In this document: one piece after another, positions 1 to 64,000 of the stretch
How the letters are laid out: every line of letters starts with the position of its first letter
Position numbering within the stretch: position 1 is the first letter of the stretch
Origin: Ruditapes philippinarum
Lineage: Eukaryota
Direction of reading: 5' to 3'
DNA: 64,000 nt
Assembly: GCF_026571515.1 (NCBI RefSeq)
Contig: NW_026865440.1
Span: forward strand, 248,001 to 312,000
Made by a program: the position numbers and the translations under genes
The notes under the pieces: model-generated
What the model was told of the DNA's origin: nothing
The model's database searches: none
The model's input: only the letters and a program-made list of their open reading frames with translations

Positions 1-117
1 TGACATGTAGATTTAATTGTGACGTTATGACTAAAAGTCTTGCATACTTGAATAAATGTTTTATGTTTTCTGTCAATGGGTATCAAAATACTCTTGTTAT
101 TAATATGAGGCGCAGTG

Positions 118-1360
118 AACAAGAGGGGCATGATGGCCCTGAAATTGCTCACCTGTATATAGTAAGTCTCCATGACAAATAAAGTTGAATATTTAATTAT
201 AAACAAAAGCAAATATAAAATCTAAATCTTAAACTGATGTCACAAGTTTATATTTGTATCTAAAATAGTGCATGACTGTGTATAAGCATTAGTTTTTTTT
301 ATTAAAAATGTATATATATATATATATAAAGAAAATCAATGACCCTCAATCGCGGGGCGAATTTTGACCCCAGGGCTTTTATTTGAACAAACTTTGTAGA
401 CACTTGCTAAAAAATGTTTCGTGCTAAATATCTAAGCTCAAGCGCTCATGTTTTGTTTAAAAGAAAATTTCTTAAATTTTAAATAATTAAACAGATTGAA
501 GGAAAATCAATGACCCCCCCCCCAGGGGCGGGACCAATTTCAACCCCAGGGCTTTTATCTGAACAAACTCTCTGTAGACACTAGAAGATGTTTTATGCTT
601 AGTATCGAAACTCTAGCACTGGGTTTTTTAAAAGAAGATTTTATAAGTTTTTACTATACACATATAAAGCCATCATGGTGTTACTTTGCACACTTATTCA
701 TCATCAGGACCAAAACTTGTGGACTGGAGGAGGTAACTCTATCAAGCATTTTTATACAATTATGGCCCTTTTTGATTTAGAATTATGCTTAAGTTTGAGT
801 ACCATCTCAAATATTTTCAAAGTGGGTATGTCAATGGACTTTGAAACTATCTGAGATGGTACGCAAATCAATCCTAAGCTTAAATTCTAAGTTGAAAAAG
901 GGACATAATTCTGTCAAAATGCTTGATACAGTTACCTTCTCCTGTCTTCATGTTGGGGGAATGCTGGTGAACAAGTGTGCAAAGTAACAAAGCTATATAT
1001 CAATGGACTTTGACACTATTTGATGTGGTACACAAACTTAAGCATAAATTCTAAGTCACAAAAGGGACATAATTCTGTCAAAATGCTTGATAGAGTTACC
1101 TCCACCTGTCTATATGTTGGAGGCATGATGATGAACAAGTGTGCAAAGTAACAAAGCTATATGTCAATTGACTTTGACACTGTTTGAGGTGGTACGTAAA
1201 CTTAAGCAGAAATTCTATATCAAAAAGGGGGATAATTCTGTCAAAATGCTTAATAAAGTTACCTCCACCTGTCTACAGATTGGGGGCGGATCATGATGGT
1301 GAATAAGTGTACAAAGTAACAATGCCATATGTCAATGGACTTTGAACATATTTAAGATGG
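118..1360. repeat. Non-autonomous Helentron/HINE-like element(s) with internal ~170-bp tandem units
   Basis: AACAAGAGG start with a short subterminal palindrome. Duplicated ~170-bp units at ~331 and ~503. Units aaaagggacataattctgtcaaaatgcttgata recur 3 times at 896-1360, with one inverted copy at ~730-825. Confidence 0.55.
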
Positions 1361-1893
1361 TAGTTTATTTAACAATTAGGCATATATCCATGTGTCTTCA
1401 TTGACTAAGTTAGTTTAAAGTTTTATTATGACTATAAAATAAAAAAAAAATATTAAAAATATTAAAAGTGGAATTTTTATAAAGCATTATTTTATTTAAT
1501 TAAAAGTAAATCTTATTATTCAATTAGAATGCTTTATTTCAATACTTAGGTGTCTAAAATAAGATAATATACTGTAAAAAGTAAAAAATTCAATATAAAA
1601 TCTCTTACCTGTAAACTATTTCCAAATCCTAATCCCAAGTTATCCATTAACTTCCGGTAAAAAAACTTCCTTGAATTATTTCTCCTCTTAAAATTGATTT
1701 TATTTATTTATTTATTAACAACTGTCACTTAATTAAACTTTAAGTAGAAATAAATGTTTGTAAATTAAATACACTGTCTATACAGTACATGTATAACGTA
1801 GAAAAAAAATCGCCATTTTGTTTTCTCAGTGTCCATATTTAAATTGTTTTTATTAATTAAAATCATAAAATTTTTACAATGTTTTTTCTTTGT

Positions 1894-4304
1894 TTATTCT
1901 TTACTTGGTTTTATTGTTTTGAACTCAAACCACCAGTCGTCATTGTCTTGTATCACATGAAAAGTTTGTGAACTCCGAATATTTACTCTAACACGGTCAT
2001 ATTCTGTCCTCGGTTTAATTTCGTGCATCTTTACTGTAACTGACTGCGGCAGATTTTTCAGCACGATAATAAAGTTCTGTAAACTTTCTGCAGACATTTC
2101 TATATCCCTCAAATCCACACGTTCAATATTTAACATGTCACGTGATAGTAACAATGAACTTTCATTTGGATTGATTCCCCACAACCTAACATTAACCAAT
2201 GACGGTGTTGTTATATTTAATTGTGGTCTCCCAGGTAATTTTACCAAGTGTAACTTTGATAGATTTGAATGTTGAGACAAGTCCAAGTTCCATCTCTTAC
2301 AATCATGGTCCCCATGTTCTTTACAGCATAACCCGTCCAATGTTATCTCTTTCATTGATTTTTGACCGGAGATAAAATTGAAAAATGTTTCCAGTATTTT
2401 GTGAGATAACATATAGTAGTGAATATCTAAATATTGTAAGTTTTGTACTCGCGCTAAATTTTCACTCAGATTTTCTTCATCATTTGTCCATGTGCCAGAC
2501 AACAAAGTAACGTACTGTAAACTAGGAAACAATATCTGGGTTATCTCAGCCTCCTTCTCCCTGATGTCATCCTTATAGTTAAGTTTCTGTATATGACGGA
2601 GATGTGTGAGAGAGAATAAATCTGTAATTTCACGTAAACTGCTGGAAGAACGGCCGTTGTTTATATTAAGTGATTTTATGTTGGCTTTATTCTGTTTTAA
2701 TAAACGTTGTAACTGCTTACTGTACACGGTGTGCCGGTCAATGAAGAAATCTTGTAAAAATAATTGAATATTTTCACTTTCAGGCATTTCTTGTAAACAC
2801 GACATGAACATTTCCTGTATGTTATACAATGGAGTATTGTACATGGAGAACTCGTAACCTGTCCTAGTTCTATAGTAGCGTGTTTTCTCGTCTTCATTTA
2901 TCACAGACATCAAATCATTTGATATTGCACACATCAAGTCAGCATTCATTCCACTTATAAATTCACAAATTTTTGACATGTCTAGAATATCTTGAACAGT
3001 TCTACAATTTTCTACAACAGTTTTCTGAGCGTCACTTTGAGAACTTATAAAAATGGCGGCAAAATATTCTTGCACTGTTTTGTGAGAAAAGGATACTTTG
3101 ATAATTTCTTTAATTAAAGTTTTACTTCTACTTTCTGACAGTATTCCTGAGAGAAGACTTAATTTCATGTCGTCTGCTTTGAGATATATATCAGCAACCA
3201 TTCTATCAAATACAAGCGTGTTTTCTCTTGTTTCATTGAATAATGTTTGGTAAGCTAGTTCTGCTAATGATGTTATAAGACTGTAAAACTTTTTACAAAA
3301 TTTTTGACCTTTGAAGTATTCTGAAATTTCACCGGCAGACGATTCACCAGCTGGTTGAACTTCCGGGTGTTTCTTTGACGTTCTTGATAATAGAAATTCA
3401 ATGATATTGGTGTAAATTTCATGTTTTGAATTTCCTATAGGAATCTTGTTGCACCATAAGCAAACTATATACATGAGGAGGAGTGGAATCACTTGCATGT
3501 GCTCTAGGCGACGGTCACGTATCACTTTATTAAAGTCCTGTCTTTTACTCTTCAGTATTCTATCGTCATGGACACCGGTCATTTTTCTTATAGCATTTTC
3601 TTCTAGTTGCCGCGTAGAATCTGCACTTAATTGAACCAATTCTGCTTTTTTGTTTATTTGACTTGTTTTGAGATTTGCAACTCCAAGCTTCCACGGTCGA
3701 GTTGTCGTTAAGATAACACAATTATCGCGTACGTATCGATGTGGGATTTTTTCTGTTACTTCGCTACAGCTATTATCAGGGTGAGTCCATTCATCAAGAC
3801 CGTCCAATATAATCAAGCATTTTTCTCTACGTAAAACTTCATATAGTATTGTAGAAGTAGGAAGTTTCGTCGTAATTTGCTGTTCAATCATATCGTCAAT
3901 GTTACAAACAGAGGTACTGTCTCTTAATAAAACCAAAAATAAGAACTTGAAGTCAAATAACGTCTTTAACTCGTCGTCTTTAAAGCAGGCGTAGTTTTCA
4001 TCGTGACAATGAGCTTGACACCACGTGACTGCAAGATATTTTGAGAAAGCAGTTTTTCCAAAACCTGCATCAGCTGATAGATAAATTTCTTGTTGATCTC
4101 GACTTCCGGTTGAAAACAGGTCTTTCAAAGACTTAATCGGTGTTCTCTCCTCTTCATGACAAGTTAAGGACTTCTTTTTGACGGCGACTATATCTGGCAT
4201 CACGTAGAACCCTGCTAGCGGTGTCTCTATTTCTTCAAGAAGCGGTGACAGAGGTATTGAACTACACCTTTTTCTGTAGAATTTAATCAGGTCGCCTTGA
4301 AGTT
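1894..4304 (-). CDS. Terminal exon: NACHT NTPase plus winged helix and degenerate LRRs
   Basis: Walker A ADAGFGKT, Walker B LIILDGLDEW, LTTTRP sensor, IPLLL, FSHKTVQEYFAA, C-terminal LxxLxL repeats. The frame is open upstream of the called ORF to the acceptor ttgcAG at 4306-4305 (LQGDLIKFYRKR...). Confidence 0.9.
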
Positions 4305-7300
4305 CTGCAAAGAGAGTAGGAAAAAGGGTAAATCAGTGACAATCTTTCTATATAATATATGAAATGCTGAAGTGTTATTATAACTTCAATTTTGCATGGT
4401 TAGGAACAAATAATGCATAAATTGACAAATAAGAAGTAGATATGTAATATTGTATTCAGATGATATGTTTAACAATTAAAGCTAAACTTTGATTTAATAA
4501 TTGCATAAATTCATATGTAGAACGAAGTATTTCCATCTGTAATAATTAATACATTGTATGCTTGAAAATAAACATTTTCGTTCTTCATTAAATGGTGGGG
4601 GGGGGGGCAAGCTAATTAAGAAAATATTTCTTCTATAGTTCATTGCATGAACAGACACCAAGAACGATATATGTTTAACATGTTTGAACCGTTTTAAAAT
4701 GATATTTTTACATTAAAAATATGAAAAAAAAATCTTGATCAAATGATAAATTTACATTGAAAATATGAAAACAAATAGTTATCACGGAGGGGAAATAAGA
4801 AGGGGGGATTTTTACTCGAACAGGAAGTAATTCCTCCTGATTTCTCCATCATATCGGAATTCCTCGGCTATTATTCATAATCAGACTTAATACGGACTAC
4901 AGTATTGTTTGATTTTATTAACCTGACGATAGCATACTTATGAGACTGATTATACGGTCAAAGCACACAATATATAGATATACTGTAGATTTTCGGCAAA
5001 GCACCTTATAACATGTGATTACATTTGTTTCTGTAATATACATGTAGTTATACTGAGCGTCTTAACGCAATAAGGAGTACCACTAGCTGGTTAGTTCTAC
5101 ATTTTTGTAAACACTTGGTCATTTCTATTAAAAATACTTAAAAAAATAAATAAAGAAACGAAACTATGACAACAGTTATCCTCTGACCACTGACCACTCG
5201 TATACCAGGCACTCACTTTACAGGATGTGATTACGACTTATATATTGTGACTTTTCAAAACATTATTTATATTTTCCATATTAATTATCGTTAACTACAT
5301 GGATATAACCGAAGTTGGATCGAATATTAAAATTAATCTTAAAAAATGTATTTTTGTGCTTTGATGCACGGTCTCTATTGTTTACGTAACTCAGGAGTTG
5401 TTGCCCCTGTTTGTGACTCTCTTCCAAGACATCTTAAATATCAAGAAGAATATGTGTACTTTCCATTTTTTATTTTAAGAATAAAACACATGTAAAGTCC
5501 AACATAAAGTGAAAATGATAACAACAAACATATGGAATGAAATATAAAACATGTTAAAATGAATTATAAAACATGTTAAAATTACATAATTAAATATAGA
5601 ACATGTTGTCAAGAATATAAAACATTTTGCAATGAATTATAAAACATGTTGCAATTAATTATAAACATGATTCAGTATAATCTACTTGTGTCATAAACCT
5701 TAGGTGCGTCATTACAATATCAGTTTAGCCAAAAGAGGCGCTAATCAAGGCAAAGGATAAATAAGCGGATTCGGAATTGAATTATCAATTTACACTGGGT
5801 CCGTTAACAAACAAAAATAATAAAAATGTTTAACTATTACAAAAACATAGACACATTTACAATTTATAAAATGTAATCTTGAGAGAACATGTTAACAACA
5901 TTTTGAGAATTCAAGTTTAACAAAATCTGTCAGTAAATCAAAATATAAAATTCTTACCTACAATATCAAGAAGAATATGTTTACTTTCCTTTTTTATTTT
6001 AAAGAATAAAACACATGTAAAGTCCAAAATAAAGTGACTTTACTAAGGAAAGACACACTTTTTAAAGAAAGACCAAAAAAGATTCGAACTAATAACCATT
6101 GACGTTACAAAAAAAAACAACCAATCAAAAATTATATATCGAAATATCCCGAACCACTGCCGGCGGCTTGTGCCGAAAAAAGTGCTAAAACACTTTTTGT
6201 TCGCCTTATCAAACAAACATGGCTTAGGCCGGAATGGCTGTCTTAAGCCGGAATGTATGTTTTCTATTTCAATAAAGATTTATCACCAGAATTTGTATAA
6301 CAGATTACTTATCAAAATATGAATTTCTTAGACTGCTCAACCTCCAATTGAGAAATGAATGGCATCTTTAGCATGTGGCAACAAAATGATTTTATAAAAT
6401 TTTAAAAAATATGCTTGAATACAAAAATGACAATTACAAAAATATAAAAAAGATTATTTCATGAATTTTTATCGCATAAAGATTTTGCGAATTTTCATCG
6501 CATAACAGTATTCATATTTGACAGGTCAATAAAATCAGACTATAAAAGTATTTCTACCACGTGATTTTATATGTAAAACACAGAGTGTTATCTTTGATAA
6601 AAAATACGATGTAAATATTTGACATTCAAAAAAGTCAGTTTCGGTACAAATTTGATTGAAATGTCTGACAACCATGTTGAAAACATACTGGACCCTATGT
6701 AAACAGGTTGACATTTTGCACTTTCGATTTCTTAAAGCCATAAGCTTAATAATGCATTGTTTACTTTTATACCTATGAATTTACTTAATTTTGGTAGACT
6801 AACGCTCGATAATTTGGCAGAAAAAAAGGACTTTAGTCATCAACCCCCAGCATTGAATTGCTATTTACATGGTTTGTTACTTAATTTTAAATTGCTAGGT
6901 TAGACCAAAATACCATATACATACTATTCAAGAATGATAGATGATGTGTTTTAAAGTAGGCAAATATTCAATTACCCATTTTAATGGCCAAACACAATCA
7001 CGTGACATTAAAATGGCTTATTGAATAATGTCTACTTTAAAACACATCATCTATCGAGTCACCGTACCTGTGCTCGACCAGCCCATTGCTCGACCAATAC
7101 TTCTATTTGCGTACGATTTATGCGTTATTTAAGTGAAAAAAAACAACGCTCGGAGTTATGTGTGCTATTTATACCTGACCTGTAACCTCTACACTCAAAG
7201 TTTGGTAGAACTTGGCAATTTTGCAGACGATAATAAACAGTACAAAATATATGTCTATAATAAAAGTTGCAGTAAAAACTATTTAAAGGACTGAAATAAT

Positions 7301-10300
7301 GATAATTTAGGGCAAATTTGGACAATGCTTTGTTAAATTTCCTTTACTCTTATGTTTTCAATTGAAGGGCCCCCACAAATCATCAAAACCCGGCTTCCCA
7401 TACAAGGCAATGGCTATGAACATGTAAACAAATATGTCAGCTGTCCGATTACAAATAAGGAACACATCACTTAAAGGGCAGACCCGTATCCCACTTTACT
7501 ATGTTTGCAGTGATAGAATATGAGAATAAGTAATCTCAAACTCCCAAGTAAAAAGCATCTTTAAAACACTTTATTTGTCAATCTCTAACATTTCCATTCT
7601 TTCATATTTATCTTATATTTACATACACACTAAGACATAAATGTTCCAAAATATTTTTGAAATAAATTTGTTTAACACAAAAGTCATATCTGTTTTTCAA
7701 AAGTAAAAGTTCTGATAAAAATATAACCACCTGGTCGAGCACTGGTTACGTTGCTTAAAAAATATAGTGGTCTTATGCCCTATGTACAACTCCGTGTCCA
7801 ACAACATTGACCTGGCACTCTTGCATTTGACCCTGAAGTCGGTATATTCCGAAAACGTTACGCATTACTTGTAAATCGAGAAGAATGTAAATATCCATTT
7901 GTTAAATGACATTATTGCAAACCTTTTTGATGTGTGTACAATAGGCATGTAGTATTTTTAATAACTGCCTTTATAGTGTATATGCGCCAAAACATTATAC
8001 GACTGCATAATGTCACAAAGAGAACAGTTGAAAGATACTGTAATGAAATAAAAATATAACTGTGTATAGAAACACCACTTAAAAGGTATTCTAAAACCAG
8101 GTGTAGTAAAATGATTTCAAATTAATTCTTGCAAGTAACTTAAAAAAAATATCATAACATGGTGTTTGTGAGGAAACGAACCAGAGACCTTCAGATCGGT
8201 AGTCCGACATCTATAACAATGTACCACACCTCATTGACGAGTGAAGTTATATCAATATATTCGATAGATACTGGTCAGTGTTTATTCAAATGACCTTTAT
8301 GAAAGTTAATGAAGTGCTAGGTCAATATTGTTTGACAATATCCTGATCAGTGTCCTTAAAACGCTTTTGTTTATTAAGTTTGAAAGGCCCGGCTTTGTAA
8401 CAAAAATAAGTTTCCGAGCAATCTTTTTGTTTTGAAAGAGTTTTTTTCTGGATTTTGTGAAATACTGGTTGAGCACTGGTCCGGTGACTCTAACCTATTT
8501 CATGTTTATCCTTCATTATCTGATATTTTACATTTTTCATTGATAATATTAAATGTAAAAATATGAAAAGTTAAATAATTTTTTTCACGGCTAATTATGA
8601 AACTCAAGCCATCTGAAGCTCACTAGACTTTGGTTTTTCAGCGTATAACTCAGCTTTCAAATATAAATGAGTGGTAAATATCTAATCGAAACCGTTAATA
8701 ACAGTGGACTATAATTATACATGTATAACATCTAGTCAAAATATATTGACGTGCCAAAGCTTGATTCTGAGATATTTTCGTTCTGGAGCAGAATCTCATC
8801 AGATATTGCCCAGACACGAAAATAGCACAATATCTCGTCGCGAGTCCTAATTGGACTAGTATAACATCATAAGTCACCAATAATTTGAAATAAAATAAAA
8901 CAATAAATTGTCGTCTGCTTTCACTTCCTTGACATAATAACATATTGTAAAGACATTTTTTTAAAACATTCAAAACATAGAATAAATAAATTTTCAGTAA
9001 ATCAAAATCTTACCATTTCTATCACTACTACAAAAGAATTCGCATCAAAAACAAACAAAAAAGAAAAATGTTTAAAATGTTCCATCACTGGTGAATAAGC
9101 GCGGACAACTGAAACAAACATTATATATCTATAAATAAGAAATGTATTACTTTTTGACAAGCATAGCCAAACAGGGGAGGAGCCAGGATTTAAGGTAAGA
9201 CAGTGCATACTATCAAGGGGGAGGAACGGTTACACGCAGGATGGATTTTATTATGATAACTTGTTACGGAGTTCATGGAAAACGTAACATATTTCGTCAG
9301 AAAACTTTATTGTATACTAGAGAAACACGTGAAACATTGAAATAAAGTTAAATGGGGAGTTCAAGTGCTAAATTAAATTTTGATTATTAAGCTTGCCTTA
9401 CAAATTTGTATTTTATTTCAGAAAAAAAACACTTTAAAATCCATTTGTCATCGCCTCTTGTTTAAATCTCGTAATTTTGTGTAAAAATTCCAAATTACTT
9501 GCGCACTCGAACGTATTGACCTTTTCATTTATGATCTCTTTCGTTGCCATACCTTATTACCTTATTAAAATGGAAAGTTTCAAATGTTATGCCCAGGCTA
9601 ATAGATTTATACCCGATTTTCCAAATGTCATGGAGTTCATGCGATAACTCTGCAATTGTCCTAGAGTTCTTAATTATGATAACGTTTGTTACTGCCAGTG
9701 TGTTTCAAGATTGTGCTATGTTACGGCACGTTTTAGCGTATTTTTTATCTAATAAGTGGTAAATCATTATGAAGCGTATAGTACGTAGTACGCTTATCAT
9801 TTGCACACAAATTTGGATATATAATGTTGGTTTTGGTTGTACTACAGTTCAAGAGATAGTTTTTCTTATCTCCGTTTCTTGTGTGTATTTTTTTCTCAAT
9901 TTATAGAACTTTTTGCTAAAGCTATGTTCTCACCGCCGATCAGATCAACTCGATCGTCCCGAAAACATTAATTCCCCGATGAAGCCCGACCAAGCTGGAT
10001 TAAATGCAAATTCACGAATCCTACACGACCTCAAGTCGACCATGTTTACGACTTCTTCTCTACGACAACCGGCCAACATCCCGACTTCTTTTCGATCACC
10101 CAGACCTATACGCGAGCCATACACGATCTCAACTAGACTAACTGGACCTCTGCTCGATTGTTGCCAGATTTCCACCCGACCAGATCGGATGATGCTCGAG
10201 TAGAAGTCAAGATGATTGTGTACAGATCGGGTAAGAGTTGTTTACCCGATGTATGAACCCGACCAAACTAGATCGTTACACGATTTATTCTCGATCATCT

Positions 10301-13300
10301 AGATCTTCTACTCGATCACTATACGATCGCTTCTCGACGTCTTATCTACTCGATCGCTACTTGAATTTTTTTGACATGTCTTTTGACAGCTAGACTGGTT
10401 CCCGATCGCTTGATTGTGCTTGATCGAATTGATCTGAAAGGCGGTGAGAATACATCATCACGCATTTTTTGTAGACTGAAAAAAGGCTAAAAAAGAACAT
10501 TAAGTAACAATATGTTATTGGTCTGCCGAAACAAAATACATGTATATGGTTTGCAGCAAAATATGAAGTAGTATGCACTAACTTTATCTACATTTAATGA
10601 GGTTGGGGTCATCTTCAAGTATTCTACTGATATTTTGATTTTTGCCATATAGACGTAGAAAAAATATGAGAACGATATAACAATTTTAATATTAGATGTG
10701 AGTCACCTTAAGGTTTATGCCGTTGATCGACCAATGTCCTTTCTTTATTAAATCCAACTGAGCATCACGTGATGTACAGAGATCTATCTACCTACATATG
10801 TACCTACCCACCTGATTACCTGCCTACCTACCTGCCTACCTACCTACCTGCCAAGCTACCTACCTGACTGCCTACATGCCTGACTACCTACTTACTACCT
10901 ACCTGCATACCTACCTGCCTGCCTACCTGACTGCCTACCTGCCTCCGTTAGGTCGATATGCTTTTAACATATTTTTCACAGATTTTCGATTGTAATTCTG
11001 TATTGCCCGGTCCCGTACAGTTTTCGTGCACTGCAGTTATTGTCGTGAGAGTAATTGATAAAAAAAAACATGAATTATATATCACTTGAAGGTGAAATAC
11101 ATGTATGTCTCAAATAAGAAACCAAAAGAAAAAGCCCGGTATCCAGCGTGTCGTGAAAACGTCTCATCATACAGTTACCTTAGTAACGTTAAACCGGCAC
11201 ACGACGAAAATGGCTTAGTTCATTCCTTTGATGCATCACATATAAGCGTCAAAATTCCGGGAAAAGTGTGTGTACGTATTCCTGACGTCACTAGAAAATA
11301 TGACGTCATTTGCCCTATTGTAACGTTTTCGTGTGGTCGTCAAAGAGTTGATAGATAGTTATTAAGGTATCGTATTTTTTGTAATCATTTTTTTAAAATC
11401 AATTAATCTATTAAATGACGCCGTAACTTTATATAAAGAATAATTTAGTTTGGTACACTATACTTTTCTACACATCAAAGGAGAGCTGAAGGGACGGCAG
11501 TTCAAAACACTTAATGATCTTCAAAATGCATTGTTCTGAGTAGTATAGGGGTCGGTTTGGCGTCACTTCTGCGCATGCGCGGCGGCCATATTGGATTTTT
11601 TATTTGGAATGACATCATCGTTCTATTTTGAGAATGTGATCATCCGTCTATTTTTAGAAATCTATTTTTAATCTCCCGGAAGTATACGGAGCTGACTCGT
11701 ATACACGATTTAGGGCTTGAATCGCGGACATTGAGGGTCAGGTCCTCGGCCCTAGACGGAGAGATAATTACCATTATGACAGATAAAAGAAATGTTTGTA
11801 AATAGATACGTACTTAACATTTTAATTTATAAAAAATAGTTTTTTAATAGGTTCAAAATAATATTGATACAAATATAACTCGTTTACTTACCTACATTTA
11901 GTAAGGAAATGACTGTCATAGCGTAACGTTCTTGTAGACTGCGCATGATCTATTTTTAGTCGCGGTATTTCACAACCACCAGGAGCTATTTCATCAGCCC
12001 CACGCGGGTGTCAATGAAAGAAAAAGGCATTAAGTACAGTCGCCGCTCAGTCTAGATTCACAATACCTAGCGGCACTATGTTGAACAAAAACCCTTTATC
12101 CTTCGTTACTAAATATAACTTTTTATTAATCACAAAAGAATCTATTATCCTTTCAAACGCAGCGACCGTCAAGTACAGTCGCCACTTAGTCTAGATTTAC
12201 AATACCTAGCGGAACTATGTTGAACAAAAACCCTTTATCCTTCGTTACTAAATATAGCTTTTCATTAATCACAAAAGATTAATAGAATTGACGGACCTTT
12301 TCTCTTCGCATGCATTCACAAATTTACGCTTTATATATCGTACCCCTTAATTAGGTTCCTTTCAAGTGCATACTACGGTCAACTGATTGCATATTTTAAA
12401 CACGGTTGCCCTTAACAACTGGTCAAATTTTGTGATTTTTATGAACACTTTAAATTCCCGTTTTTTTTTTTACGAAAATTGATTTTGAATGAATACACTT
12501 ATGTATACGAAAGTTGTAAACTGATTTTGAATGAATAACTTATGTATAAGAAAGTTGTAAACTGATTTTAAATGAAATTTATAATACATTTAAGCTATAA
12601 ACCGGTTTTTTATCGTTTGGGCAACCGTTTACGCTCAAAATTTTCGAGATAAAGTCGTTATAAGATAGAATAAACCGAAAGCTTTCGTTTTGACCCGGGG
12701 TTCTCGATTCGATTTTCAGCCGTTTTTGAGTTATGACGCAAGAGCGATTTTAAACCCTAAATTGCGAAAGTCAATAAAAACGTTAGAACTTTTTACCAAT
12801 CGATTCGTCTCGTCGCGCTGATTAAGAAAATATATAGTTTTATGGGTTTATCTTTTACCGTTTTCGAGTAATTCGAGTTTAAAGTCACCGGAAGTGACGT
12901 CACAGAAATTTCAAAATCGATTTTTTCCGTTATTACTTGACCGAATATACTCGTGTTTGGTATCGTTGGAAAGCATTTTACCACACCTGTTACCTGACGC
13001 TATTCAAAAAGCCATTGGACCGGAACTGAAATCACTGAAGCGTAAAAACGTGTTTTCTGTACCACGTCCGGACCGAACTAAGGCGTGTTTGGTATCAAAC
13101 GAAATGTCTTAAGCCGCTCTTTATGAATACGGACTAAAATCGAAATTAAAATCACTCATGCGTAAAAATCATTAAAATAACTAAAATAAGCTTACCCCCA
13201 GTCTTTACTCCTTGCCTATCAAACTATTTATGACAAGTTACTATAGCCTATCGTTAAACGGTCCAGTTACGACAGGTTTAAACCGGTATTGCTATTTTTG

Positions 13301-16300
13301 ATTAGCCAATGAAATTGAAGAACGGTGACGTTTAAAAATAGACAGCCTCGTTTTGAACCCACTCTTTTTCATTAACCAATCAAAATGGAGAACGATGACG
13401 TTTAAAAATAGACAGCCTCGTTTTGAACCCACTCTTTTTCATTAACCAATCAAAATGGAGAACGATGACGTTCTTACCAAAAATAGATATGACTCGCGCA
13501 ACGGAGAGTATATAAGAGAGCGCTTTAGCCCCCTCCGTCATTCTGACTTCAGAACTCTAACCGACAACATGGAAAACATAGCAGCTACTTTCGAAATGAT
13601 GGTGAATTCTTTCACCGACGCTGAAGAATTAATGAATTTTGCTGCGACATGGGGGATACAGGATTCCCCCGGGGTGCGGTTTCGACTATTTCAGTTAAGG
13701 AACCCACAATATGGAGATGACTTTGTGAATGAACAAATGGAAAGATTACTCGACAGTTTAAACGACACAATGCAGAACCGAGAAGACACGGAAAATTTTG
13801 ATTTGGCGCTAGAGTACGTAAGAGAGCAAGAGGAAATCGAGGGTGCAGTAAGAGCACTATTATTTGACGAAGAAATGGATAAGATGGCGACTGCTTGTGT
13901 GGAAGACGGGGAGTGGAGCCCTCAATCACCAGGGCTACAAGTAGGGAGTGGGGATGAGCCTCAAGCGGGACCCTCTCATAGGCCCGACGCCCCACGGGAG
14001 CTTCAGTATACGATAAGTAAAAAATCAGAAAGGACATACGCAACAAAAGCAGCGGTGGATCGTACATATCAAGTGAAAATTGATGAACAGTATAATGGAC
14101 AGAGACTGCAAGATGTGAGACAAGGACTTCACCAAATGTTTGAAGACGTGCTCGAAGAAGCCCGGGGCAATTTGGCGGGGAACGATTTGGGTCGTGTCGT
14201 TATTCATCATCAAGGATTACACGACCCCATCATTGTGCCCCTCCAGCCCTGGGACCAGTTGACCGCCAATAAAGTGATGGAAATCATCGAAAAGGTACTG
14301 AATAGCAACCAAAACTTGTCCATCGATGAAAGCTTCTATATTTCTATAGGCTCCATCGAATTACCAAAAGGAAGCGGTGGTCCACGACGAAGAATCACTA
14401 AACTAAAAGGAAAAAATAATTCGTTAAAGTTGAAAACCTCTATAGTGACCATCGAAAATGATGACCAAATGTGTATGGCCAGGGCGATCGGGGTGAGCTG
14501 GGCCAAGTTAAACAGATGTAGCCAAGACGAATGGAAAGAAATTGCTAAAAACCGCCAAAAGAAGTCTAATATACAGCTTATACTAGAACATCAGCAAGTG
14601 CCAGAGAGTTACTATAAACATCTACGTTCAAAATCTCGCGATGAACAGAGACAACTAGCGGTAGCCATCAGCCAATTAGCCGGAGTGCCCTTAGATCGGT
14701 CCGCTAGTTTAAACGATGTAGAGGCGTTTGAAGAAGTGTTGGGAGTGCGCGTGATGGTGGTCAGTGCTAGACTAGGTAACAAGTTCATAACTAGCCCTAG
14801 TAAGGACAAGCGTCCATGTATTTACCTGTATCTCGTGGACGACGACCACTTTCATGCCATTACCAGCATCACGGGATTCTTCAGCGCGATGTATTTCTGC
14901 GACCAATGCCTCAAACACTACGACCATAGAGAAAGACATCAGTGTGAGACCTCGTGTATAGTATGTAAGACGGATAATTGCCCGGAAACAGAAAATACAG
15001 TCAAATGTGATAACTGCAATATGACATGCAGATCAGAAAAGTGCTATAATCAACACAAGACAGTACCGGTACACAAAAAAGGAAAATGTAAAGGAAAACC
15101 CAATGGACTATCCCAATGTCAAAAATACTGGAAATGCCCAACATGCTACAAAGTCATAAGGACCGACAAAAGGAAAAAAGAAGACCATGAGTGCGGAGAA
15201 TATTTGTGTAACTCGTGCGAACAATATGTAATGGAAGGACATTTATGTTATCTCAGATCAATACCAGCCAAGGAACATTATAATTCTAAATTTATATTTT
15301 TTGATTTTGAATGTTGTCAGGATGAAGTGTCAGAGTGTGAAAATGGATATGTAGCGAGTAGAAAAAGAGATTGTAAAGACTGTCAATCACATGAGGTATG
15401 TAAATCTTGCTCTAAATGTCAACACTGTAAATCATCTTGGTGCGGAAAAGCCACTCATCGTCCCAATTTCGTAGTAGCACATACTGTATGTCCAAAATGT
15501 ATCGATAAACCATTGACCCCCGAATCTATATGTAAAAAATGCGGTACGCGGTGCGACGAATGTGACAACTCTGAGCTACATGATAATGAAGACCCAGGAC
15601 CGTGTCCGGGTAAATGTGGATTCAGAGAAGTCACGTTCGAAGGAGCCGACACTGCAGAAAAATTTGGTGAATGGTTGTTTTCCCCTCATCACGAATATTT
15701 CAAAGTATTTGCTCATAATATGAAAGGTTACGACGGCTATTTTCTGTTAGAGTACTTAATAGACCAATCCATGAGACCGGACAAGATTATTTACAGTGGC
15801 TCCAAAATTATGTATATGACAATAGAGTCGGATTTACATATCAAAGTGATTGACAGTCTCAACTTTTTACCTATGAAATTGTCCGCCCTCCCTAAAGCGT
15901 TTGGATTGACTGAATTAAAGAAAGGTTGGTTTCCTCATTACTTCAATACTAGCGAGAATCAGAATTATGTAGGCCCGTACCCAGATGCTCAGTGTTATGG
16001 TCATGATTTTATGAGTGAGAAAGAGAGAGCTGAATTGTTAGTGTGGTTGAGTGAGAGAAAGGACGACGTGTTTGATTTTAGAAAAGAAATGTTGGATTAT
16101 TGTAGAAGTGATGTAGATATTTTAAGACAAGCGTGTTTGAAATTTAGAGAGTTGTTAATGAGTGCTACGGGTGAAAGAATAGAGGTGGTGAATGAAAAAG
16201 GAAAGAAAGAAAAAACGTGGGTCGGAGCCGTGGATCCATTCGATTCCGTGACCATAGCTTCCGTCTGCATGAATGTCTTTAGAACCAAATTTTTAGAAGA

Positions 16301-19300
16301 AGAATGGAAAGTAAAATTAGAGGGCAGGGATGATTGGATACCTTCAAAATTAATAGACGGAAAGCTTTATGTGTTGCGCGAAAACGAATGGATCCTCGAA
16401 ACCAAACTCACGGGTGAGAAAGTAAGTGAGACAGAATTTGTAAGGACACCCATAGCGAAAATTTCTCCTAATGGTTATAATGATCAATATAGCGAAGCGT
16501 CCATACAATGGTTAGAATGGGTGGCGTGTACAAAAAACGTCAAAATTCAGCACGCTTTAAATAAGGGAAAGAAATCTTTACTGGGAACACGTTACAAATT
16601 AGACGGTTACTGCGAGGAAACAAACACGGCCTATGAGTTCCATGGTTGTATCTTTCATGGATGCCCTGATTGTTTCGCAGATAACCGAGAAGAAACGCGT
16701 CACCCACTCACCAACCAATCATTAGATGAATTGTACGCGTTAACGATGAAAAAGAAAGCTTACATCCAACAGTTAGGCATGAAATACGTTTGCATTTGGG
16801 ACCACGAATTCAAAAAACAAAAGATTCAAAATACTGAACTGAAACAATTCGTAGAAAGCTTAGATATAATTGATAGGTTAGACCCGAGGGAAAGTTTCTT
16901 TGGGGGTCGCACCAATGCCAGTCAACTTTATTACAAAGCGGAAGAACAGGAAAAAACTAAGTACGTGGATTTTACGAGCTTGTATCCATGGGTGAATAAG
17001 TATTATCAATATCCCGTAGGACATCCTACCATCATAACCAAAGATTTAAAAGACATTAAGGACTATTTCGGTATAGCTAAGGTCAAAATACTTCCACCTA
17101 GAGGATTATACCATCCCGTGCTACCGTATCGCTCAAATAACAAGTTGAAATTTCCCCTATGTAGGACCTGCGCCGATATGAAAATCAAAACCCATGCGCA
17201 TGTTCTGAACAAGAAAGAGAGTTGACTGGTACGTGGTGTACTCCGGAGATTCAAACGGCCATTCAGTTAGGATATCAACTTAAAAAGATTTACGAAGTAT
17301 ACCACTGGGAGGAATCCACACAATATGACCCAAAGACCAGATCAGGGGGACTGTTTGCCAATTACATAAACACGTTTTTAAAGTTTAAGCAAGAGGCAAG
17401 CGGTTCTCCTGACTGGATACACAGTCAGCAAGATATGACAATTATGTGTCTCAATACTTACAGAAAGAGGGAGTTTCGTTGGATCGGGCAAACATCTCGA
17501 AGAACCCAGGTTTGAGAGCTCTGGCTAAATTATGTCTCAACAGTTTTTGGGGTAAGTTTGGTCAGAGACTCAATATGCGCCAGACAGAGTTCTTTCACGA
17601 ACAACAGGTCAACCTCTTTTTCCAGTTGTTTGCCGATCCGACGAAAGAACCTTTAAATTTTCATATACTTACCAATGACATGATACAAATAGAATGGCAA
17701 TATAAACAAGACTGCCAACCCGAAGATAATAAAACGAACATCTACTTAGCTACGTTTACTACATGCTGGGCAAGACTCAAACTCTACAGTGTGCTCGAAA
17801 AGCTCGATAGACGAGTGCTGTATTACGATACGGACAGCGTCATCTATGTGAGTCGCCCTGGACAGTATGATCCGCCATTAGGAGATTACTTGGGTGAACT
17901 CACGGATGAGCTGAGTGGAGGGGAGCATATTGTAGAATTTGTGTCGGGTGGTCCTAAAAATTATGCCTATAGAACCAATAAAAACAACGAAACTTGTAAA
18001 GTCAGGGGTTTCACATTAAATTATACAAATAGCCAACTCATCAACTTTGAAAGTGTGAAAGATATAGTAACAGACCCACAAAAGAATTCAAATATCGTAG
18101 TAACAAACCCTAGTAAAATTTGTAGAGATAAAAGAAAAAGAAAATTGTACAATAGGGAAGAAAAGAAAAGTTATCAGATGGTGTATACCAAGCGTAGAAA
18201 ACTGGACAATTATGATACAGTACCATATGGATATTAGAATAAATTATTGCTGTTGTAAATATTTGTTCTTATTGTTTCGTTTTCTGTCACATGCGTTAAA
18301 AAAGTGTAACTGCTTTTTCAATTTTTGTCACTACTGATTCAAAAAGTGTTACGCATATTTCAGTTTTTGCACGTTTACATGTAATTTTCCATAGGGTATG
18401 TTTCAAAAAGTGTCACTGCTGTGTCAAAAAGTGTCACTGCTTATTCAAAAAGTGTCACTAATGTGTCAAAAAGTGTCATTGCTGTTTCAAAAAGTGTAAC
18501 TACTTTTTTCAATATTTGTCACGTATGATTCTGTTTTTTGTCACATGTGTATTAAAAATGTATATTATTGAATAAAAGTATGTAAGAATATGCAGTCTTG
18601 CTTATTTCATTCTATCTTTCGTAAGAATATGAACGATACCGAGTCCCATGAACCCGAAAGGGACACGTTTATTCACTTTTCAAAAGCGGATGAAGAAATA
18701 CGTTCTAACGGAGACAAGTGGCATTTATTAGGTACACGAGTACCCCAGGCTGAAATTGTCTACTTTTGCCAAATGATTATTGTCTACATTATTATCATCG
18801 TCTCAATTATAAATCTATCCCTTCAAAACGGTACTAGCGAATTGTGGATAAGTTTGCTAAGCAGTTGTATAGGATACGCCTTACCTAGTCCTAAGCTGAA
18901 GAAATAATAATGAAGGCATCTCTACCTTTCGAACCATGCTCCAGTATGTGTATAAGTGGACAGACGGGAAGCGGAAAAACGCAATGGGTGTACAAGTTTT
19001 TGCTTAACTTGAGAGATATGTATTCTAAAGACCCACCATCACACATCTTATATTCTTATGGTATTCATCAGGACTTATTTGATGAAATGGAACGGTCCAT
19101 TCCAAATTTTTACAGTAAACGAGGTCTACCAACAGCGGAAGAAATGGATGACTTTACCAAAGACAAAAGACATAAGCTGATTATCATTGATGATCTCATG
19201 CATGAAGTGATGAAAAACAAAGATATGGAGCTACTCTTCACGCAAGGTTGCCACCACAGGAGAGTATCTGTCATACTTATCACGCAAAACCTGTATCCAG

Positions 19301-22300
19301 GAGGTAAACATGCCAGGACAATTGCCTTAAATACTTGGTATATGGTATTGATGAAAAATTTAAGAGATGTGTCTCAGGTGGGAATATTGGGACGTCAGCT
19401 CTATCCCGGTAAATCGAAAGGATTTGTGAAAGCCTATGAGGACGCCTTAAGTACAAAACACGGTTATTTTTTGGTAGACATGAGTCCACATGCTGAGGAT
19501 AAATACCGTCTAAGAACGCATGTTTTTCCCGGCGAGGACCCTTTAGTTTATAAACTAACGTAAGAAGCAGTGTGAAACTTCTAAGAGTAACCATGGTCGT
19601 CACTTCTTACATCTCCTTAAAAGTACTACAACGACACAAAGGAAGGCATTGTTGAGTAAAATTACTAAACAGCAATTGAAAGCTCTTACTCAAATTGCCT
19701 ATAATATTCTGCGCTTTAAAATACGCCTTACACCTTCGGAGAAAGCTCAACTTAAACGTCAAAGACGTGTCATTCATCTAATTGGAAACAGATCAATAGG
19801 TTTCAAACAAAAGAGGGAGGCCATTCGACATAAGCCTAGAGTGATCTACACCCTGGTGAAAATTGCTTTCGCGTATTTGGAACCGGTATTGGCATAATGG
19901 AAAAGTTTATTTTGGTACCTTACGAAAAATATCAACGTATGCTGCAACTGAAAACCAAAGGGTTCGGAGAAGTAACGGAATATAAGCCTACCAAACTGTC
20001 ATTACCACCTCCGGGAGAACGGAAAAAGGCGGGAAAAAGGCGGGAAAATCTCAAAAAACTGCAATAGACTGAATATCATTTTAGAAAACAAAGACAATGT
20101 TTTTTTTCATATATTTTTATTGCTATATACAAAATAAATGAATACAAAAAATACATTTCAGAGTTTGTTTTTATTTACAGTATTTCTAACATATATATCA
20201 TTCCATTGTCTATTATACACATCAAAAGGTTTGACAATGTCTTTCATAGTCCTTCCTGTACATCTGGCCGTGATATAATATACACAATACAGTCCGCAGG
20301 TATCTCATTTAGTGTCCTGAATAGGATCACACACCGTCCAATACTTGTTCGTTAATACGGTTTCTAAGCCCACATTGTAGTCACTCGGTATTTTTCCGAG
20401 AGAATCAAAGAACTCGTACGGCCCTTGTCTCGGAAAATAAAAAGTAACCCAATGTTTCCCTGGCCCATCGCTCGTGTCTGTGTTCGAGATCACGAATTGT
20501 CCTATTTGTTTACGGATTTGATCAGCAGCGCACACTTTTACGGGGTACCCTTCGAGTAAACGTTCCAGTTCTAGATTATTCATTTCACGTAAACCGCCCT
20601 GGCTTTGTCAATATTGAGTACTTCTGGGAAGGTGGCGTACATAATCAGTGTGACACTCTCTGGTAAAGCCTCCGAAAATTTAAGTTCTAGCCGACAGTGG
20701 CCCTTCCTTTTCGTGTTGAATGAATAGTAGGGGTCAATATCTAGGGCATATAAGCAGTACCCTTTCTTATAATCTTGTTTTGAAATGTTCAAATCGCTTC
20801 TGTAGAGAGCTAATGTTCTGTAACATTCCACATACTGATCCGCCGCATAATTAGGTTGCATCGGCTGGCTAGGTAAAGACTGTCCATCCACATAGAGTCC
20901 TACAAAACTGCAGTTGTAATGTTTAAAGGGAGACACAGGCAAAATTTTCATTTCTTAGTTTTGAAATTTTCATTCATTATTCTGTAAATGTCCTCAAAAT
21001 GAATACACTAAACAGTCAAAGGAACAAAACGTTTCTCCATATAAAGAATAAAATGGTGTTTTCCTAACTTGACCCGCGTGGGTCAGGTTAGAGCGCTAAA
21101 ATTTCACAATAGTTGTCACTGTGTACTCTGGAAACGTTAAAAAACATGTCAAATCAATTACTTAGACTTGTTTCAATCATACAATATCCACAATACCTGT
21201 TATTGTAACTTCCAGGGTTTGTTTAAATCGCAGGACTTGTTTTTAAACTATTTGGTGATTCTGTTGGCGTCAAATTTTCGTTCAACATATATAGATATAT
21301 TTAAACTTCAAACCCAAAATATATAGAATTTATACAGAAATTCATGCTGGGACTTTAAGAAATGTCATTTTAGGGTGATTTGAGTACAGAAAATCATTTT
21401 TTATATTTTTGTCATTATTTTGCCTGAGTATCCCTTTAAAGTTGAATGGATTCTTCGAGTAATCGCCATTAAACGCGGCACTCGGGACTAGACCTACAAT
21501 CAGTTTACTAGGCACTAATCCTTGAAAGATATCGTCCGCGCTGTAACTGAATTGACCCGTAGCAATGGCTGTCGTTTTGATCTCTGTGCGTAAGTAAGGG
21601 TATATGGCTGGTATGTCTTGAATGAGTTTTTCGTGCGCTATAAGTACGCTACTAGTGAGTCGCTGAATACATAGTTTAAAATAAGCGTCCACTATTTTTA
21701 CTCGATAATCGGGATTGGTGGTGTCTGTGATGAGTCTAAATGGGTCCCGGGTAGGATGGAGTTTTATACAGACAGAGACTCCGTTAATGAGTAGCTTCGA
21801 CTGTTGAAACAAATCAACGTGTAATGGTCCTTCCATTTCTACAATTTTGCTACCTTTAGTGAGGCTGTATCTGATATATAGTCCGTTATTACTTCCTTTA
21901 CCATTATTGGTACCAACGTCTCCCGTATCTTTATGGAAGAGTTGGCTGGTCAGTAGGTTACTTTGCATATTTTCGTTGGACTGTAATATCGTGTCGATGT
22001 ACGCTTTGTAGGGATAATTGATTCCCGTGTGAGATAAAGGCGTTTGTTGAAGAGATACATCGACTTGACCGAATATGGTGTGTAATGGTAAATTGATTGG
22101 TCCAACTATTTCGTCCGGGTCTACTGCACTACCGTCCCCGTGGACAATTTGCAGCTTTAGGTTGAGCACGCTTCTTTTTAGATCCAAGTACGCCGATGTA
22201 TGGCCCGGTATATTAAATTCGAGAGCTGATGCATTCGTCACTTGATTTACTGGACGGTATGTAATCCATTCTCTCGATTGTAATGACGTGTCTGTAGGGG

Positions 22301-25300
22301 GTGTAACGAACAAAGACAGTTCTTCCTGATGAAAATCTTCCATGTTTAGAATTGAAATTCTGGATTTAGTCTCTTTCGTTTAGATGGTTTGTAGGCGGGT
22401 GTCGGTGCCTTCTTACGCTTTTGGGGCCCCTTCTTACGCTCTTCGCCCTCTTCAACCTTCATACGATTGACCTCTGACTTGGCTATTTCTATCGCTTGTG
22501 CGACGGGTGAGACCAGTTTTACTGGAGGTGACTGTTTCATTTCGGCCATTTTTCTGAGATGATTTCCGCTACCTACGATGTAACGGCCTTTATGATCGGC
22601 TTTAACGTACCCGTCCCTCAAGTCCTTGAAATGTTGATACCATTTCTCAGGGTCGGGTGTATAGGGAACCCATTTCTGTTGTTTATGATCGTAGACTTCT
22701 ATGGAGCCCATACTTTTTTGAAATGTAATACACAATGAAGATCGTTGGATTTGAACTCAACTGAGTTTAAATCTTCGTCTCTCAAATACAAATGTAAGGA
22801 GTTGAAATGATTCACAGTCACAGGTACGTATACCGGGTGGCTATATTCTACAAATTGAAGTTTCTTGTATCTCGAACCGACTTCAACGTTTCTAAGTACG
22901 GGTACTTGCGTGTTTCTTACGTAAGTTTGTTGTATCAGGTTGCAGCATAAATACAGTCTTTTGCTTCTCGGCGTAAAGTCACAGGTGAGAGAAGTTTCTG
23001 TGACAGCGCAAATCCAATTTCCATCAAAGGTGTACGATTTGGGAAACTGAATATAAAAGTCTGCGGGGTCGTTGTTCTTACGTATGTCCTGAGAATCTCT
23101 ACTACTGAGATAAAGGTAAAAGTCTGACATGTTTGTTTGCTTTCACAAATACATATGACCACGGTCTTCTTACGCTTCTCTAGTTGTCCGGATTTCGTCC
23201 ATAATAGTGTCAAAGAGATACGGCGGTCTTAACAATACGGGTACGAGCGAGTGATGACGTCTTAACAGCGATTTCTTTCTAGTCAGTGACACATTTTCAG
23301 AAGCTAGGGATCGTAGCAAATTTCGTCTTCTTTCAAGTAATTGAACATCTCTTCTCGGGGGATTAATGGTTCCATTTACCAATCTTTTGGCCACTTGCGC
23401 TATAGCCTTCATTTGACCCCCTGTCATATTAGTGATCATATTCTTTCTGACAGCTACAGTGGCATCTTTTAACTGGAGAAGAAAGTTGAGTTTACGGTAC
23501 ACTTGAGACTGGTTCATGGTTGATTTCTCTTGACGTTCACTCTTTCTTACGTGTGTAGAGTTCCAGTTCGATGAGTACAGGGTAGACTACGTCATCTATT
23601 TGTGACAGGTTTTTGATACCAGTGATTACCACTTTGCCGCTGTGAAAACAACAAAAATGGGCTCCTTCTCTTTTAAAATTAAGGGATGGAAACAGTTCGG
23701 GTTCATATACGACCTGTCTTTCTTTCGCCAACAACTGCAAATCTAACGCGTTACTTAGGGTGTGACTAGCCGATATTGTTATCAATTTGATCTCTTTCAG
23801 CCGCACAGTAAATCCGAGACGCTGTATACGTCTTGCATATTGGCGTAGTCTCTGGCGCCCCTCTGTAACACTGAGTGCTTTTCCGTTGCAATTGATTACA
23901 CCATTGGAGAAAACTAAACAATTCCCGCCAATGGTTTTGTGCTGCCAAATCAATCCGGGAAATGTTTTTGGATCATAACGAGCGTTTGCTATACGATAGC
24001 ATAACTGCTTCAAGTCAATGGAACAGCTCAAGTTAGCGCTGCACACGACGTTGGTAATTATCATGATGTGAAGTCTCGAATCTCAATATCAATACTGACG
24101 ATTTCTAGGGGGGTATATCTGTTTTATATACAAAAATGATCACGTGACTTAAGAGTACTGTGTCAGGTCCTTTTCTGGGATCCAGCTATCAAATTTCTTA
24201 GGCCAATGCAACCAACGTACTAGTACTTCCTTTCGTTTGTTTCGCGTCCTTTTCTTTAATATTTTTTCAACGTGGTATTCTGTATTTTCGTCCACACTAA
24301 CTGCCTGTAATTCTTGTTCGTAAAACGTGCCATCAATTTTCTCTTCATTGGCCCAGTCTATTAAGGTATATACGCATACATTGTCTCGTTTGAAACGGCT
24401 TTTGATTTTGAATATTTCGCCAGTCCACTTCTGAGAGTACTCTCTGTCAAACACGCTTTTCACGTGCGATACTCGTACTGTCTGACCTACTTTGAACTTG
24501 TAATGTCTGATCCTGTTGTTGGTTGGCCTGCCTTTGGTCCTAAGTAAGTACTGCTGAAGTCTGCTTTCTCCTTCTGACTCTTTGGTAATGTTTATTGGTT
24601 TATCGCCGAGACTTCTATGTATAGTTGAGTTATACGAAAGTACAATATTCCTGAGCACGTCAACATAACGTTGGGTTCTGTTTTTTATCATATATCTAAA
24701 CAGTTTATGCTTTAGCGTCTTGATACATATCTCCGCAAAGTTCGCCTTTGTCTCCGTATTTAAAGCGTAGAAATGATGAATGTCCATGTCCTGAAGATAC
24801 TTATTGACCTCTTTGCTTCTAAACTCCATGCCTCTGTCTGTTCTCACCGTCTTTGGTTTTCTAGACCCGGATAAAATTCGCTCTAATGCATTAACAACAT
24901 CGCCCCCTTTCTTGGTTTTGATAGGTTCACAATAGGCAAAGCGGGAGAAAATGTCTATTACCATTAAAACGTATTTATAACCGTCATTGTGTTTGGCCAA
25001 GTCAACCATATCCATCAAGTCCATGTCCCATTGACTATCTATCCCTTCTACAATGACGCGTGATCGAGGAAACTTCCTTCTGGCTCCTCTAGTCAGGGAA
25101 TAAGCCTGCTGACTTTGAAGCCATTTTCGGATTTTATGCCTCCCGATTTTAAATTTTCCCTCAGACTTGATATATTGGTACAATTTTTCTACACCTGAAT
25201 AGCTTGCTGGGTTGGATGTGTCAAAATACAAAGAAGACAAATATTGTTTCCAGTTAGACATGTTTATTGACAACAAATACAAATACACATTCTTACAAAA

Positions 25301-28300
25301 TTATAACAAATGTATCCACAAGATATTACAATACAGTGGAGTATAAAGTATGTGTTCTGGTGTCTTCTATATAACGTTCCAAAATGTCAAGTAAATGTTC
25401 TGTAGCTTCGCGATATTCTCGTCTCACTTGATAGTGTCTAAGCCATATCCAAACCATACAGACAAGTGTTAACATATTCAATGCCTTTGATGGGTCGTGA
25501 TAGCCTTATTATTGACAAACAAATTTGCTGCAGTTGTAGTTGAACTGAATCCTCCAAAACCGCAAGGTGTTGGTCTAGTTGTTGATACAAACGCGCCAAA
25601 TCCGCCTATTGGGGTCGGTTTTTGTTGAGGAGCGCCTACTATTCTTATATATTCGCAGTTTGGAGACCACTTGTAATGTTCTCTCAATGCACAGTCCGAC
25701 CTTTCCCAAGCACTCAATTTCACGTGACATCGAAAACACGCACACACGTCAGCTTTGCCGCTGTAATACAATCCTGCACTTGCCAACTGGTATTTATCTG
25801 GTAACATTTGTTTCGGATAGGTTTCAAACGTCTTCAGTCTGTTATCATAATATTCCATATTTTTGTTGAGGGGTTTGCAGTCAGTGACGTTCATCTTGTT
25901 TATGCCAAAGCTTCGTGGTGTTTTCATTTATATACACACGGTTTGATTTCTGATTGGATGTTATTTTTAGAATGAGGTTATCGATCTATTTATAGAACTT
26001 TTGTCATTGCTATTTATAGTCACACGATTTTACCAGTTTCTGCAATCATTGGGGTTACACTCTGAACATTGTAGGGCTCCTAACTGATTCATGTGGTCGC
26101 TTTGTAAATAACAGGGCACCACTGCGTCTAATTCTGGTAAATTCCTGCCAATCTCTGGCATCAACTCTTTCAACCGACTGTACTCGGCGGGTCTCAAACA
26201 TATCCCCTTCCTAGTCGGTACTACGTCATTTTCAGGTTTCCAAAACTGTCTGATGTCCACACATACACTGCCTTCACCCACATTACAGAACACGTTACCT
26301 CCAAGATGAGTGTTATAGGTCTGACTGTTTTGAAGTGTCTGGTCAACGTATTCTATCGCATCTGTTAAGTTTTTCCATCGCATTAATGTTAACCAAATAC
26401 CCTTTTTTGTGGGTTTGTCGTCCTGCCATTCTCTGATGTCAACTCTAAGCTCACCTTTCCATTCATTCACTTGCACATATCTTTGGTTTCCAAGACTGTA
26501 CTTGCATCTTGAATTGTTTGCCATGTTTGCTCGTCGAGTGTCAGAACTCTAATGACATAGGTGATCGTTACACCGTCTTTTATAGATCAAAGTCTCTTCT
26601 GATTGGTCATTTTTTTTCCGAGCATTTGATTGGTTACCTTCAGCCTGTAATAAAAGAGAAACTGCTGTTAGATTGGACAATGTCAATTCTAAATTTAGAT
26701 CAGCGCATGCGTAAGATGCATCGTAAATATGACTTTAGCCATTTAGTGATTGTACGTCATAGAGTAAACATCATGATGTAGTAAGTTAAGTTTTATTTTA
26801 AGTACATATCTTAGTTTCTGTGAAAAATGTTAAAAAGAAAAAGCGTTTATGTATGAGTGATTTTAATTTCGATTTTAGTCCGTATTCATAAAGAGCGGCT
26901 TAAGACATTTCGTTTGATACCAAACACGCCTTAGTTCGGTCCGGACGTGGTACAGAAAACACGTTTTTACGCTTCAGTGATTTCAGTTCCGGTCCAATGG
27001 CTTTTTGAATAGGGTCCGGTAACAGGTGTGGTAAAATGCTTTCCAACGATACCAAACAAGAGTATATTCGGTCAAGAAATAACGGAAAAAATCGATTTTG
27101 AAATTTCCGTGACGTCACTTCCGGTGACTTTAAACTCGAATTACTCGAAAACGGTAAAAGATAAACCCATAAAACTATATATTTTCTTAATTAGCGCGAC
27201 GAGACGAATCGATTGGTAAACAGTTCTAACGTTTTTATTGACTTTCGCAATTTAGGGTTTAAAATCGCTCTTGCGTCATAACTCAAAAACGGCTGAAAAT
27301 CGAATCGAGAACCCCGGGTCAAAACGAAAGCTTTCGGTTTATTCTAGCTTTCGGTTTATTCTATCTTATAACGACTTTATCTCGAAAATTTTGAGCGTAA
27401 ACGGTTGCCCAAACGATAAAAAACCGGTTTATAGCTTAAATGTATTATAAATTTCATTTAAAATCAGTTTACAACTTTCTTATACATAAGTTATTCATTC
27501 AAAATCAGTTTACAACTTTCGTATACATAAGTGTATTCATTCAAAATCAATTTTCGTAAAAAAAAAACGGGAATTTGAAGTGTTCATAAAAATCACAAAA
27601 TTTGACAAGTTGTTAAGGGCAACCGTGTTTAAAATATGCAATCAGTTGACCGTAGTATGCACTTGAAAGGAACCTAATTAAGGGGGTACGACGGTCGCTG
27701 CGTTTGAAAGGATAATAGATTCTTTTGTGATTAATAAAAAGTTATATTTAGTAACGAAGGATAAAGGGTTTTTGTTCAACATAGTGCCGCTAGGTATTGT
27801 GAATCTAGACTGAGCGGCGACTGTACTTAATGCCTTTTTCTTTCATTGACACCCGCGTGGGGCTGATGAAATAGCTCCTGGTGGTTGTGAAATACCGCGA
27901 CTAAAAATAGATCATGCGCAGTCTACAAGAACGTTACGCTATGACAGTCATTTCCTTACTAAATGTAGGTAAGTAAACGAGTTATATTTGTATCAATATT
28001 ATTTTGAACCTATTAAAAAACTATTTTTTATAAATTAAAATGTTAAGTACGTATCTATTTACAAACATTTCTTTTATCTGTCATAATGGTAATTATCTCT
28101 CCGTCTAGGGCCGAGGACCTGACCCTCAATGTCCGCGATTCAAGCCCTAAATCGTGTATACGAGTCAGCTCCGTATACTTCCGGGAGATTAAAAATAGAT
28201 TTCTAAAAATAGACGGATGATCACATTCTCAAAATAGAACAATGATGTCATTCTAAATAAAAAATCCAATATGGCCGCCGCGCATGCGCAGACGTGACGC

Positions 28301-31300
28301 CAAACCGACCCCTATACTACTGTTCTGAATAATTTGTACAATTCCAATCTTTCTAAGAACAAACATTTTATATTGATGTTATATCCTTTTAACTCCAACT
28401 ATTTCTCGTTAAACAATTTAGCATTACATGTTTTCATTTATTGGAAGGTCATTTGAGCCGTGCCATGACAAAACCAACATATTGGGTTGCGACCAGCATG
28501 AATCCAGACCAGCCTGCGCATTCGTGCAGTCTGATCAAGATACATGTTGTTCGTTCAAGCAGAGCAACCGATAGCGAACAGCATGTATCCTGATCAGACT
28601 CAACGGATGCGTAGGCTGGCCTGGATCAATGCTGGTCGCAAACCCATTATGTTGGTTTTGTCATGACGCGGCTCATTCTATTCTAGGAAGGATGCTGTTG
28701 AATTTTCCTGTACTTTATTGATACAAGACATTAGCAAAGTTGTTTATCAAGTTAAATTCTATTAAAATAATCCCACGTCTTCAGTTATTATGTTTCGGCA
28801 GGTGATGAAATCGTGTGTACATAAAAAAAATACAATAATAAAAATAATAATAAACACCGCCTAGCGGGAGTCATACTCGAAATGTTCTGACTCATCGGAT
28901 GACACAAAGTAAGGAATACTCCAACAAAACATTAACAACAATGTATTATTATGGACTGGAACGGGAACGGAAAACATGATTTTTCTCGCAAAAAGTTAAG
29001 CTTATAACACAGTACAGTCAAACTGGTAAATAAGGACCATCCAAAGAGAGAACATGCATGGCCTTAAATGACAAAAGGTATTTATTAGGAATGTCCATTT
29101 TTCAATGCAGGTTTCTCAAAAAAGTGGTCTTTAACTACAAGGTGGTCTTAAATCGGAGTTTGTCTCTAATCAAGGTTTGACTGTGTATCAATTATTGAAA
29201 GTCACTAGTTCTGGCTTCCAAAATTTTATAAGCCGCTATTTAACTTTTTTTTTCATCTGATGCGGCATTAAAGTTTTGGATTAGACCCGTAACAAAACCT
29301 AACCAGAATAACATAAGTTGATTTATTCTTATTTTTCACTTGCAAATACACTTCACCCAATCAATTCTTGTGCATTTTACGATAGAACAATTATTTTTAT
29401 ATCGTTCTATACCAAGTAAAGTATCAAAATATTAATACCGTCATTAAAATTGTCTATTTAACTGTAAAACATCAATTTACGCCGATTACAGCCAGCCATG
29501 ACATTCAGATGCCACGCGAGACCTCGTATGACGTCATTCGCGGGAACCGATTTGAATAGAGTCGTGTACTATATTTAGAACATTTTGTTGACATGATTTC
29601 GATATTTTTATTCAAATGATGTTTTTATTTATTTTCATTAATTTTTAGTACTTACATATGATTTTATTGAATATAAAAGTCACTAAATCACCTTTTTCAA
29701 TATCTTTAAAAAAAGTAATTTATAAAAATATTGGAAGCACATGGGTTCGTAAAGGTCAATCTCGTAATCACGTGGTCAAACATTTTGGCAATATGGCGGC
29801 CAAGTGCCGAAATTTTTACCTGTCGGAAACTATTAGGAAGTTTATGTTCATAATAAGATTTTTATTTGTCCATCCTTGGCTTATCAACATATTATATATA
29901 GTGTTATCAAGGTATACTTCACTTTACTTCATGGCATGTTCGATGAATGAATACGAGCGTGTCAGATTCCTGGCAACGATTATTGGTCGACTTTCCCTAC
30001 GGGGTTGTCTCATGTCATAGTATATAAACGGGTACGCTGAAGACCTTAAGCTAGAAAGTCACATGCATAGCGTATTTAAATAAAATCTTACTTGTTTTCA
30101 TCCGGTTATAACGTCTCCTCTCTAAAAATCTCTGAAAAATGTTTCCTTCATTCTGTCTGTTTTGCCTTGTTTCATCTGAAGAATAATTGAAACATTAACA
30201 ATTCAATAAAATCAGTTATAAGAATTATGATACCTACTTTCCAAGGCTTGAACCATTGTAATTGAATCTGTGCTATATAATAGAAGTAGCCACTAAAAGT
30301 CAACACTTTGATTAGTTGTCGAACTGCACTACGCAGTATTACCAGTTTAGATAGGATAGGATAGGAGAGATGGTCACTTTTCTTAACAACGAAAAACATT
30401 GTTTGGACCTAAATAGGGTATTTTGTCACTGTTTGAGGCCTGGCAAAAACCATCAAAACACGTCTATATGAGGGAAAAGGTTAAATAAAAAATCAGTTGT
30501 TCAGAAAAAAATAGTGTTATCTTTTTGTTAAAACATCGGCTTTAACAAAGATATAACAACAAAATTAATTCACNNNNNNNNNNNNNNNNNNNNNNNNNNN
30601 NNNNNNNNNNNNNNNNNNNNNNNNNNNNNNNNNNNNNNNNNNNNNNNNNNNNNNNNNNNNNNNNNNNNNNNNNNNNNNNNNNNNNNNNNNNNNNNNNNNN
30701 NNNNNNNNNNNNNNNNNNNNNNNNNNNNTTTGACTTGTGTTCACGTAAAATGATACGGCACTTTAACATTAGACAGTACTTGTCAAATATTGTACATGTA
30801 CATAAGAAGGTACTCAATCGCCATCTACATTAGTATAATTGTGTAATTTCCTTTTTGGATATTGAAGGAAATATAGACAGTTTGTATACTGGTACTGTCC
30901 AACAATATTGATCTGGCACTTCATTAACTTTCGTAAATATCATTGGATAAACACTGGTATCTAACGAATATATTGATATACTTGTAAGCTTCACACATCA
31001 GTGCGGTGTGGTGTGTTGGTATAGATCTGAAGTTATCTGGTTCTATTCGTTACCAACACCACGATATGAAGTTTCTTTTTCCCCTTTTTGAAGCGGACAA
31101 TAATTAATTTGAAACCGTTTTACTACATGTGGTTTAAAGAATCCTTTTAGGTTTTTTATTCACAATTATATTTGTTTCTTTTTATTATATCATTTTTACT
31201 AAGAATTAAAGCGCATTTATAATACAAATCAAATAATTAATTAATAAATGGTCGCCCCGCAGTGGCGCGGAACGAGATGCAAAAATTAAACGACAGGAGC

Positions 31301-34300
31301 GCTCAGCGAAACCAAGCTCATTAGCAGGTGCGCGAAACGAGGTGTATAGAACGGCGGGGTGCGCTCATTAGCTAATTAGTTTAATAAATGAAACGTCGCC
31401 CCGCGCCCCTGCTAATAAGCGTGTTTTCGCTCCGCGCCCTGGACATTATAACTTGTTAATTTTCGACTTGTCGCTTGTCAGGGTCGCGCGGCGAAAACAT
31501 GAATGACACCAATCAGCCACCATAAATTACACAGGTAGCCCCTTAAAGTCGTTAAACAAAATCATGAAATGTCAAATGTGCACTTAGATGAATATGATCA
31601 TGATGAGGATGTCGCTGATGCTCCTGCTGATTATGATGATCATGGATGATTCTGATAATGTCGAAGATAATGGCGATAATGACGATGATGATGTAGATGA
31701 TGATGTTAATGATGACAAGGTAAAGGAAAAACACGAGAGGGCCTGCACTGACCAGAATTTTTGTGTAGCCAAATTTACTTCTTGCACCCTATATAACAAA
31801 AGTGGTTACAAATTAGCAAAATTCTGTTAGCAACTTGAAAACATTGTTGTCAATGAGCAACATTTCAGGTTAAGACAGAGTGAGCCCTGTATTATTTTAA
31901 ACATGATGTTCAGTTTCAGAACAGTTTTCGTACATTTCGTACATGTATAAGCATTTATCAGGAGTGAATTCACCGGAAGCTACTTGCACGATGACGTGTA
32001 GCTTTTCAAAATGATGATAGCATGACGTCACACTAGTCATTTTTTGGGGTGTCACTTTTTGCAAAGAAGGGATCGTTGTGAAGGTGTGCTACCACTAAAT
32101 TATCAGATAGTTTTATAGCGTTATTCTCTCATATAAACTGGTATTCATTTGTGTTTGAACGTGCATTGTGCTTGCGTAAATTGTGTGATAAGCATAGATA
32201 TAAATTGATATTTTAAAAAAAGTTGGATTTTTTTTTTATTCGGGCATCTATATTATTTTTTAAATTTATATATTGTTATAATAATAATGACTAGAATTAA
32301 ATAAGTTTTGAAAATAAAATCATTTGTGAAATTCATTTTATGAATTCGGTTAATTTCAAAACATAAATGAAAATGGCTTTTTAAAGTTCATTGGTTAATT
32401 TACAAACAAATAAAAGTTCATTTTAGCTCGACTTTTTAAAAAAAAGTAGAGGTATTGCTATAATCGCGGCGGCGTTGCAGTCGCAAACTTGTACCTGGAT
32501 CATACCTTTTTGATTTTTTGGTGTATTGTCTTCATACTTGGCCACAACAACAAGACCTTTCAGTAGACCACACTAACCTTGACCTTCATCCATAAATGAC
32601 CTTGACCTTCAAGGTTAAAAGTCCAAATTTTGCTTGTTCATGCTGTTATTTGCTGTAACTTTATTATTTTTGAATGGATTGTCTTAAAACTTGAACATAA
32701 TAATCTTCAAGGATATCCCTGAAAAATAACCAGACAGACCTTGACCTTCAATCATAAATGACCTTGACTTTGAAGGTCAAATTATTGAAATGTTCATTTT
32801 GTTGTATATGTCTTTCAGGTGGGTTGAAGGTGTGCATACCATATATTTACTGCTTAATTTGTTATTACGTTACTCTCTTTTTTGTTATCGAACAACATAT
32901 TACATTTTCGCTACAAGTTTGTGTCACAAACTTCTCCCACAGTTTTTGAGCAAACATATTCAGATTTGGAATATGTCTTGCAAATGGGATGAAGATGTAC
33001 AAGACTCATTTATTTTCACTCTGTTTTGTAATTTACATTACGCCATTTCCGTTACCATATAACATAATAAAATTGCTGTGTAAGTTTGTGTCGCCAACTA
33101 CCCATACAGGTTTTCATCACTCATTTTAAAATTTAATTTGTACGTAAAGATGTGCAAGACACATATATTTTCGTCGACCTGTTTCGAACATATTTTCTGG
33201 TATTTCCGTCACTATATAAAATAATATAGATGCTGTGTAAGTTTGTTTCGCAATTTTTTTTTTCATGTTTTGAGAAAACATTTTCAAATTAAATTGTATT
33301 CCGTTTAGATGGTTTCAAGATGTACAAGACACATTGTTTTGTCGGTCTGTTTGTAATTTTCTTTGCGATTTAGTCAACTCCATGTAAGTTGGTCATAGTG
33401 TTAACTATCAATTTGTTGGCAGGGGTAATAAAGTCACATTAAATAACAGTTCTATTTACATTTAAAGGCACATCTATTGCCGGCTTAAACGTTATTACAT
33501 TGTAATGTACAAAAGAAGATTGTGTTGTTAGTGCTAAAAAGATTAAATAAAGTGCTAAAGAAAGAAGGAAATAGACTATGAATGTGTATAGATAGGTTAG
33601 ATGTAAGAGGTTGGAAGGTTCATTATGATTTGTTAAAATAAAAATACATCACCTATAAAATTTGTTATAGATTGATCAAGTACTTTTACATTTTTAATGT
33701 TGAATATTGATATGTAAATGTATTTCTTGTATGTTCATAAAATAAGACTGAAATAAGCTTAATAAAATTTATTTTTTAAACTTATCATTCTTTTCATTAC
33801 GAATAATACAATTGTGTTCACGCAGCATTGATTATAATATCATATTTTAAACAAAAATAAAATAAAAATAGTCAGTAATTGACAGAGTTATTGCCCCCTC
33901 CCCCTTGATTTTCAGTGGAAATTGGCTAATCATTGGTACCTTTTGAGACAGGCGTTTTTTAGATATTTCATTGTGGCATTTCTTTGACAATGTATCCAGT
34001 CAAATCTGGTGCCCGAAGAAATAGAACGTTCTATATGTTTCATGTGGCAAACTTTAAACAAATTATCTCCAGTGCAATCAACAGTACCTGTTGAGATAGA
34101 CGTTCAGTATATTTCATTTTGGCAATTTCCATTGATAATATCTCATGCCAGATCTGGTTACATGTTAGAGGAGAATATGCGTTGCTTGTTGTTTATATGT
34201 GGCAATCTTTTACAAAGGTTCTCCAGTTCAAATATGTGCCTGAAAATATTAGAAATTTAGAGATACTTTTATTTGGCAATCTTTGAAAAATATCTGCCAG

Positions 34301-37300
34301 CCAAATCTGTACATGTACAGATATGTATTTTCTTGAATATTTTATGTGACAATGTTAGACTATAGTCTCCAGGCAAACCTCGGTGCCCCCTTAAGAGATA
34401 GATGTTCTAGATATTTTAATGTGCAATCTTTGATATTTCATTTAGCATATTAGACACTGTCTCCCCTTTTCAAAATCTGGTACATATAGAGATATAGCAT
34501 TCATAAATATTCACAATTAGCAATCATCTTATGGACAAATTTCTGCAAGCCAAATTTCTCGGTACAATTATAGAGGATATACCGGGTTCTTGATATTCAC
34601 GTGGCCAAATTTCATTGACAATGTCTCTAGTCAAACCATTATGCCTTTAGAGATAGGCCGTTCTAGATATTTTCACGTCTTGCAATTTTTGACAATGTTC
34701 TCCAGCAAAAACTTCTCGGCACATTATAAAGAATATGGGGCTCTTCTTTTATTTCAACGTGACCCAATCTTTGACAATGTCTTCAGGTAAGGTTTCTAGA
34801 TATTTTATTGCGGCAATCTTTGGAATATCTCAATCGAAAAATTTAAAAATATGTAGAGATTTTGCGTTCTCAATATTTAAAGTGGCAATCTTTTGACAAT
34901 ATCTTCTTGTCAAATCTGGTTACAAAACCTGTAGAGATAATAGTTCTAAAATATTTCATATGGCAAAAATTTGACAAAAATTCTTCCATGCCCCAATATC
35001 TTTGACGTGAACCTGTTAGGGATAAGACGTTCTCTATTTATTTTTTATGAGCCCAATTTTGATTTAATGTCTCAAAGCAAAAAAATCTAGTTATGTGTAA
35101 AAAGATTATGCGTTCTTTATGTTTTATGTGTCTTAGGGAAATGTATTTCCAGCCTAAATATGCTAAACCTTTGAGTTTTAAAGATATAACAAATGTGACA
35201 ATCGTTGGCAATAACTCCTGGTTTAAATTTAGAGAATACGCCTTCTTGATATTTTATTTTGGCAAATCAAATTGACAGTGTCTCCTCTTCAAATATGGGT
35301 TTCTTTTTAAAAACAATGCATTTCTAGATATCTTATGTTCAACCATTGACAATATCACCAAGCCAAATCTTAATACATGTAGAAATAGGCGATCTAGATA
35401 TTTCATGTGGCAATATTTTGGATTTTATCGTCACTGAAATGTTGTACATAATTATGGACATTAAACGCTCCAGGTATTTCATGTGGCAATCTTTTGACAA
35501 AATGTCTTCAGGCAAATCTCGCACTTTTTGAGCAATGTTCTAGATATTTCATGCGGCAAATTGTGTTTAAATATCTTCCAAAGAAATCTAGGAACATGTA
35601 GAGATATGCGTTATTTCAATTTGACAATATTTGACGATATTCTCAGACCAAATCAAGTTACGTGTAGAGAGAGTCGATCAGATATTTTCATGTGGAAATC
35701 TTTGACAATGTCTTCCAGTCAAACCTTGTGCCTAAATAGAAAGGCGTTTCTAGATATTTCAATGTGGGCTATCTTTGGTCAATGACTGTGCAGTTAAGAC
35801 TGGTATATTTAGAGATACGCCTTCTTGAATTTGATGTGGGCAATCTTTGAAGCTGTCTCCCAGTGAAATTTGGTTTCTTTAAAAAACATGCATTCTATTT
35901 TTTTTATTGTTGCAATCAGTTCTCAAGCCAAATCTAGTACATGTAGAAATAGGTGATCTAGTAATTTGATGTGGCAATCTTTGGCAATGTTTCCAGTCAA
36001 ACCTTGTGCCTTTAGATAGATAGTGTTGCATATATTTCATGTGGCAATTTCTGACAGTAATTCCAGCCAAATCTGATTTTCCTTTTAGACAGGCCTTCTA
36101 GATATTTTATGTGTTAGTCTTTGACAATGTCTCCAGCCAAATTCTGGGTATATTTTTGAGACTGGCATTATAAATATAACATGTGACATTCTAGATAATG
36201 TCTCAAGCGAAATCCGATAAGGGTAGAAGTATGTTTTCTTGATGTTTTTATGTGGCAATCTTTGACAAAGTCTCCTTTCAAATCTAATGTGAAATGTGGT
36301 ACATATAGAGATTGACTTTCCAGATATTTAGTGTGGCAATCTTTGACAATGTCTCCGGGCACATCTGACATCTTTTCAGGTAGGCGTTTCCGATAATAAA
36401 TGTGGCAGTCTTTGCAATATCTCCTGTGAAATCTAAAACATGTAGAGATATGCAGTCTTGATATTTAATGTGTCAATCTTTGACAATATATCTAGACAAA
36501 TCAGGTACCTGTAAAGATAGCAGTTGTATAGATTAAATGTGGCAATCTTTGCCAATATCTCCAGGCAAATCAGCAACCTTTTGAGGCAGGCGTTCCCGAT
36601 AATGAATGTGGCAATCTTTGAAATATCTCAAGTGAAATCTAGAATATGTAGAGATATACAGTCTTGATATTTAATGTTTCAATCTTTGACAATATACATT
36701 ATGTATCTAGACAAATCAGGTACCTGTAAAGATAGCACTTGTATAATATTTGATGTGGCAATCTTTGGCAATCTCTCTAACCAAATCGGGTACATATTGA
36801 GATATGCGTTCTTGATATTTCATGTGGCAATCTTTGACGATGACTCCAGTAAAACTTGGTGCCTTTAGAGATTTGCGTTTTTCTTGATATTTTCATGTGG
36901 CAATCTTTTGACAATGATCTCTTAATCAAATCTGGTTCATATAGAGAATTGCGTTCTTGATATTTCATGTAGCAATCTTTGACAATGTCTCTAGTCAAGC
37001 ATGATGCCTTTAGAGATAAGCGTTATAAATATTTCATGTAGTAATCTTTGACAATGTCTCCTTTCAAATCAGGTACACATATGCGTTCCAGATATTTCAT
37101 GAAGCAATCTTTTATAAGGTCTCTAGTCAAACATGATGCCTTTAGAGATAGGCGTTCTAGATATTTCTTGTGGCAATCTTTGACAATGTCTCTAGTCAAA
37201 CCTGATGCCTTAAGAGATAGGTGTTTTAGTTTTTTCATGTGGCAATCTATGACAATGTCTTCAGTCAAATCTGGTACTTGTATGGACTATTGTTTTAGAC

Positions 37301-40300
37301 ATAACTTGTGGAAACTTTTAAAAATGTCCCCAGTACAATGTGGTACATTTACAGATATGCCTTTCTGATATCTAATATCTTTGACAGTGTCTAGAGTCAA
37401 ATAATATGCCTTTTGAAAAATGCATTCTATATATTTCATGTCGCAATCTTTGACAATGTCTCCAGCCAAATCCTGGTACATACAGAGATATGCGTTGATG
37501 ATATTTCATGTGGCAATCTTTGACAAAGTCTCCTTCCAAATCTGGTACATATAGAGATATGTTTTCTTGATATTTTATGTGGCAAACTTTGACAATGTAT
37601 CCAGCCAAATCTGGTACATATAGAGATATTCGTTCAAGATATTCCATGTTGCAACCTTTGACAATGTTTCCTTTCAAACCTGGTGCATATAGTGATAGGC
37701 GGTCTTGCTATTTCATGTAATAATCTTTGACAAAGTTTTGAGCCAAATCTGGTACCTGTAAAGACTGGCGCATTAGATATAACATGTAGCCATCTAGAAA
37801 AATGTCTCAAGACAATGCCGGTGCATGTGGAGGAATGTGTTCTTGAGGCAATGTTTGGCTATGTTTCAAGCAAAATTTGTTTCCCGTACAGATTAGAGTT
37901 GTACATATTTCATTAGGTATTCTTTGAACAGTTTATCGCAAAGTAAAAAATTTGGGGCACATAAAAGAGATTGAAGTTTCCAAATTTTTTCATTTTGGGC
38001 AATTTTTAAACAATTTTTTCAAAGGGCAAATTTTGGTACCTGTTTTGAATATTTTTTTTAAAACATAACTTGTGCAATTTTTTGACAATGTTTTCCTTTC
38101 CAATCTGGTACATTTTTAGATATGCGTTTCTTGTATTGTATGTGGCAATCTTTGACAGTGTCTCCAGTCACATATGTTGCCTTTTGTAATATGCATTCTA
38201 GATATATCATGTAGCAATCTTTGACAATGTCTCCAGCCAAATTTCGTACATACAGAGATAGGCGTTCTATACATTTCATGTGGCAATCCTTTTAAATCTG
38301 GTACATATAGATATATGCGCTCTTAACATTTCATGTAGCAACCTTTGACAATGTCACTAGTCAAACATAATGCCTTTAGAGATAGGTGTTCTAGGTATTC
38401 CATGTAGCAATCTTTGACAATGTCCCCAGCCAAATCTGGTACATATATCGATAGACGTTCTAGATATTTCATGTGGCATTCTTTGATAGTGTATCCAGCC
38501 AAATCTGGTATATATGGAGATAGGAGTTCTAGATATTTCATGTAGCAATATTTGACAATGTCTCCTATCGAATCTGGTAATATAGGGATATGCATTCTAG
38601 ATATTTCATGTGGCAATCTTTGACAATGTCTTCTTTCAAATCTGGTGCAAATAGAGATAGGCGGTCTTGATATTTCACGAAGCAATCTTTGACAATGTTT
38701 CGAGCCAAGACTGGAACCTGTAAAGACTGATGTTTTAGATATAACATATAGCCATGTAGATAATGCCTCAAGCCTAATCAGGTACACGGAGAGGTATGTG
38801 TTCTTGATATTTCTATGTGGCAATGGTTGTCTATGCTCCCAACCAAATCTGGTTCCCTTACGCATTGGAGTCCTAGATGTTTCATTTGACATTATTTGAC
38901 AGTGTCGCTAGTGAAATTTGGTACATATAGATGTTGAAGTTCCAGGTATTCCATGTGGCAATCTTCCACAATATCTCCAGCCAAATCTGGTTCTTTTTTA
39001 GGGGCAGCGTTCTAGATATTTCATATGTCAAATCTGGTACCTGTATAGGCTTTTGTTTTAGACATAAAATGTGGCATTCGTTGACAATGTCTCCTAATTT
39101 CAAAGAAAGATTGTCACAATTTATGTCTAAAACAATAGTCCATACATGTACCACATTTGACAAAAGACATTGCCAAAGATTTCAACATAAAATATCTAGA
39201 ACGCCTATCTGTATATGTACCAGATTTGGCTGGAGACATTGTCAAACATTGCTACATGAAATATCAAGAACGCAAATCTCTATATGTACCAGGTTTGATA
39301 GGAGACATTGTTAAAGATTGCCACATGAAATATCTAGAACGCATATCTCTATATTTACCAGATTTGGCTGGAGACATTGTCAAAGAATGCTACATGAAAT
39401 ATCATGAACGCATATCTCTATATGTACCAGATTTTGCTGGAAACATTGTCAAATATTGCAACGTGAAATATCTAGAACGCCTATCTCTAAAGGCATCATG
39501 TTTGACTAGAAACATTGTCAATGATTGCCACATGAAATATCTAGAACGCAAATCTCTATATGTTCCAGATTTGGCTGGAGACATTGTCAAAGATTGCTAC
39601 ATTAAAAATATCATGAACGCAAATCTCTATATGTACCAGATTTGGCTGGAGACATTGTCAAAGATTGCTACATTAAAAATATCATGAACGCATATCTCTA
39701 TATGTACCAGATTTGATAGGAGACAATGCCAAAGATTGCCACATGAAATATCTAGAACGCCTATCTCTCTAAAGGCATCATGTTTGACTAGAGACATTGT
39801 CAATGATTGCCACGTGAATTATCAAGAACGCATATATCTATACGTACCAGATTTGGCTTGAGACACTATCAAAGATTGCCACATGAAATATCTAGAACGC
39901 CATCGATATACGTACCAGATTTGGCTAGAGGCATTGTGAAAGATTGCCAGATGAAATATCAATAGTGCAAATATCCAGCCAAATCTGGTACATTTTGAAA
40001 TATGCTTTCTTGATATTTCATGTTGCAACATTTGACGATATCTCCAGTTAAAACTTGGTGCCTTTACAGAAAGACGTTCTAGATATTTTATGTGGCATTT
40101 TGTGACAATGTCCCCAGCCAAATCTGGTACCTATATGGACTATTGTTTTAGACATCACTTGTGGCAATCTATGACAATGTCTCCAGTCCGGTCTGGTAAT
40201 TTACAGATATACCTTTCTGATATTTTATGTCGCAATCTTTGACAGTGTCTCCAGTCAAATATGTTGACTTTCGAAAAATGCATATTAGATATTTCATGCA

Positions 40301-43300
40301 GCAATCTTTGACAATGTCTCCAGACAAATCTGGTACCTGTATGAACTATTGTTTTAAACATAACTTGTGGCAATCTTTGACAATGTTTCTAGTCCGATCT
40401 GGTACATTTACAGACAAGCTTTTCTGATATTTTATATTGCAATGTTTGACAATGTCTTCAGACAAATCTGGTACCTGTATGAACTATTGTTTTAAACATA
40501 ATTTGTGACAATCTTCGACAATGTCTCCAGTCCGATCTGGTACATTTACAGACAAGCATTTCTGACATTTCACGTAGCAATCTTTGACAATATCTGTAGA
40601 CAAATCAGCTGTATATATTTAATGTGGCAATCTTTGATAATGTCTCCAACCAAATCTGGTACATATAAAGATATGCGTTCATGACATTTCATGTAGCAAT
40701 CTATGACAATTTCACTAGTCAAACCATGTGCCTTAAGAGATATGCGTCTAGATATTTCACGTAGCAATCTTTGACACTATCTCCAGTCAAATCTGTTTGA
40801 TTTAGAGTTATGCGTTATTGATGTTTCATTTGGCAATCTTTGACAATGTCTACAGCCAAATCTGGTACATGTCGAAATTGGAGTTGTAGATAGTTCATTA
40901 GGCAATCTTTGACAATGTCTCCTTTCAAATCTGTTACATTTGATGCATGTAGAAATTGATGTTTCAGTTATTTTATTTGGTAATCTACGACAATGTCTCC
41001 ATCCAAATCTGGTACCTGTAAATGTATGCGTTAAAGATATTTCATGTGGCAATCTTCGACAATGTCCACAGCCTATTCTGGGACTTGTAGAGATTGGCGT
41101 TGTAGATTTTTCATATGGCAATCTTTGACAATGTATCTAGCAAAATCTGGTACCTTTTGAAGTTAGCGTTTTAGATAAATCTAGAACGCCTGCCTAAAAA
41201 GGAACCAGATTTGGCTGCAGACATTTTCAGCAATTGCGACATGAAATATCGAGAACGCCTATCTCCAACGGCACTAGATTTGACTGGAGACATTATCAAA
41301 GATTGCCACATTTAATATCTAGAATGATATCTTATCATAGATTGCTCATGAAATATATAGAACGACTATATCCACAGGCACCAGATTTGGATGGAGACAT
41401 TGTCAAAGATTGTCACATGTAATATCTAGAACACCTGCCTAAAAAGGAACCAGATTTGGAAGGAGATATTGTCAAAGATTGCAACATAAAATATCTAACC
41501 CCTTAACCCTTTTACCTGTTTTTTTTTTTTCTTAATTTATAAAATGAAAATAACGCGATTTCATATTTCAAACAAAAATGCAATAAAATAATTAAAAAAA
41601 ATAAAACTGCGTGGGTAATTTGATATAGATATAGATTGATATAGATCAGTTTGATATGCATACCACTCACTGTGGTATTTGACATTATTACCCCTCACTT
41701 TTTTCGTAATGTTAATTTCCCATAAGCCTCTGGGAGTTATTGCATGTTACTGTTAATGCAAGTGTACCACGTGACTAAGAATTTTGTACTGTTACATAGG
41801 TAACAGTATTTTTTAACAGTATAAAATCTGGTCACGTGGTATATTTTCTAAATAAAATGAAATAAAATGGCCGCCATTTTTTTCTCGATTCATTCTTTTT
41901 TTTCGACGATAGGGCATCGCCGAAGAAACTATTACTCTCATAAAATTTAGTTCTCTGCACCCTAGAGTTCCTTTCGCGTATAAAAATATTTTTTTGTTGA
42001 ATAGTCAAAAGGAAACATCCGTTTTCAACGGAAGTAATTGTAAAGTGAATAATTTTGTGTCAAACTGGAACATGCAGACGATTAAAGCATGCAAAAAGGA
42101 TTATTTAAGAATTTTAACCAGTGAAACGTTACAGATAGAGTTGTTGGACAGACATCTGTAGGATATTATCGTTATTTTCTCAAAAAGCATGCGAAGAATA
42201 TTTTGGAAGCAGAAGGATCAGATTTCACAGAGCATAACCTTATAAATGGGTTAGTGTTTTGTTTTATAAATAAAACACCGCTTATTTTATGTTTATGACT
42301 GGTAGATATCATCGCTTGCCTAACGAATTAAAGAAAAACAGCTTCTCAAGTAGGCTTACAGTACACTTAAAACTTGCAATTTTAAGGTAAGGACAGTTTA
42401 GTTATTGCTTCTCTTGGTTTATTTTTGTTACAGACAAAGTCAGATCATCACAGTATTTGTTCAGGGTAATAAAATAAATAACACATGGGTTTGTGGGTTA
42501 CAGTAAAAATATCGGCTACGCCTCGGGTAACAGTATTTTCCTCATGATGATATTTTTACTGTTACCCACAAACCCATGTGTTATTTATATATTATTACCC
42601 TTCACTTTTTCCGTAATGCTAATTTCCCATAGGCCTCTGGGAGTTATTTTTACTGTTATTGCAAGTATACCACGTGACTAAGAATTTTGTACTGTTACAT
42701 AGGTAACAGTATTTTTTTAGAGGTCACATGGTCTATTTCCTAAATAAAATGAAATAAAATGGCCGCCATTTTTTCTCTCGATTCATTCTTATATTCAACG
42801 TTAAACCCCGATAGGACATCAATTTCTACTCTGGAGTCACTATGACACTCATAAAATTTAGTTGTTTGCACCCTGGTGTGCTTTTCGCGTATAAAATATC
42901 TTTTTGTTGAATTGTCAAACAGTGAACATCCGTTTTCAACGGAAGTAATTGCAATGTAAATAATTATGTGTCAAACTGGACATAGGATATCATCGTTATT
43001 TGTCAAAAACCATGCTAAGAATATTCTGGATTCAGATTTCACAGATCATAACCGTGTAAATGGGTTAGTGTTTTGTTTCCTAAATAAAACCTAGCTTATT
43101 GTATGTTTATGATATCATCACTTCCTTAAAGAATAAAACAAAAAGAAAACTTCTCAAGTAGGCCTACAGTAAAGTACACTTAAAACTTAAAAGGTAAGGA
43201 CAGTTTAGTTATTGTTACTCTTGGTTTATTTTTGTTACAGTTAGATTTAGTTGACAATTTTAGATCATCTCAGTATTTTTGTTCGGGGTGATAAAATAAA

Positions 43301-46300
43301 TAACACATGGGTTTGTGAGTAACAGTAAAATATCATCCTTCGTAAAAATACTGTTACCCGAGGCGTAGCCGAGGGTAACAGTATTTTTCCTCGGGATGAT
43401 ATTTTTACTGTTACCCACAAGCCCATGTTTTATTTATATACTGACACATGTATCAACTAACAATAATGAAAATAACATAATAATTAAGGTGCTATTCAAT
43501 AATGTGGTGCACAGGTACGATTTAATTATTTCGAAATCAATACCATTATTACAATTTTGAGATAGATAAGGAACTTTAGATAAATTATAGTACATAACAT
43601 AACTCTTAAATAATTAGTCGAACATAGTCATCGAACAGTTCAATCTTTATTGTATAATACAAAATATATCTTCCATTAAGTTAATAGTTATGATTTGTTA
43701 TTATCATGTATTTGTCATATTGTATTATGACACTATCCCCTTATTTTTAGAGTTAACGAGTACAGTTATGATAGACATCATTATAATAAGTTTAAGTGGG
43801 CCGATGTAGTAAATGGCTCATTTGATTGGTGATAAAATGTCTTGATGCCGAAATGACTAGAAATCGGATAATTTAGTGGTGCCATACCTTTGCAAGGATC
43901 CCGTCGCACCAATTTCAAAAAGGAAATCTCATTTTTGGAGTACTTTTACAGGAGAGTGATATTTATAAAAAAAACTGACATTTAGCGTTAACATTGCGAC
44001 AATTAACGGTCCTGAATTTTTGTGTGTGACATTCAGCTCTGAAAGTTCAGTATTTACCATCAAGGCGATTGTGACATTTATGACCATCCTTGTGACATTT
44101 AGAGGCGTTGCTAGAGCACATTACAAAGTTTGAAACAGACATCTGTGGTCATGCTATTTTGTTAGTACTTCAACGTTTACTGGAGTGTTAAATGTATAAA
44201 AAAAACTAATTACGATATTTAGCGTTGATTTTGCGACATTAAGGTAAGATCTCCATAATGCATTACCTCCGCCTTAAAGAGTATTCATATTGGCTAGAAT
44301 TACTGTCAATTGCATTGAAACTGTGGGAGATGAGTTTAAACCCCAGAAAGGGCAATTATTTTCTTTATTGGGTCGCTGCGCGTGCCAAAGTAATAACTAC
44401 ACAACCACGCTTACTACCAACCGAATTTTCGGCTAAAATAGACATGCATGATCATAGTAAATAGTTCCGTATGTTCGGTAACAATTTAGAAAATCCGTAC
44501 ATTCATTCATTACAGGAGGATTATCATACATTTTGAAATGTACTGGGTATCATGATATCGAAAATTACAGTAAATTTGTGTTGTGTACAAAAATTATATG
44601 AATGCGCGACTGAATCGATCACGTGACAGGTCAGCCATGTTTCTTCGATGTAAACAAGCTGTTTTCAACTGCAGACATCCAGAATATTTTGAAGAAATTG
44701 TAAGTTATTCAGTAATTTTGTCAGTTACCTTGATTAGCTATATCCTGGATTAGACCCCGGGTCTAAACCAGGAGTATATATTAGGTTCATTCCGTTTTCT
44801 TTAGTGTATTAAATACAAGTTTTACTAGGGGGTCTAATCCAGGAGACATTCGGAACTGCCTCGGCTATTATCTATAATAACCTCGGAAACAATACGGATT
44901 GAAAGTAGTTCTACCACGTGGTTTCAGATGTAAACAGAAACAGAGATAATGTAAAACGAATGTATATATTTGACATCTAATGTCTGTTTCGGTACTCTTA
45001 TGCTTGAAAATATGTCTGACAACAATCTGTAACCACTTATGTTCAATTTACGTAAAAGAAGATATCTAGAGGTTTTTTCTATTTTTAGCTCTCTTGACCC
45101 CTAAAAGGGGCCTATTGAAATCATATGAGCAAAGTTAGGTGTGACTGTCACAAGGATGCTACAGACCAAATTTGAAGTAAAATAGATAGATAAATACAGA
45201 ATCCCTAAAGAAAGCCCAACACGGCAAAATTGAAAATGTTGCAGGCTCGGTTTGATTGAGCCTGTTCATGGTTTCAGCGGTTTCAGAGAAGAAGATGATT
45301 GTTGACGCATGACGACTGACGCCGGACGCTGGAGTATCCCCCTTTGATACTGATAGCTCACCCTGAGCCTTCGGCTCTGGTGAGCTAATAAAAAAGACAT
45401 TTTGTGGAATTGACATTTGTGACAAAATATATATAAGAGAGGAGTATCTACCGTTTATACAGGTGGTTAAAAAAACTTGTTTTACTTCCCCTATGTAAGA
45501 CTAGTCACGTGCTTTAAATGACGTCATTGCCGCGCACCTTTTATGAATGAATTGCATAGTTATGATGACGTCAATGTGCCTTTATATATGAAGCTGTAAA
45601 TCCATACGCTACTATATGATGCTACCCGAGAAGGTTTTGGACACAGGAATGTTTAAAAAGTGAACAAAGGACAATAACTCCAAAATTAGACAAGACAGAG
45701 TAATGGTCTTTTGCACTGCACTTCTATTCAATGAGACAAATAACTCCAAAATTAGACAAGGCTATGTTTGGTTGCTAGCATTGCAGTTCTATCCAATGAG
45801 ATATATCTACCTACAAAGTTTCATGTTGGTATCTCTTACAGATTTAGACTTATGTCCCGGACAAAAGTTAAAAAGTTAAAGCAAACAAAGGGCAATACTG
45901 TAGGCTCCGCTTATTACGAATTTAATGGGACATTTAAATATCGTTTGTAATATCCGAAGTTCGCTTAAATCGAAGTAGCAAAAACATGTGAATTGTTTAG
46001 TGGGCAAATTCGCCTTGAAAAAGACATACCTGTCACCGTTGTAATAGGTTTTTTAAGGCAGTTGTAATTTTATGCGATGCATTCTATTAAACAATATAAT
46101 TATTATGTACATGAATTTAGAAACTTAGGACTTGTGTAATTACCAATCAAACATATTGCCGACATCCAGTGCTGACGAACAAGACGAATCACAGAGTAGA
46201 CCAGTGACCCCTATGCGGGGCCTCAGACAGTAGACAATGACCCATATTACTAGACAAGACAATTTGTATGCGTATGATTTCAATAGACATTCGGTAAATG

Positions 46301-49300
46301 TACCGTATGAATACTGTTATATGTTACTAAAAACTTTCACTTAGTGTATTATAACTGGATTTTAAATATTAACTATGACTCGTTTGTGCATGACAATGGC
46401 TATAGGTAAACGGACTATTTTTACTTGTATATCGGACTTATTAAATCATGGTACGTTCTACTTTATTTTCAAGCGTTTTTCATGAATACTTATCGAAACC
46501 TGTTTAATGGTAGTTTAATACCTTTTAGCCTGCAGAGATACATGTTTTTATGTAGCTACAATTATGCATTGTACAACTATATTTCTTTCATATTAACCTA
46601 TAAAAAATTATTATGAAATTACGGTCAACCCCTACTATAATAGAGTGTATCGAAATGTTAATTCGTTTGATATGACTAGAAGCGGCAATTTTCAGTTTGA
46701 TAATCCATTACTTCGATTGAATAATTTTTCGGAAGTTACGCCTGACCAACGTACGTTAAAATAATGATAACTGTCTCAATATCCTTACAATTAACGTGGG
46801 AGGATTAATGTCTCGACTAAAGTATCAAAGAATTTATTGACCATATTAATAAATATTGTTTAGTAGGCAGTACAGGAAAACTAAATGTGATGATTTGAGT
46901 TACGTTAGCGTTCCCGGTTTTGACGTTTATTATGAAAAAATAGGAAGTCTATCATGAATAAAAAAGTGGAGGAATTGCTCTGCTTGTAAGAAATGATATC
47001 TCTAAATATATTAACATAAAAGAATCAGAAAGTAAATTGGCACTATGGTTTACCATTTCGAAAGAATTATGTAATCTAGAAACAGACATACTATGCGCAG
47101 TATAATTCTATTTATGCTGTAGATGAGCCTTATGTAGAAATTCAAGATGAACTAAACGTTTTCTCTAGAAATACTGATTCATTATGCTTGTTTGGAGATT
47201 TCAATTCTCGAACTAAAAGTCTAAAAGATTATATAACGCTTGATACCGAACTTTTCGAAAGTCAGCATTTAGATGATATCGCCGACGAATATGAGTTTGA
47301 AATGAGCAGATTTGATAGTTCTTTATACGTACATAAGTTGCAGGTAAATTGCGACAAAACTTTGAATACATATGGAAGTAAGCTTTCTTAATAACTTATA
47401 TATACTAAATGGCCGTACTACTAATGACATGCCTGGAAAAGTTACTTGTAAAGGCCTGAGTACAGTTGATTATTTTATTTGTAACTCGAAAATATTCAAG
47501 TATGTCACATCTCTACAGGTATGTGATTTTTGCCCGTTATTTTCAGACGTCCATAGTTCGGTTGAACTGAAATTGTCATTTAAGCTAAATAATCTAATCA
47601 AAACACAGTGCGACGAGGCTCCGACTGTGAAGCTTTGGGATCAAAAAAGGGCTGATAACTTTATCAATATCATTGATCAAAATAAAATACAAATGTTAAA
47701 CAGCAGTCTTGATAACATTATAGTAAGTGACGACATCGGTCAAAATGATCTAAATATGTTAGTTAACGAAATATCAACTCTTTTCATCACGTACAGCGTT
47801 TGGCTATGAATTAAATTATAATAATACAAATGATACACAAAGCAATAAATCTAATCCCTCATGGTTCGGACCCAAATGTAAGAAAGCTCGAAGAAATTTT
47901 CATACTGCTAAATACTTATATAAACTTCGGAAAAACAATGAAACAAAAGAAAATCTTAGAAGAAAAGCAAATATATACAAAAATACAATGAAGAAATTCC
48001 ATGACAAAAACAAATATTCTAATGTTTACAAGTTAAGGAAAATAAAAGGCAATGACTCTAGAAAATACTGGAAAATTTTAAAAGGCAAAAAGGAAAATAA
48101 AACTGAAGCAAATATAACAGATTTATTCAATTATTTCAAAGGAGTAAACTATAGTACAGGTGAAAGCAATGTAGGTGCGAATAATAATAATAATAATAAT
48201 AATGATAATAATAATAATAGCAATAATTATAATAATAATAATAATAATAATAACTTACTTACTTAATATGCCTATTGATATCAATGAAGTCGTTAAAGCA
48301 GTTAATAATCTAAAAAATAACAAAGCGAGTGGTTATGATAACATAGTAAATGAACAGATTAAGGCCTCTCTCTCTTTGATGAAACATGTTTATGTCAAAT
48401 TATTCAACTAAGTGCTTGATATGGGTTTCATCCCAGAACACTGGACAGTTGGAATCATCAATCCAATCTATAAAAACAAGGGTGATCCTGTTAAACCAGA
48501 AACTTATAGACCAATTACATTATTTAGTTGCCTAGGCAAAGTTTTCACAAGCATATTAAATAAAAGAATCACTGGTTATGTAGAGTCAAATGATATTGTT
48601 AATAACACACAAGCAGGATTAAGAAAAGGTTTTTCAACCTCAGATAATATATTCATTCTACACCATATCATTCAATATTCAAATAATACCGGAAAAAACT
48701 ATTTTGCTCATTTATTGATTTAAAACAGGCATTTGATACTGTGTGGAGAAATGGTCTATGGGAAAAATTAATTAATGCTAATATACAAGGTTAAATGTCT
48801 GCAGGTTATACAAAATATGTACAAAGGAATTAAATCATGTGTGAAGGTAAATTGTCAACTATCTAACTTTTTTCTCATGTAATATAGGTGTTCGTCAAGG
48901 GGAAAATTTATCTCCCTTGCTCTTCTCGATGTATTTGAATGATCTTAAAGATTTTTCAAAATAATAGTAATACACGTGGAACTTTGCTTCATAATGATCA
49001 GAATATAAACGAGCTATATACAATTTTTTACAAATCTTTATTCTGTTTATACGCAGATGACACTGTTATTATGGCCGAGACAGCAAAATGACTTAAAAGA
49101 AGCGCTTAATACATATGAAAGATATTGCGATATTTGGAAACTTACAGTCAATATTTCTAAAACCAAGATAGTTGTATTTTCAAAAGGGAGACAAAGAAAT
49201 TATCATTTCACTTATAAAAATGAACAAATCGAAATAGTAAATGAATATAAATATCTCGGCATATTTTTTTCATAGAAGTGGTTCTTTCGCTAAAAACTAA

Positions 49301-52300
49301 GACACATATTGCAGAACAAGCTACAAGATCGATGTACAGCCTGATAAGAAATTCAAATAGATTAAATTTACCAATTGACTTACAAATTGAACTTTTTAAT
49401 AAAACTGTTAAACCAATATTACTTTATGGTTCTGAAATCTGGGGATACGGTAATCTTGACGTTATTGAACGCGTACAACTCAAATTTTTAAAACATATCC
49501 TTAAACTTAAACGTTCGACGGCCAGTAATTTCATATACGGTGAAACGGGATGCATGCCATTGTCTATAGATATCGGAGAAAGAATAGTTTCATTTTGGGC
49601 GCGTCTCCTTCAGAACGAAAATGGTTTAATACCAAATAAATTATCATACTTTGTGTATCGTCATATGCTAAGAAATACAGTAGATATTAATGATAATGAT
49701 TTTGAACGTAATTATCCGTGGATTTATAATTTAAAATCAATACTAATAAAATGCGGTATCAACAATGTTTGGATTGATCATAATTTTCCCGGTACCAAAT
49801 GGTTAAAATTAACAGTAAAACAAAAGCTAAAAGATGTTTTCTTAAATGAATGGTATTCAAAGATAAATGAATCGAGCAATAGTTCTTTTTACAAAATTTT
49901 TAAAAAATCTTTTGGAATAGAACCTTAGCTTTCGTACTCCCAAAATGCAATGATTTTTGATTATGTCAAATTCAGAACAAGAAACCATAGATTACCAGTT
50001 GAAACTGGAAATTGGTCAAATATACCTGTCAATGAAAGAATGTGCATTTATTGTAGAAATATAATCGGTGATGAGTTTCATTATCTTTTCGAATGTAATA
50101 GATTTTTCTAATGAAAGAAGACAATTTATTAAAACCATATTTTTATAGACGTCCTAATATGTATAAATTAGAACAACTTTTTACAATGAAAGATTCGCCT
50201 GCATTTTATAAACTATGCAAATTCTTAATGATTTTTATAAAGAAATGTAAGAATGTAATCAAATATTTATTTTTCATTTTAAAAGTCAGTTGTTATTTTG
50301 TAATGTTCTGAGATATAGTTTTTTTTTAATGATATTCACTTACCACTTTCTTTACTATACAGCAAAGGTCCTTTTTACCTCACATATACTTTTTTTCATT
50401 TCTCATAAGACTAAGTTTTTGCTGTACTTTTATAGTATTAAACGATTAATCACTGGTTTATTTCATGAATCATCTTTTCATTTCAAAATTTGCTTTTTTA
50501 GAAATAAGTTACAAGTTATAGTAAATAAGCATTTTTGTATGGAAATTAAAATATTACTTTAATTTATTTTACAAACTTTTATGACAAATTATATCACAAT
50601 TTATAGCTACATTCTCCTAGTAATAAATATCTTACATTCTGTTCAAGCAGTATTTAAATGTTTGTAAAATTCAAGGTTTTGCTTTTTTCTTAATAAGTTA
50701 AAAATAATTAAAAATTGTTTCCTAAGCAAAATATGCATATAATTTTAATAATATGTAATAGATATGTTGATATTGTTTAGTAATTATATTCTGATCTCAA
50801 TTTGTATAAATGCCTCGTTAAATATTTTGACATTATCCTCATATTACATGTTGTATGCATGTTTGAGTGAATAAAAGATGTGTTGTTGTTGTTGTTGTTG
50901 TTATAAAATGATTACTATTTCAACTATTTTGCTATTTGTTTTGTTATCATTTGGTTAATTTTCATACATAGAATCGATAATTTGGTAATTATCGGGTATT
51001 TACGGTTACTTTTCTAACAAGGGTGCGAAAAACAAGTAGGAAATTATGTTGTGAGAACATTTTATCAAAATTCTTATTTCCTGAAGCCATAACTTAACTG
51101 TGCAATAACTCAATTGACTGATTATCGGATAGCAGTAACAATGTACTGGTCTTTAAACGAGTGAATCCCGATCTTTCAATTATAACAGATTGTTTAAACC
51201 GAGGGAATTTATGTGTTTACTAGAAAACGTTGTTCGCTATAGCCGAAAATTCGTTTTAAGCCAGTACGTATTAAGCGATGGTATTTAATATAAAATAAAG
51301 AAGGAATCAGATTTCAGATTTAGTTCGCTATTAACGATAGTTCGTTATAAGTGAGTTCGTTATAAGTGGGGTCAACTGTATCTTCACAATAAGGCAAGGC
51401 AGAGTTATGGTTCTTTAGCATTGCACATCTACCTAATGAGATCTATTAACCTATAAAGTTTCATGTTATAATTTTAGAGTTATGTCCCGGATAAAGTTCA
51501 AAGTGTTAGAATGAACAAAGGGCAATAACTTTAAAATTAGGTAAGACAGAGTAATGGTTCTTCAGTTTCATGTTGATATCTCTTATTGTTTTAGAGTAAT
51601 GTCCCGGACAATGTTCAAGTGTTCAACTGTAAATAAACAAAGGGCAATAACTCCAAAATTAGACAAGAAAGTGTTATGGTTCTTTAGCATTGCACTTTTA
51701 CACAATGAGATCTATCTACTTACAAAGTTTCATGTTGATATCTCTTACAGTTTTAGAGTAATGTCCCAGACAAAGTTCAATGTGTCAAAATGAACAGAGG
51801 GCAATAACTCCAAAAACACGTTCAAACATTAAATTCAAGTTGAAATATGTTATTTGTGAACAATTTATATATCCAAATTATGCAATTTTAACTCAGTTTT
51901 ATATACTTCTTCTTTGTTTTCATGATTGCTACTATAAGGTCACACACATTAAATTAACCAATGAAAACTTACCATTTCATTTGACAGCGGAGTTTTGAAA
52001 GAAAAAAAAGAGTTTTTTTAAATTTAGTTAAAACGTGCTTACATGTGACATTAAATATGTGACAATCGTTATATAATAACTGGAATTCAATGTTTTAGTT
52101 AACATGCTTGGAATACTTTCTTACGAATGAGAAACAGCTAAATGTATGTTTACTTGTGGTATTTTGGAAATTTCCGTGGCACAAAACATGTCGACGTCGC
52201 AATTTTAACGTATTTTTTCACGTTTGATAAATCATTTATCGTCAATGAATATAGATGGCTTAATATTTTTAACAGTTACCGACATATATATCTATTGTGT

Positions 52301-55300
52301 TATGTTTCCACGTTTAAGTATGAGAATATGTCTTATATTAAAAAAGCGAGAGGAAAACGTTTACTGTATCGGGTGAATAAGCTACGTCGAGTAACATACC
52401 TTGTATATATGTATTATTTGTATCATAGTTTGGGCTCTTTTCTGTTGAAAATGTGTCTTAGTTAAATCGTATACATATCCACCGTGCGTTAACTGGAGTG
52501 CAGGTATTAGTAACCCGCACTCCAGAGCATTATTGGCTCATTTTTGCTGGTGTTTACTTATTGTGACGGCATAGAAAGTGAAAGCGACAGAAATATCATA
52601 TTAAGATGCTCGTTCATTGGTAATTTTTCTCTGGGGTATCATATTGTGACAACAAGGAGCGTGTTTTTATGTTTGACTATGATACAAAAGAGAAAGAACA
52701 TCAAAACACTCGGCAATCTGATTAATAATCGGGAGCTACGCCCCCTCGTATAAATCAGATAACCTCGTGTTTCGATGCTCTTTCCTTTACATAGTAAACA
52801 GGTGCTGGATAGTAATTATGTTGTTGATGATCAAGGGGTGTTTTTGTTAATGATAATTTGACCATTATTGACATGGACAATGTGCCGTTCGTAATATTGT
52901 ATTAGAGAATCTGAACACAGTGTAATTTTGTTAAAACAAAAATAACTAAAATTTCCCCCATTGCTGAATGGGCGAATGCATATCTACTAGCTGCCGTGTG
53001 CACACGTCGTCTAATGATCAGGGTTTTTAACATTTCAAACCATTTATTGGTTAATAAAGTGTTCAGTTTAGTCTAATTATTGTTAACTTCATTCACAAAA
53101 AGATAAACATACTAAAATCATATAAAACGTACTTTAAAAACTCTGATAGTCTGTGTAAAGACGGGGTATATAAATGGAAATTGTGTAGAAAATATTGCTT
53201 TTTTGTTATTTTCTTAAAGCTGCTGTCGTTTTTGTATTGTGTTTCAAGTCAATCCAATTTCAAAGTCTGAAAAAGTGCCTTCAGCGACTGAGAATTTGCA
53301 CATTTAAATCTAAACGGTTTTTTTTTAAAAACGAGTTAACATTTCTTCATTTTAAAATCTCCGAAACAACCTTTGAAAGTAAAATCCGAGTATCTTTTTA
53401 AAGATACCTCTTGTTTGTTTTACCGCCAAATAATATAAAGAAAATACCAACTTTTCAGTCATGTTATAGGAAACTCAGCTTCCCATACATAGTTGTTAAA
53501 AGTGATCACGATTTACAGTTTTTAGGGACGCGTAAACAGAGGGCAAACCTTTATTCATCCCTGGTTTAAACCAGTATATAATATTTTTAAAAGAATAATC
53601 ATTAAACCAAGGAGGAGATAACTCTTATAATGAAGATGCTACACTTCTGAGCCTCTTCAAACATGATGTGAGTGGTGCCAAAGAACGAATATCTTAAGTC
53701 TAAAGGCAGCACACCACACTAATTGAAGCTACAGTTTCGAATGGCCAGGGAGGATTTCATGGAATTAGTGACTATTGTGGTTTTAAATGACATTGCTTTT
53801 AAACAGCATGCTCGGTGAAAACAAGTAATTTTACAGAAAGTAACANNNNNNNNNNNNNNNNNNNNNNNNNNNNNNNNNNNNNNNNNNNNNNNNNNNNNNN
53901 NNNNNNNNNNNNNNNNNNNNNNNNNNNNNNNNNNNNNNNNNNNNNNNNNNNNNNNNNNNNNNNNNNNNNNNNNNNNNNNNNNNNNNNNNCAGATATTAAT
54001 GAATTTTGAAGAAGAAACATTTAGAAATAAAGAAGTTACACAAAGAACAATATTGCTTTTAATGAAAGTTGTAAGTTTAAGGGGGTTATTCTGCTAAATT
54101 TATGATCCTTGTCACATATGATGTTGATAATAAGAAACATAAATTTCAATTTTAAAGTTAATACCTTTAGAAATAAAGAAGTTTTAGTGAAACATAGATT
54201 TTATGAAATAAAATCTGTCAAAATCAGGACGCTGTTGCAGACACTTGATAAGTAGGACCCATCTACATATACACCCCAGAGTCAAGCTAAAATTATGTGC
54301 ATACTCTCTATACTGTCATTTATCTATATTTCAAGTTTCATTAAAATATTTTCACTATTTTGAGTCTATTTGTTGCCACAACAACCTTTTTTTTTAATCT
54401 CAAGACTGCCATCTACCCATATTTTTTAAGTTAATAAAATATTCTTTGGTACTTTCTGCGTTATTAAGGATCCAGCTTTGTGAACGGGCAATATTGTAAA
54501 TTTTAACCAAAAGGAAGAAAACTCGAAAAATAAAATTATCCATGCGGACAGCACTTACGAAATAAATTTTTGTTGCCATTGTTGTTGTCTTTTTTTGGTA
54601 CACATGCATTTCTGTTGGTTTTCTTTTACGAAAATAATTCATTATGTCAAAGTTAGCAATCAACAGTGCCTTGAAACCGTCTGATTATTCATGCCGGCGT
54701 CTAAGTCCTCTAACAACTTTTGTTGTGCAGGGTTTATCAATAAAATTACATCATATAAGTACGCTCATTGGTGATCTTTCATTTATGTACATAATTCTCA
54801 AATAACAAAACGTGTAATGTAAATAATAAATGAATAAGTATTTCCTATTGAAAGGGGTTATATGGTCAATTATAAAGTGTAAAACGTTGACAGTTCATTT
54901 CAAAGCTTTTAACGAGCATGTTTAAGACACAAGACAGAAAGAAACCGTTCCGTTTTGTTGTAATTATATAAGATCCTGTATGTCATAAATAAGGTTGTTA
55001 CCACACTTAAGTGAAATTTATATATGTATATAATTATGCTTCTTAAACGATTTTCAAACAACGAAGAATATGTAAAATATGTACTGAAAATATTTGTCCT
55101 CATTATGTGTAATCATTAAAATATATGCATTCATATCTGATTGAACGAAATGACTTAGACTTTATAGGAACTAAATTTCAAATTAACATGAAATAGAAAT
55201 TTGGTAATATCTTTACAAATAATGATTTTTGGAACATACAATATTGATAAATCTTCATTTGAGCATTATATTTATGATATAAAACCATATAAAATCAGTA

Positions 55301-58300
55301 AAAGGATCTTAAGATTATTAAATAATTATTTATCACTTGTTTCATCCACGGGATTGATTGATGTGCATGTATCTTTTGACAATTTCCACACAAAAGTTAT
55401 GAACTTTCGGTTACATTGATAGATACTGCGGCACATTTTAAGATTTTCTTGAAGTTGATTGTGACTGAAAACCTAGAAATATTGTAGATTTACATTAAAT
55501 ATTTACCGCAAGATATTAAATTTGTTTTATCTGCAAAGTGGAAGAAATCGATTATAATCTCCGAAAGAGACAATTTTCATTTTTAAACACTGTTCTATTG
55601 TTGACGTTTCTGGCAATGACAATGGTCTGGAAACGCAATTATCTGCCATATCAAACAGACAAACGGAGATTTATGAAGTTTGTCAAAGCAATTTACGAAA
55701 AAATAAACGAGTTGATACTTATCAAAAATTGGAAACGTCGGGATCAAAACGCTACAGAAGTACATTTTTTAGTATTCTAGTATATTCTTTTATCAGCCTT
55801 TCTAAAGATATCTCAATAATGAAGTATTCATTAAAAAATAAAATATTTAAGCTTAAGAAATAACAAACCTGTCGTTTGCCGTCTTTTGATCTCATCAACA
55901 TCTCTCTTCACATCAGTTACATGTTCCTTTATGTCTTCAAGGTCTTTCTTCACGTCAGTTACATTTTTTTTCACGCCTGTCATTTCCTGTTTTAGTCGGT
56001 CAACATCGTCTTCATACTTCCACTTTTTTATTTCTTTCTGTATCCTTTTCTCTTCTTCCAGATCAAGAGGGCAAGTTTTGAATTCGTCGATTTTTTGCTG
56101 AATATTCAAAGCTGGAGAACTTAGACGAACAAGTATCTAAAACCGGAAATGAATAACTTTATCATTTCAGTTCCAATGTTTGATAATCTTGTGTTTATCA
56201 AAGATGTTGACACAACAATTTATATGTAAATAAAAGTATTAGACATGAAAGTCAAAATTTACTGCACAAGAGTCATGACGATCCTCTTTATTATAAAGGC
56301 TCTTGATGACAAGGGACAATTAACACTGTTTACCATCAATGAAAAAATACGTCTTAATCTTTTACTTTCACAAAGGTAACATCTGCATCTGATATCGTCA
56401 TTAATGACAGCAAAGTAACGATTGTGGATTCAAATGTGGATGCTTTTAAATTCAAGCCCCAGTAAGGGAAATCTATGACCCCCGAGGTGTGGCAAGTTTA
56501 ACACCAGGGACGTCCTCTAAACTATGTTCCCTGTAAAATATCTAAGCTGTCTAATTGACGCACTCAAACTACCTAACAATTTTGAAGCACTGAATGTATT
56601 GGAAACATGAAATATTTAATCACTGAATGTACTGGAAAACCTGGAAATTTTGAAGCACTATAATAACTAGAAAGATCAAAATTTCGTAGCATTAAAAGAA
56701 CTTAAAACCTGAAAATAGTGAAGAACTCAAAGTATTGCACAACCTTAAAACTGTGACGCACTGTAGATACTAAATGAAACCCTTAAATCGTGATTTTTTT
56801 AATTACTTGAATTCTGAAAATCGAGAAGCACTGAATGAACGGGAAACCTGAAAATTGTTAAACACTATAAAGCAATGAAATTAACCGAAAATTGTGACGT
56901 ACTGAAATAATTGGTACTTGAAAATTTTGAAGGACTGATATTACTGATACTTGAAAATTGTAACGCACTGAAAAAACTGTACGTCGAAACTTAGTCAAAC
57001 ACTGAAATCGTGAAACACTGAAAGCACTTGACACCTGAAAGTCGTGAAACACTAAAGGTACTTGACACCTGAAAATCGTGAAACACTAAAAGCACTTGAC
57101 ATTTAATAATCGTGACTCACTCAAAGTACTGATACTTTAAAATTGCGAAACATTGAAAGTACTTGACACCTGAAAATCGTGAAACACTGAAAGTACTTGA
57201 CACCTGAAAAATGTGACACACTGAAAGTACTTGACACCTGAAAATCGAGAAATACAGAAAGTTCTTGACACCTGAAAATTGTGAAGCACTGAATGCACTT
57301 GACACCCGAAAATCGTGACGCTCTTAAAGTACTGATACTTGAAAGTGTAAATGTTTTTTTTAAGTCTAAATACACCAAGCGTTCGCAGAGGTAAGTCAAA
57401 ATAATTCAGTTAGTGTTAAAGATTTCCAAAATTTACAAAAAAATATTTTCCAATCAAATGATCTTCACTGTGGAAGTAAAGTCTGAATTATAAAATTTGA
57501 AATTCCTACGTAGATCAAATTGGACATTTTGACAGAAATCACCTCTGAGAGGTAAGCTCAAAATTGTATTTTGCTTTTTTGCGTTGCTTTATTCAATAAC
57601 TAGTCGAGTCGATTTACACGGTTAGAATAGTTGTTCTTGAAGCAACGGAGACCTACTTCAAACGGAACAATAGTCCGAAAAATCACTTCCAGTCCCGTCA
57701 TGTCTAAAAGCCTCAATAGTGTCACTTAGGTAGAGCGAGAAGTGCTGTAAATAATTTCAATACTCAAATGAATCCATGGGGAAATTGGCTCGTTTGAAAT
57801 TCTTTGCTTGTTTTGACGTATATGTAGCGTCAACATGTATACTTATAAATGTTTAACGCTACATGCTTATATGGATTATGATTTTATATGATTTATTAAA
57901 TTTGAATATCCTATAATATGTTTCAATTCTTTAAGAATACATCATTTACCATATATAAAACTCTTTCTTTATTTAAAAAGTTGATTGAAAGGTTACAAAG
58001 ATAATAATAATACTATGAAAGCGAAATGTGCTTACCTGTTCAATATCATTCAACCAAACTGTGAAATCATTTTGTTGTATTGCAGTCGTTGTTGGTATAT
58101 GACTTATCTGAAATAAAAAAAACAATATGTTTCACCTGAAATATGAGCTCAAATTAACGAATTGGAGTTAAACAATCCCCCTCTTCTTTCTTTGCTTCTA
58201 CAGACCACCCACTACCCCCCTTCCAAAACAAACCAACAACAACACAGACCATTTTGTCAAGGGAGACATTGATAATTTTGAATATGAAAGTAAAGTAGAT

Positions 58301-61300
58301 TTTTTGTTTACATAGATTTAAGACCCCTTTTACGTCCGCAGTAATAAGAACGATAGAATGCAAATTATGCCAAATTTGTTTATAAGTGTATTTAGTTATA
58401 CAGGTTTTGCTTTCGACAAAATGCGGGGTATAAAACCCAAAGAGTGCGATATGCAGAAAACATCACAATTCACTTATTATGAATAAGATATAATGCCTTA
58501 CGAAGTTTATAAGCCCATACTAAGTAAAATGTTAAACATTTTATGGAAAAAGTACAAAAGGAAAATGCTACAAAATTATACAAAACTTAGCTAAATCCCA
58601 TCGTTTGTTCTTTAAGGTCAAGGTAATTGATTGCTCCAGATCTAGTTAAATATGGTATGCTTAAAGATTTTGTCAAAAGGGCTAGTGTGTTACAGCATGA
58701 CGAAAATTCATTTAGAAATTTCAAAGAAATGTTAAAGTTTGCGGTTTAGCACGTCCATACTACCAGGAACCAAATCACTCAAAATATCTCTGATTGTTTC
58801 AAGACTGCAGTAGTATCTCGGATTATTTCATGACGGCAGCAAAGCTCCGATTGTTTCATGGTGGCAGTAGAACCTTACATTAGTTCAAAACGGCATAAGA
58901 GCTCGGATGTTTCATGACGCCAGTAAAAGCTCCCTTTGTTTCATGACGGCAGTAAATACTTTGATTGTCACATGACGGAAGTGAAATCTCGGATGATTTC
59001 AAAACTGTAGTAATATCTCGGATTATTTCATGTAAGCAGTAATGTCACGGATTATGTAATGATTGTAGTTATACCTCGATTTATTACATGATGGCAGTAA
59101 TATCTCGTACTGTTTTATGACGGCAGCAATTTCTTGCATTATTTTATGTAGGCAGTAATATCACGGATAATGTAATGACTGTAGTTACACCTCGATTTAT
59201 TTCATGACGGATGGCAGTAATATCTCGTACTGTTTTATGACGGCAGCAATTTCTCGGACTGTTTCATGACTGCAGTACTATATCGGATTTTTTCATGACG
59301 ATATTATATCTAGGATTATTTAATGACGACAGTAATATGGCGGATTATTTCATGACTGCAGTTATATCTCGGATTATTTCATGACTGTAGTTATATCCCG
59401 GATTTATTTCATGACGGTAGTAAAATCTCTGTATGTGTCACGACGGCAGTAAAGCCTTGGATTATTTCATTGCAACAGTTATATATTTGATTATTTCATA
59501 ACAGCAGTAATATCCCGGAATATTTCATGACGGCAGTATTAACTCGGACTGTTTCATGAAGCAGTTTTATCTAGAACTGTTTTTTTAATGGACGTATTAT
59601 CTCGGATTGTTTTTTGATTGCAGTAATATCCCTGATTGTTTCATGACTGCAGAATTATCTCAGACTTTTTTATGATGGCACTATCATTTCGGATAAGGTT
59701 TCTTGACGGAAGTATAATCTAGGATTCTTTAATGACTGCAGTATTATCTCAGATTTTTTTAATTACTGCTTAAATATCTCGGATTCGATTTCTGCAGTAA
59801 TATTTCGGATTATTTCATGACAACAGTATTATATATGCTTGTTTCATGACTGTATAGTAGTAATATATTAGCCTTTTTGATGGTAATAATATTAACTCGT
59901 ATAACCCATAATTATTCATAAAAGTTATGATAACTCTAAAAATTTCATCCGAAATGTCTCATATTTCATGACGTCAGTATTATCTCGGATTATTTCATGA
60001 CTGCAGTATTATCTCGGGTTATTTCATGAGTGCAATATTATCTCGGATTGTTTCTTGACGGCAGTATTATCTCGGACTGTTTCATGACGCAGTATTATCT
60101 AAGACTGTTTTAAAGCGGTCGTTTTATCTCGGACTGTTTCATAACGCAGAAATATCTCGGATTATTTCGTAACGGCAGTATAAACTTTGATTTTGTCATG
60201 TTCGCAGTAATTTTTCAGATTATTACATGAGTGCAATAATTATTATCATGGCTTGTTTCTTTATGGCTGTATTACCTTAGATTATTTTAATGTCGGCACT
60301 TATGTCTCGGATTATTTAATGTAGGCAGTAATATATCGAATTATTTCATTTCTGTAGTTATATCCCGAATTATTTGATGACAGTAGTAAAATCTCCGATT
60401 CTTTCATGACGGCAGTAATATCTCGGATTATTTTATGATAAAAGGAATATATTAGATTAATTCATGACGGCAGTGTTATCTTGGATTATTTAATGACTGC
60501 ATATTTTATGATCTTTGATTGTTTTATGACAGCAATAACATCTTGAACTGTTTCTTGACGATAGTATTATCTTGAATAATTTCATGATGACAGTATTATC
60601 TTGGTTAAATTCATGACTGCAGTATTATCTCAAATTGTTTTTTAGCCCCGTTTTATCTAAGATTGTATTATCTTGGATTGTTTCTTGATGGTAGAAATAT
60701 CTCTGTTTGTTTCATGACGGCAGCAATATCTCAGATTATTTCATGATTGAAGTATTATCTCTGATTGTTACATGACGGTAGAAATATCTCTGATTATTTC
60801 CTGACGGCAGTATTATCTCGGATTGTTTCTTTACGGTAGTAATATCTCGTACTGTTCTTTGTCAGCAGTATTAACTCGGATTGATTAATAACTGCACTTA
60901 TATCTCGCATTTTTCATGGCGGCATAATTATCTTATTTATTGTTTTATGACGGCAGTATTAACTCAAATTGATTCTTGGCGGCAGTATTATCTTGGATTG
61001 TTTCATACCGGCATTATTATCCCGGATTCTTTCTTGGCAGCAGTATTATCTTTGATTGTTTCATGACGCGGTATTATCTCGGATTGTTTCTTGGCGACAG
61101 TTTTAACTCGGATTATTTTATGACTGCTGTTTTATCTCGGATTATTTCATGACGGAAGTATTACCTAGGATGGTTTATTGGAGGCAGTTTTATCTCGATT
61201 TTTTATGATAGCAGTTTTATCTTGGATTATTTTGATGATAGTAGTAATATCTTAGCAGATTTGCTGATAGTAGTAACACCTCGTATTATGTCGTGATTGA

Positions 61301-62978
61301 TTTTATCATGTTATTAATAAAACACCTAGGGGTTTTCATGACAGTAATGATAGCTCGAAAAATTTCATCCAAAATGTCAGATAATATTTAAAAAATATTC
61401 ATGCTAACGGCTTTATTATCCTTTGATTCTTTTATGTTCACAGTGTTATCGGATTGTTTCGTGAGTGAAGTATTTACTTGGAATGTTTCATAGGGGCAGT
61501 ATCATCTCGAAATTTTTCATGACGTCAGTTTTATAACGCAGTGTTTTCTTGACGTCAATATTATCTAGGATTCTTTTATGATGGCAGTGTTATCTCGGAT
61601 TGTTTCATGAGGGAAGTATTATCCCGGATTGTTTCAGTAGGGAAGTAATATCTCGGATTCTTTCAAAGTGACATTATTATCTCTGATTGTTTCATGAGAG
61701 AAGTATTATATTTTATTGTTTCATGAAGGATGTATAATCTCGGATTGTTTTTAATGACGGCAGTATAAGCTCGCATTATTTCATGACTGCAGTTATATTT
61801 CGGATTGTTTCATGATGGAATATAAGCTCGGAATGTTTTCTTGACGGCAGTTTTATCTCGGATTAATTAATGACAGCAATATTATCTCGGATTGTATCTT
61901 GACTGCAGTAATATTCCGGATTCTTTTCTGAATGCTGTATTATCTCAGATTGTTTCACGACAGCAGTAATATCTGGGATCGTTTCTCCACGACAGGATTG
62001 TCTCGTATTCTTTTCATGCGGGCAGTATTACCTCAGATTGTTTTATGATGGCAGTTTTATCTTGGATGGTTTCTTAACGTCAGTTATATCTCGGATTGTT
62101 TCATGACGTCAGTTTTATTCTGAATTATTTTATGAAAGTATCAATATCGTAGCCTATTTGAAGAAAGCAATATAACCTCGGATAATGCCGTGATGGATTA
62201 CTTCATGACAAAAATAGAAGTCCATAGTTTTTCATGAAAGTAATGATAGCTCGAAAAAAAAATGCATCGGAAAAGTAGGATAAAAAATTCAATTCATGTT
62301 TAAGATGTTCATGTTTTAACCTTTAAAGTACGACTACACAGCTACTGTAAAGATTTGCAATACACCGAATTAGTTCTTGTCTAGACAATATTAAAAGTTG
62401 TACTATTATATATGTTTAAGTATGATGATTGATTAAATTATATTTAAGTTAAAGTTTGGCAGAATTTCATTACTTTTAAAATACGTAGATATTTATATTG
62501 CCAATATATACATTTACTTTTATTCTTCTGTATTGCCAAGGCATGAATTTACAAATTGCATTTCGAATATACTTACTTTATTTCGGAAATTCCTTAACCG
62601 ACATATGTCTGCTTCCATTGTTACATCGGTATGTGCTGGTGTTGCCCTCCAGTTAAATTTTGTATTTAATCCAAAACAGTTCAGGTTTCTCAGAAGACAA
62701 ATAATCAGCGTGATGTCCAAATCTGCCGAAGTTGGGACTTTACAACCCGCTGGAAACAATAGGTCATATTGGACCTGGGTTATAATGCCGCGGTTTTTCA
62801 AATGTGTTATTGTTGACTTTTCTTGAGTCAACCACGCACTGAACGTTATGCATTGAGATGTCAAGGACTGGTCCAGTATATTTCTCAATACCAGGAGACC
62901 ACCATCAATGACTAGTATTTGTAACCGAAACAAAAATATACGGTTATCTAGCGTCTTTGGCTGACCTCCGGTTGCCAT
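1894..62978 (-). CDS. Spliced host gene: HEPN(DZIP3-like)-coiled coil-NACHT-LRR NLR-like protein, ~1078 aa; join of 62577-62978, 58036-58107, 55869-56136, 30092-30175, 1894-4304
   Basis: All junctions are GT-AG with compatible phases (0,0,1,1). The summed length of 3237 nt gives one open frame. The HEPN RxxxxH motif (RNK|ISH) is completed across intron 1. Extra exons, for example in the N gaps, cannot be excluded. Confidence 0.7.
6937..7055. mobile_element. Short palindromic MITE
   Basis: gatagatgatgtgttttaaagtag...ctactttaaaacacatcatctatc inverted arms. Confidence 0.6.
7056..8490. mobile_element. Non-autonomous TIR DNA transposon (GAG termini, Sola-like)
   Basis: ~25-bp TIR gagtcaccgtacctgtgctcgaccag versus ctggttgagcactggtccggtgactc. 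The superfamily is inferred only from the termini. Confidence 0.55.
7795..8337. mobile_element. Nested MITE with an internal tRNA-like segment; partial inverted copy at ~30890-31190
   Basis: 25-bp TIR tgtccaacaacattgacctggcact / agtgctaggtcaatattgtttgaca. Reverse-complement similarity to 30890-31190. Confidence 0.55.
9920..10456. mobile_element. MITE (PIF/Harbinger-like termini), GATC-rich interior
   Basis: TIR atgttctcaccgccgatcagatcaactcgatc / gatcgaattgatctgaaaggcggtgagaatac. Confidence 0.6.
10785..10945. repeat. Degenerate (CCTA/CCTG)n microsatellite
   Basis: Directly visible. Confidence 0.9.
11539..13159 (+). repeat. Left terminal inverted repeat (~1.62 kb)
   Basis: Near-identical reverse complement of 26853-28321. 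Has internal ~140-bp and ~46-bp subrepeats. Confidence 0.97.
13301..13516 (+). promoter_or_regulatory. pPolB promoter: 70-bp tandem units (CCAAT, TGACG, TTAAAAATAG) then TATATAAG
   Basis: Units start at 13301, 13371 and 13441. TATA at 13509-13516 lies ~55 nt before caacATG at 13569. Confidence 0.6.
13569..18237 (+). pseudogene. polB: Protein-primed family B DNA polymerase (pPolB), two -1 frameshifts (~17180, ~17437)
   Basis: Exo motifs FFDFEC, HNMKGYDG, YCRSDV; pol motifs YVDFTSLYP, KLCLNSFWGKF, YYDTDS, KNY. Spread over ORFs 13455-17225, 17222-17515 and 17446-18237. The real start is probably 13569 because a TATA box lies downstream of 13455. Confidence 0.95.
18295..18510 (+). repeat. ~21-bp tandem repeat tcaaaaagtgtcactgctgtg between polB and the ATPase unit
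   Basis: About five adjacent copies at 18403-18505 plus dispersed copies. It follows an AATAAA at 18238. Confidence 0.85.
18629..18907 (+). CDS. Small two-TM membrane protein of the Maverick
   Basis: Hydrophobic IVYFCQMIIVYIIIIVSIINL and LWISLLSSCIGYAL segments; ends 2 nt before the ATPase ATG. The ORF could start at 18590. Confidence 0.7.
   Translation: MNDTESHEPERDTFIHFSKADEEIRSNGDKWHLLGTRVPQAEIVYFCQMIIVYIIIIVSIINLSLQNGTSELWISLLSSCIGYALPSPKLKK
18910..19563 (+). CDS. A32/FtsK-HerA-like DNA packaging ATPase
   Basis: Walker A GQTGSGKT, Walker B LIIIDDL, GCHHRRVSVILITQNLY. Confidence 0.95.
   Translation: MKASLPFEPCSSMCISGQTGSGKTQWVYKFLLNLRDMYSKDPPSHILYSYGIHQDLFDEMERSIPNFYSKRGLPTAEEMDDFTKDKRHKLIIIDDLMHEVMKNKDMELLFTQGCHHRRVSVILITQNLYPGGKHARTIALNTWYMVLMKNLRDVSQVGILGRQLYPGKSKGFVKAYEDALSTKHGYFLVDMSPHAEDKYRLRTHVFPGEDPLVYKLT
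19559..19897 (+). CDS. Small basic helical Maverick protein (paralog of 23170-23517); no in-frame ATG
   Basis: Frame is open from 19559: HFLHLLKSTTTTQRKALLSKITKQQLKALTQIAYNIL..., which aligns with the 23170-23517 protein. Confidence 0.65.
   Translation, partial: RKKQCETSKSNHGRHFLHLLKSTTTTQRKALLSKITKQQLKALTQIAYNILRFKIRLTPSEKAQLKRQRRVIHLIGNRSIGFKQKREAIRHKPRVIYTLVKIAFAYLEPVLA
19897..20067 (+). CDS. Small ORF MEKFILVPYEKYQRML... (56 aa; below the ORF-track cut-off), disrupted by an 11-bp duplication
   Basis: ATG overlaps the previous stop (TAATG). ggaaaaaggcg is duplicated near 20021-20043. Confidence 0.55.
   Translation: MEKFILVPYEKYQRMLQLKTKGFGEVTEYKPTKLSLPPPGERKKAGKRRENLKKLQ
20110..20180. 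terminator. Bidirectional poly(A) region between convergent Maverick transcription units
   Basis: Plus-strand AATAAA at 20133-20138; minus-strand AATAAA at 20170-20175 and 20116-20121. Confidence 0.55.
20158..20583 (-). pseudogene. Adenain-like cysteine protease with an in-frame TGA at 20305-20307
   Basis: NTD..GPGKHWV, FFDSLG, Q-DTK*DTCGLYC. The frame continues after the stop to 20158. Confidence 0.92.
20580..22343 (-). pseudogene. Double jelly-roll major capsid protein interrupted by a MITE
   Basis: ELSLFVTPPTDTS, YPYKAYI, DLFQQSKLLINGV, G.YSKNPFNF|KHYNC..VDGQSLP, LELKF. Removing 20927-21435 plus one TTAA restores a single frame. Confidence 0.92.
20927..21435. mobile_element. 509-bp TTAA-specific MITE (Kolobok-like termini)
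   Basis: TTAA at 20923-20926 and 21436-21439. 19-bp TIR agggagacacaggcaaaat / attttgcctgagtatccct (2 mismatches). Confidence 0.9.
22346..22711 (-). CDS. Uncharacterised Maverick protein with a basic NLS-like tail (candidate virion core protein)
   Basis: Packed between mCP and MCP; PVKLVSPVAQAIEIAKSEV; KRKK...KRKR tail. The ORF track starts it at 22735. Confidence 0.7.
   Translation of the reverse strand: MGSIEVYDHKQQKWVPYTPDPEKWYQHFKDLRDGYVKADHKGRYIVGSGNHLRKMAEMKQSPPVKLVSPVAQAIEIAKSEVNRMKVEEGEERKKGPQKRKKAPTPAYKPSKRKRLNPEFQF
22699..23130 (-). CDS. Minor capsid (penton-like single jelly-roll) protein
   Basis: FYLYLSS.DS....NN...DF...FP......GNW..A.TE; LYLCCNLI; YVPV....FNSL.LYLRDE pattern. 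Confidence 0.85.
   Translation of the reverse strand: MSDFYLYLSSRDSQDIRKNNDPADFYIQFPKSYTFDGNWICAVTETSLTCDFTPRSKRLYLCCNLIQQTYVRNTQVPVLRNVEVGSRYKKLQFVEYSHPVYVPVTVNHFNSLHLYLRDEDLNSVEFKSNDLHCVLHFKKVWAP
23170..23517 (-). CDS. Small basic helical Maverick protein
   Basis: Intact 115-aa ORF within the structural cassette; LLRSLAS..VSLTRKKSLL. Confidence 0.75.
   Translation of the reverse strand: MNQSQVYRKLNFLLQLKDATVAVRKNMITNMTGGQMKAIAQVAKRLVNGTINPPRRDVQLLERRRNLLRSLASENVSLTRKKSLLRRHHSLVPVLLRPPYLFDTIMDEIRTTREA
23537..24064 (-). CDS. TATA-binding protein (TBP) core homologue, element-encoded
   Basis: Two TBP repeats: NVVCSANL...DL...YDPKTFPGLI...LVFSNG...CNG and YARRIQRLGF...YEPELFPSL...FHSGKVVITG. 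Intronless, no N-terminal tail. Confidence 0.93.
   Translation of the reverse strand: MIITNVVCSANLSCSIDLKQLCYRIANARYDPKTFPGLIWQHKTIGGNCLVFSNGVINCNGKALSVTEGRQRLRQYARRIQRLGFTVRLKEIKLITISASHTLSNALDLQLLAKERQVVYEPELFPSLNFKREGAHFCCFHSGKVVITGIKNLSQIDDVVYPVLIELELYTRKKE
24121..24148 (-). promoter_or_regulatory. Candidate promoter of the TBP/structural cassette: GTCACGTGA E-box plus GTATATAAAAC
   Basis: Both motifs lie in the 84-bp integrase-TBP gap. Confidence 0.5.
24149..25288 (-). CDS. int: Retroviral-type (rve) integrase with C-terminal chromodomain
   Basis: WDMDLMD, TDRGMEF, AE(I)CIKTLK, YNSTIHRSLG; chromodomain YHVEKIL...LVRWLHWPKKFDSWI. The start may be MSNWK at 25261. Confidence 0.96.
   Translation of the reverse strand: MYLYLLSINMSNWKQYLSSLYFDTSNPASYSGVEKLYQYIKSEGKFKIGRHKIRKWLQSQQAYSLTRGARRKFPRSRVIVEGIDSQWDMDLMDMVDLAKHNDGYKYVLMVIDIFSRFAYCEPIKTKKGGDVVNALERILSGSRKPKTVRTDRGMEFRSKEVNKYLQDMDIHHFYALNTETKANFAEICIKTLKHKLFRYMIKNRTQRYVDVLRNIVLSYNSTIHRSLGDKPINITKESEGESRLQQYLLRTKGRPTNNRIRHYKFKVGQTVRVSHVKSVFDREYSQKWTGEIFKIKSRFKRDNVCVYTLIDWANEEKIDGTFYEQELQAVSVDENTEYHVEKILKKRTRNKRKEVLVRWLHWPKKFDSWIPEKDLTQYS
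25326..25475 (-). CDS. Putative 49-aa ORF MLTLVCMVWIWLRHYQVRRE...
   Basis: ATG lies 2 nt after the BIR stop, fills the BIR-integrase gap, hydrophobic N-terminus. Confidence 0.4.
   Translation of the reverse strand: MLTLVCMVWIWLRHYQVRREYREATEHLLDILERYIEDTRTHTLYSTVL
25478..25927 (-). CDS. Single-BIR inhibitor-of-apoptosis-like protein with an FG-rich tail
   Basis: RLKTF...LASAGLYY...CFRC...W......EH.KWSPNC (CCHC zinc ligands). The true start is probably 25894 or 25858, as a TATA box overlaps the first ATG. Confidence 0.92.
   Translation of the reverse strand: MKTPRSFGINKMNVTDCKPLNKNMEYYDNRLKTFETYPKQMLPDKYQLASAGLYYSGKADVCACFRCHVKLSAWERSDCALREHYKWSPNCEYIRIVGAPQQKPTPIGGFGAFVSTTRPTPCGFGGFSSTTTAANLFVNNKAITTHQRH
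25925..26019 (-). promoter_or_regulatory. BIR gene promoter: TATA, CCAAT and three MEF2-like boxes
   Basis: GTATATAAA ~25927-25935; ATTGG 25953; TTATTTTTAG 25961; CTATTTATAG 25986 and 26010. Confidence 0.55.
26030..26524 (-). CDS. Tandem PC4/Sub1 (ssDNA-binding, whirly-like) domain protein with a C-terminal Cys/His cluster
   Basis: LGNQRYVQV.EWKG..RVDIREW...PTKKGIWL..W and LGGNVFC.V....VDIRQFW...PTRKGICL; C-terminal CY...H......C..C. Confidence 0.9.
   Translation of the reverse strand: MANNSRCKYSLGNQRYVQVNEWKGELRVDIREWQDDKPTKKGIWLTLMRWKNLTDAIEYVDQTLQNSQTYNTHLGGNVFCNVGEGSVCVDIRQFWKPENDVVPTRKGICLRPAEYSRLKELMPEIGRNLPELDAVVPCYLQSDHMNQLGALQCSECNPNDCRNW
26577..26676 (-). promoter_or_regulatory. 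PC4 gene promoter: CTATAAAAG plus three CCAAT boxes
   Basis: TATA 26577-26585; ATTGG at 26602, 26629 and 26672. Confidence 0.6.
26853..28321 (-). repeat. Right terminal inverted repeat (~1.47 kb)
   Basis: Reverse complement of the left TIR, lacking ~12171-12339 and with a 17-bp duplication (agctttcggtttattct) near 27329-27363. Confidence 0.97.
28454..28675. mobile_element. Palindromic MITE
   Basis: tgagccgtgccatgacaaaaccaacat...atgttggttttgtcatgacgcggctca; near-full-length hairpin. Confidence 0.85.
29015..29183. mobile_element. Tc1/pogo-like MITE
   Basis: TA-cagtcaaac...ggtttgactg termini with gtggtctt subterminal repeats. Confidence 0.6.
30092..30175 (-). CDS. Small phase 1-1 internal exon of the NLR-like gene (DETRQNRQNEGNIFQRFLERRRYNRMKT)
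   Basis: ttcttcAG acceptor and GTaaga donor. It is 84 nt, open, and joins in frame to both neighbours. Confidence 0.6.
30574..30728. other. Assembly gap
   Basis: N run. Confidence 1.
31586..31716. repeat. Degenerate (GAT)n microsatellite
   Basis: Directly visible. Confidence 0.9.
33930..41496. repeat. ~69-bp satellite array with internal inversions
   Basis: Unit tagatatttcatgtggcaatctttgacaatgtctccagccaaatctggtacatatagagatatgcgttc. Orientation flips at ~39100, ~39970 and ~41178. Confidence 0.95.
41684..43440. mobile_element. Two head-to-tail copies (~0.9 kb) of a non-coding element with a terminal hairpin (Crypton-like, tentative)
   Basis: Units start attattaccc(c/t)tcac at 41684 and 42591. 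Each ends in a long inverted repeat. Confidence 0.6.
46765..50902 (+). mobile_element. Decayed CR1/L2-group LINE ORF2 (APE endonuclease + RT), (TTG)n tail
   Basis: LNILTINVGGL, GDFNSR, TVDYF, SDVHS; KASGYDNI, YRPITL, QAG.RKG, KQAFD, GVRQG, YADD (49050), YKYLG, ILLYGSEIWG. Many stops and frameshifts. AATAAA then (TTG)n at ~50870-50902. The 5' boundary is uncertain. Confidence 0.92.
48179..48253. repeat. (AAT)n microsatellite inside the LINE
   Basis: Directly visible. Confidence 0.95.
53846..53989. other. Assembly gap
   Basis: N run. Confidence 1.
55869..56136 (-). CDS. Internal exon: end of HEPN region plus heptad coiled coil
   Basis: ttttAG acceptor, GTttgt donor (phase 1). Reads ILVRLSSPALNIQQKIDEFKTCPLD..., with heptads VKKNVTD/VKKDLED/IKEHVTD/VKRDVDE. 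Confidence 0.8.
56575..57345. repeat. ~34-bp minisatellite gaaacactgaaagtacttgacacctgaaaatcgt
   Basis: Well conserved at 57010-57320, degenerate upstream. Confidence 0.9.
58036..58107 (-). CDS. Internal exon ISHIPTTTAIQQNDFTVWLNDIEQ (contains the HEPN His)
   Basis: tttcAG acceptor, CAG|GTaagc donor, 72 nt, phase 0-0. Confidence 0.8.
58785..62260. repeat. ~29-bp satellite tatctcggattgtttcatgacggcagtat
   Basis: A ~3.5-kb array of diverged copies in intron 1 of the HEPN gene. Confidence 0.92.
62577..62978 (-). CDS. First coding exon: DZIP3/hRUL138-like HEPN domain
   Basis: MATGG start; QYDLLFP...DLDITLIICLLRNL...ADICRLRNFRNK; donor AAA|GTAAGT at 62576. Likely acceptor tttacAG at 63021-63020. 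Confidence 0.85.
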
Positions 62979-64000
62979 TTTGTTTACTCTTTGATTTGTT
63001 ACATCTGTTATAGCCACATCTGTAAATGATGAAACGTACAAGTTATTTTAAAAATTAAACAATTGCTTTAAACACTTCTTATACATGTAATTATGCTTAG
63101 AATCGTTATCATTATATAAACAATTTATGTTAATGATTTCGATTCTTTAAAATAGAAATGTTGACAGATTGTGTTTCTGTCAAATAACTCAGATTAAGAC
63201 TTTATTATTCTAATTCATTTAATACAAAAATAACCTTTTTTAAAGAGAAAATGATTCAATAATCATTTTATGTGATCAATAAAAATAAATTTATAGTAAA
63301 AGAATTCAAAACTAAATTGAATATCATTTATTGTAGTCTAGGACAACAATTACATCCGTTTTGTTCAAGTATAAACATTTGCAGTACATTATACTTTATT
63401 GTGTTATGATTAAAAAAGCTTCAAAAAGGAGAAATAGGTATTCAGGTAGAACAATCTTGGTAAACTGATATCTTATCAGAGTTCTTTAACTATGGAGGCT
63501 TATTAGACGATGACGATACATAACGAATACTTGACATTTAAGAATTGCATTTCAAGCCTTTATTTAAATTGAGAAAACAGTTGTTTTACATTTTGTTTTC
63601 ATACATTTAACTGACCCAAGGGCAAGGCTAGTTTGATCCAAGAAACATGATTGGACCAATTTTTTTTTAAGTAATCAAGGACCAGAAACAGTGCACCACA
63701 AAAGCAATACAAATATTTGATTAATATTAATATTAAAAATTATTAATATTGTGGATGTCAACAGGGCAATACTACAGGAAAAATGTCTAAATCATATCCA
63801 TAAATTTAGTGTTGCACTAGCAAGTGGGTAGTCTAAAGTCGTTTTTTAACAAAGCTAATTATAACCTCTAACTACCAATAGGGAATTACTGAAATCAATT
63901 CATACATTAGTGGCTTGATCAGGCGAAACAAATTTAAGTACCTACAGATGATTTTTTCGATTGACAACGCATTATGCCAGTATTTAATATGTTTACACGC

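Follow-up and report, generated by a model that had tools for sequence, protein, structure and literature searches.

The window analysed here, 64,000 nucleotides of Ruditapes philippinarum contig NW_026865440.1 (GCF_026571515.1, positions 248,001 to 312,000), carries one intact five-exon member of a large HEPN-coiled coil-NACHT-LRR family of this clam. The family members are likely cytoplasmic immune receptors. With a probability of roughly 0.6, the encoded protein would be an NLR that senses a ligand through the variable face of its LRRs, oligomerises through NACHT, pairs its HEPN domains through the coiled coil, and cleaves RNA.

Gene Structure and Annotation

The gene is located on the minus strand and spans 61 kb, with canonical GT-AG sites at all four junctions and introns 1-4 of 4.5, 1.9, 25.7, and 25.8 kb. 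The spliced exons 1-5 form a single frame of 3,237 nt encoding 1,078 aa, whose only stop is terminal. The features of the locus are as follows.

62577..62978, minus strand: exon 1, starting with ATG; aa 1-134, the bulk of the DZIP3-type HEPN including D25, R132, and N133
58036..58107, minus strand: exon 2, 72 nt; aa 135-158, contributing H137 of Rx4H and the final HEPN helix
55869..56136, minus strand: exon 3, 268 nt; the end of HEPN and a heptad coiled coil; phase-1 donor
53846..53989: N run in intron 3
30574..30728: N run in intron 3
30092..30175, minus strand: exon 4, 84 nt, phase 1-1; basic linker continuing into the first helix of NACHT
11539..28321: Maverick/Polinton in intron 4, not part of the receptor
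1894..4304, minus strand: exon 5, 2,411 nt; the entire NACHT-HD1-WHD-HD2-LRR cassette

The earlier note had joined ORFs at opposite ends of the window through small exons into one frame and had seen the motif RNKISH only after splicing, and it was right on both points: the exon 1 donor is a phase-0 GT immediately after RNK, and intron 1 separates RNK (with R132) from ISH (with H137). The gene is not hidden, as had been stated there. A protein search with exon 5 retrieved P0001, the uncharacterized LOC132729007 of R. philippinarum (RefSeq, 1,078 aa); since this protein and the spliced product of the window are identical letter for letter, the gene is already annotated. The linker peptide of exon 4 is also present in P0013, P0023, P0039, and P0025.

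Domain Composition and Predicted Fold

HEPN_DZIP3 and NACHT, the two profiles expected from the earlier reading, both exceeded their Pfam cut-offs. HEPN_DZIP3 (PF18738) was matched at residues 47-189 of the spliced protein with 102.8 bits (profile positions 5-143 of 144), compared with 75.6 bits (profile 5-93) on exon 1 alone, and the head was assigned to a PF18738 cluster of the atlas at 0.97. NACHT (PF05729) was found at residues 354-509 with 32.5 bits against a cut-off of 26.7. The Pfam search of the spliced protein returned no LRR family. The AlphaFold2 model, built from 62 sequences (pLDDT 82, pTM 0.68), shows a helical head, then NACHT, and roughly ten strands in repeated arrangement. 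The long helix predicted at 200-245 (coiled coil) is of low confidence (pLDDT 50-57). The LRR part mostly has a pLDDT of 80-95, with repeated strands at 794-1072, and about 9-10 LRRs with conserved LxxLxL anchors were assigned to 818-1072.

The top Foldseek match of the whole model was NLRC4 (E 8.5e-24). A wide fold search gave NOD2 (Z 22.0, rmsd 10.2, 647 residues aligned) and the NACHT of NLRP3 (Z 20.9, rmsd 3.9 Å, 414 aligned), and LRR proteins matched model residues 700-1078 at Z 12-15.6 (for example, 9b62_G at residues 747-1066 with Z 15.6 and rmsd 4.2). The modelled layout is thus that of an NLRC4/NOD2-like NACHT followed by predicted C-terminal LRRs. The matches listed in both whole-model fold searches, mostly to NACHT and LRR, included no HEPN chain; the model of exon 1 alone (pLDDT 52) was too weak for a fold search, and the PDB sequence search yielded one match (E 0.18, a coiled coil) and none meaningful for the head. 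Together with motif conservation, the Pfam and fold results bear out the view of an animal NLR in which a HEPN head replaces a death-fold domain.

Exon 5 encodes four motifs usually named in NACHT proteins, all of them intact:

Residues 353-360: Walker A, ADAGFGKT
Residues 440-448: Walker B
Residues 474-479: sensor-1 TTR
Residues 681-692: WHD motif

The Walker A had been described as atypical, and this did not hold. The usual P-loop pattern is [AG]x4GK[ST], which ADAGFGKT fits. ADAGFGKT is not unusual but ordinary for the family, because it is the commonest form among the relatives (49 of 120, with AxAGxGK[TS] in 101 of 120) and because its key residues (A353, G356, G358, K359, and T360) are unchanged in 62 of 62. 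D443, D446, E447, F681, and E688 are likewise unchanged in 62 of 62.

HEPN Motif of the Predicted RNase Site

According to the available part of PMC3710099, R-x4-6-H with a polar residue after R and an upstream acidic residue constitutes the RNase site, as based on mutagenesis of RNase L, RloC, and PrrC. The HEPN of the window has all of these elements (R132-N133-x3-H137 and D25). Of 31 HEPN-bearing relatives, 27 have R-x4-H intact; the exceptions are two models without the exon-2 stretch, one without both residues, and P0122 with R instead of H. At the genome level, the motif His is kept in 29 of 30 exon-2 copies (the own copy counted). D25 and N133 are unchanged in 29 of 29. On the strength of this conservation, ribonuclease activity is predicted for the head.

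A non-catalytic head, which would bind RNA or partners as a sensor, decoy, or adaptor without cutting RNA, is less likely. The portion of PMC8662601 seen leaves the choice between sensor and RNase undecided and leans toward a sensor. The heads are interchangeable with CARD-like adaptors, the HEPN cassette also occurs on trypsin-like and Roc-COR-Death proteins, the latter without the His, and 13 of the 18 DUF4559-type heads checked have no R-x4-6-H match and lack the motif Arg. On the other hand, DZIP3-type copies down to about 50% identity retain R, N, and H as well as the acidic residue upstream, and the diversifying sites lie in the LRRs rather than in HEPN.

DUF4559 is a CXorf38-type HEPN according to the accessible text of PMC3710099. 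One DUF4559/CXorf38 subgroup (P0003, P0006, P0048, and 10 relatives) has the His without the motif Arg, so HEPN heads need not be catalytic; two other subgroups retain RN-x3-H, and active and inactive heads possibly stand side by side in this class. In a model from Mercenaria (P0128), a HEPN with a lost motif is followed by CARD and NACHT.

Family Size, Transcript Reads, and Assembly Integrity

At least 150 copies of exon 1 (150 scored of 236 candidates) were detected in the clam genome, along with 40 matches to exon 2 and 41 to exon 4; for exon 5, the list comprises at least 58 (of 704 candidates, 56 were scored). The copies use common splice positions: 30 of 30 loci have the phase-1 acceptor of exon 5, 30 of 30 exon-2 loci have the acceptor before IS(H), and 27 of 30 exon-1 loci have the donor after RNx, while the other three, unmatched by the pattern, also end in RN. 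In contigs picked by hand from the match lists of exons 1, 4, and 5, the exon order recurs: 10 other contigs carry exons 1 and 4 at a distance of 17-85 kb, 13 carry exons 4 and 5, and 5 carry all three, with spans of 25-99 kb. In the paralog L098 (G000:C5883), exon 2 is frameshifted and exon 5 contains stops, and in L091/L093 (G000:C12320) exon 2 is duplicated 800 bp apart; both point to birth-and-death turnover of the family.

Four RNA runs were mapped to exons 1-3, with 4-12% of each run covered. The junction check by RNA-seq, proposed in the earlier note, gave weak support. Three spliced reads from one run join exons 2 and 3 at the predicted sites and derive from a diverged copy; in the same sample, no spliced read crosses the exon 1-2 junction, and no read with this copy's own letters joins exons 1-3. 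Coverage in two runs is thin and unstranded, with introns as high as exons. A word search with exon 5 listed no RNA run that contains it; 19 other sequencing runs shared 30-36% of its words, a proportion that carries no weight as evidence. The mapped reads, and the apparently recent Maverick insertion, would agree with a family that works as described but in which this copy has been silenced or damaged, the 16.8-kb insertion in intron 4 being one conceivable cause. We regard this as improbable: the five exons have open frames bounded by canonical splice sites, paralogs span similarly long regions, and the sample is a small part of each run.

A chimera, in which the HEPN exons and the NACHT exon of the 61-kb model come from different genes across the N runs, is very improbable. 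It could draw on the two N runs in intron 3, on the other heads borne by the nearest NACHT relatives, and on junctions 3 and 4, which have no reads. A mis-join is nevertheless unlikely because the paralog exons occur in the same order on other contigs, the splice positions are shared, and there is no spare family exon: tblastn with 128 family proteins found no further one within the window or its 10-kb flanks. The same search speaks against the introns containing another NACHT or HEPN gene, and this reading was rejected. Moreover, P0013, P0023, and P0039 share the head, linker, and NACHT clade of P0001, and a mis-join would merely pair two paralogs of the same layout.

Intron Content

The Maverick accounts for 16.8 kb of the gene length and of the 25.8 kb of intron 4. 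Mavericks are defined by long terminal inverted repeats, AGTAGT ends, and a 6-bp target duplication. This one ends in AGTAGT...ACTACT, is flanked by the target duplication GTTCTG, and has inverted repeats 96-99.5% alike; the insertion looks recent. Protein-primed polymerase B (PF03175), integrase rve (PF00665), and A32-like ATPase (PF04665) were found above the Pfam cut-offs. The element looks broken, since the polymerase is divided between two ORFs in different frames (13446-17222 and 17413-18231) and the capsid-like region is also in two ORFs (22379-21348 and 20954-20586). The candidate structural ORFs (capsid, protease) had no Pfam or PHROG match.

Cargo genes lie at 23543-26548 on the minus strand: one resembles the TATA-binding protein (PF00352, 99.9 bits, two repeats), one is an inhibitor of apoptosis with a single BIR (73 bits), and one is a double PC4 (82 bits). 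A paper search on a Maverick/Polinton with such cargo found none. The Maverick end recurs at no fewer than about 40 scored places in the genome. At G000:C2516:217308-221553, two Maverick-like ends (97-99%) face each other about 4 kb apart and probably represent a short non-autonomous derivative; similar facing pairs, 3-16 kb, occur on other contigs. In addition, LINE-type retroelement fragments (RVT_1, 29.8 bits) lie at 47080-49925 in intron 3, and degenerate tandem arrays of 69-bp and 29-bp units lie at 36323-41324 (intron 3) and 58783-62135 (intron 1).

Selection on HEPN, NACHT, and LRR

The pooled pairwise dN/dS was 0.31 for exon 1 (HEPN, 27 copies) and 0.31 for residues 277-700 (30 copies), compared with 1.1 for residues 801-1078 (also 30 copies), the latter value being inflated because dS is lower in the LRR part (0.135 vs 0.21). 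The 27 exposed codons of nine LxxLxLxx strands had a pN of 0.475 and a pN/pS of 2.85, and 0 of 10,000 random 27-codon sets from the region reached that pN, with repeat starts set by motif after the per-site table had been seen and with non-independent pairs. The leucine anchors of the LRRs had a pN/pS of 0.26, and further variable patches lie near 758-766 and 799-800. These estimates indicate purifying selection on HEPN and NACHT and diversifying selection on the codons of the predicted ligand face, the pattern given by a ligand-binding face under diversifying selection. That this face would read polymorphic self molecules (allorecognition, foreign cells) instead of microbes is most improbable: diversifying selection leaves the ligand unnamed, and fungal NLRs reportedly act in allorecognition (PMC13449251), but HEPN heads are linked to anti-RNA defence in the available parts of PMC9646362, PMC3710099, and 10.1101/2022.07.19.500537.

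Proposed Head Exchange on a Near-Identical Sensor Exon

The entire NACHT-LRR is encoded by a single exon behind a phase-1 intron, and its closest relatives bear DZIP3-HEPN, DUF4559, or CARD-like heads, as assigned from automated gene models. P0001 is 88-92% identical in NACHT to P0004, P0003, and P0007, whose heads have no blastp match to its own. Conversely, the heads of P0001/P0053, P0035/P0072, P0006/P0078, and P0004/P0044 are 78-85% identical, with NACHTs at 52-54%. P0013, P0023, and P0039 agree with P0001 in both parts. Accordingly, the claim of an RNase-type rather than a death-fold head stands for this copy but does not extend to its close paralogs, some of which have CARD-like heads on a near-identical sensor exon.

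A wide tree was built from 59 of 110 NACHT cores, 51 having been dropped (37 headless models, 13 unclassified, and 1 with a 21-residue match). It requires 18 head-label changes, against a minimum of 2 and a shuffled mean of 24.2, so head labels are still clustered on it; on its starred branches, the three head classes must change at least 9, 8, and 2 times. The tree of the closest 21 is star-like and poorly resolved. Within this close clade, a single origin was rejected for CXorf38 heads (p-AU 0.009) and not for DZIP3 (0.33) or CARD (0.09) heads.

At three N-free loci, the CARD-like exons end in phase 1 and are separated from the downstream NACHT exon by 6-11 kb that contain no other family exon. 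About 1 kb of intron before the exon 5 acceptor is common to the gene of the window and a CARD-type copy. The CARD-like head scored 19.1 bits in Pfam, under the cut-off, and 0.78 in the atlas; its identification as CARD is a lead. The simplest reading of the head swaps would be recombination in the long phase-1 intron before exon 5. Outside the NLRs, P0121, P0122, and P0124 carry the HEPN-coil cassette before a trypsin-like peptidase, Roc-COR-Death (motif His lost), and an unclassified C-terminal domain, with 77-78% identity for the trypsin-like and Roc-COR-Death models.

A broader picture, which we put forward tentatively and at slightly less than even odds, is a combinatorial clam NLR system. 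A one-exon, fast-diversifying NACHT-LRR would be recombined via the phase-1 intron with CARD heads and with HEPN RNase heads of two types. In the DZIP3-HEPN form, the receptor would be a ligand-gated ribonuclease and thus its own enzyme effector, like bacterial Avs/NACHT. A search of paper titles found none on exon or domain shuffling or head exchange in mollusc NLRs, for which supplements may hold domain-combination tables, and none naming Ruditapes NLR.

Comparison with Known Systems

The novelty implied in the earlier note does not stand: the DZIP3-HEPN-NACHT NLR architecture, the Rx4H motif, and the RNase inference are already published for pearl oyster, cnidarians such as corals, and nine invertebrate taxa, as the consulted parts of PMC9646362, PMC8260672, and PMC8662601 document. 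PMC3710099 (in part) had recorded fusions of DZIP3-HEPN with NACHT and LRR as early as 2013, together with an expansion in oyster. The nearest parallel is the DZIP3/hRUL138-like HEPN-NACHT(-LRR) group of Pinctada fucata, for which the available text of PMC9646362 reports more than 50 HEPN-NACHT proteins and the motif in 194 of 202 HEPNs. These proteins share with the clam the three-part layout, the lineage expansion, Rx4H with Asn after Arg, and the inference of RNase action and pathogen sensing. They represent a separate expansion in another bivalve, and that text gives no exon phases, selection test, or recent head exchange.

HEPN-NLRs are also described in cnidarians (PMC8260672, PMC10236652) and in nine invertebrate taxa (PMC8662601, which calls for molecular tests). 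In nine cnidarians, NACHT is combined most often with DZIP3-HEPN, with 17-83 copies in anthozoans; the parts of these three papers seen give domain counts only. The CXorf38/DUF4559 HEPN-NACHT proteins provide a second HEPN head on the same sensor exon in close clam paralogs, but belong to another HEPN family with no blastp match to the head of the window and with one subgroup devoid of the motif Arg. In Corbicula fluminea, DUF4559 is found on 45 of 99 NACHT proteins (PMC8298618, in part).

Vertebrate NLRC4, NOD2, and NLRP3 have the same NACHT-HD1-WHD-HD2-LRR fold and intact nucleotide motifs, yet they are 13-18% identical, exist in few copies, and have a CARD/PYD head that recruits a caspase or kinase and is not an enzyme. 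The bacterial NACHT/Avs proteins, in the portions of 10.1101/2022.07.19.500537 and PMC13581612 seen, follow the same sensor-NACHT-enzyme logic, with HEPN among the RNase effectors and variable effectors on related NACHTs; they differ in intronless genes and mostly other sensors, whereas exchange in the clam would proceed via a spliceosomal intron. What is added here is the set of at least 150 HEPN-exon copies, the motif His in 29 of 30, selection on the LRR face, and one NACHT-LRR exon behind three kinds of heads. In head exchange and LRR selection, the family resembles bacteria and fungi.

Proposed Mechanism and Significance

Other HEPN RNases need pairing. In the favoured reading, a foreign ligand would bind the variable LRR face, and NACHT would exchange nucleotide and oligomerise as NLRC4 does. 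The coiled coil would pair the HEPN domains and form the active site from D25, R132, N133, and H137, and the cut RNA would stall translation or kill the infected cell. The sensor exon would move between heads by recombination in the phase-1 intron before exon 5, and sensor specificity and output would therefore be reassorted separately. No RNase, ligand, or oligomer assays of HEPN-NACHT NLRs are reported in the available parts of PMC9646362, PMC8260672, PMC10236652, and PMC8662601.

The single gene of the window contributes little by itself. The clam family, in turn, offers natural controls in the form of near-identical sensors with RNase-type or CARD-type heads, and it is relevant to disease resistance in a farmed species. 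HEPN-headed proteins rank among the most frequent NLRs of corals and bivalves; if it is true that they cut RNA on activation, they would represent an animal NLR output that is independent of caspases and parallels the logic of bacterial anti-phage defence.

Follow-up and report, generated by a model that had tools for sequence, protein, structure and literature searches.

A Polinton-encoded TBP in Ruditapes philippinarum and a candidate late-gene box that it is predicted to read

The 64,000-nucleotide stretch of Ruditapes philippinarum DNA analysed here (the window) contains a Polinton/Maverick element of 16,783 bp (~16.8 kb), within the 15 to 20 kb size range of this group, that carries a gene for a TBP. 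Its long TIRs start with AGT: the left outer arm (11539–12170, +) opens with AGTAGT, with inner arms running on to 13166, the right outer arm (27690–28321, −; 632 nt) is 100% complementary, and a 6-bp target duplication, GTTCTG, sits immediately outside both. All of the core genes are present (pPolB, rve integrase, A32 ATPase, adenain protease, and double jelly-roll capsid), a content that, together with the long TIRs and 6-bp target duplication, is shared with the Polintons, Mavericks, and adintoviruses of the Polintoviricetes. A Pfam scan found no RNA polymerase gene encoded by the element.

On the plus strand, the protein-primed DNA polymerase B gene (polB, 13455–18237; PF03175) is broken in this copy into ORFs at 13455–17225 and 17575–18237, and is followed by o105, a small conserved hydrophobic ORF (18590–18907, homologous start at 18629), and an A32-like packaging ATPase (18910–19563; PF04665). 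The remaining genes lie on the minus strand. The adenain-like maturation protease (20305–20583) is shortened here to 92 aa versus 140–146 aa in the other TBP-bearing elements listed, and a profile of its relatives matches ASFV S273R (E 1e-11) and adenain (E 3e-6). The double jelly-roll major capsid gene (20580–22343) is split by a host repeat of ~0.5 kb (~20921–21460); the fold of a natural capsid relative matches the mavirus/PBCV-1 MCP (E 7e-14). Next come o121 (22346–22711), a small ORF with a basic C-terminus, and a putative minor capsid (penton) gene (22699–23130) labelled from its position and size, whose best match, PBCV-1 P1, is weak (E 1.9). The conserved 115-aa ORF o115 (23170–23517) belongs to no Pfam family, and its nearest Atlas clusters are unnamed and partly Preplasmiviricota. 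Beyond the TBP gene (23537–24064) are a retroviral-type integrase with a chromodomain (24149–25261; PF00665, PF00385), an IAP-like BIR gene (25478–25935; PF00653), and a double PC4-domain gene (26030–26584; PF02229).

The TBP ORF is intact and encodes a 175-aa, core-only protein with both TBP repeats (Pfam TBP, E 7e-29; phmmer against human TBP, E 1e-23). Its AlphaFold2 model (pLDDT 96) superposes on human TBP 1c9b with a TM score of 0.91 and an rmsd of 1.7 Å, and the protein as modelled has the two-repeat saddle of family PF00352, at 36% identity to cellular TBPs (human 1c9b, yeast 1ytb). An earlier note on this DNA had proposed, from alignment by eye, that the 4 DNA-intercalating Phe, the TFIIB loop, and the basic helix are retained, that the second QNMV motif is lost, and that there is no N-terminal extension. 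Formal alignments agree on each point: viral F35, F52, F125, and F140 correspond to yeast F99, F116, F190, and F207, YEPELF is identical, RQYARRIQRLG aligns with helix H2, KLITISAS stands in place of KIQNMVGS (Q158I, N159T, V161S), and just 2 residues precede the core. Compared with cellular TBP, the viral protein thus has no N-terminal tail, and its gene is intronless and mobile; a weak search among relatives returned no longer or fused form. The acidic TFIIB stirrup (E186/E188/L189) is kept at the sequence level, from which a TFIIB contact is predicted.

The DNA-binding face is far more altered than the earlier note recognised: it caught the loss of the second Asn (N159T) and missed most of the rewiring, namely V122N, T124N, V161S, and the changes at I194, V203, and L205 (here I194N, V203H, and L205C). 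The canonical DNA-face set (N69/N159, T124/T215, and hydrophobic V122, V161, I194, V203, and L205) is therefore not preserved; besides the 4 Phe, the only DNA-face residues retained are N69, V71, L114, V213, and T215, with P191 also kept. Phosphate-contact positions R105, T112, S118, and Q158 are altered as well (R105Q, T112N, S118N). In a close family of 120 homologues, numbered as yeast TBP, these changes recur: N159T in 116/120, V161S in 115/120, V122 to N/Q in 111/120, T124 to N/Q in 113/120, I194 to N in 79/120, L205 to C/S/T in 106/120, and V203 to N/T/H in 115/120, this last mapping resting on MAFFT and the model's strand since HMMER and BLAST place a gap there. F99 (114/114), F116 (119/119), F190 (118/120), E186 (112), and E188 (114) are kept. 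E93 is replaced by R in 101 of 107 close homologues (and here), which we take to be a change that blocks TFIIA in human TBP; literature searches turned up no report of this effect.

With dN/dS at 0.08–0.24 in the computable pairs (12 of 15), sequence comparison confirms that the gene and its saddle changes are family-wide and under purifying selection. This supports the ORF as a genuine, conserved, and probably functional TBP whose DNA preference appears altered, as the earlier note had suggested. The viral family forms its own long-branch group apart from canonical TBPs in a quick tree (support 97/98), and more distant short TBPs, at 33–49% identity, are assumed to be Polinton genes too.

Several divergent TBPs offer points of comparison. 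I194, V203, and L205, all changed here, are the 3 positions mutated in yeast TBPm3 (I194F, V203T, L205V), through which TBP tolerates G at base 2 of its site (PMC1636458), as in TGTAAA; TBPm3 differs in having other replacement residues, being engineered, and still binding TATA. The vTBPs of beta- and gammaherpesviruses (KSHV ORF24, EBV BcRF1, CMV UL87) likewise have 4 Phe, a polar saddle with V122N and T124N, and a small polar residue at L205, and pair a virus-encoded TBP fold with a non-canonical late-gene box (TATT in their case). In KSHV ORF24, a proven late-promoter TBP mimic, V161 is replaced by a polar residue, alongside V122N, T124N, and L205S (PMC12529657). The vTBPs are, however, large proteins that lack the TFIIB acidic residues, bind Pol II directly through an N-terminal domain, and act in a six-factor complex with vTAs, whereas the Polinton protein consists of just a 175-aa core, retains E186/E188 and one of the 2 central Asn, and is associated with a different box, YRTAAGAA. 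No vTBP-family protein appeared among the sequence hits of the viral TBP, and the two most probably came to resemble each other by convergence. Giant viruses also encode TBP-like proteins (for example Heterosigma akashiwo virus TBP and asfarvirus B263R), which share the fold (Foldseek BFVD, E 3e-11 to 1e-5) but only 10–21% identity. These giant viruses carry their own RNA polymerase, and the Polinton does not. TRF2/TBPL1, also a divergent TBP paralogue, no longer has the intercalating Phe and fails to bind TATA (PMC10005294); the Polinton TBP has all 4.

What DNA, then, does this protein read? The earlier note proposed GTATATAA, which it placed at polB, TBP, and BIR. The octamer does occur at all 3 genes (13508–13515, +; 24124–24131, −; 25928–25935, −), though it is no commoner than chance or the flanks predict: the window holds 9 copies against 5.2±2.0 in shuffles, 5 of 100 of which reach 9, and the element holds 3 in 16.8 kb against 6 in 47 kb of flank. 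At polB, the copy falls within the first-ATG ORF, but in-frame stops upstream in relatives suggest that translation probably begins at the 39th codon (13569), and that copy could then plausibly act as a TATA box. At BIR, the copy directly adjoins the first ATG, and the gene therefore likely starts at a later Met. The candidate polB early promoter (13508–13542, +) consists of G-TATATAAG and an initiator-like TCATT 31 nt before the likely start, and that of TBP (24094–24146, −) of an E-box CACGTG (24141–24146), GTATATAAAA (24122–24131), and an initiator-like TCAGT (24094–24098). The PC4 gene has CCAAT boxes, TATAAAAG instead of GTATATAA (26577–26584), and TCATT 31 nt before its ATG, and the early TCAKT site lies 31–34 nt before the ATG.

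A viral TBP preferring GTATATAA and driving polB, TBP, and BIR would account for the octamer at all 3 genes and for the G that commonly precedes TATA at related TBP promoters. All 3 boxes, however, fit TATAWAWR, and wild-type TBP selects TATATAA followed by G more often than any other sequence (PMC1636458); the octamer is present at just 2 of 24 de-duplicated related TBP upstream regions and 0 of 16 PC4 starts, and transcription of the TBP gene must precede its product. We therefore reject GTATATAA as a special site of the viral TBP, consider the earlier proposal highly improbable, and conclude that the 3 boxes probably mark early genes that host TBP would read.

A different motif, YRTAAGAA, precedes the integrase, putative penton, o105, o115, and capsid genes. 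Copies of TGTAAGAA lie at 18581–18588 (+), 48 nt before the homologous start of o105 (with a second copy at 18620–18627), and at 25290–25297 (−), 36 nt before the integrase start. Copies of CGTAAGAA lie at 19559–19566 (+), preceding an o115-like ORF that is broken here; at 22410–22417 and 22431–22438 (−), 74 and 95 nt upstream of the capsid start without an intervening ATG; at 23167–23174 (−), 44 nt before the putative penton start; and at 23544–23551 (−), within the last TBP codons and 34 nt before the o115 start. The putative penton gene itself contains boxes at 23075–23082 and 22914–22921, and o121 has the first ATG downstream of the latter. The window has 11 copies of YGTAAGAA in the 7-kb late block, none in polB, and 4 in 47 kb of flank.

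Across elements, YRTAAG occurs at −60 to −25 of the ATG of integrase, putative penton, o105, and o115 at 43 of 53 starts in TBP-bearing Polintons versus 0 of 19 in TBP-less ones, although the TBP-bearing loci counted here are those in which the motif was first spotted by eye. Counted by lineage, a positioned box (33–60 nt upstream of integrase, putative penton, and the 2 small genes) is present in 14/14 TBP-bearing versus 0/7 TBP-less lineages, and a box within 120 nt of the capsid gene in 11/12 versus 0/6. In the TBP-less controls no hexamer is shared, the best reaching 4 of 19. Early genes rarely have the box (TBP 1/24, PC4 1/16, BIR 0/3). The −60 to −25 interval also lacks it at ATPase (0/5), protease (0/6), and o121 (0/8), and at 8 of 20 integrase starts. 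Within this sample, the box occurs only in TBP-bearing lineages and in their non-autonomous satellites, a family without TBP in which 4 of 8 starts of ATPase, protease, and o121 have it; with these exceptions, it is restricted to late genes of TBP-encoding elements.

The box might merely reflect stop codons (TAA-G), splice donors (GTAAG), or codons for Arg-Lys-Lys, and some copies do overlap a stop or basic codons. It nevertheless occurs in all frames and in non-coding spacers, includes ATAAG variants without GT, and is absent from TBP-less elements of the same compact layout; no splice joint was seen at box sites, a weak point given mostly DNA-like data. For the box inside the putative penton gene, 8 of 10 closer TBP-bearing genes preserve it although the codon switches between CGT, TGT, and CAT, which indicates selection on DNA and leaves the by-product explanation with next to no plausibility.

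Distances from positioned copies to the ATG stop abruptly at a minimum of 33 nt and are most often 34–37 nt; no copies fall at −15 to −32, and 11 lie 7–14 nt before an ATG. ATGs occur 25 times in 1,242 at box positions 7–29 and once in 817 from position 32 on (positions 12–29 vs 32+, p 0.045), many of those at positions 8–24 being out of frame, as expected if the transcript begins ~30 nt downstream of the box. The late leaders would then measure 2–7 nt, a short length that tells against such a start. No initiator peak was found 30–33 nt after the box in 19 long leaders. Alternatively, YRTAAG could be the transcription start itself, read by a helper-virus RNA polymerase or another factor while TBP serves early genes or something else. 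Its core is the baculovirus late start motif TAAG (PMC9786725), the early genes with TATA and TCAKT resemble the baculovirus early TATA/CAGT, box and early initiator are equidistant from the ATG, and both the 11 copies close to ATGs and the boxes of TBP-less satellites would fit. A start site, however, accounts poorly for the empty interval and the pile-up behind it, for the out-of-frame ATGs that cease from position 32, or for the strictness of AA/AG after TAAG (52/54 and 49/54 positioned copies). The element has no RNA polymerase gene, the box is absent from complete Polintons of this host that have no TBP, and base 2 of the box tracks TBP residues, so we regard this alternative as unlikely.

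This last relationship may tie the box to the protein. Base 2 is G in 41 of 54 positioned copies; it is A in 12/12 where the lineage's TBP has lost F190/P191 or F207, and otherwise G in 41/42. The 2 A-type groups stand apart in a quick tree, where the starred branches force just one change. In the capsid tree, the TBP-bearing elements fall together on one side (support 90), and TBP-plus-box versus neither is therefore one evolutionary contrast. That single contrast is compatible with another element-encoded or host factor of the same clade reading the box, since PC4 and several small unassigned ORFs co-occur with TBP across elements, while TBP acts as a relaxed-specificity helper or a decoy titrating host TFIIB or other TBP partners; the altered phosphate contacts could weaken DNA binding, and the prevalent E93R also fits this view. 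A decoy, however, would have no need of 4 Phe and invariant new polar DNA-face residues, and both the herpesvirus parallel at 122/124 and the way base 2 varies together with the C-terminal Phe pair count against this reading. We consider it improbable.

Several capsid-module genes stand behind a shared non-TATA box that the sampled complete TBP-less Polintons lack, and the viral TBP therefore likely reads it. On comparative sequence evidence, our preferred reading, at a probability of roughly 0.6, is that the viral TBP is the element's late-gene promoter factor, predicted to bind YRTAAGAA instead of TATA and to recruit host TFIIB and RNA polymerase II. Host TFIID would first transcribe polB, PC4, BIR, and TBP through the TATA-plus-Inr early programme, and the viral TBP would then bend YRTAAGAA, a variant of TATAAAAG in which base 2 may be G instead of A and base 6 is G. 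The 5' half of the box may be taken up by the C-terminal pocket (194/203/205, 159/161), and its 3' half by the new Asn pair (122/124); TFIIB and Pol II would be recruited through the intact acidic stirrup, with late transcription starting ~30 nt downstream, often a few bases before the ATG. EBV BcRF1 binds TATA and TATT alike in vitro (PMC4893493), and saddle changes therefore need not alone confer selectivity. More tentatively, and as something possible rather than probable, a captured cellular TBP may have become a one-gene late switch of an animal Polinton clade: a natural altered-specificity TBP working with host TFIIB/Pol II, converged on the herpesvirus vTBP Asn pair, co-evolving base by base with its box, and exploited in trans by non-autonomous satellites.

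The two genuine RNA runs, X23 and X24, had zero depth over the TBP gene in both bins (6 and 12 in 100 of each run read), which counts against the preferred reading. Runs X21 and X22, labelled RNA, showed even coverage of both strands, TIRs, and spacers, contained no splice joints, and were therefore treated as DNA; four contig sets were DNA-like and gave no start sites. Scans of viral contigs found no relatives of the Polinton TBP or ATPase, the one match with a divergent alignment being a haloarchaeal-type virus TBP with no bearing on the question, and two divergent queries found no further TBP-bearing family in the host genome. In the literature, we found a Polinton TBP named just in the figure legend of one MELD virus map (PMC8502044) and its preprint, and nothing on the late box, although figures, bioRxiv supplements, and subscription journals could hold a mention.

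The timing of capsid genes in animal Polintons, which have no RNA polymerase, bears on whether they are self-sufficient viruses, and with the TBP/late-box pair a single small protein and a site of 8 bp are enough to test it. Should the more tentative late-switch reading hold, animal Polintons would have an early/late programme defined for the first time, and the clade would offer a set of natural, mutually orthogonal TBP-promoter pairs. Among late-promoter systems of the herpesvirus type, the TBP/late-box pair would be the simplest; its saddle changes would have arisen independently of the herpesvirus ones, and it would put the code of TBP-DNA recognition (TBPm3 pocket, central Asn) to a natural test. 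Some caution is needed in database work, as such Polinton TBP genes are annotated as host TBPL1 or found in bacterial bins. One database entry of the viral TBP family carries the label TBP-like 1 (P0008).

The TBP gene (window 23537-24064, reverse strand) is part of a 16,783-bp Polinton/Maverick (window 11539-28321) with perfect outer TIRs of 632 nt, AGTAGT termini and a flanking target duplication, GTTCTG. Pfam identified genes for pPolB, an A32 ATPase, an rve-chromo integrase, a BIR protein and a double PC4 protein, while the adenain-like protease was recognised by a profile of 10 relatives and the double jelly-roll capsid gene by the fold of a natural relative. This copy has decayed, with polB and the protease interrupted and a ~0.5-kb host repeat (window 20921-21460) inserted in the capsid gene; the repeat is also the sole segment of the element with depth in two real RNA runs. 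Of 52 TBP matches in the 1.4-Gb host genome, 10 are full-length and free of stops; the genome also has its own canonical, intron-split TBP. Named homologues come from a clam, and the TBP-bearing Polinton clade therefore probably resides in molluscs. Some family members are found in bins of bacterial symbionts or carry the label TBP-like 1 in a clam annotation (locus L047; proteins P0008, P0058, P0069, P0089), which is probably contamination and misnaming. The same contig carries a second Polinton, lacking TBP, some 80 kb further downstream (G000:C13927:354000-359000; loci L054, L055).

The ORF encodes 175 amino acids with two TBP repeats (Pfam, E 7e-29), and phmmer matched it to 35 PDB sequences of TBP from human, plants, yeast and archaea, with a best E of 1e-23. 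An AlphaFold2 model built from an 84-sequence alignment had a pLDDT of 96 and superposed on human TBP with a TM of 0.91; viral TBP-like proteins were much farther from it. Yeast numbering, obtained by anchoring query residues 3-167 to 67-237 of 1rm1, bears out what the earlier note had read by eye: four retained Phe, the YEPELF stirrup, the basic helix (H2) and replacement of the second QNMV by ITIS. N69 is retained as well. The Polinton TBP is a real and conserved TBP.

Its altered DNA-binding saddle is shared across the family and under selection. Of 120 close homologues (the best 120 of 139 matches), 116 have T in place of N159 and 115 have S in place of V161, and N159 is T in 60 of 74 more distant short TBPs; both residues are invariant in 42 canonical comparison rows because those rows were chosen by the NxV motif. 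For the 12 unsaturated pairs out of 15, dN/dS lies in the purifying range (0.08-0.24). A quick tree of 80 rows places the short TBPs on one side (support 97), separate from canonical TBPs (98). Further DNA-facing substitutions had gone unnoticed, namely V122 to N/Q, T124 to N/Q, I194 to N, V203 to N/T/H and L205 to C/S/T, as had changes at R105, T112, S118 and Q158. F207, present in 102 of 119, is less constant than the other three Phe. E93R may weaken TFIIA binding. In KSHV ORF24, too, Asn occupies the positions of V122 and T124 and Ser that of L205, and the Asn and Phe residues of that protein are required for late transcription (PMC12529657). I194, V203 and L205, all altered in the Polinton family, are the positions that permit the yeast altered-specificity mutant TBPm3 to accept TGTA (PMC1636458). 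The altered DNA specificity proposed earlier is probably right.

The suggested cognate site fared differently. GTATATAA is present at polB, TBP and BIR as described, but it occurs at background frequency and fits TATAWAWR, an ordinary TATA box. As the viral TBP's own site it is rejected on account of that background rate and of the preference of wild-type TBP, which selects TATATAA+G most often (PMC1636458). Among 24 de-duplicated TBP upstream regions, GTATATAA occurs in 2, TATAWA in 14, and an initiator-like TYA[GCT]T 22-38 nt 5' of the ATG in 20. The PC4 gene has TATAAAAG as its TATA box, and polB has TATA and TCATT ahead of its 39th codon, 5' of which two relatives have in-frame stops. These sites at polB, TBP and PC4 resemble early promoters that host TFIID would use. 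At early genes (window 24064-24098, 13538-13569, 26524-26555), the spacing between TCAKT and the downstream ATG is exactly 31 or 34 nt, as it is for 17 of the counted sites at TBP genes; ACATC/ACATG thereby falls at +28..+32 and may be a downstream core-promoter element. Upstream of polB, a tandem duplication of about 65 nt (window 13386-13475) repeats a CCAAT box and the first-ATG context. PC4-domain genes (window 26030-26524; loci L022-L047), commonly two or three of them, occur alongside TBP in 17 of the 31 related contigs but only once among TBP-less controls; their product may act as a single-strand binding protein or as a coactivator.

Aligning the starts of other genes in the 31 related contigs revealed a different motif, YRTAAGAA. 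As a control we took 60 stretches from 30 places of the host genome, using 7 TBP-bearing stretches, 28 complete-type TBP-less Polintons and 14 of a non-autonomous family and excluding 11 with at most an ATPase or part of one. A stretch counted as TBP-less when a profile search found no TBP less than about 10 kb from its ATPase; three of these stretches are truncated by contig ends. De-duplication kept 138/170, 48/54 and 10/21 starts. YRTAAG at -60..-25 precedes the putative penton gene in 14/14 TBP-bearing versus 0/7 TBP-less cases, o105 in 7/7 versus 0/1, o115 in 10/12 versus 0/3 and the integrase in 12/20 versus 0/8; the capsid gene has a box within 120 nt in 11/12 versus 0/6. By lineage the box is found in 14/14 versus 0/7, a contrast that amounts to a single event because TBP-bearing elements form one side of the capsid tree. 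In the same interval, early starts nearly lack it (TBP 1/24, PC4 1/16, BIR 0/3), and it is absent from ATPase (0/5), protease (0/6) and o121 (0/8) starts of TBP-bearing elements. All 11 YGTAAGAA copies of the window element fall in the late block. For the integrase, o115, putative penton, o121, capsid and o105 genes in this block, the next ATG beyond 30 nt from a box coincides with the homologous start; five copies (18620, 19559, 19611, 23082 and, being redundant, one of the capsid pair) contribute no further gene.

Box-to-ATG distances peak at 34-37 above a floor of 33, apart from 11 additional copies at 7-14; none lies in between. ATG occurs after the box in 17/270 cases at positions 7-11, 8/972 at 12-29 and 1/817 from 32 onward. 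This spacing fits a transcription start about 30 nt downstream, much as the herpesvirus TATT box stands at the TATA position (PMC4893493). The box might instead be the start site itself, since its core is TAAG, the late start site of baculoviruses (PMC9786725); the early initiator lies at the same distance from its ATG as the box does, and 19 long leaders showed no initiator peak. We consider this unlikely, the floor at 33 and the scarcity of ATG from position 32 being consistent with the downstream start.

Relative to TATAAAAG, the box departs at base 2 (G in 41/54) and at base 6 (G, fixed by the search pattern). The C-terminal repeat of TBP touches the 5' half of its site (PMC1636458). At base 2, all 12 positioned copies are A in lineages that carry F207H or have substitutions at both F190 and P191, and 41 of 42 are G in the remaining lineages. 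The two A-type groups are apart in the quick TBP tree; they may share one origin. Among the putative penton genes of the 10 closer TBP-bearing elements, 8 retain an internal box while the codon varies among CGT, TGT and CAT; in the other two a copy instead lies 7 nt ahead of the ATG. Neither the two remotest TBP-bearing genes nor three controls have the internal box.

We favour, with a probability of roughly 0.6, a scheme in which host TFIID would transcribe polB, PC4, BIR and TBP, after which viral TBP would occupy YRTAAGAA and bring host TFIIB and Pol II to the integrase gene and those of the capsid module. The sequence patterns are observed; from them we infer binding, start sites and timing. 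Viral TBPs acting at late promoters are a known kind of system. The available text of Starrett et al. mentions TBP only in a figure legend, without analysis (PMC8502044), a term search of a 2026 Polinton-like virus preprint found no TBP, TATA or promoter (10.64898/2026.06.19.733378), and our literature searches turned up no description of a late box in Polintons.

A multi-copy family (G000:C5835, C7548, C4055, C13508, C1382, C11380, C6327; loci L058-L061, L084-L087, L102-L107) has a long ATPase ORF, mostly with o121 and protease genes (54-66% to the window element) and in two cases BIR, and no TBP, capsid or integrase matches nearby. It is likely a non-autonomous satellite. It retains YRTAAGAA at 4/8 ATPase, protease and o121 starts, which fits activation in trans yet is an exception to the association with TBP.

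Elsewhere, the window holds a single 768-aa ORF with a NACHT domain (1894-4200, reverse strand; Pfam), a short, very high-copy host repeat a little beyond the right TIR (28450-28488; depth >50,000), and satellite arrays of 69-nt (with inverted blocks), 34-nt and 29-nt units (35300-41500, 56660-57380, 58780-62050). An archaeal-type TBP is encoded on a 77-kb haloarchaeal-like viral contig (L108:9965-10579).
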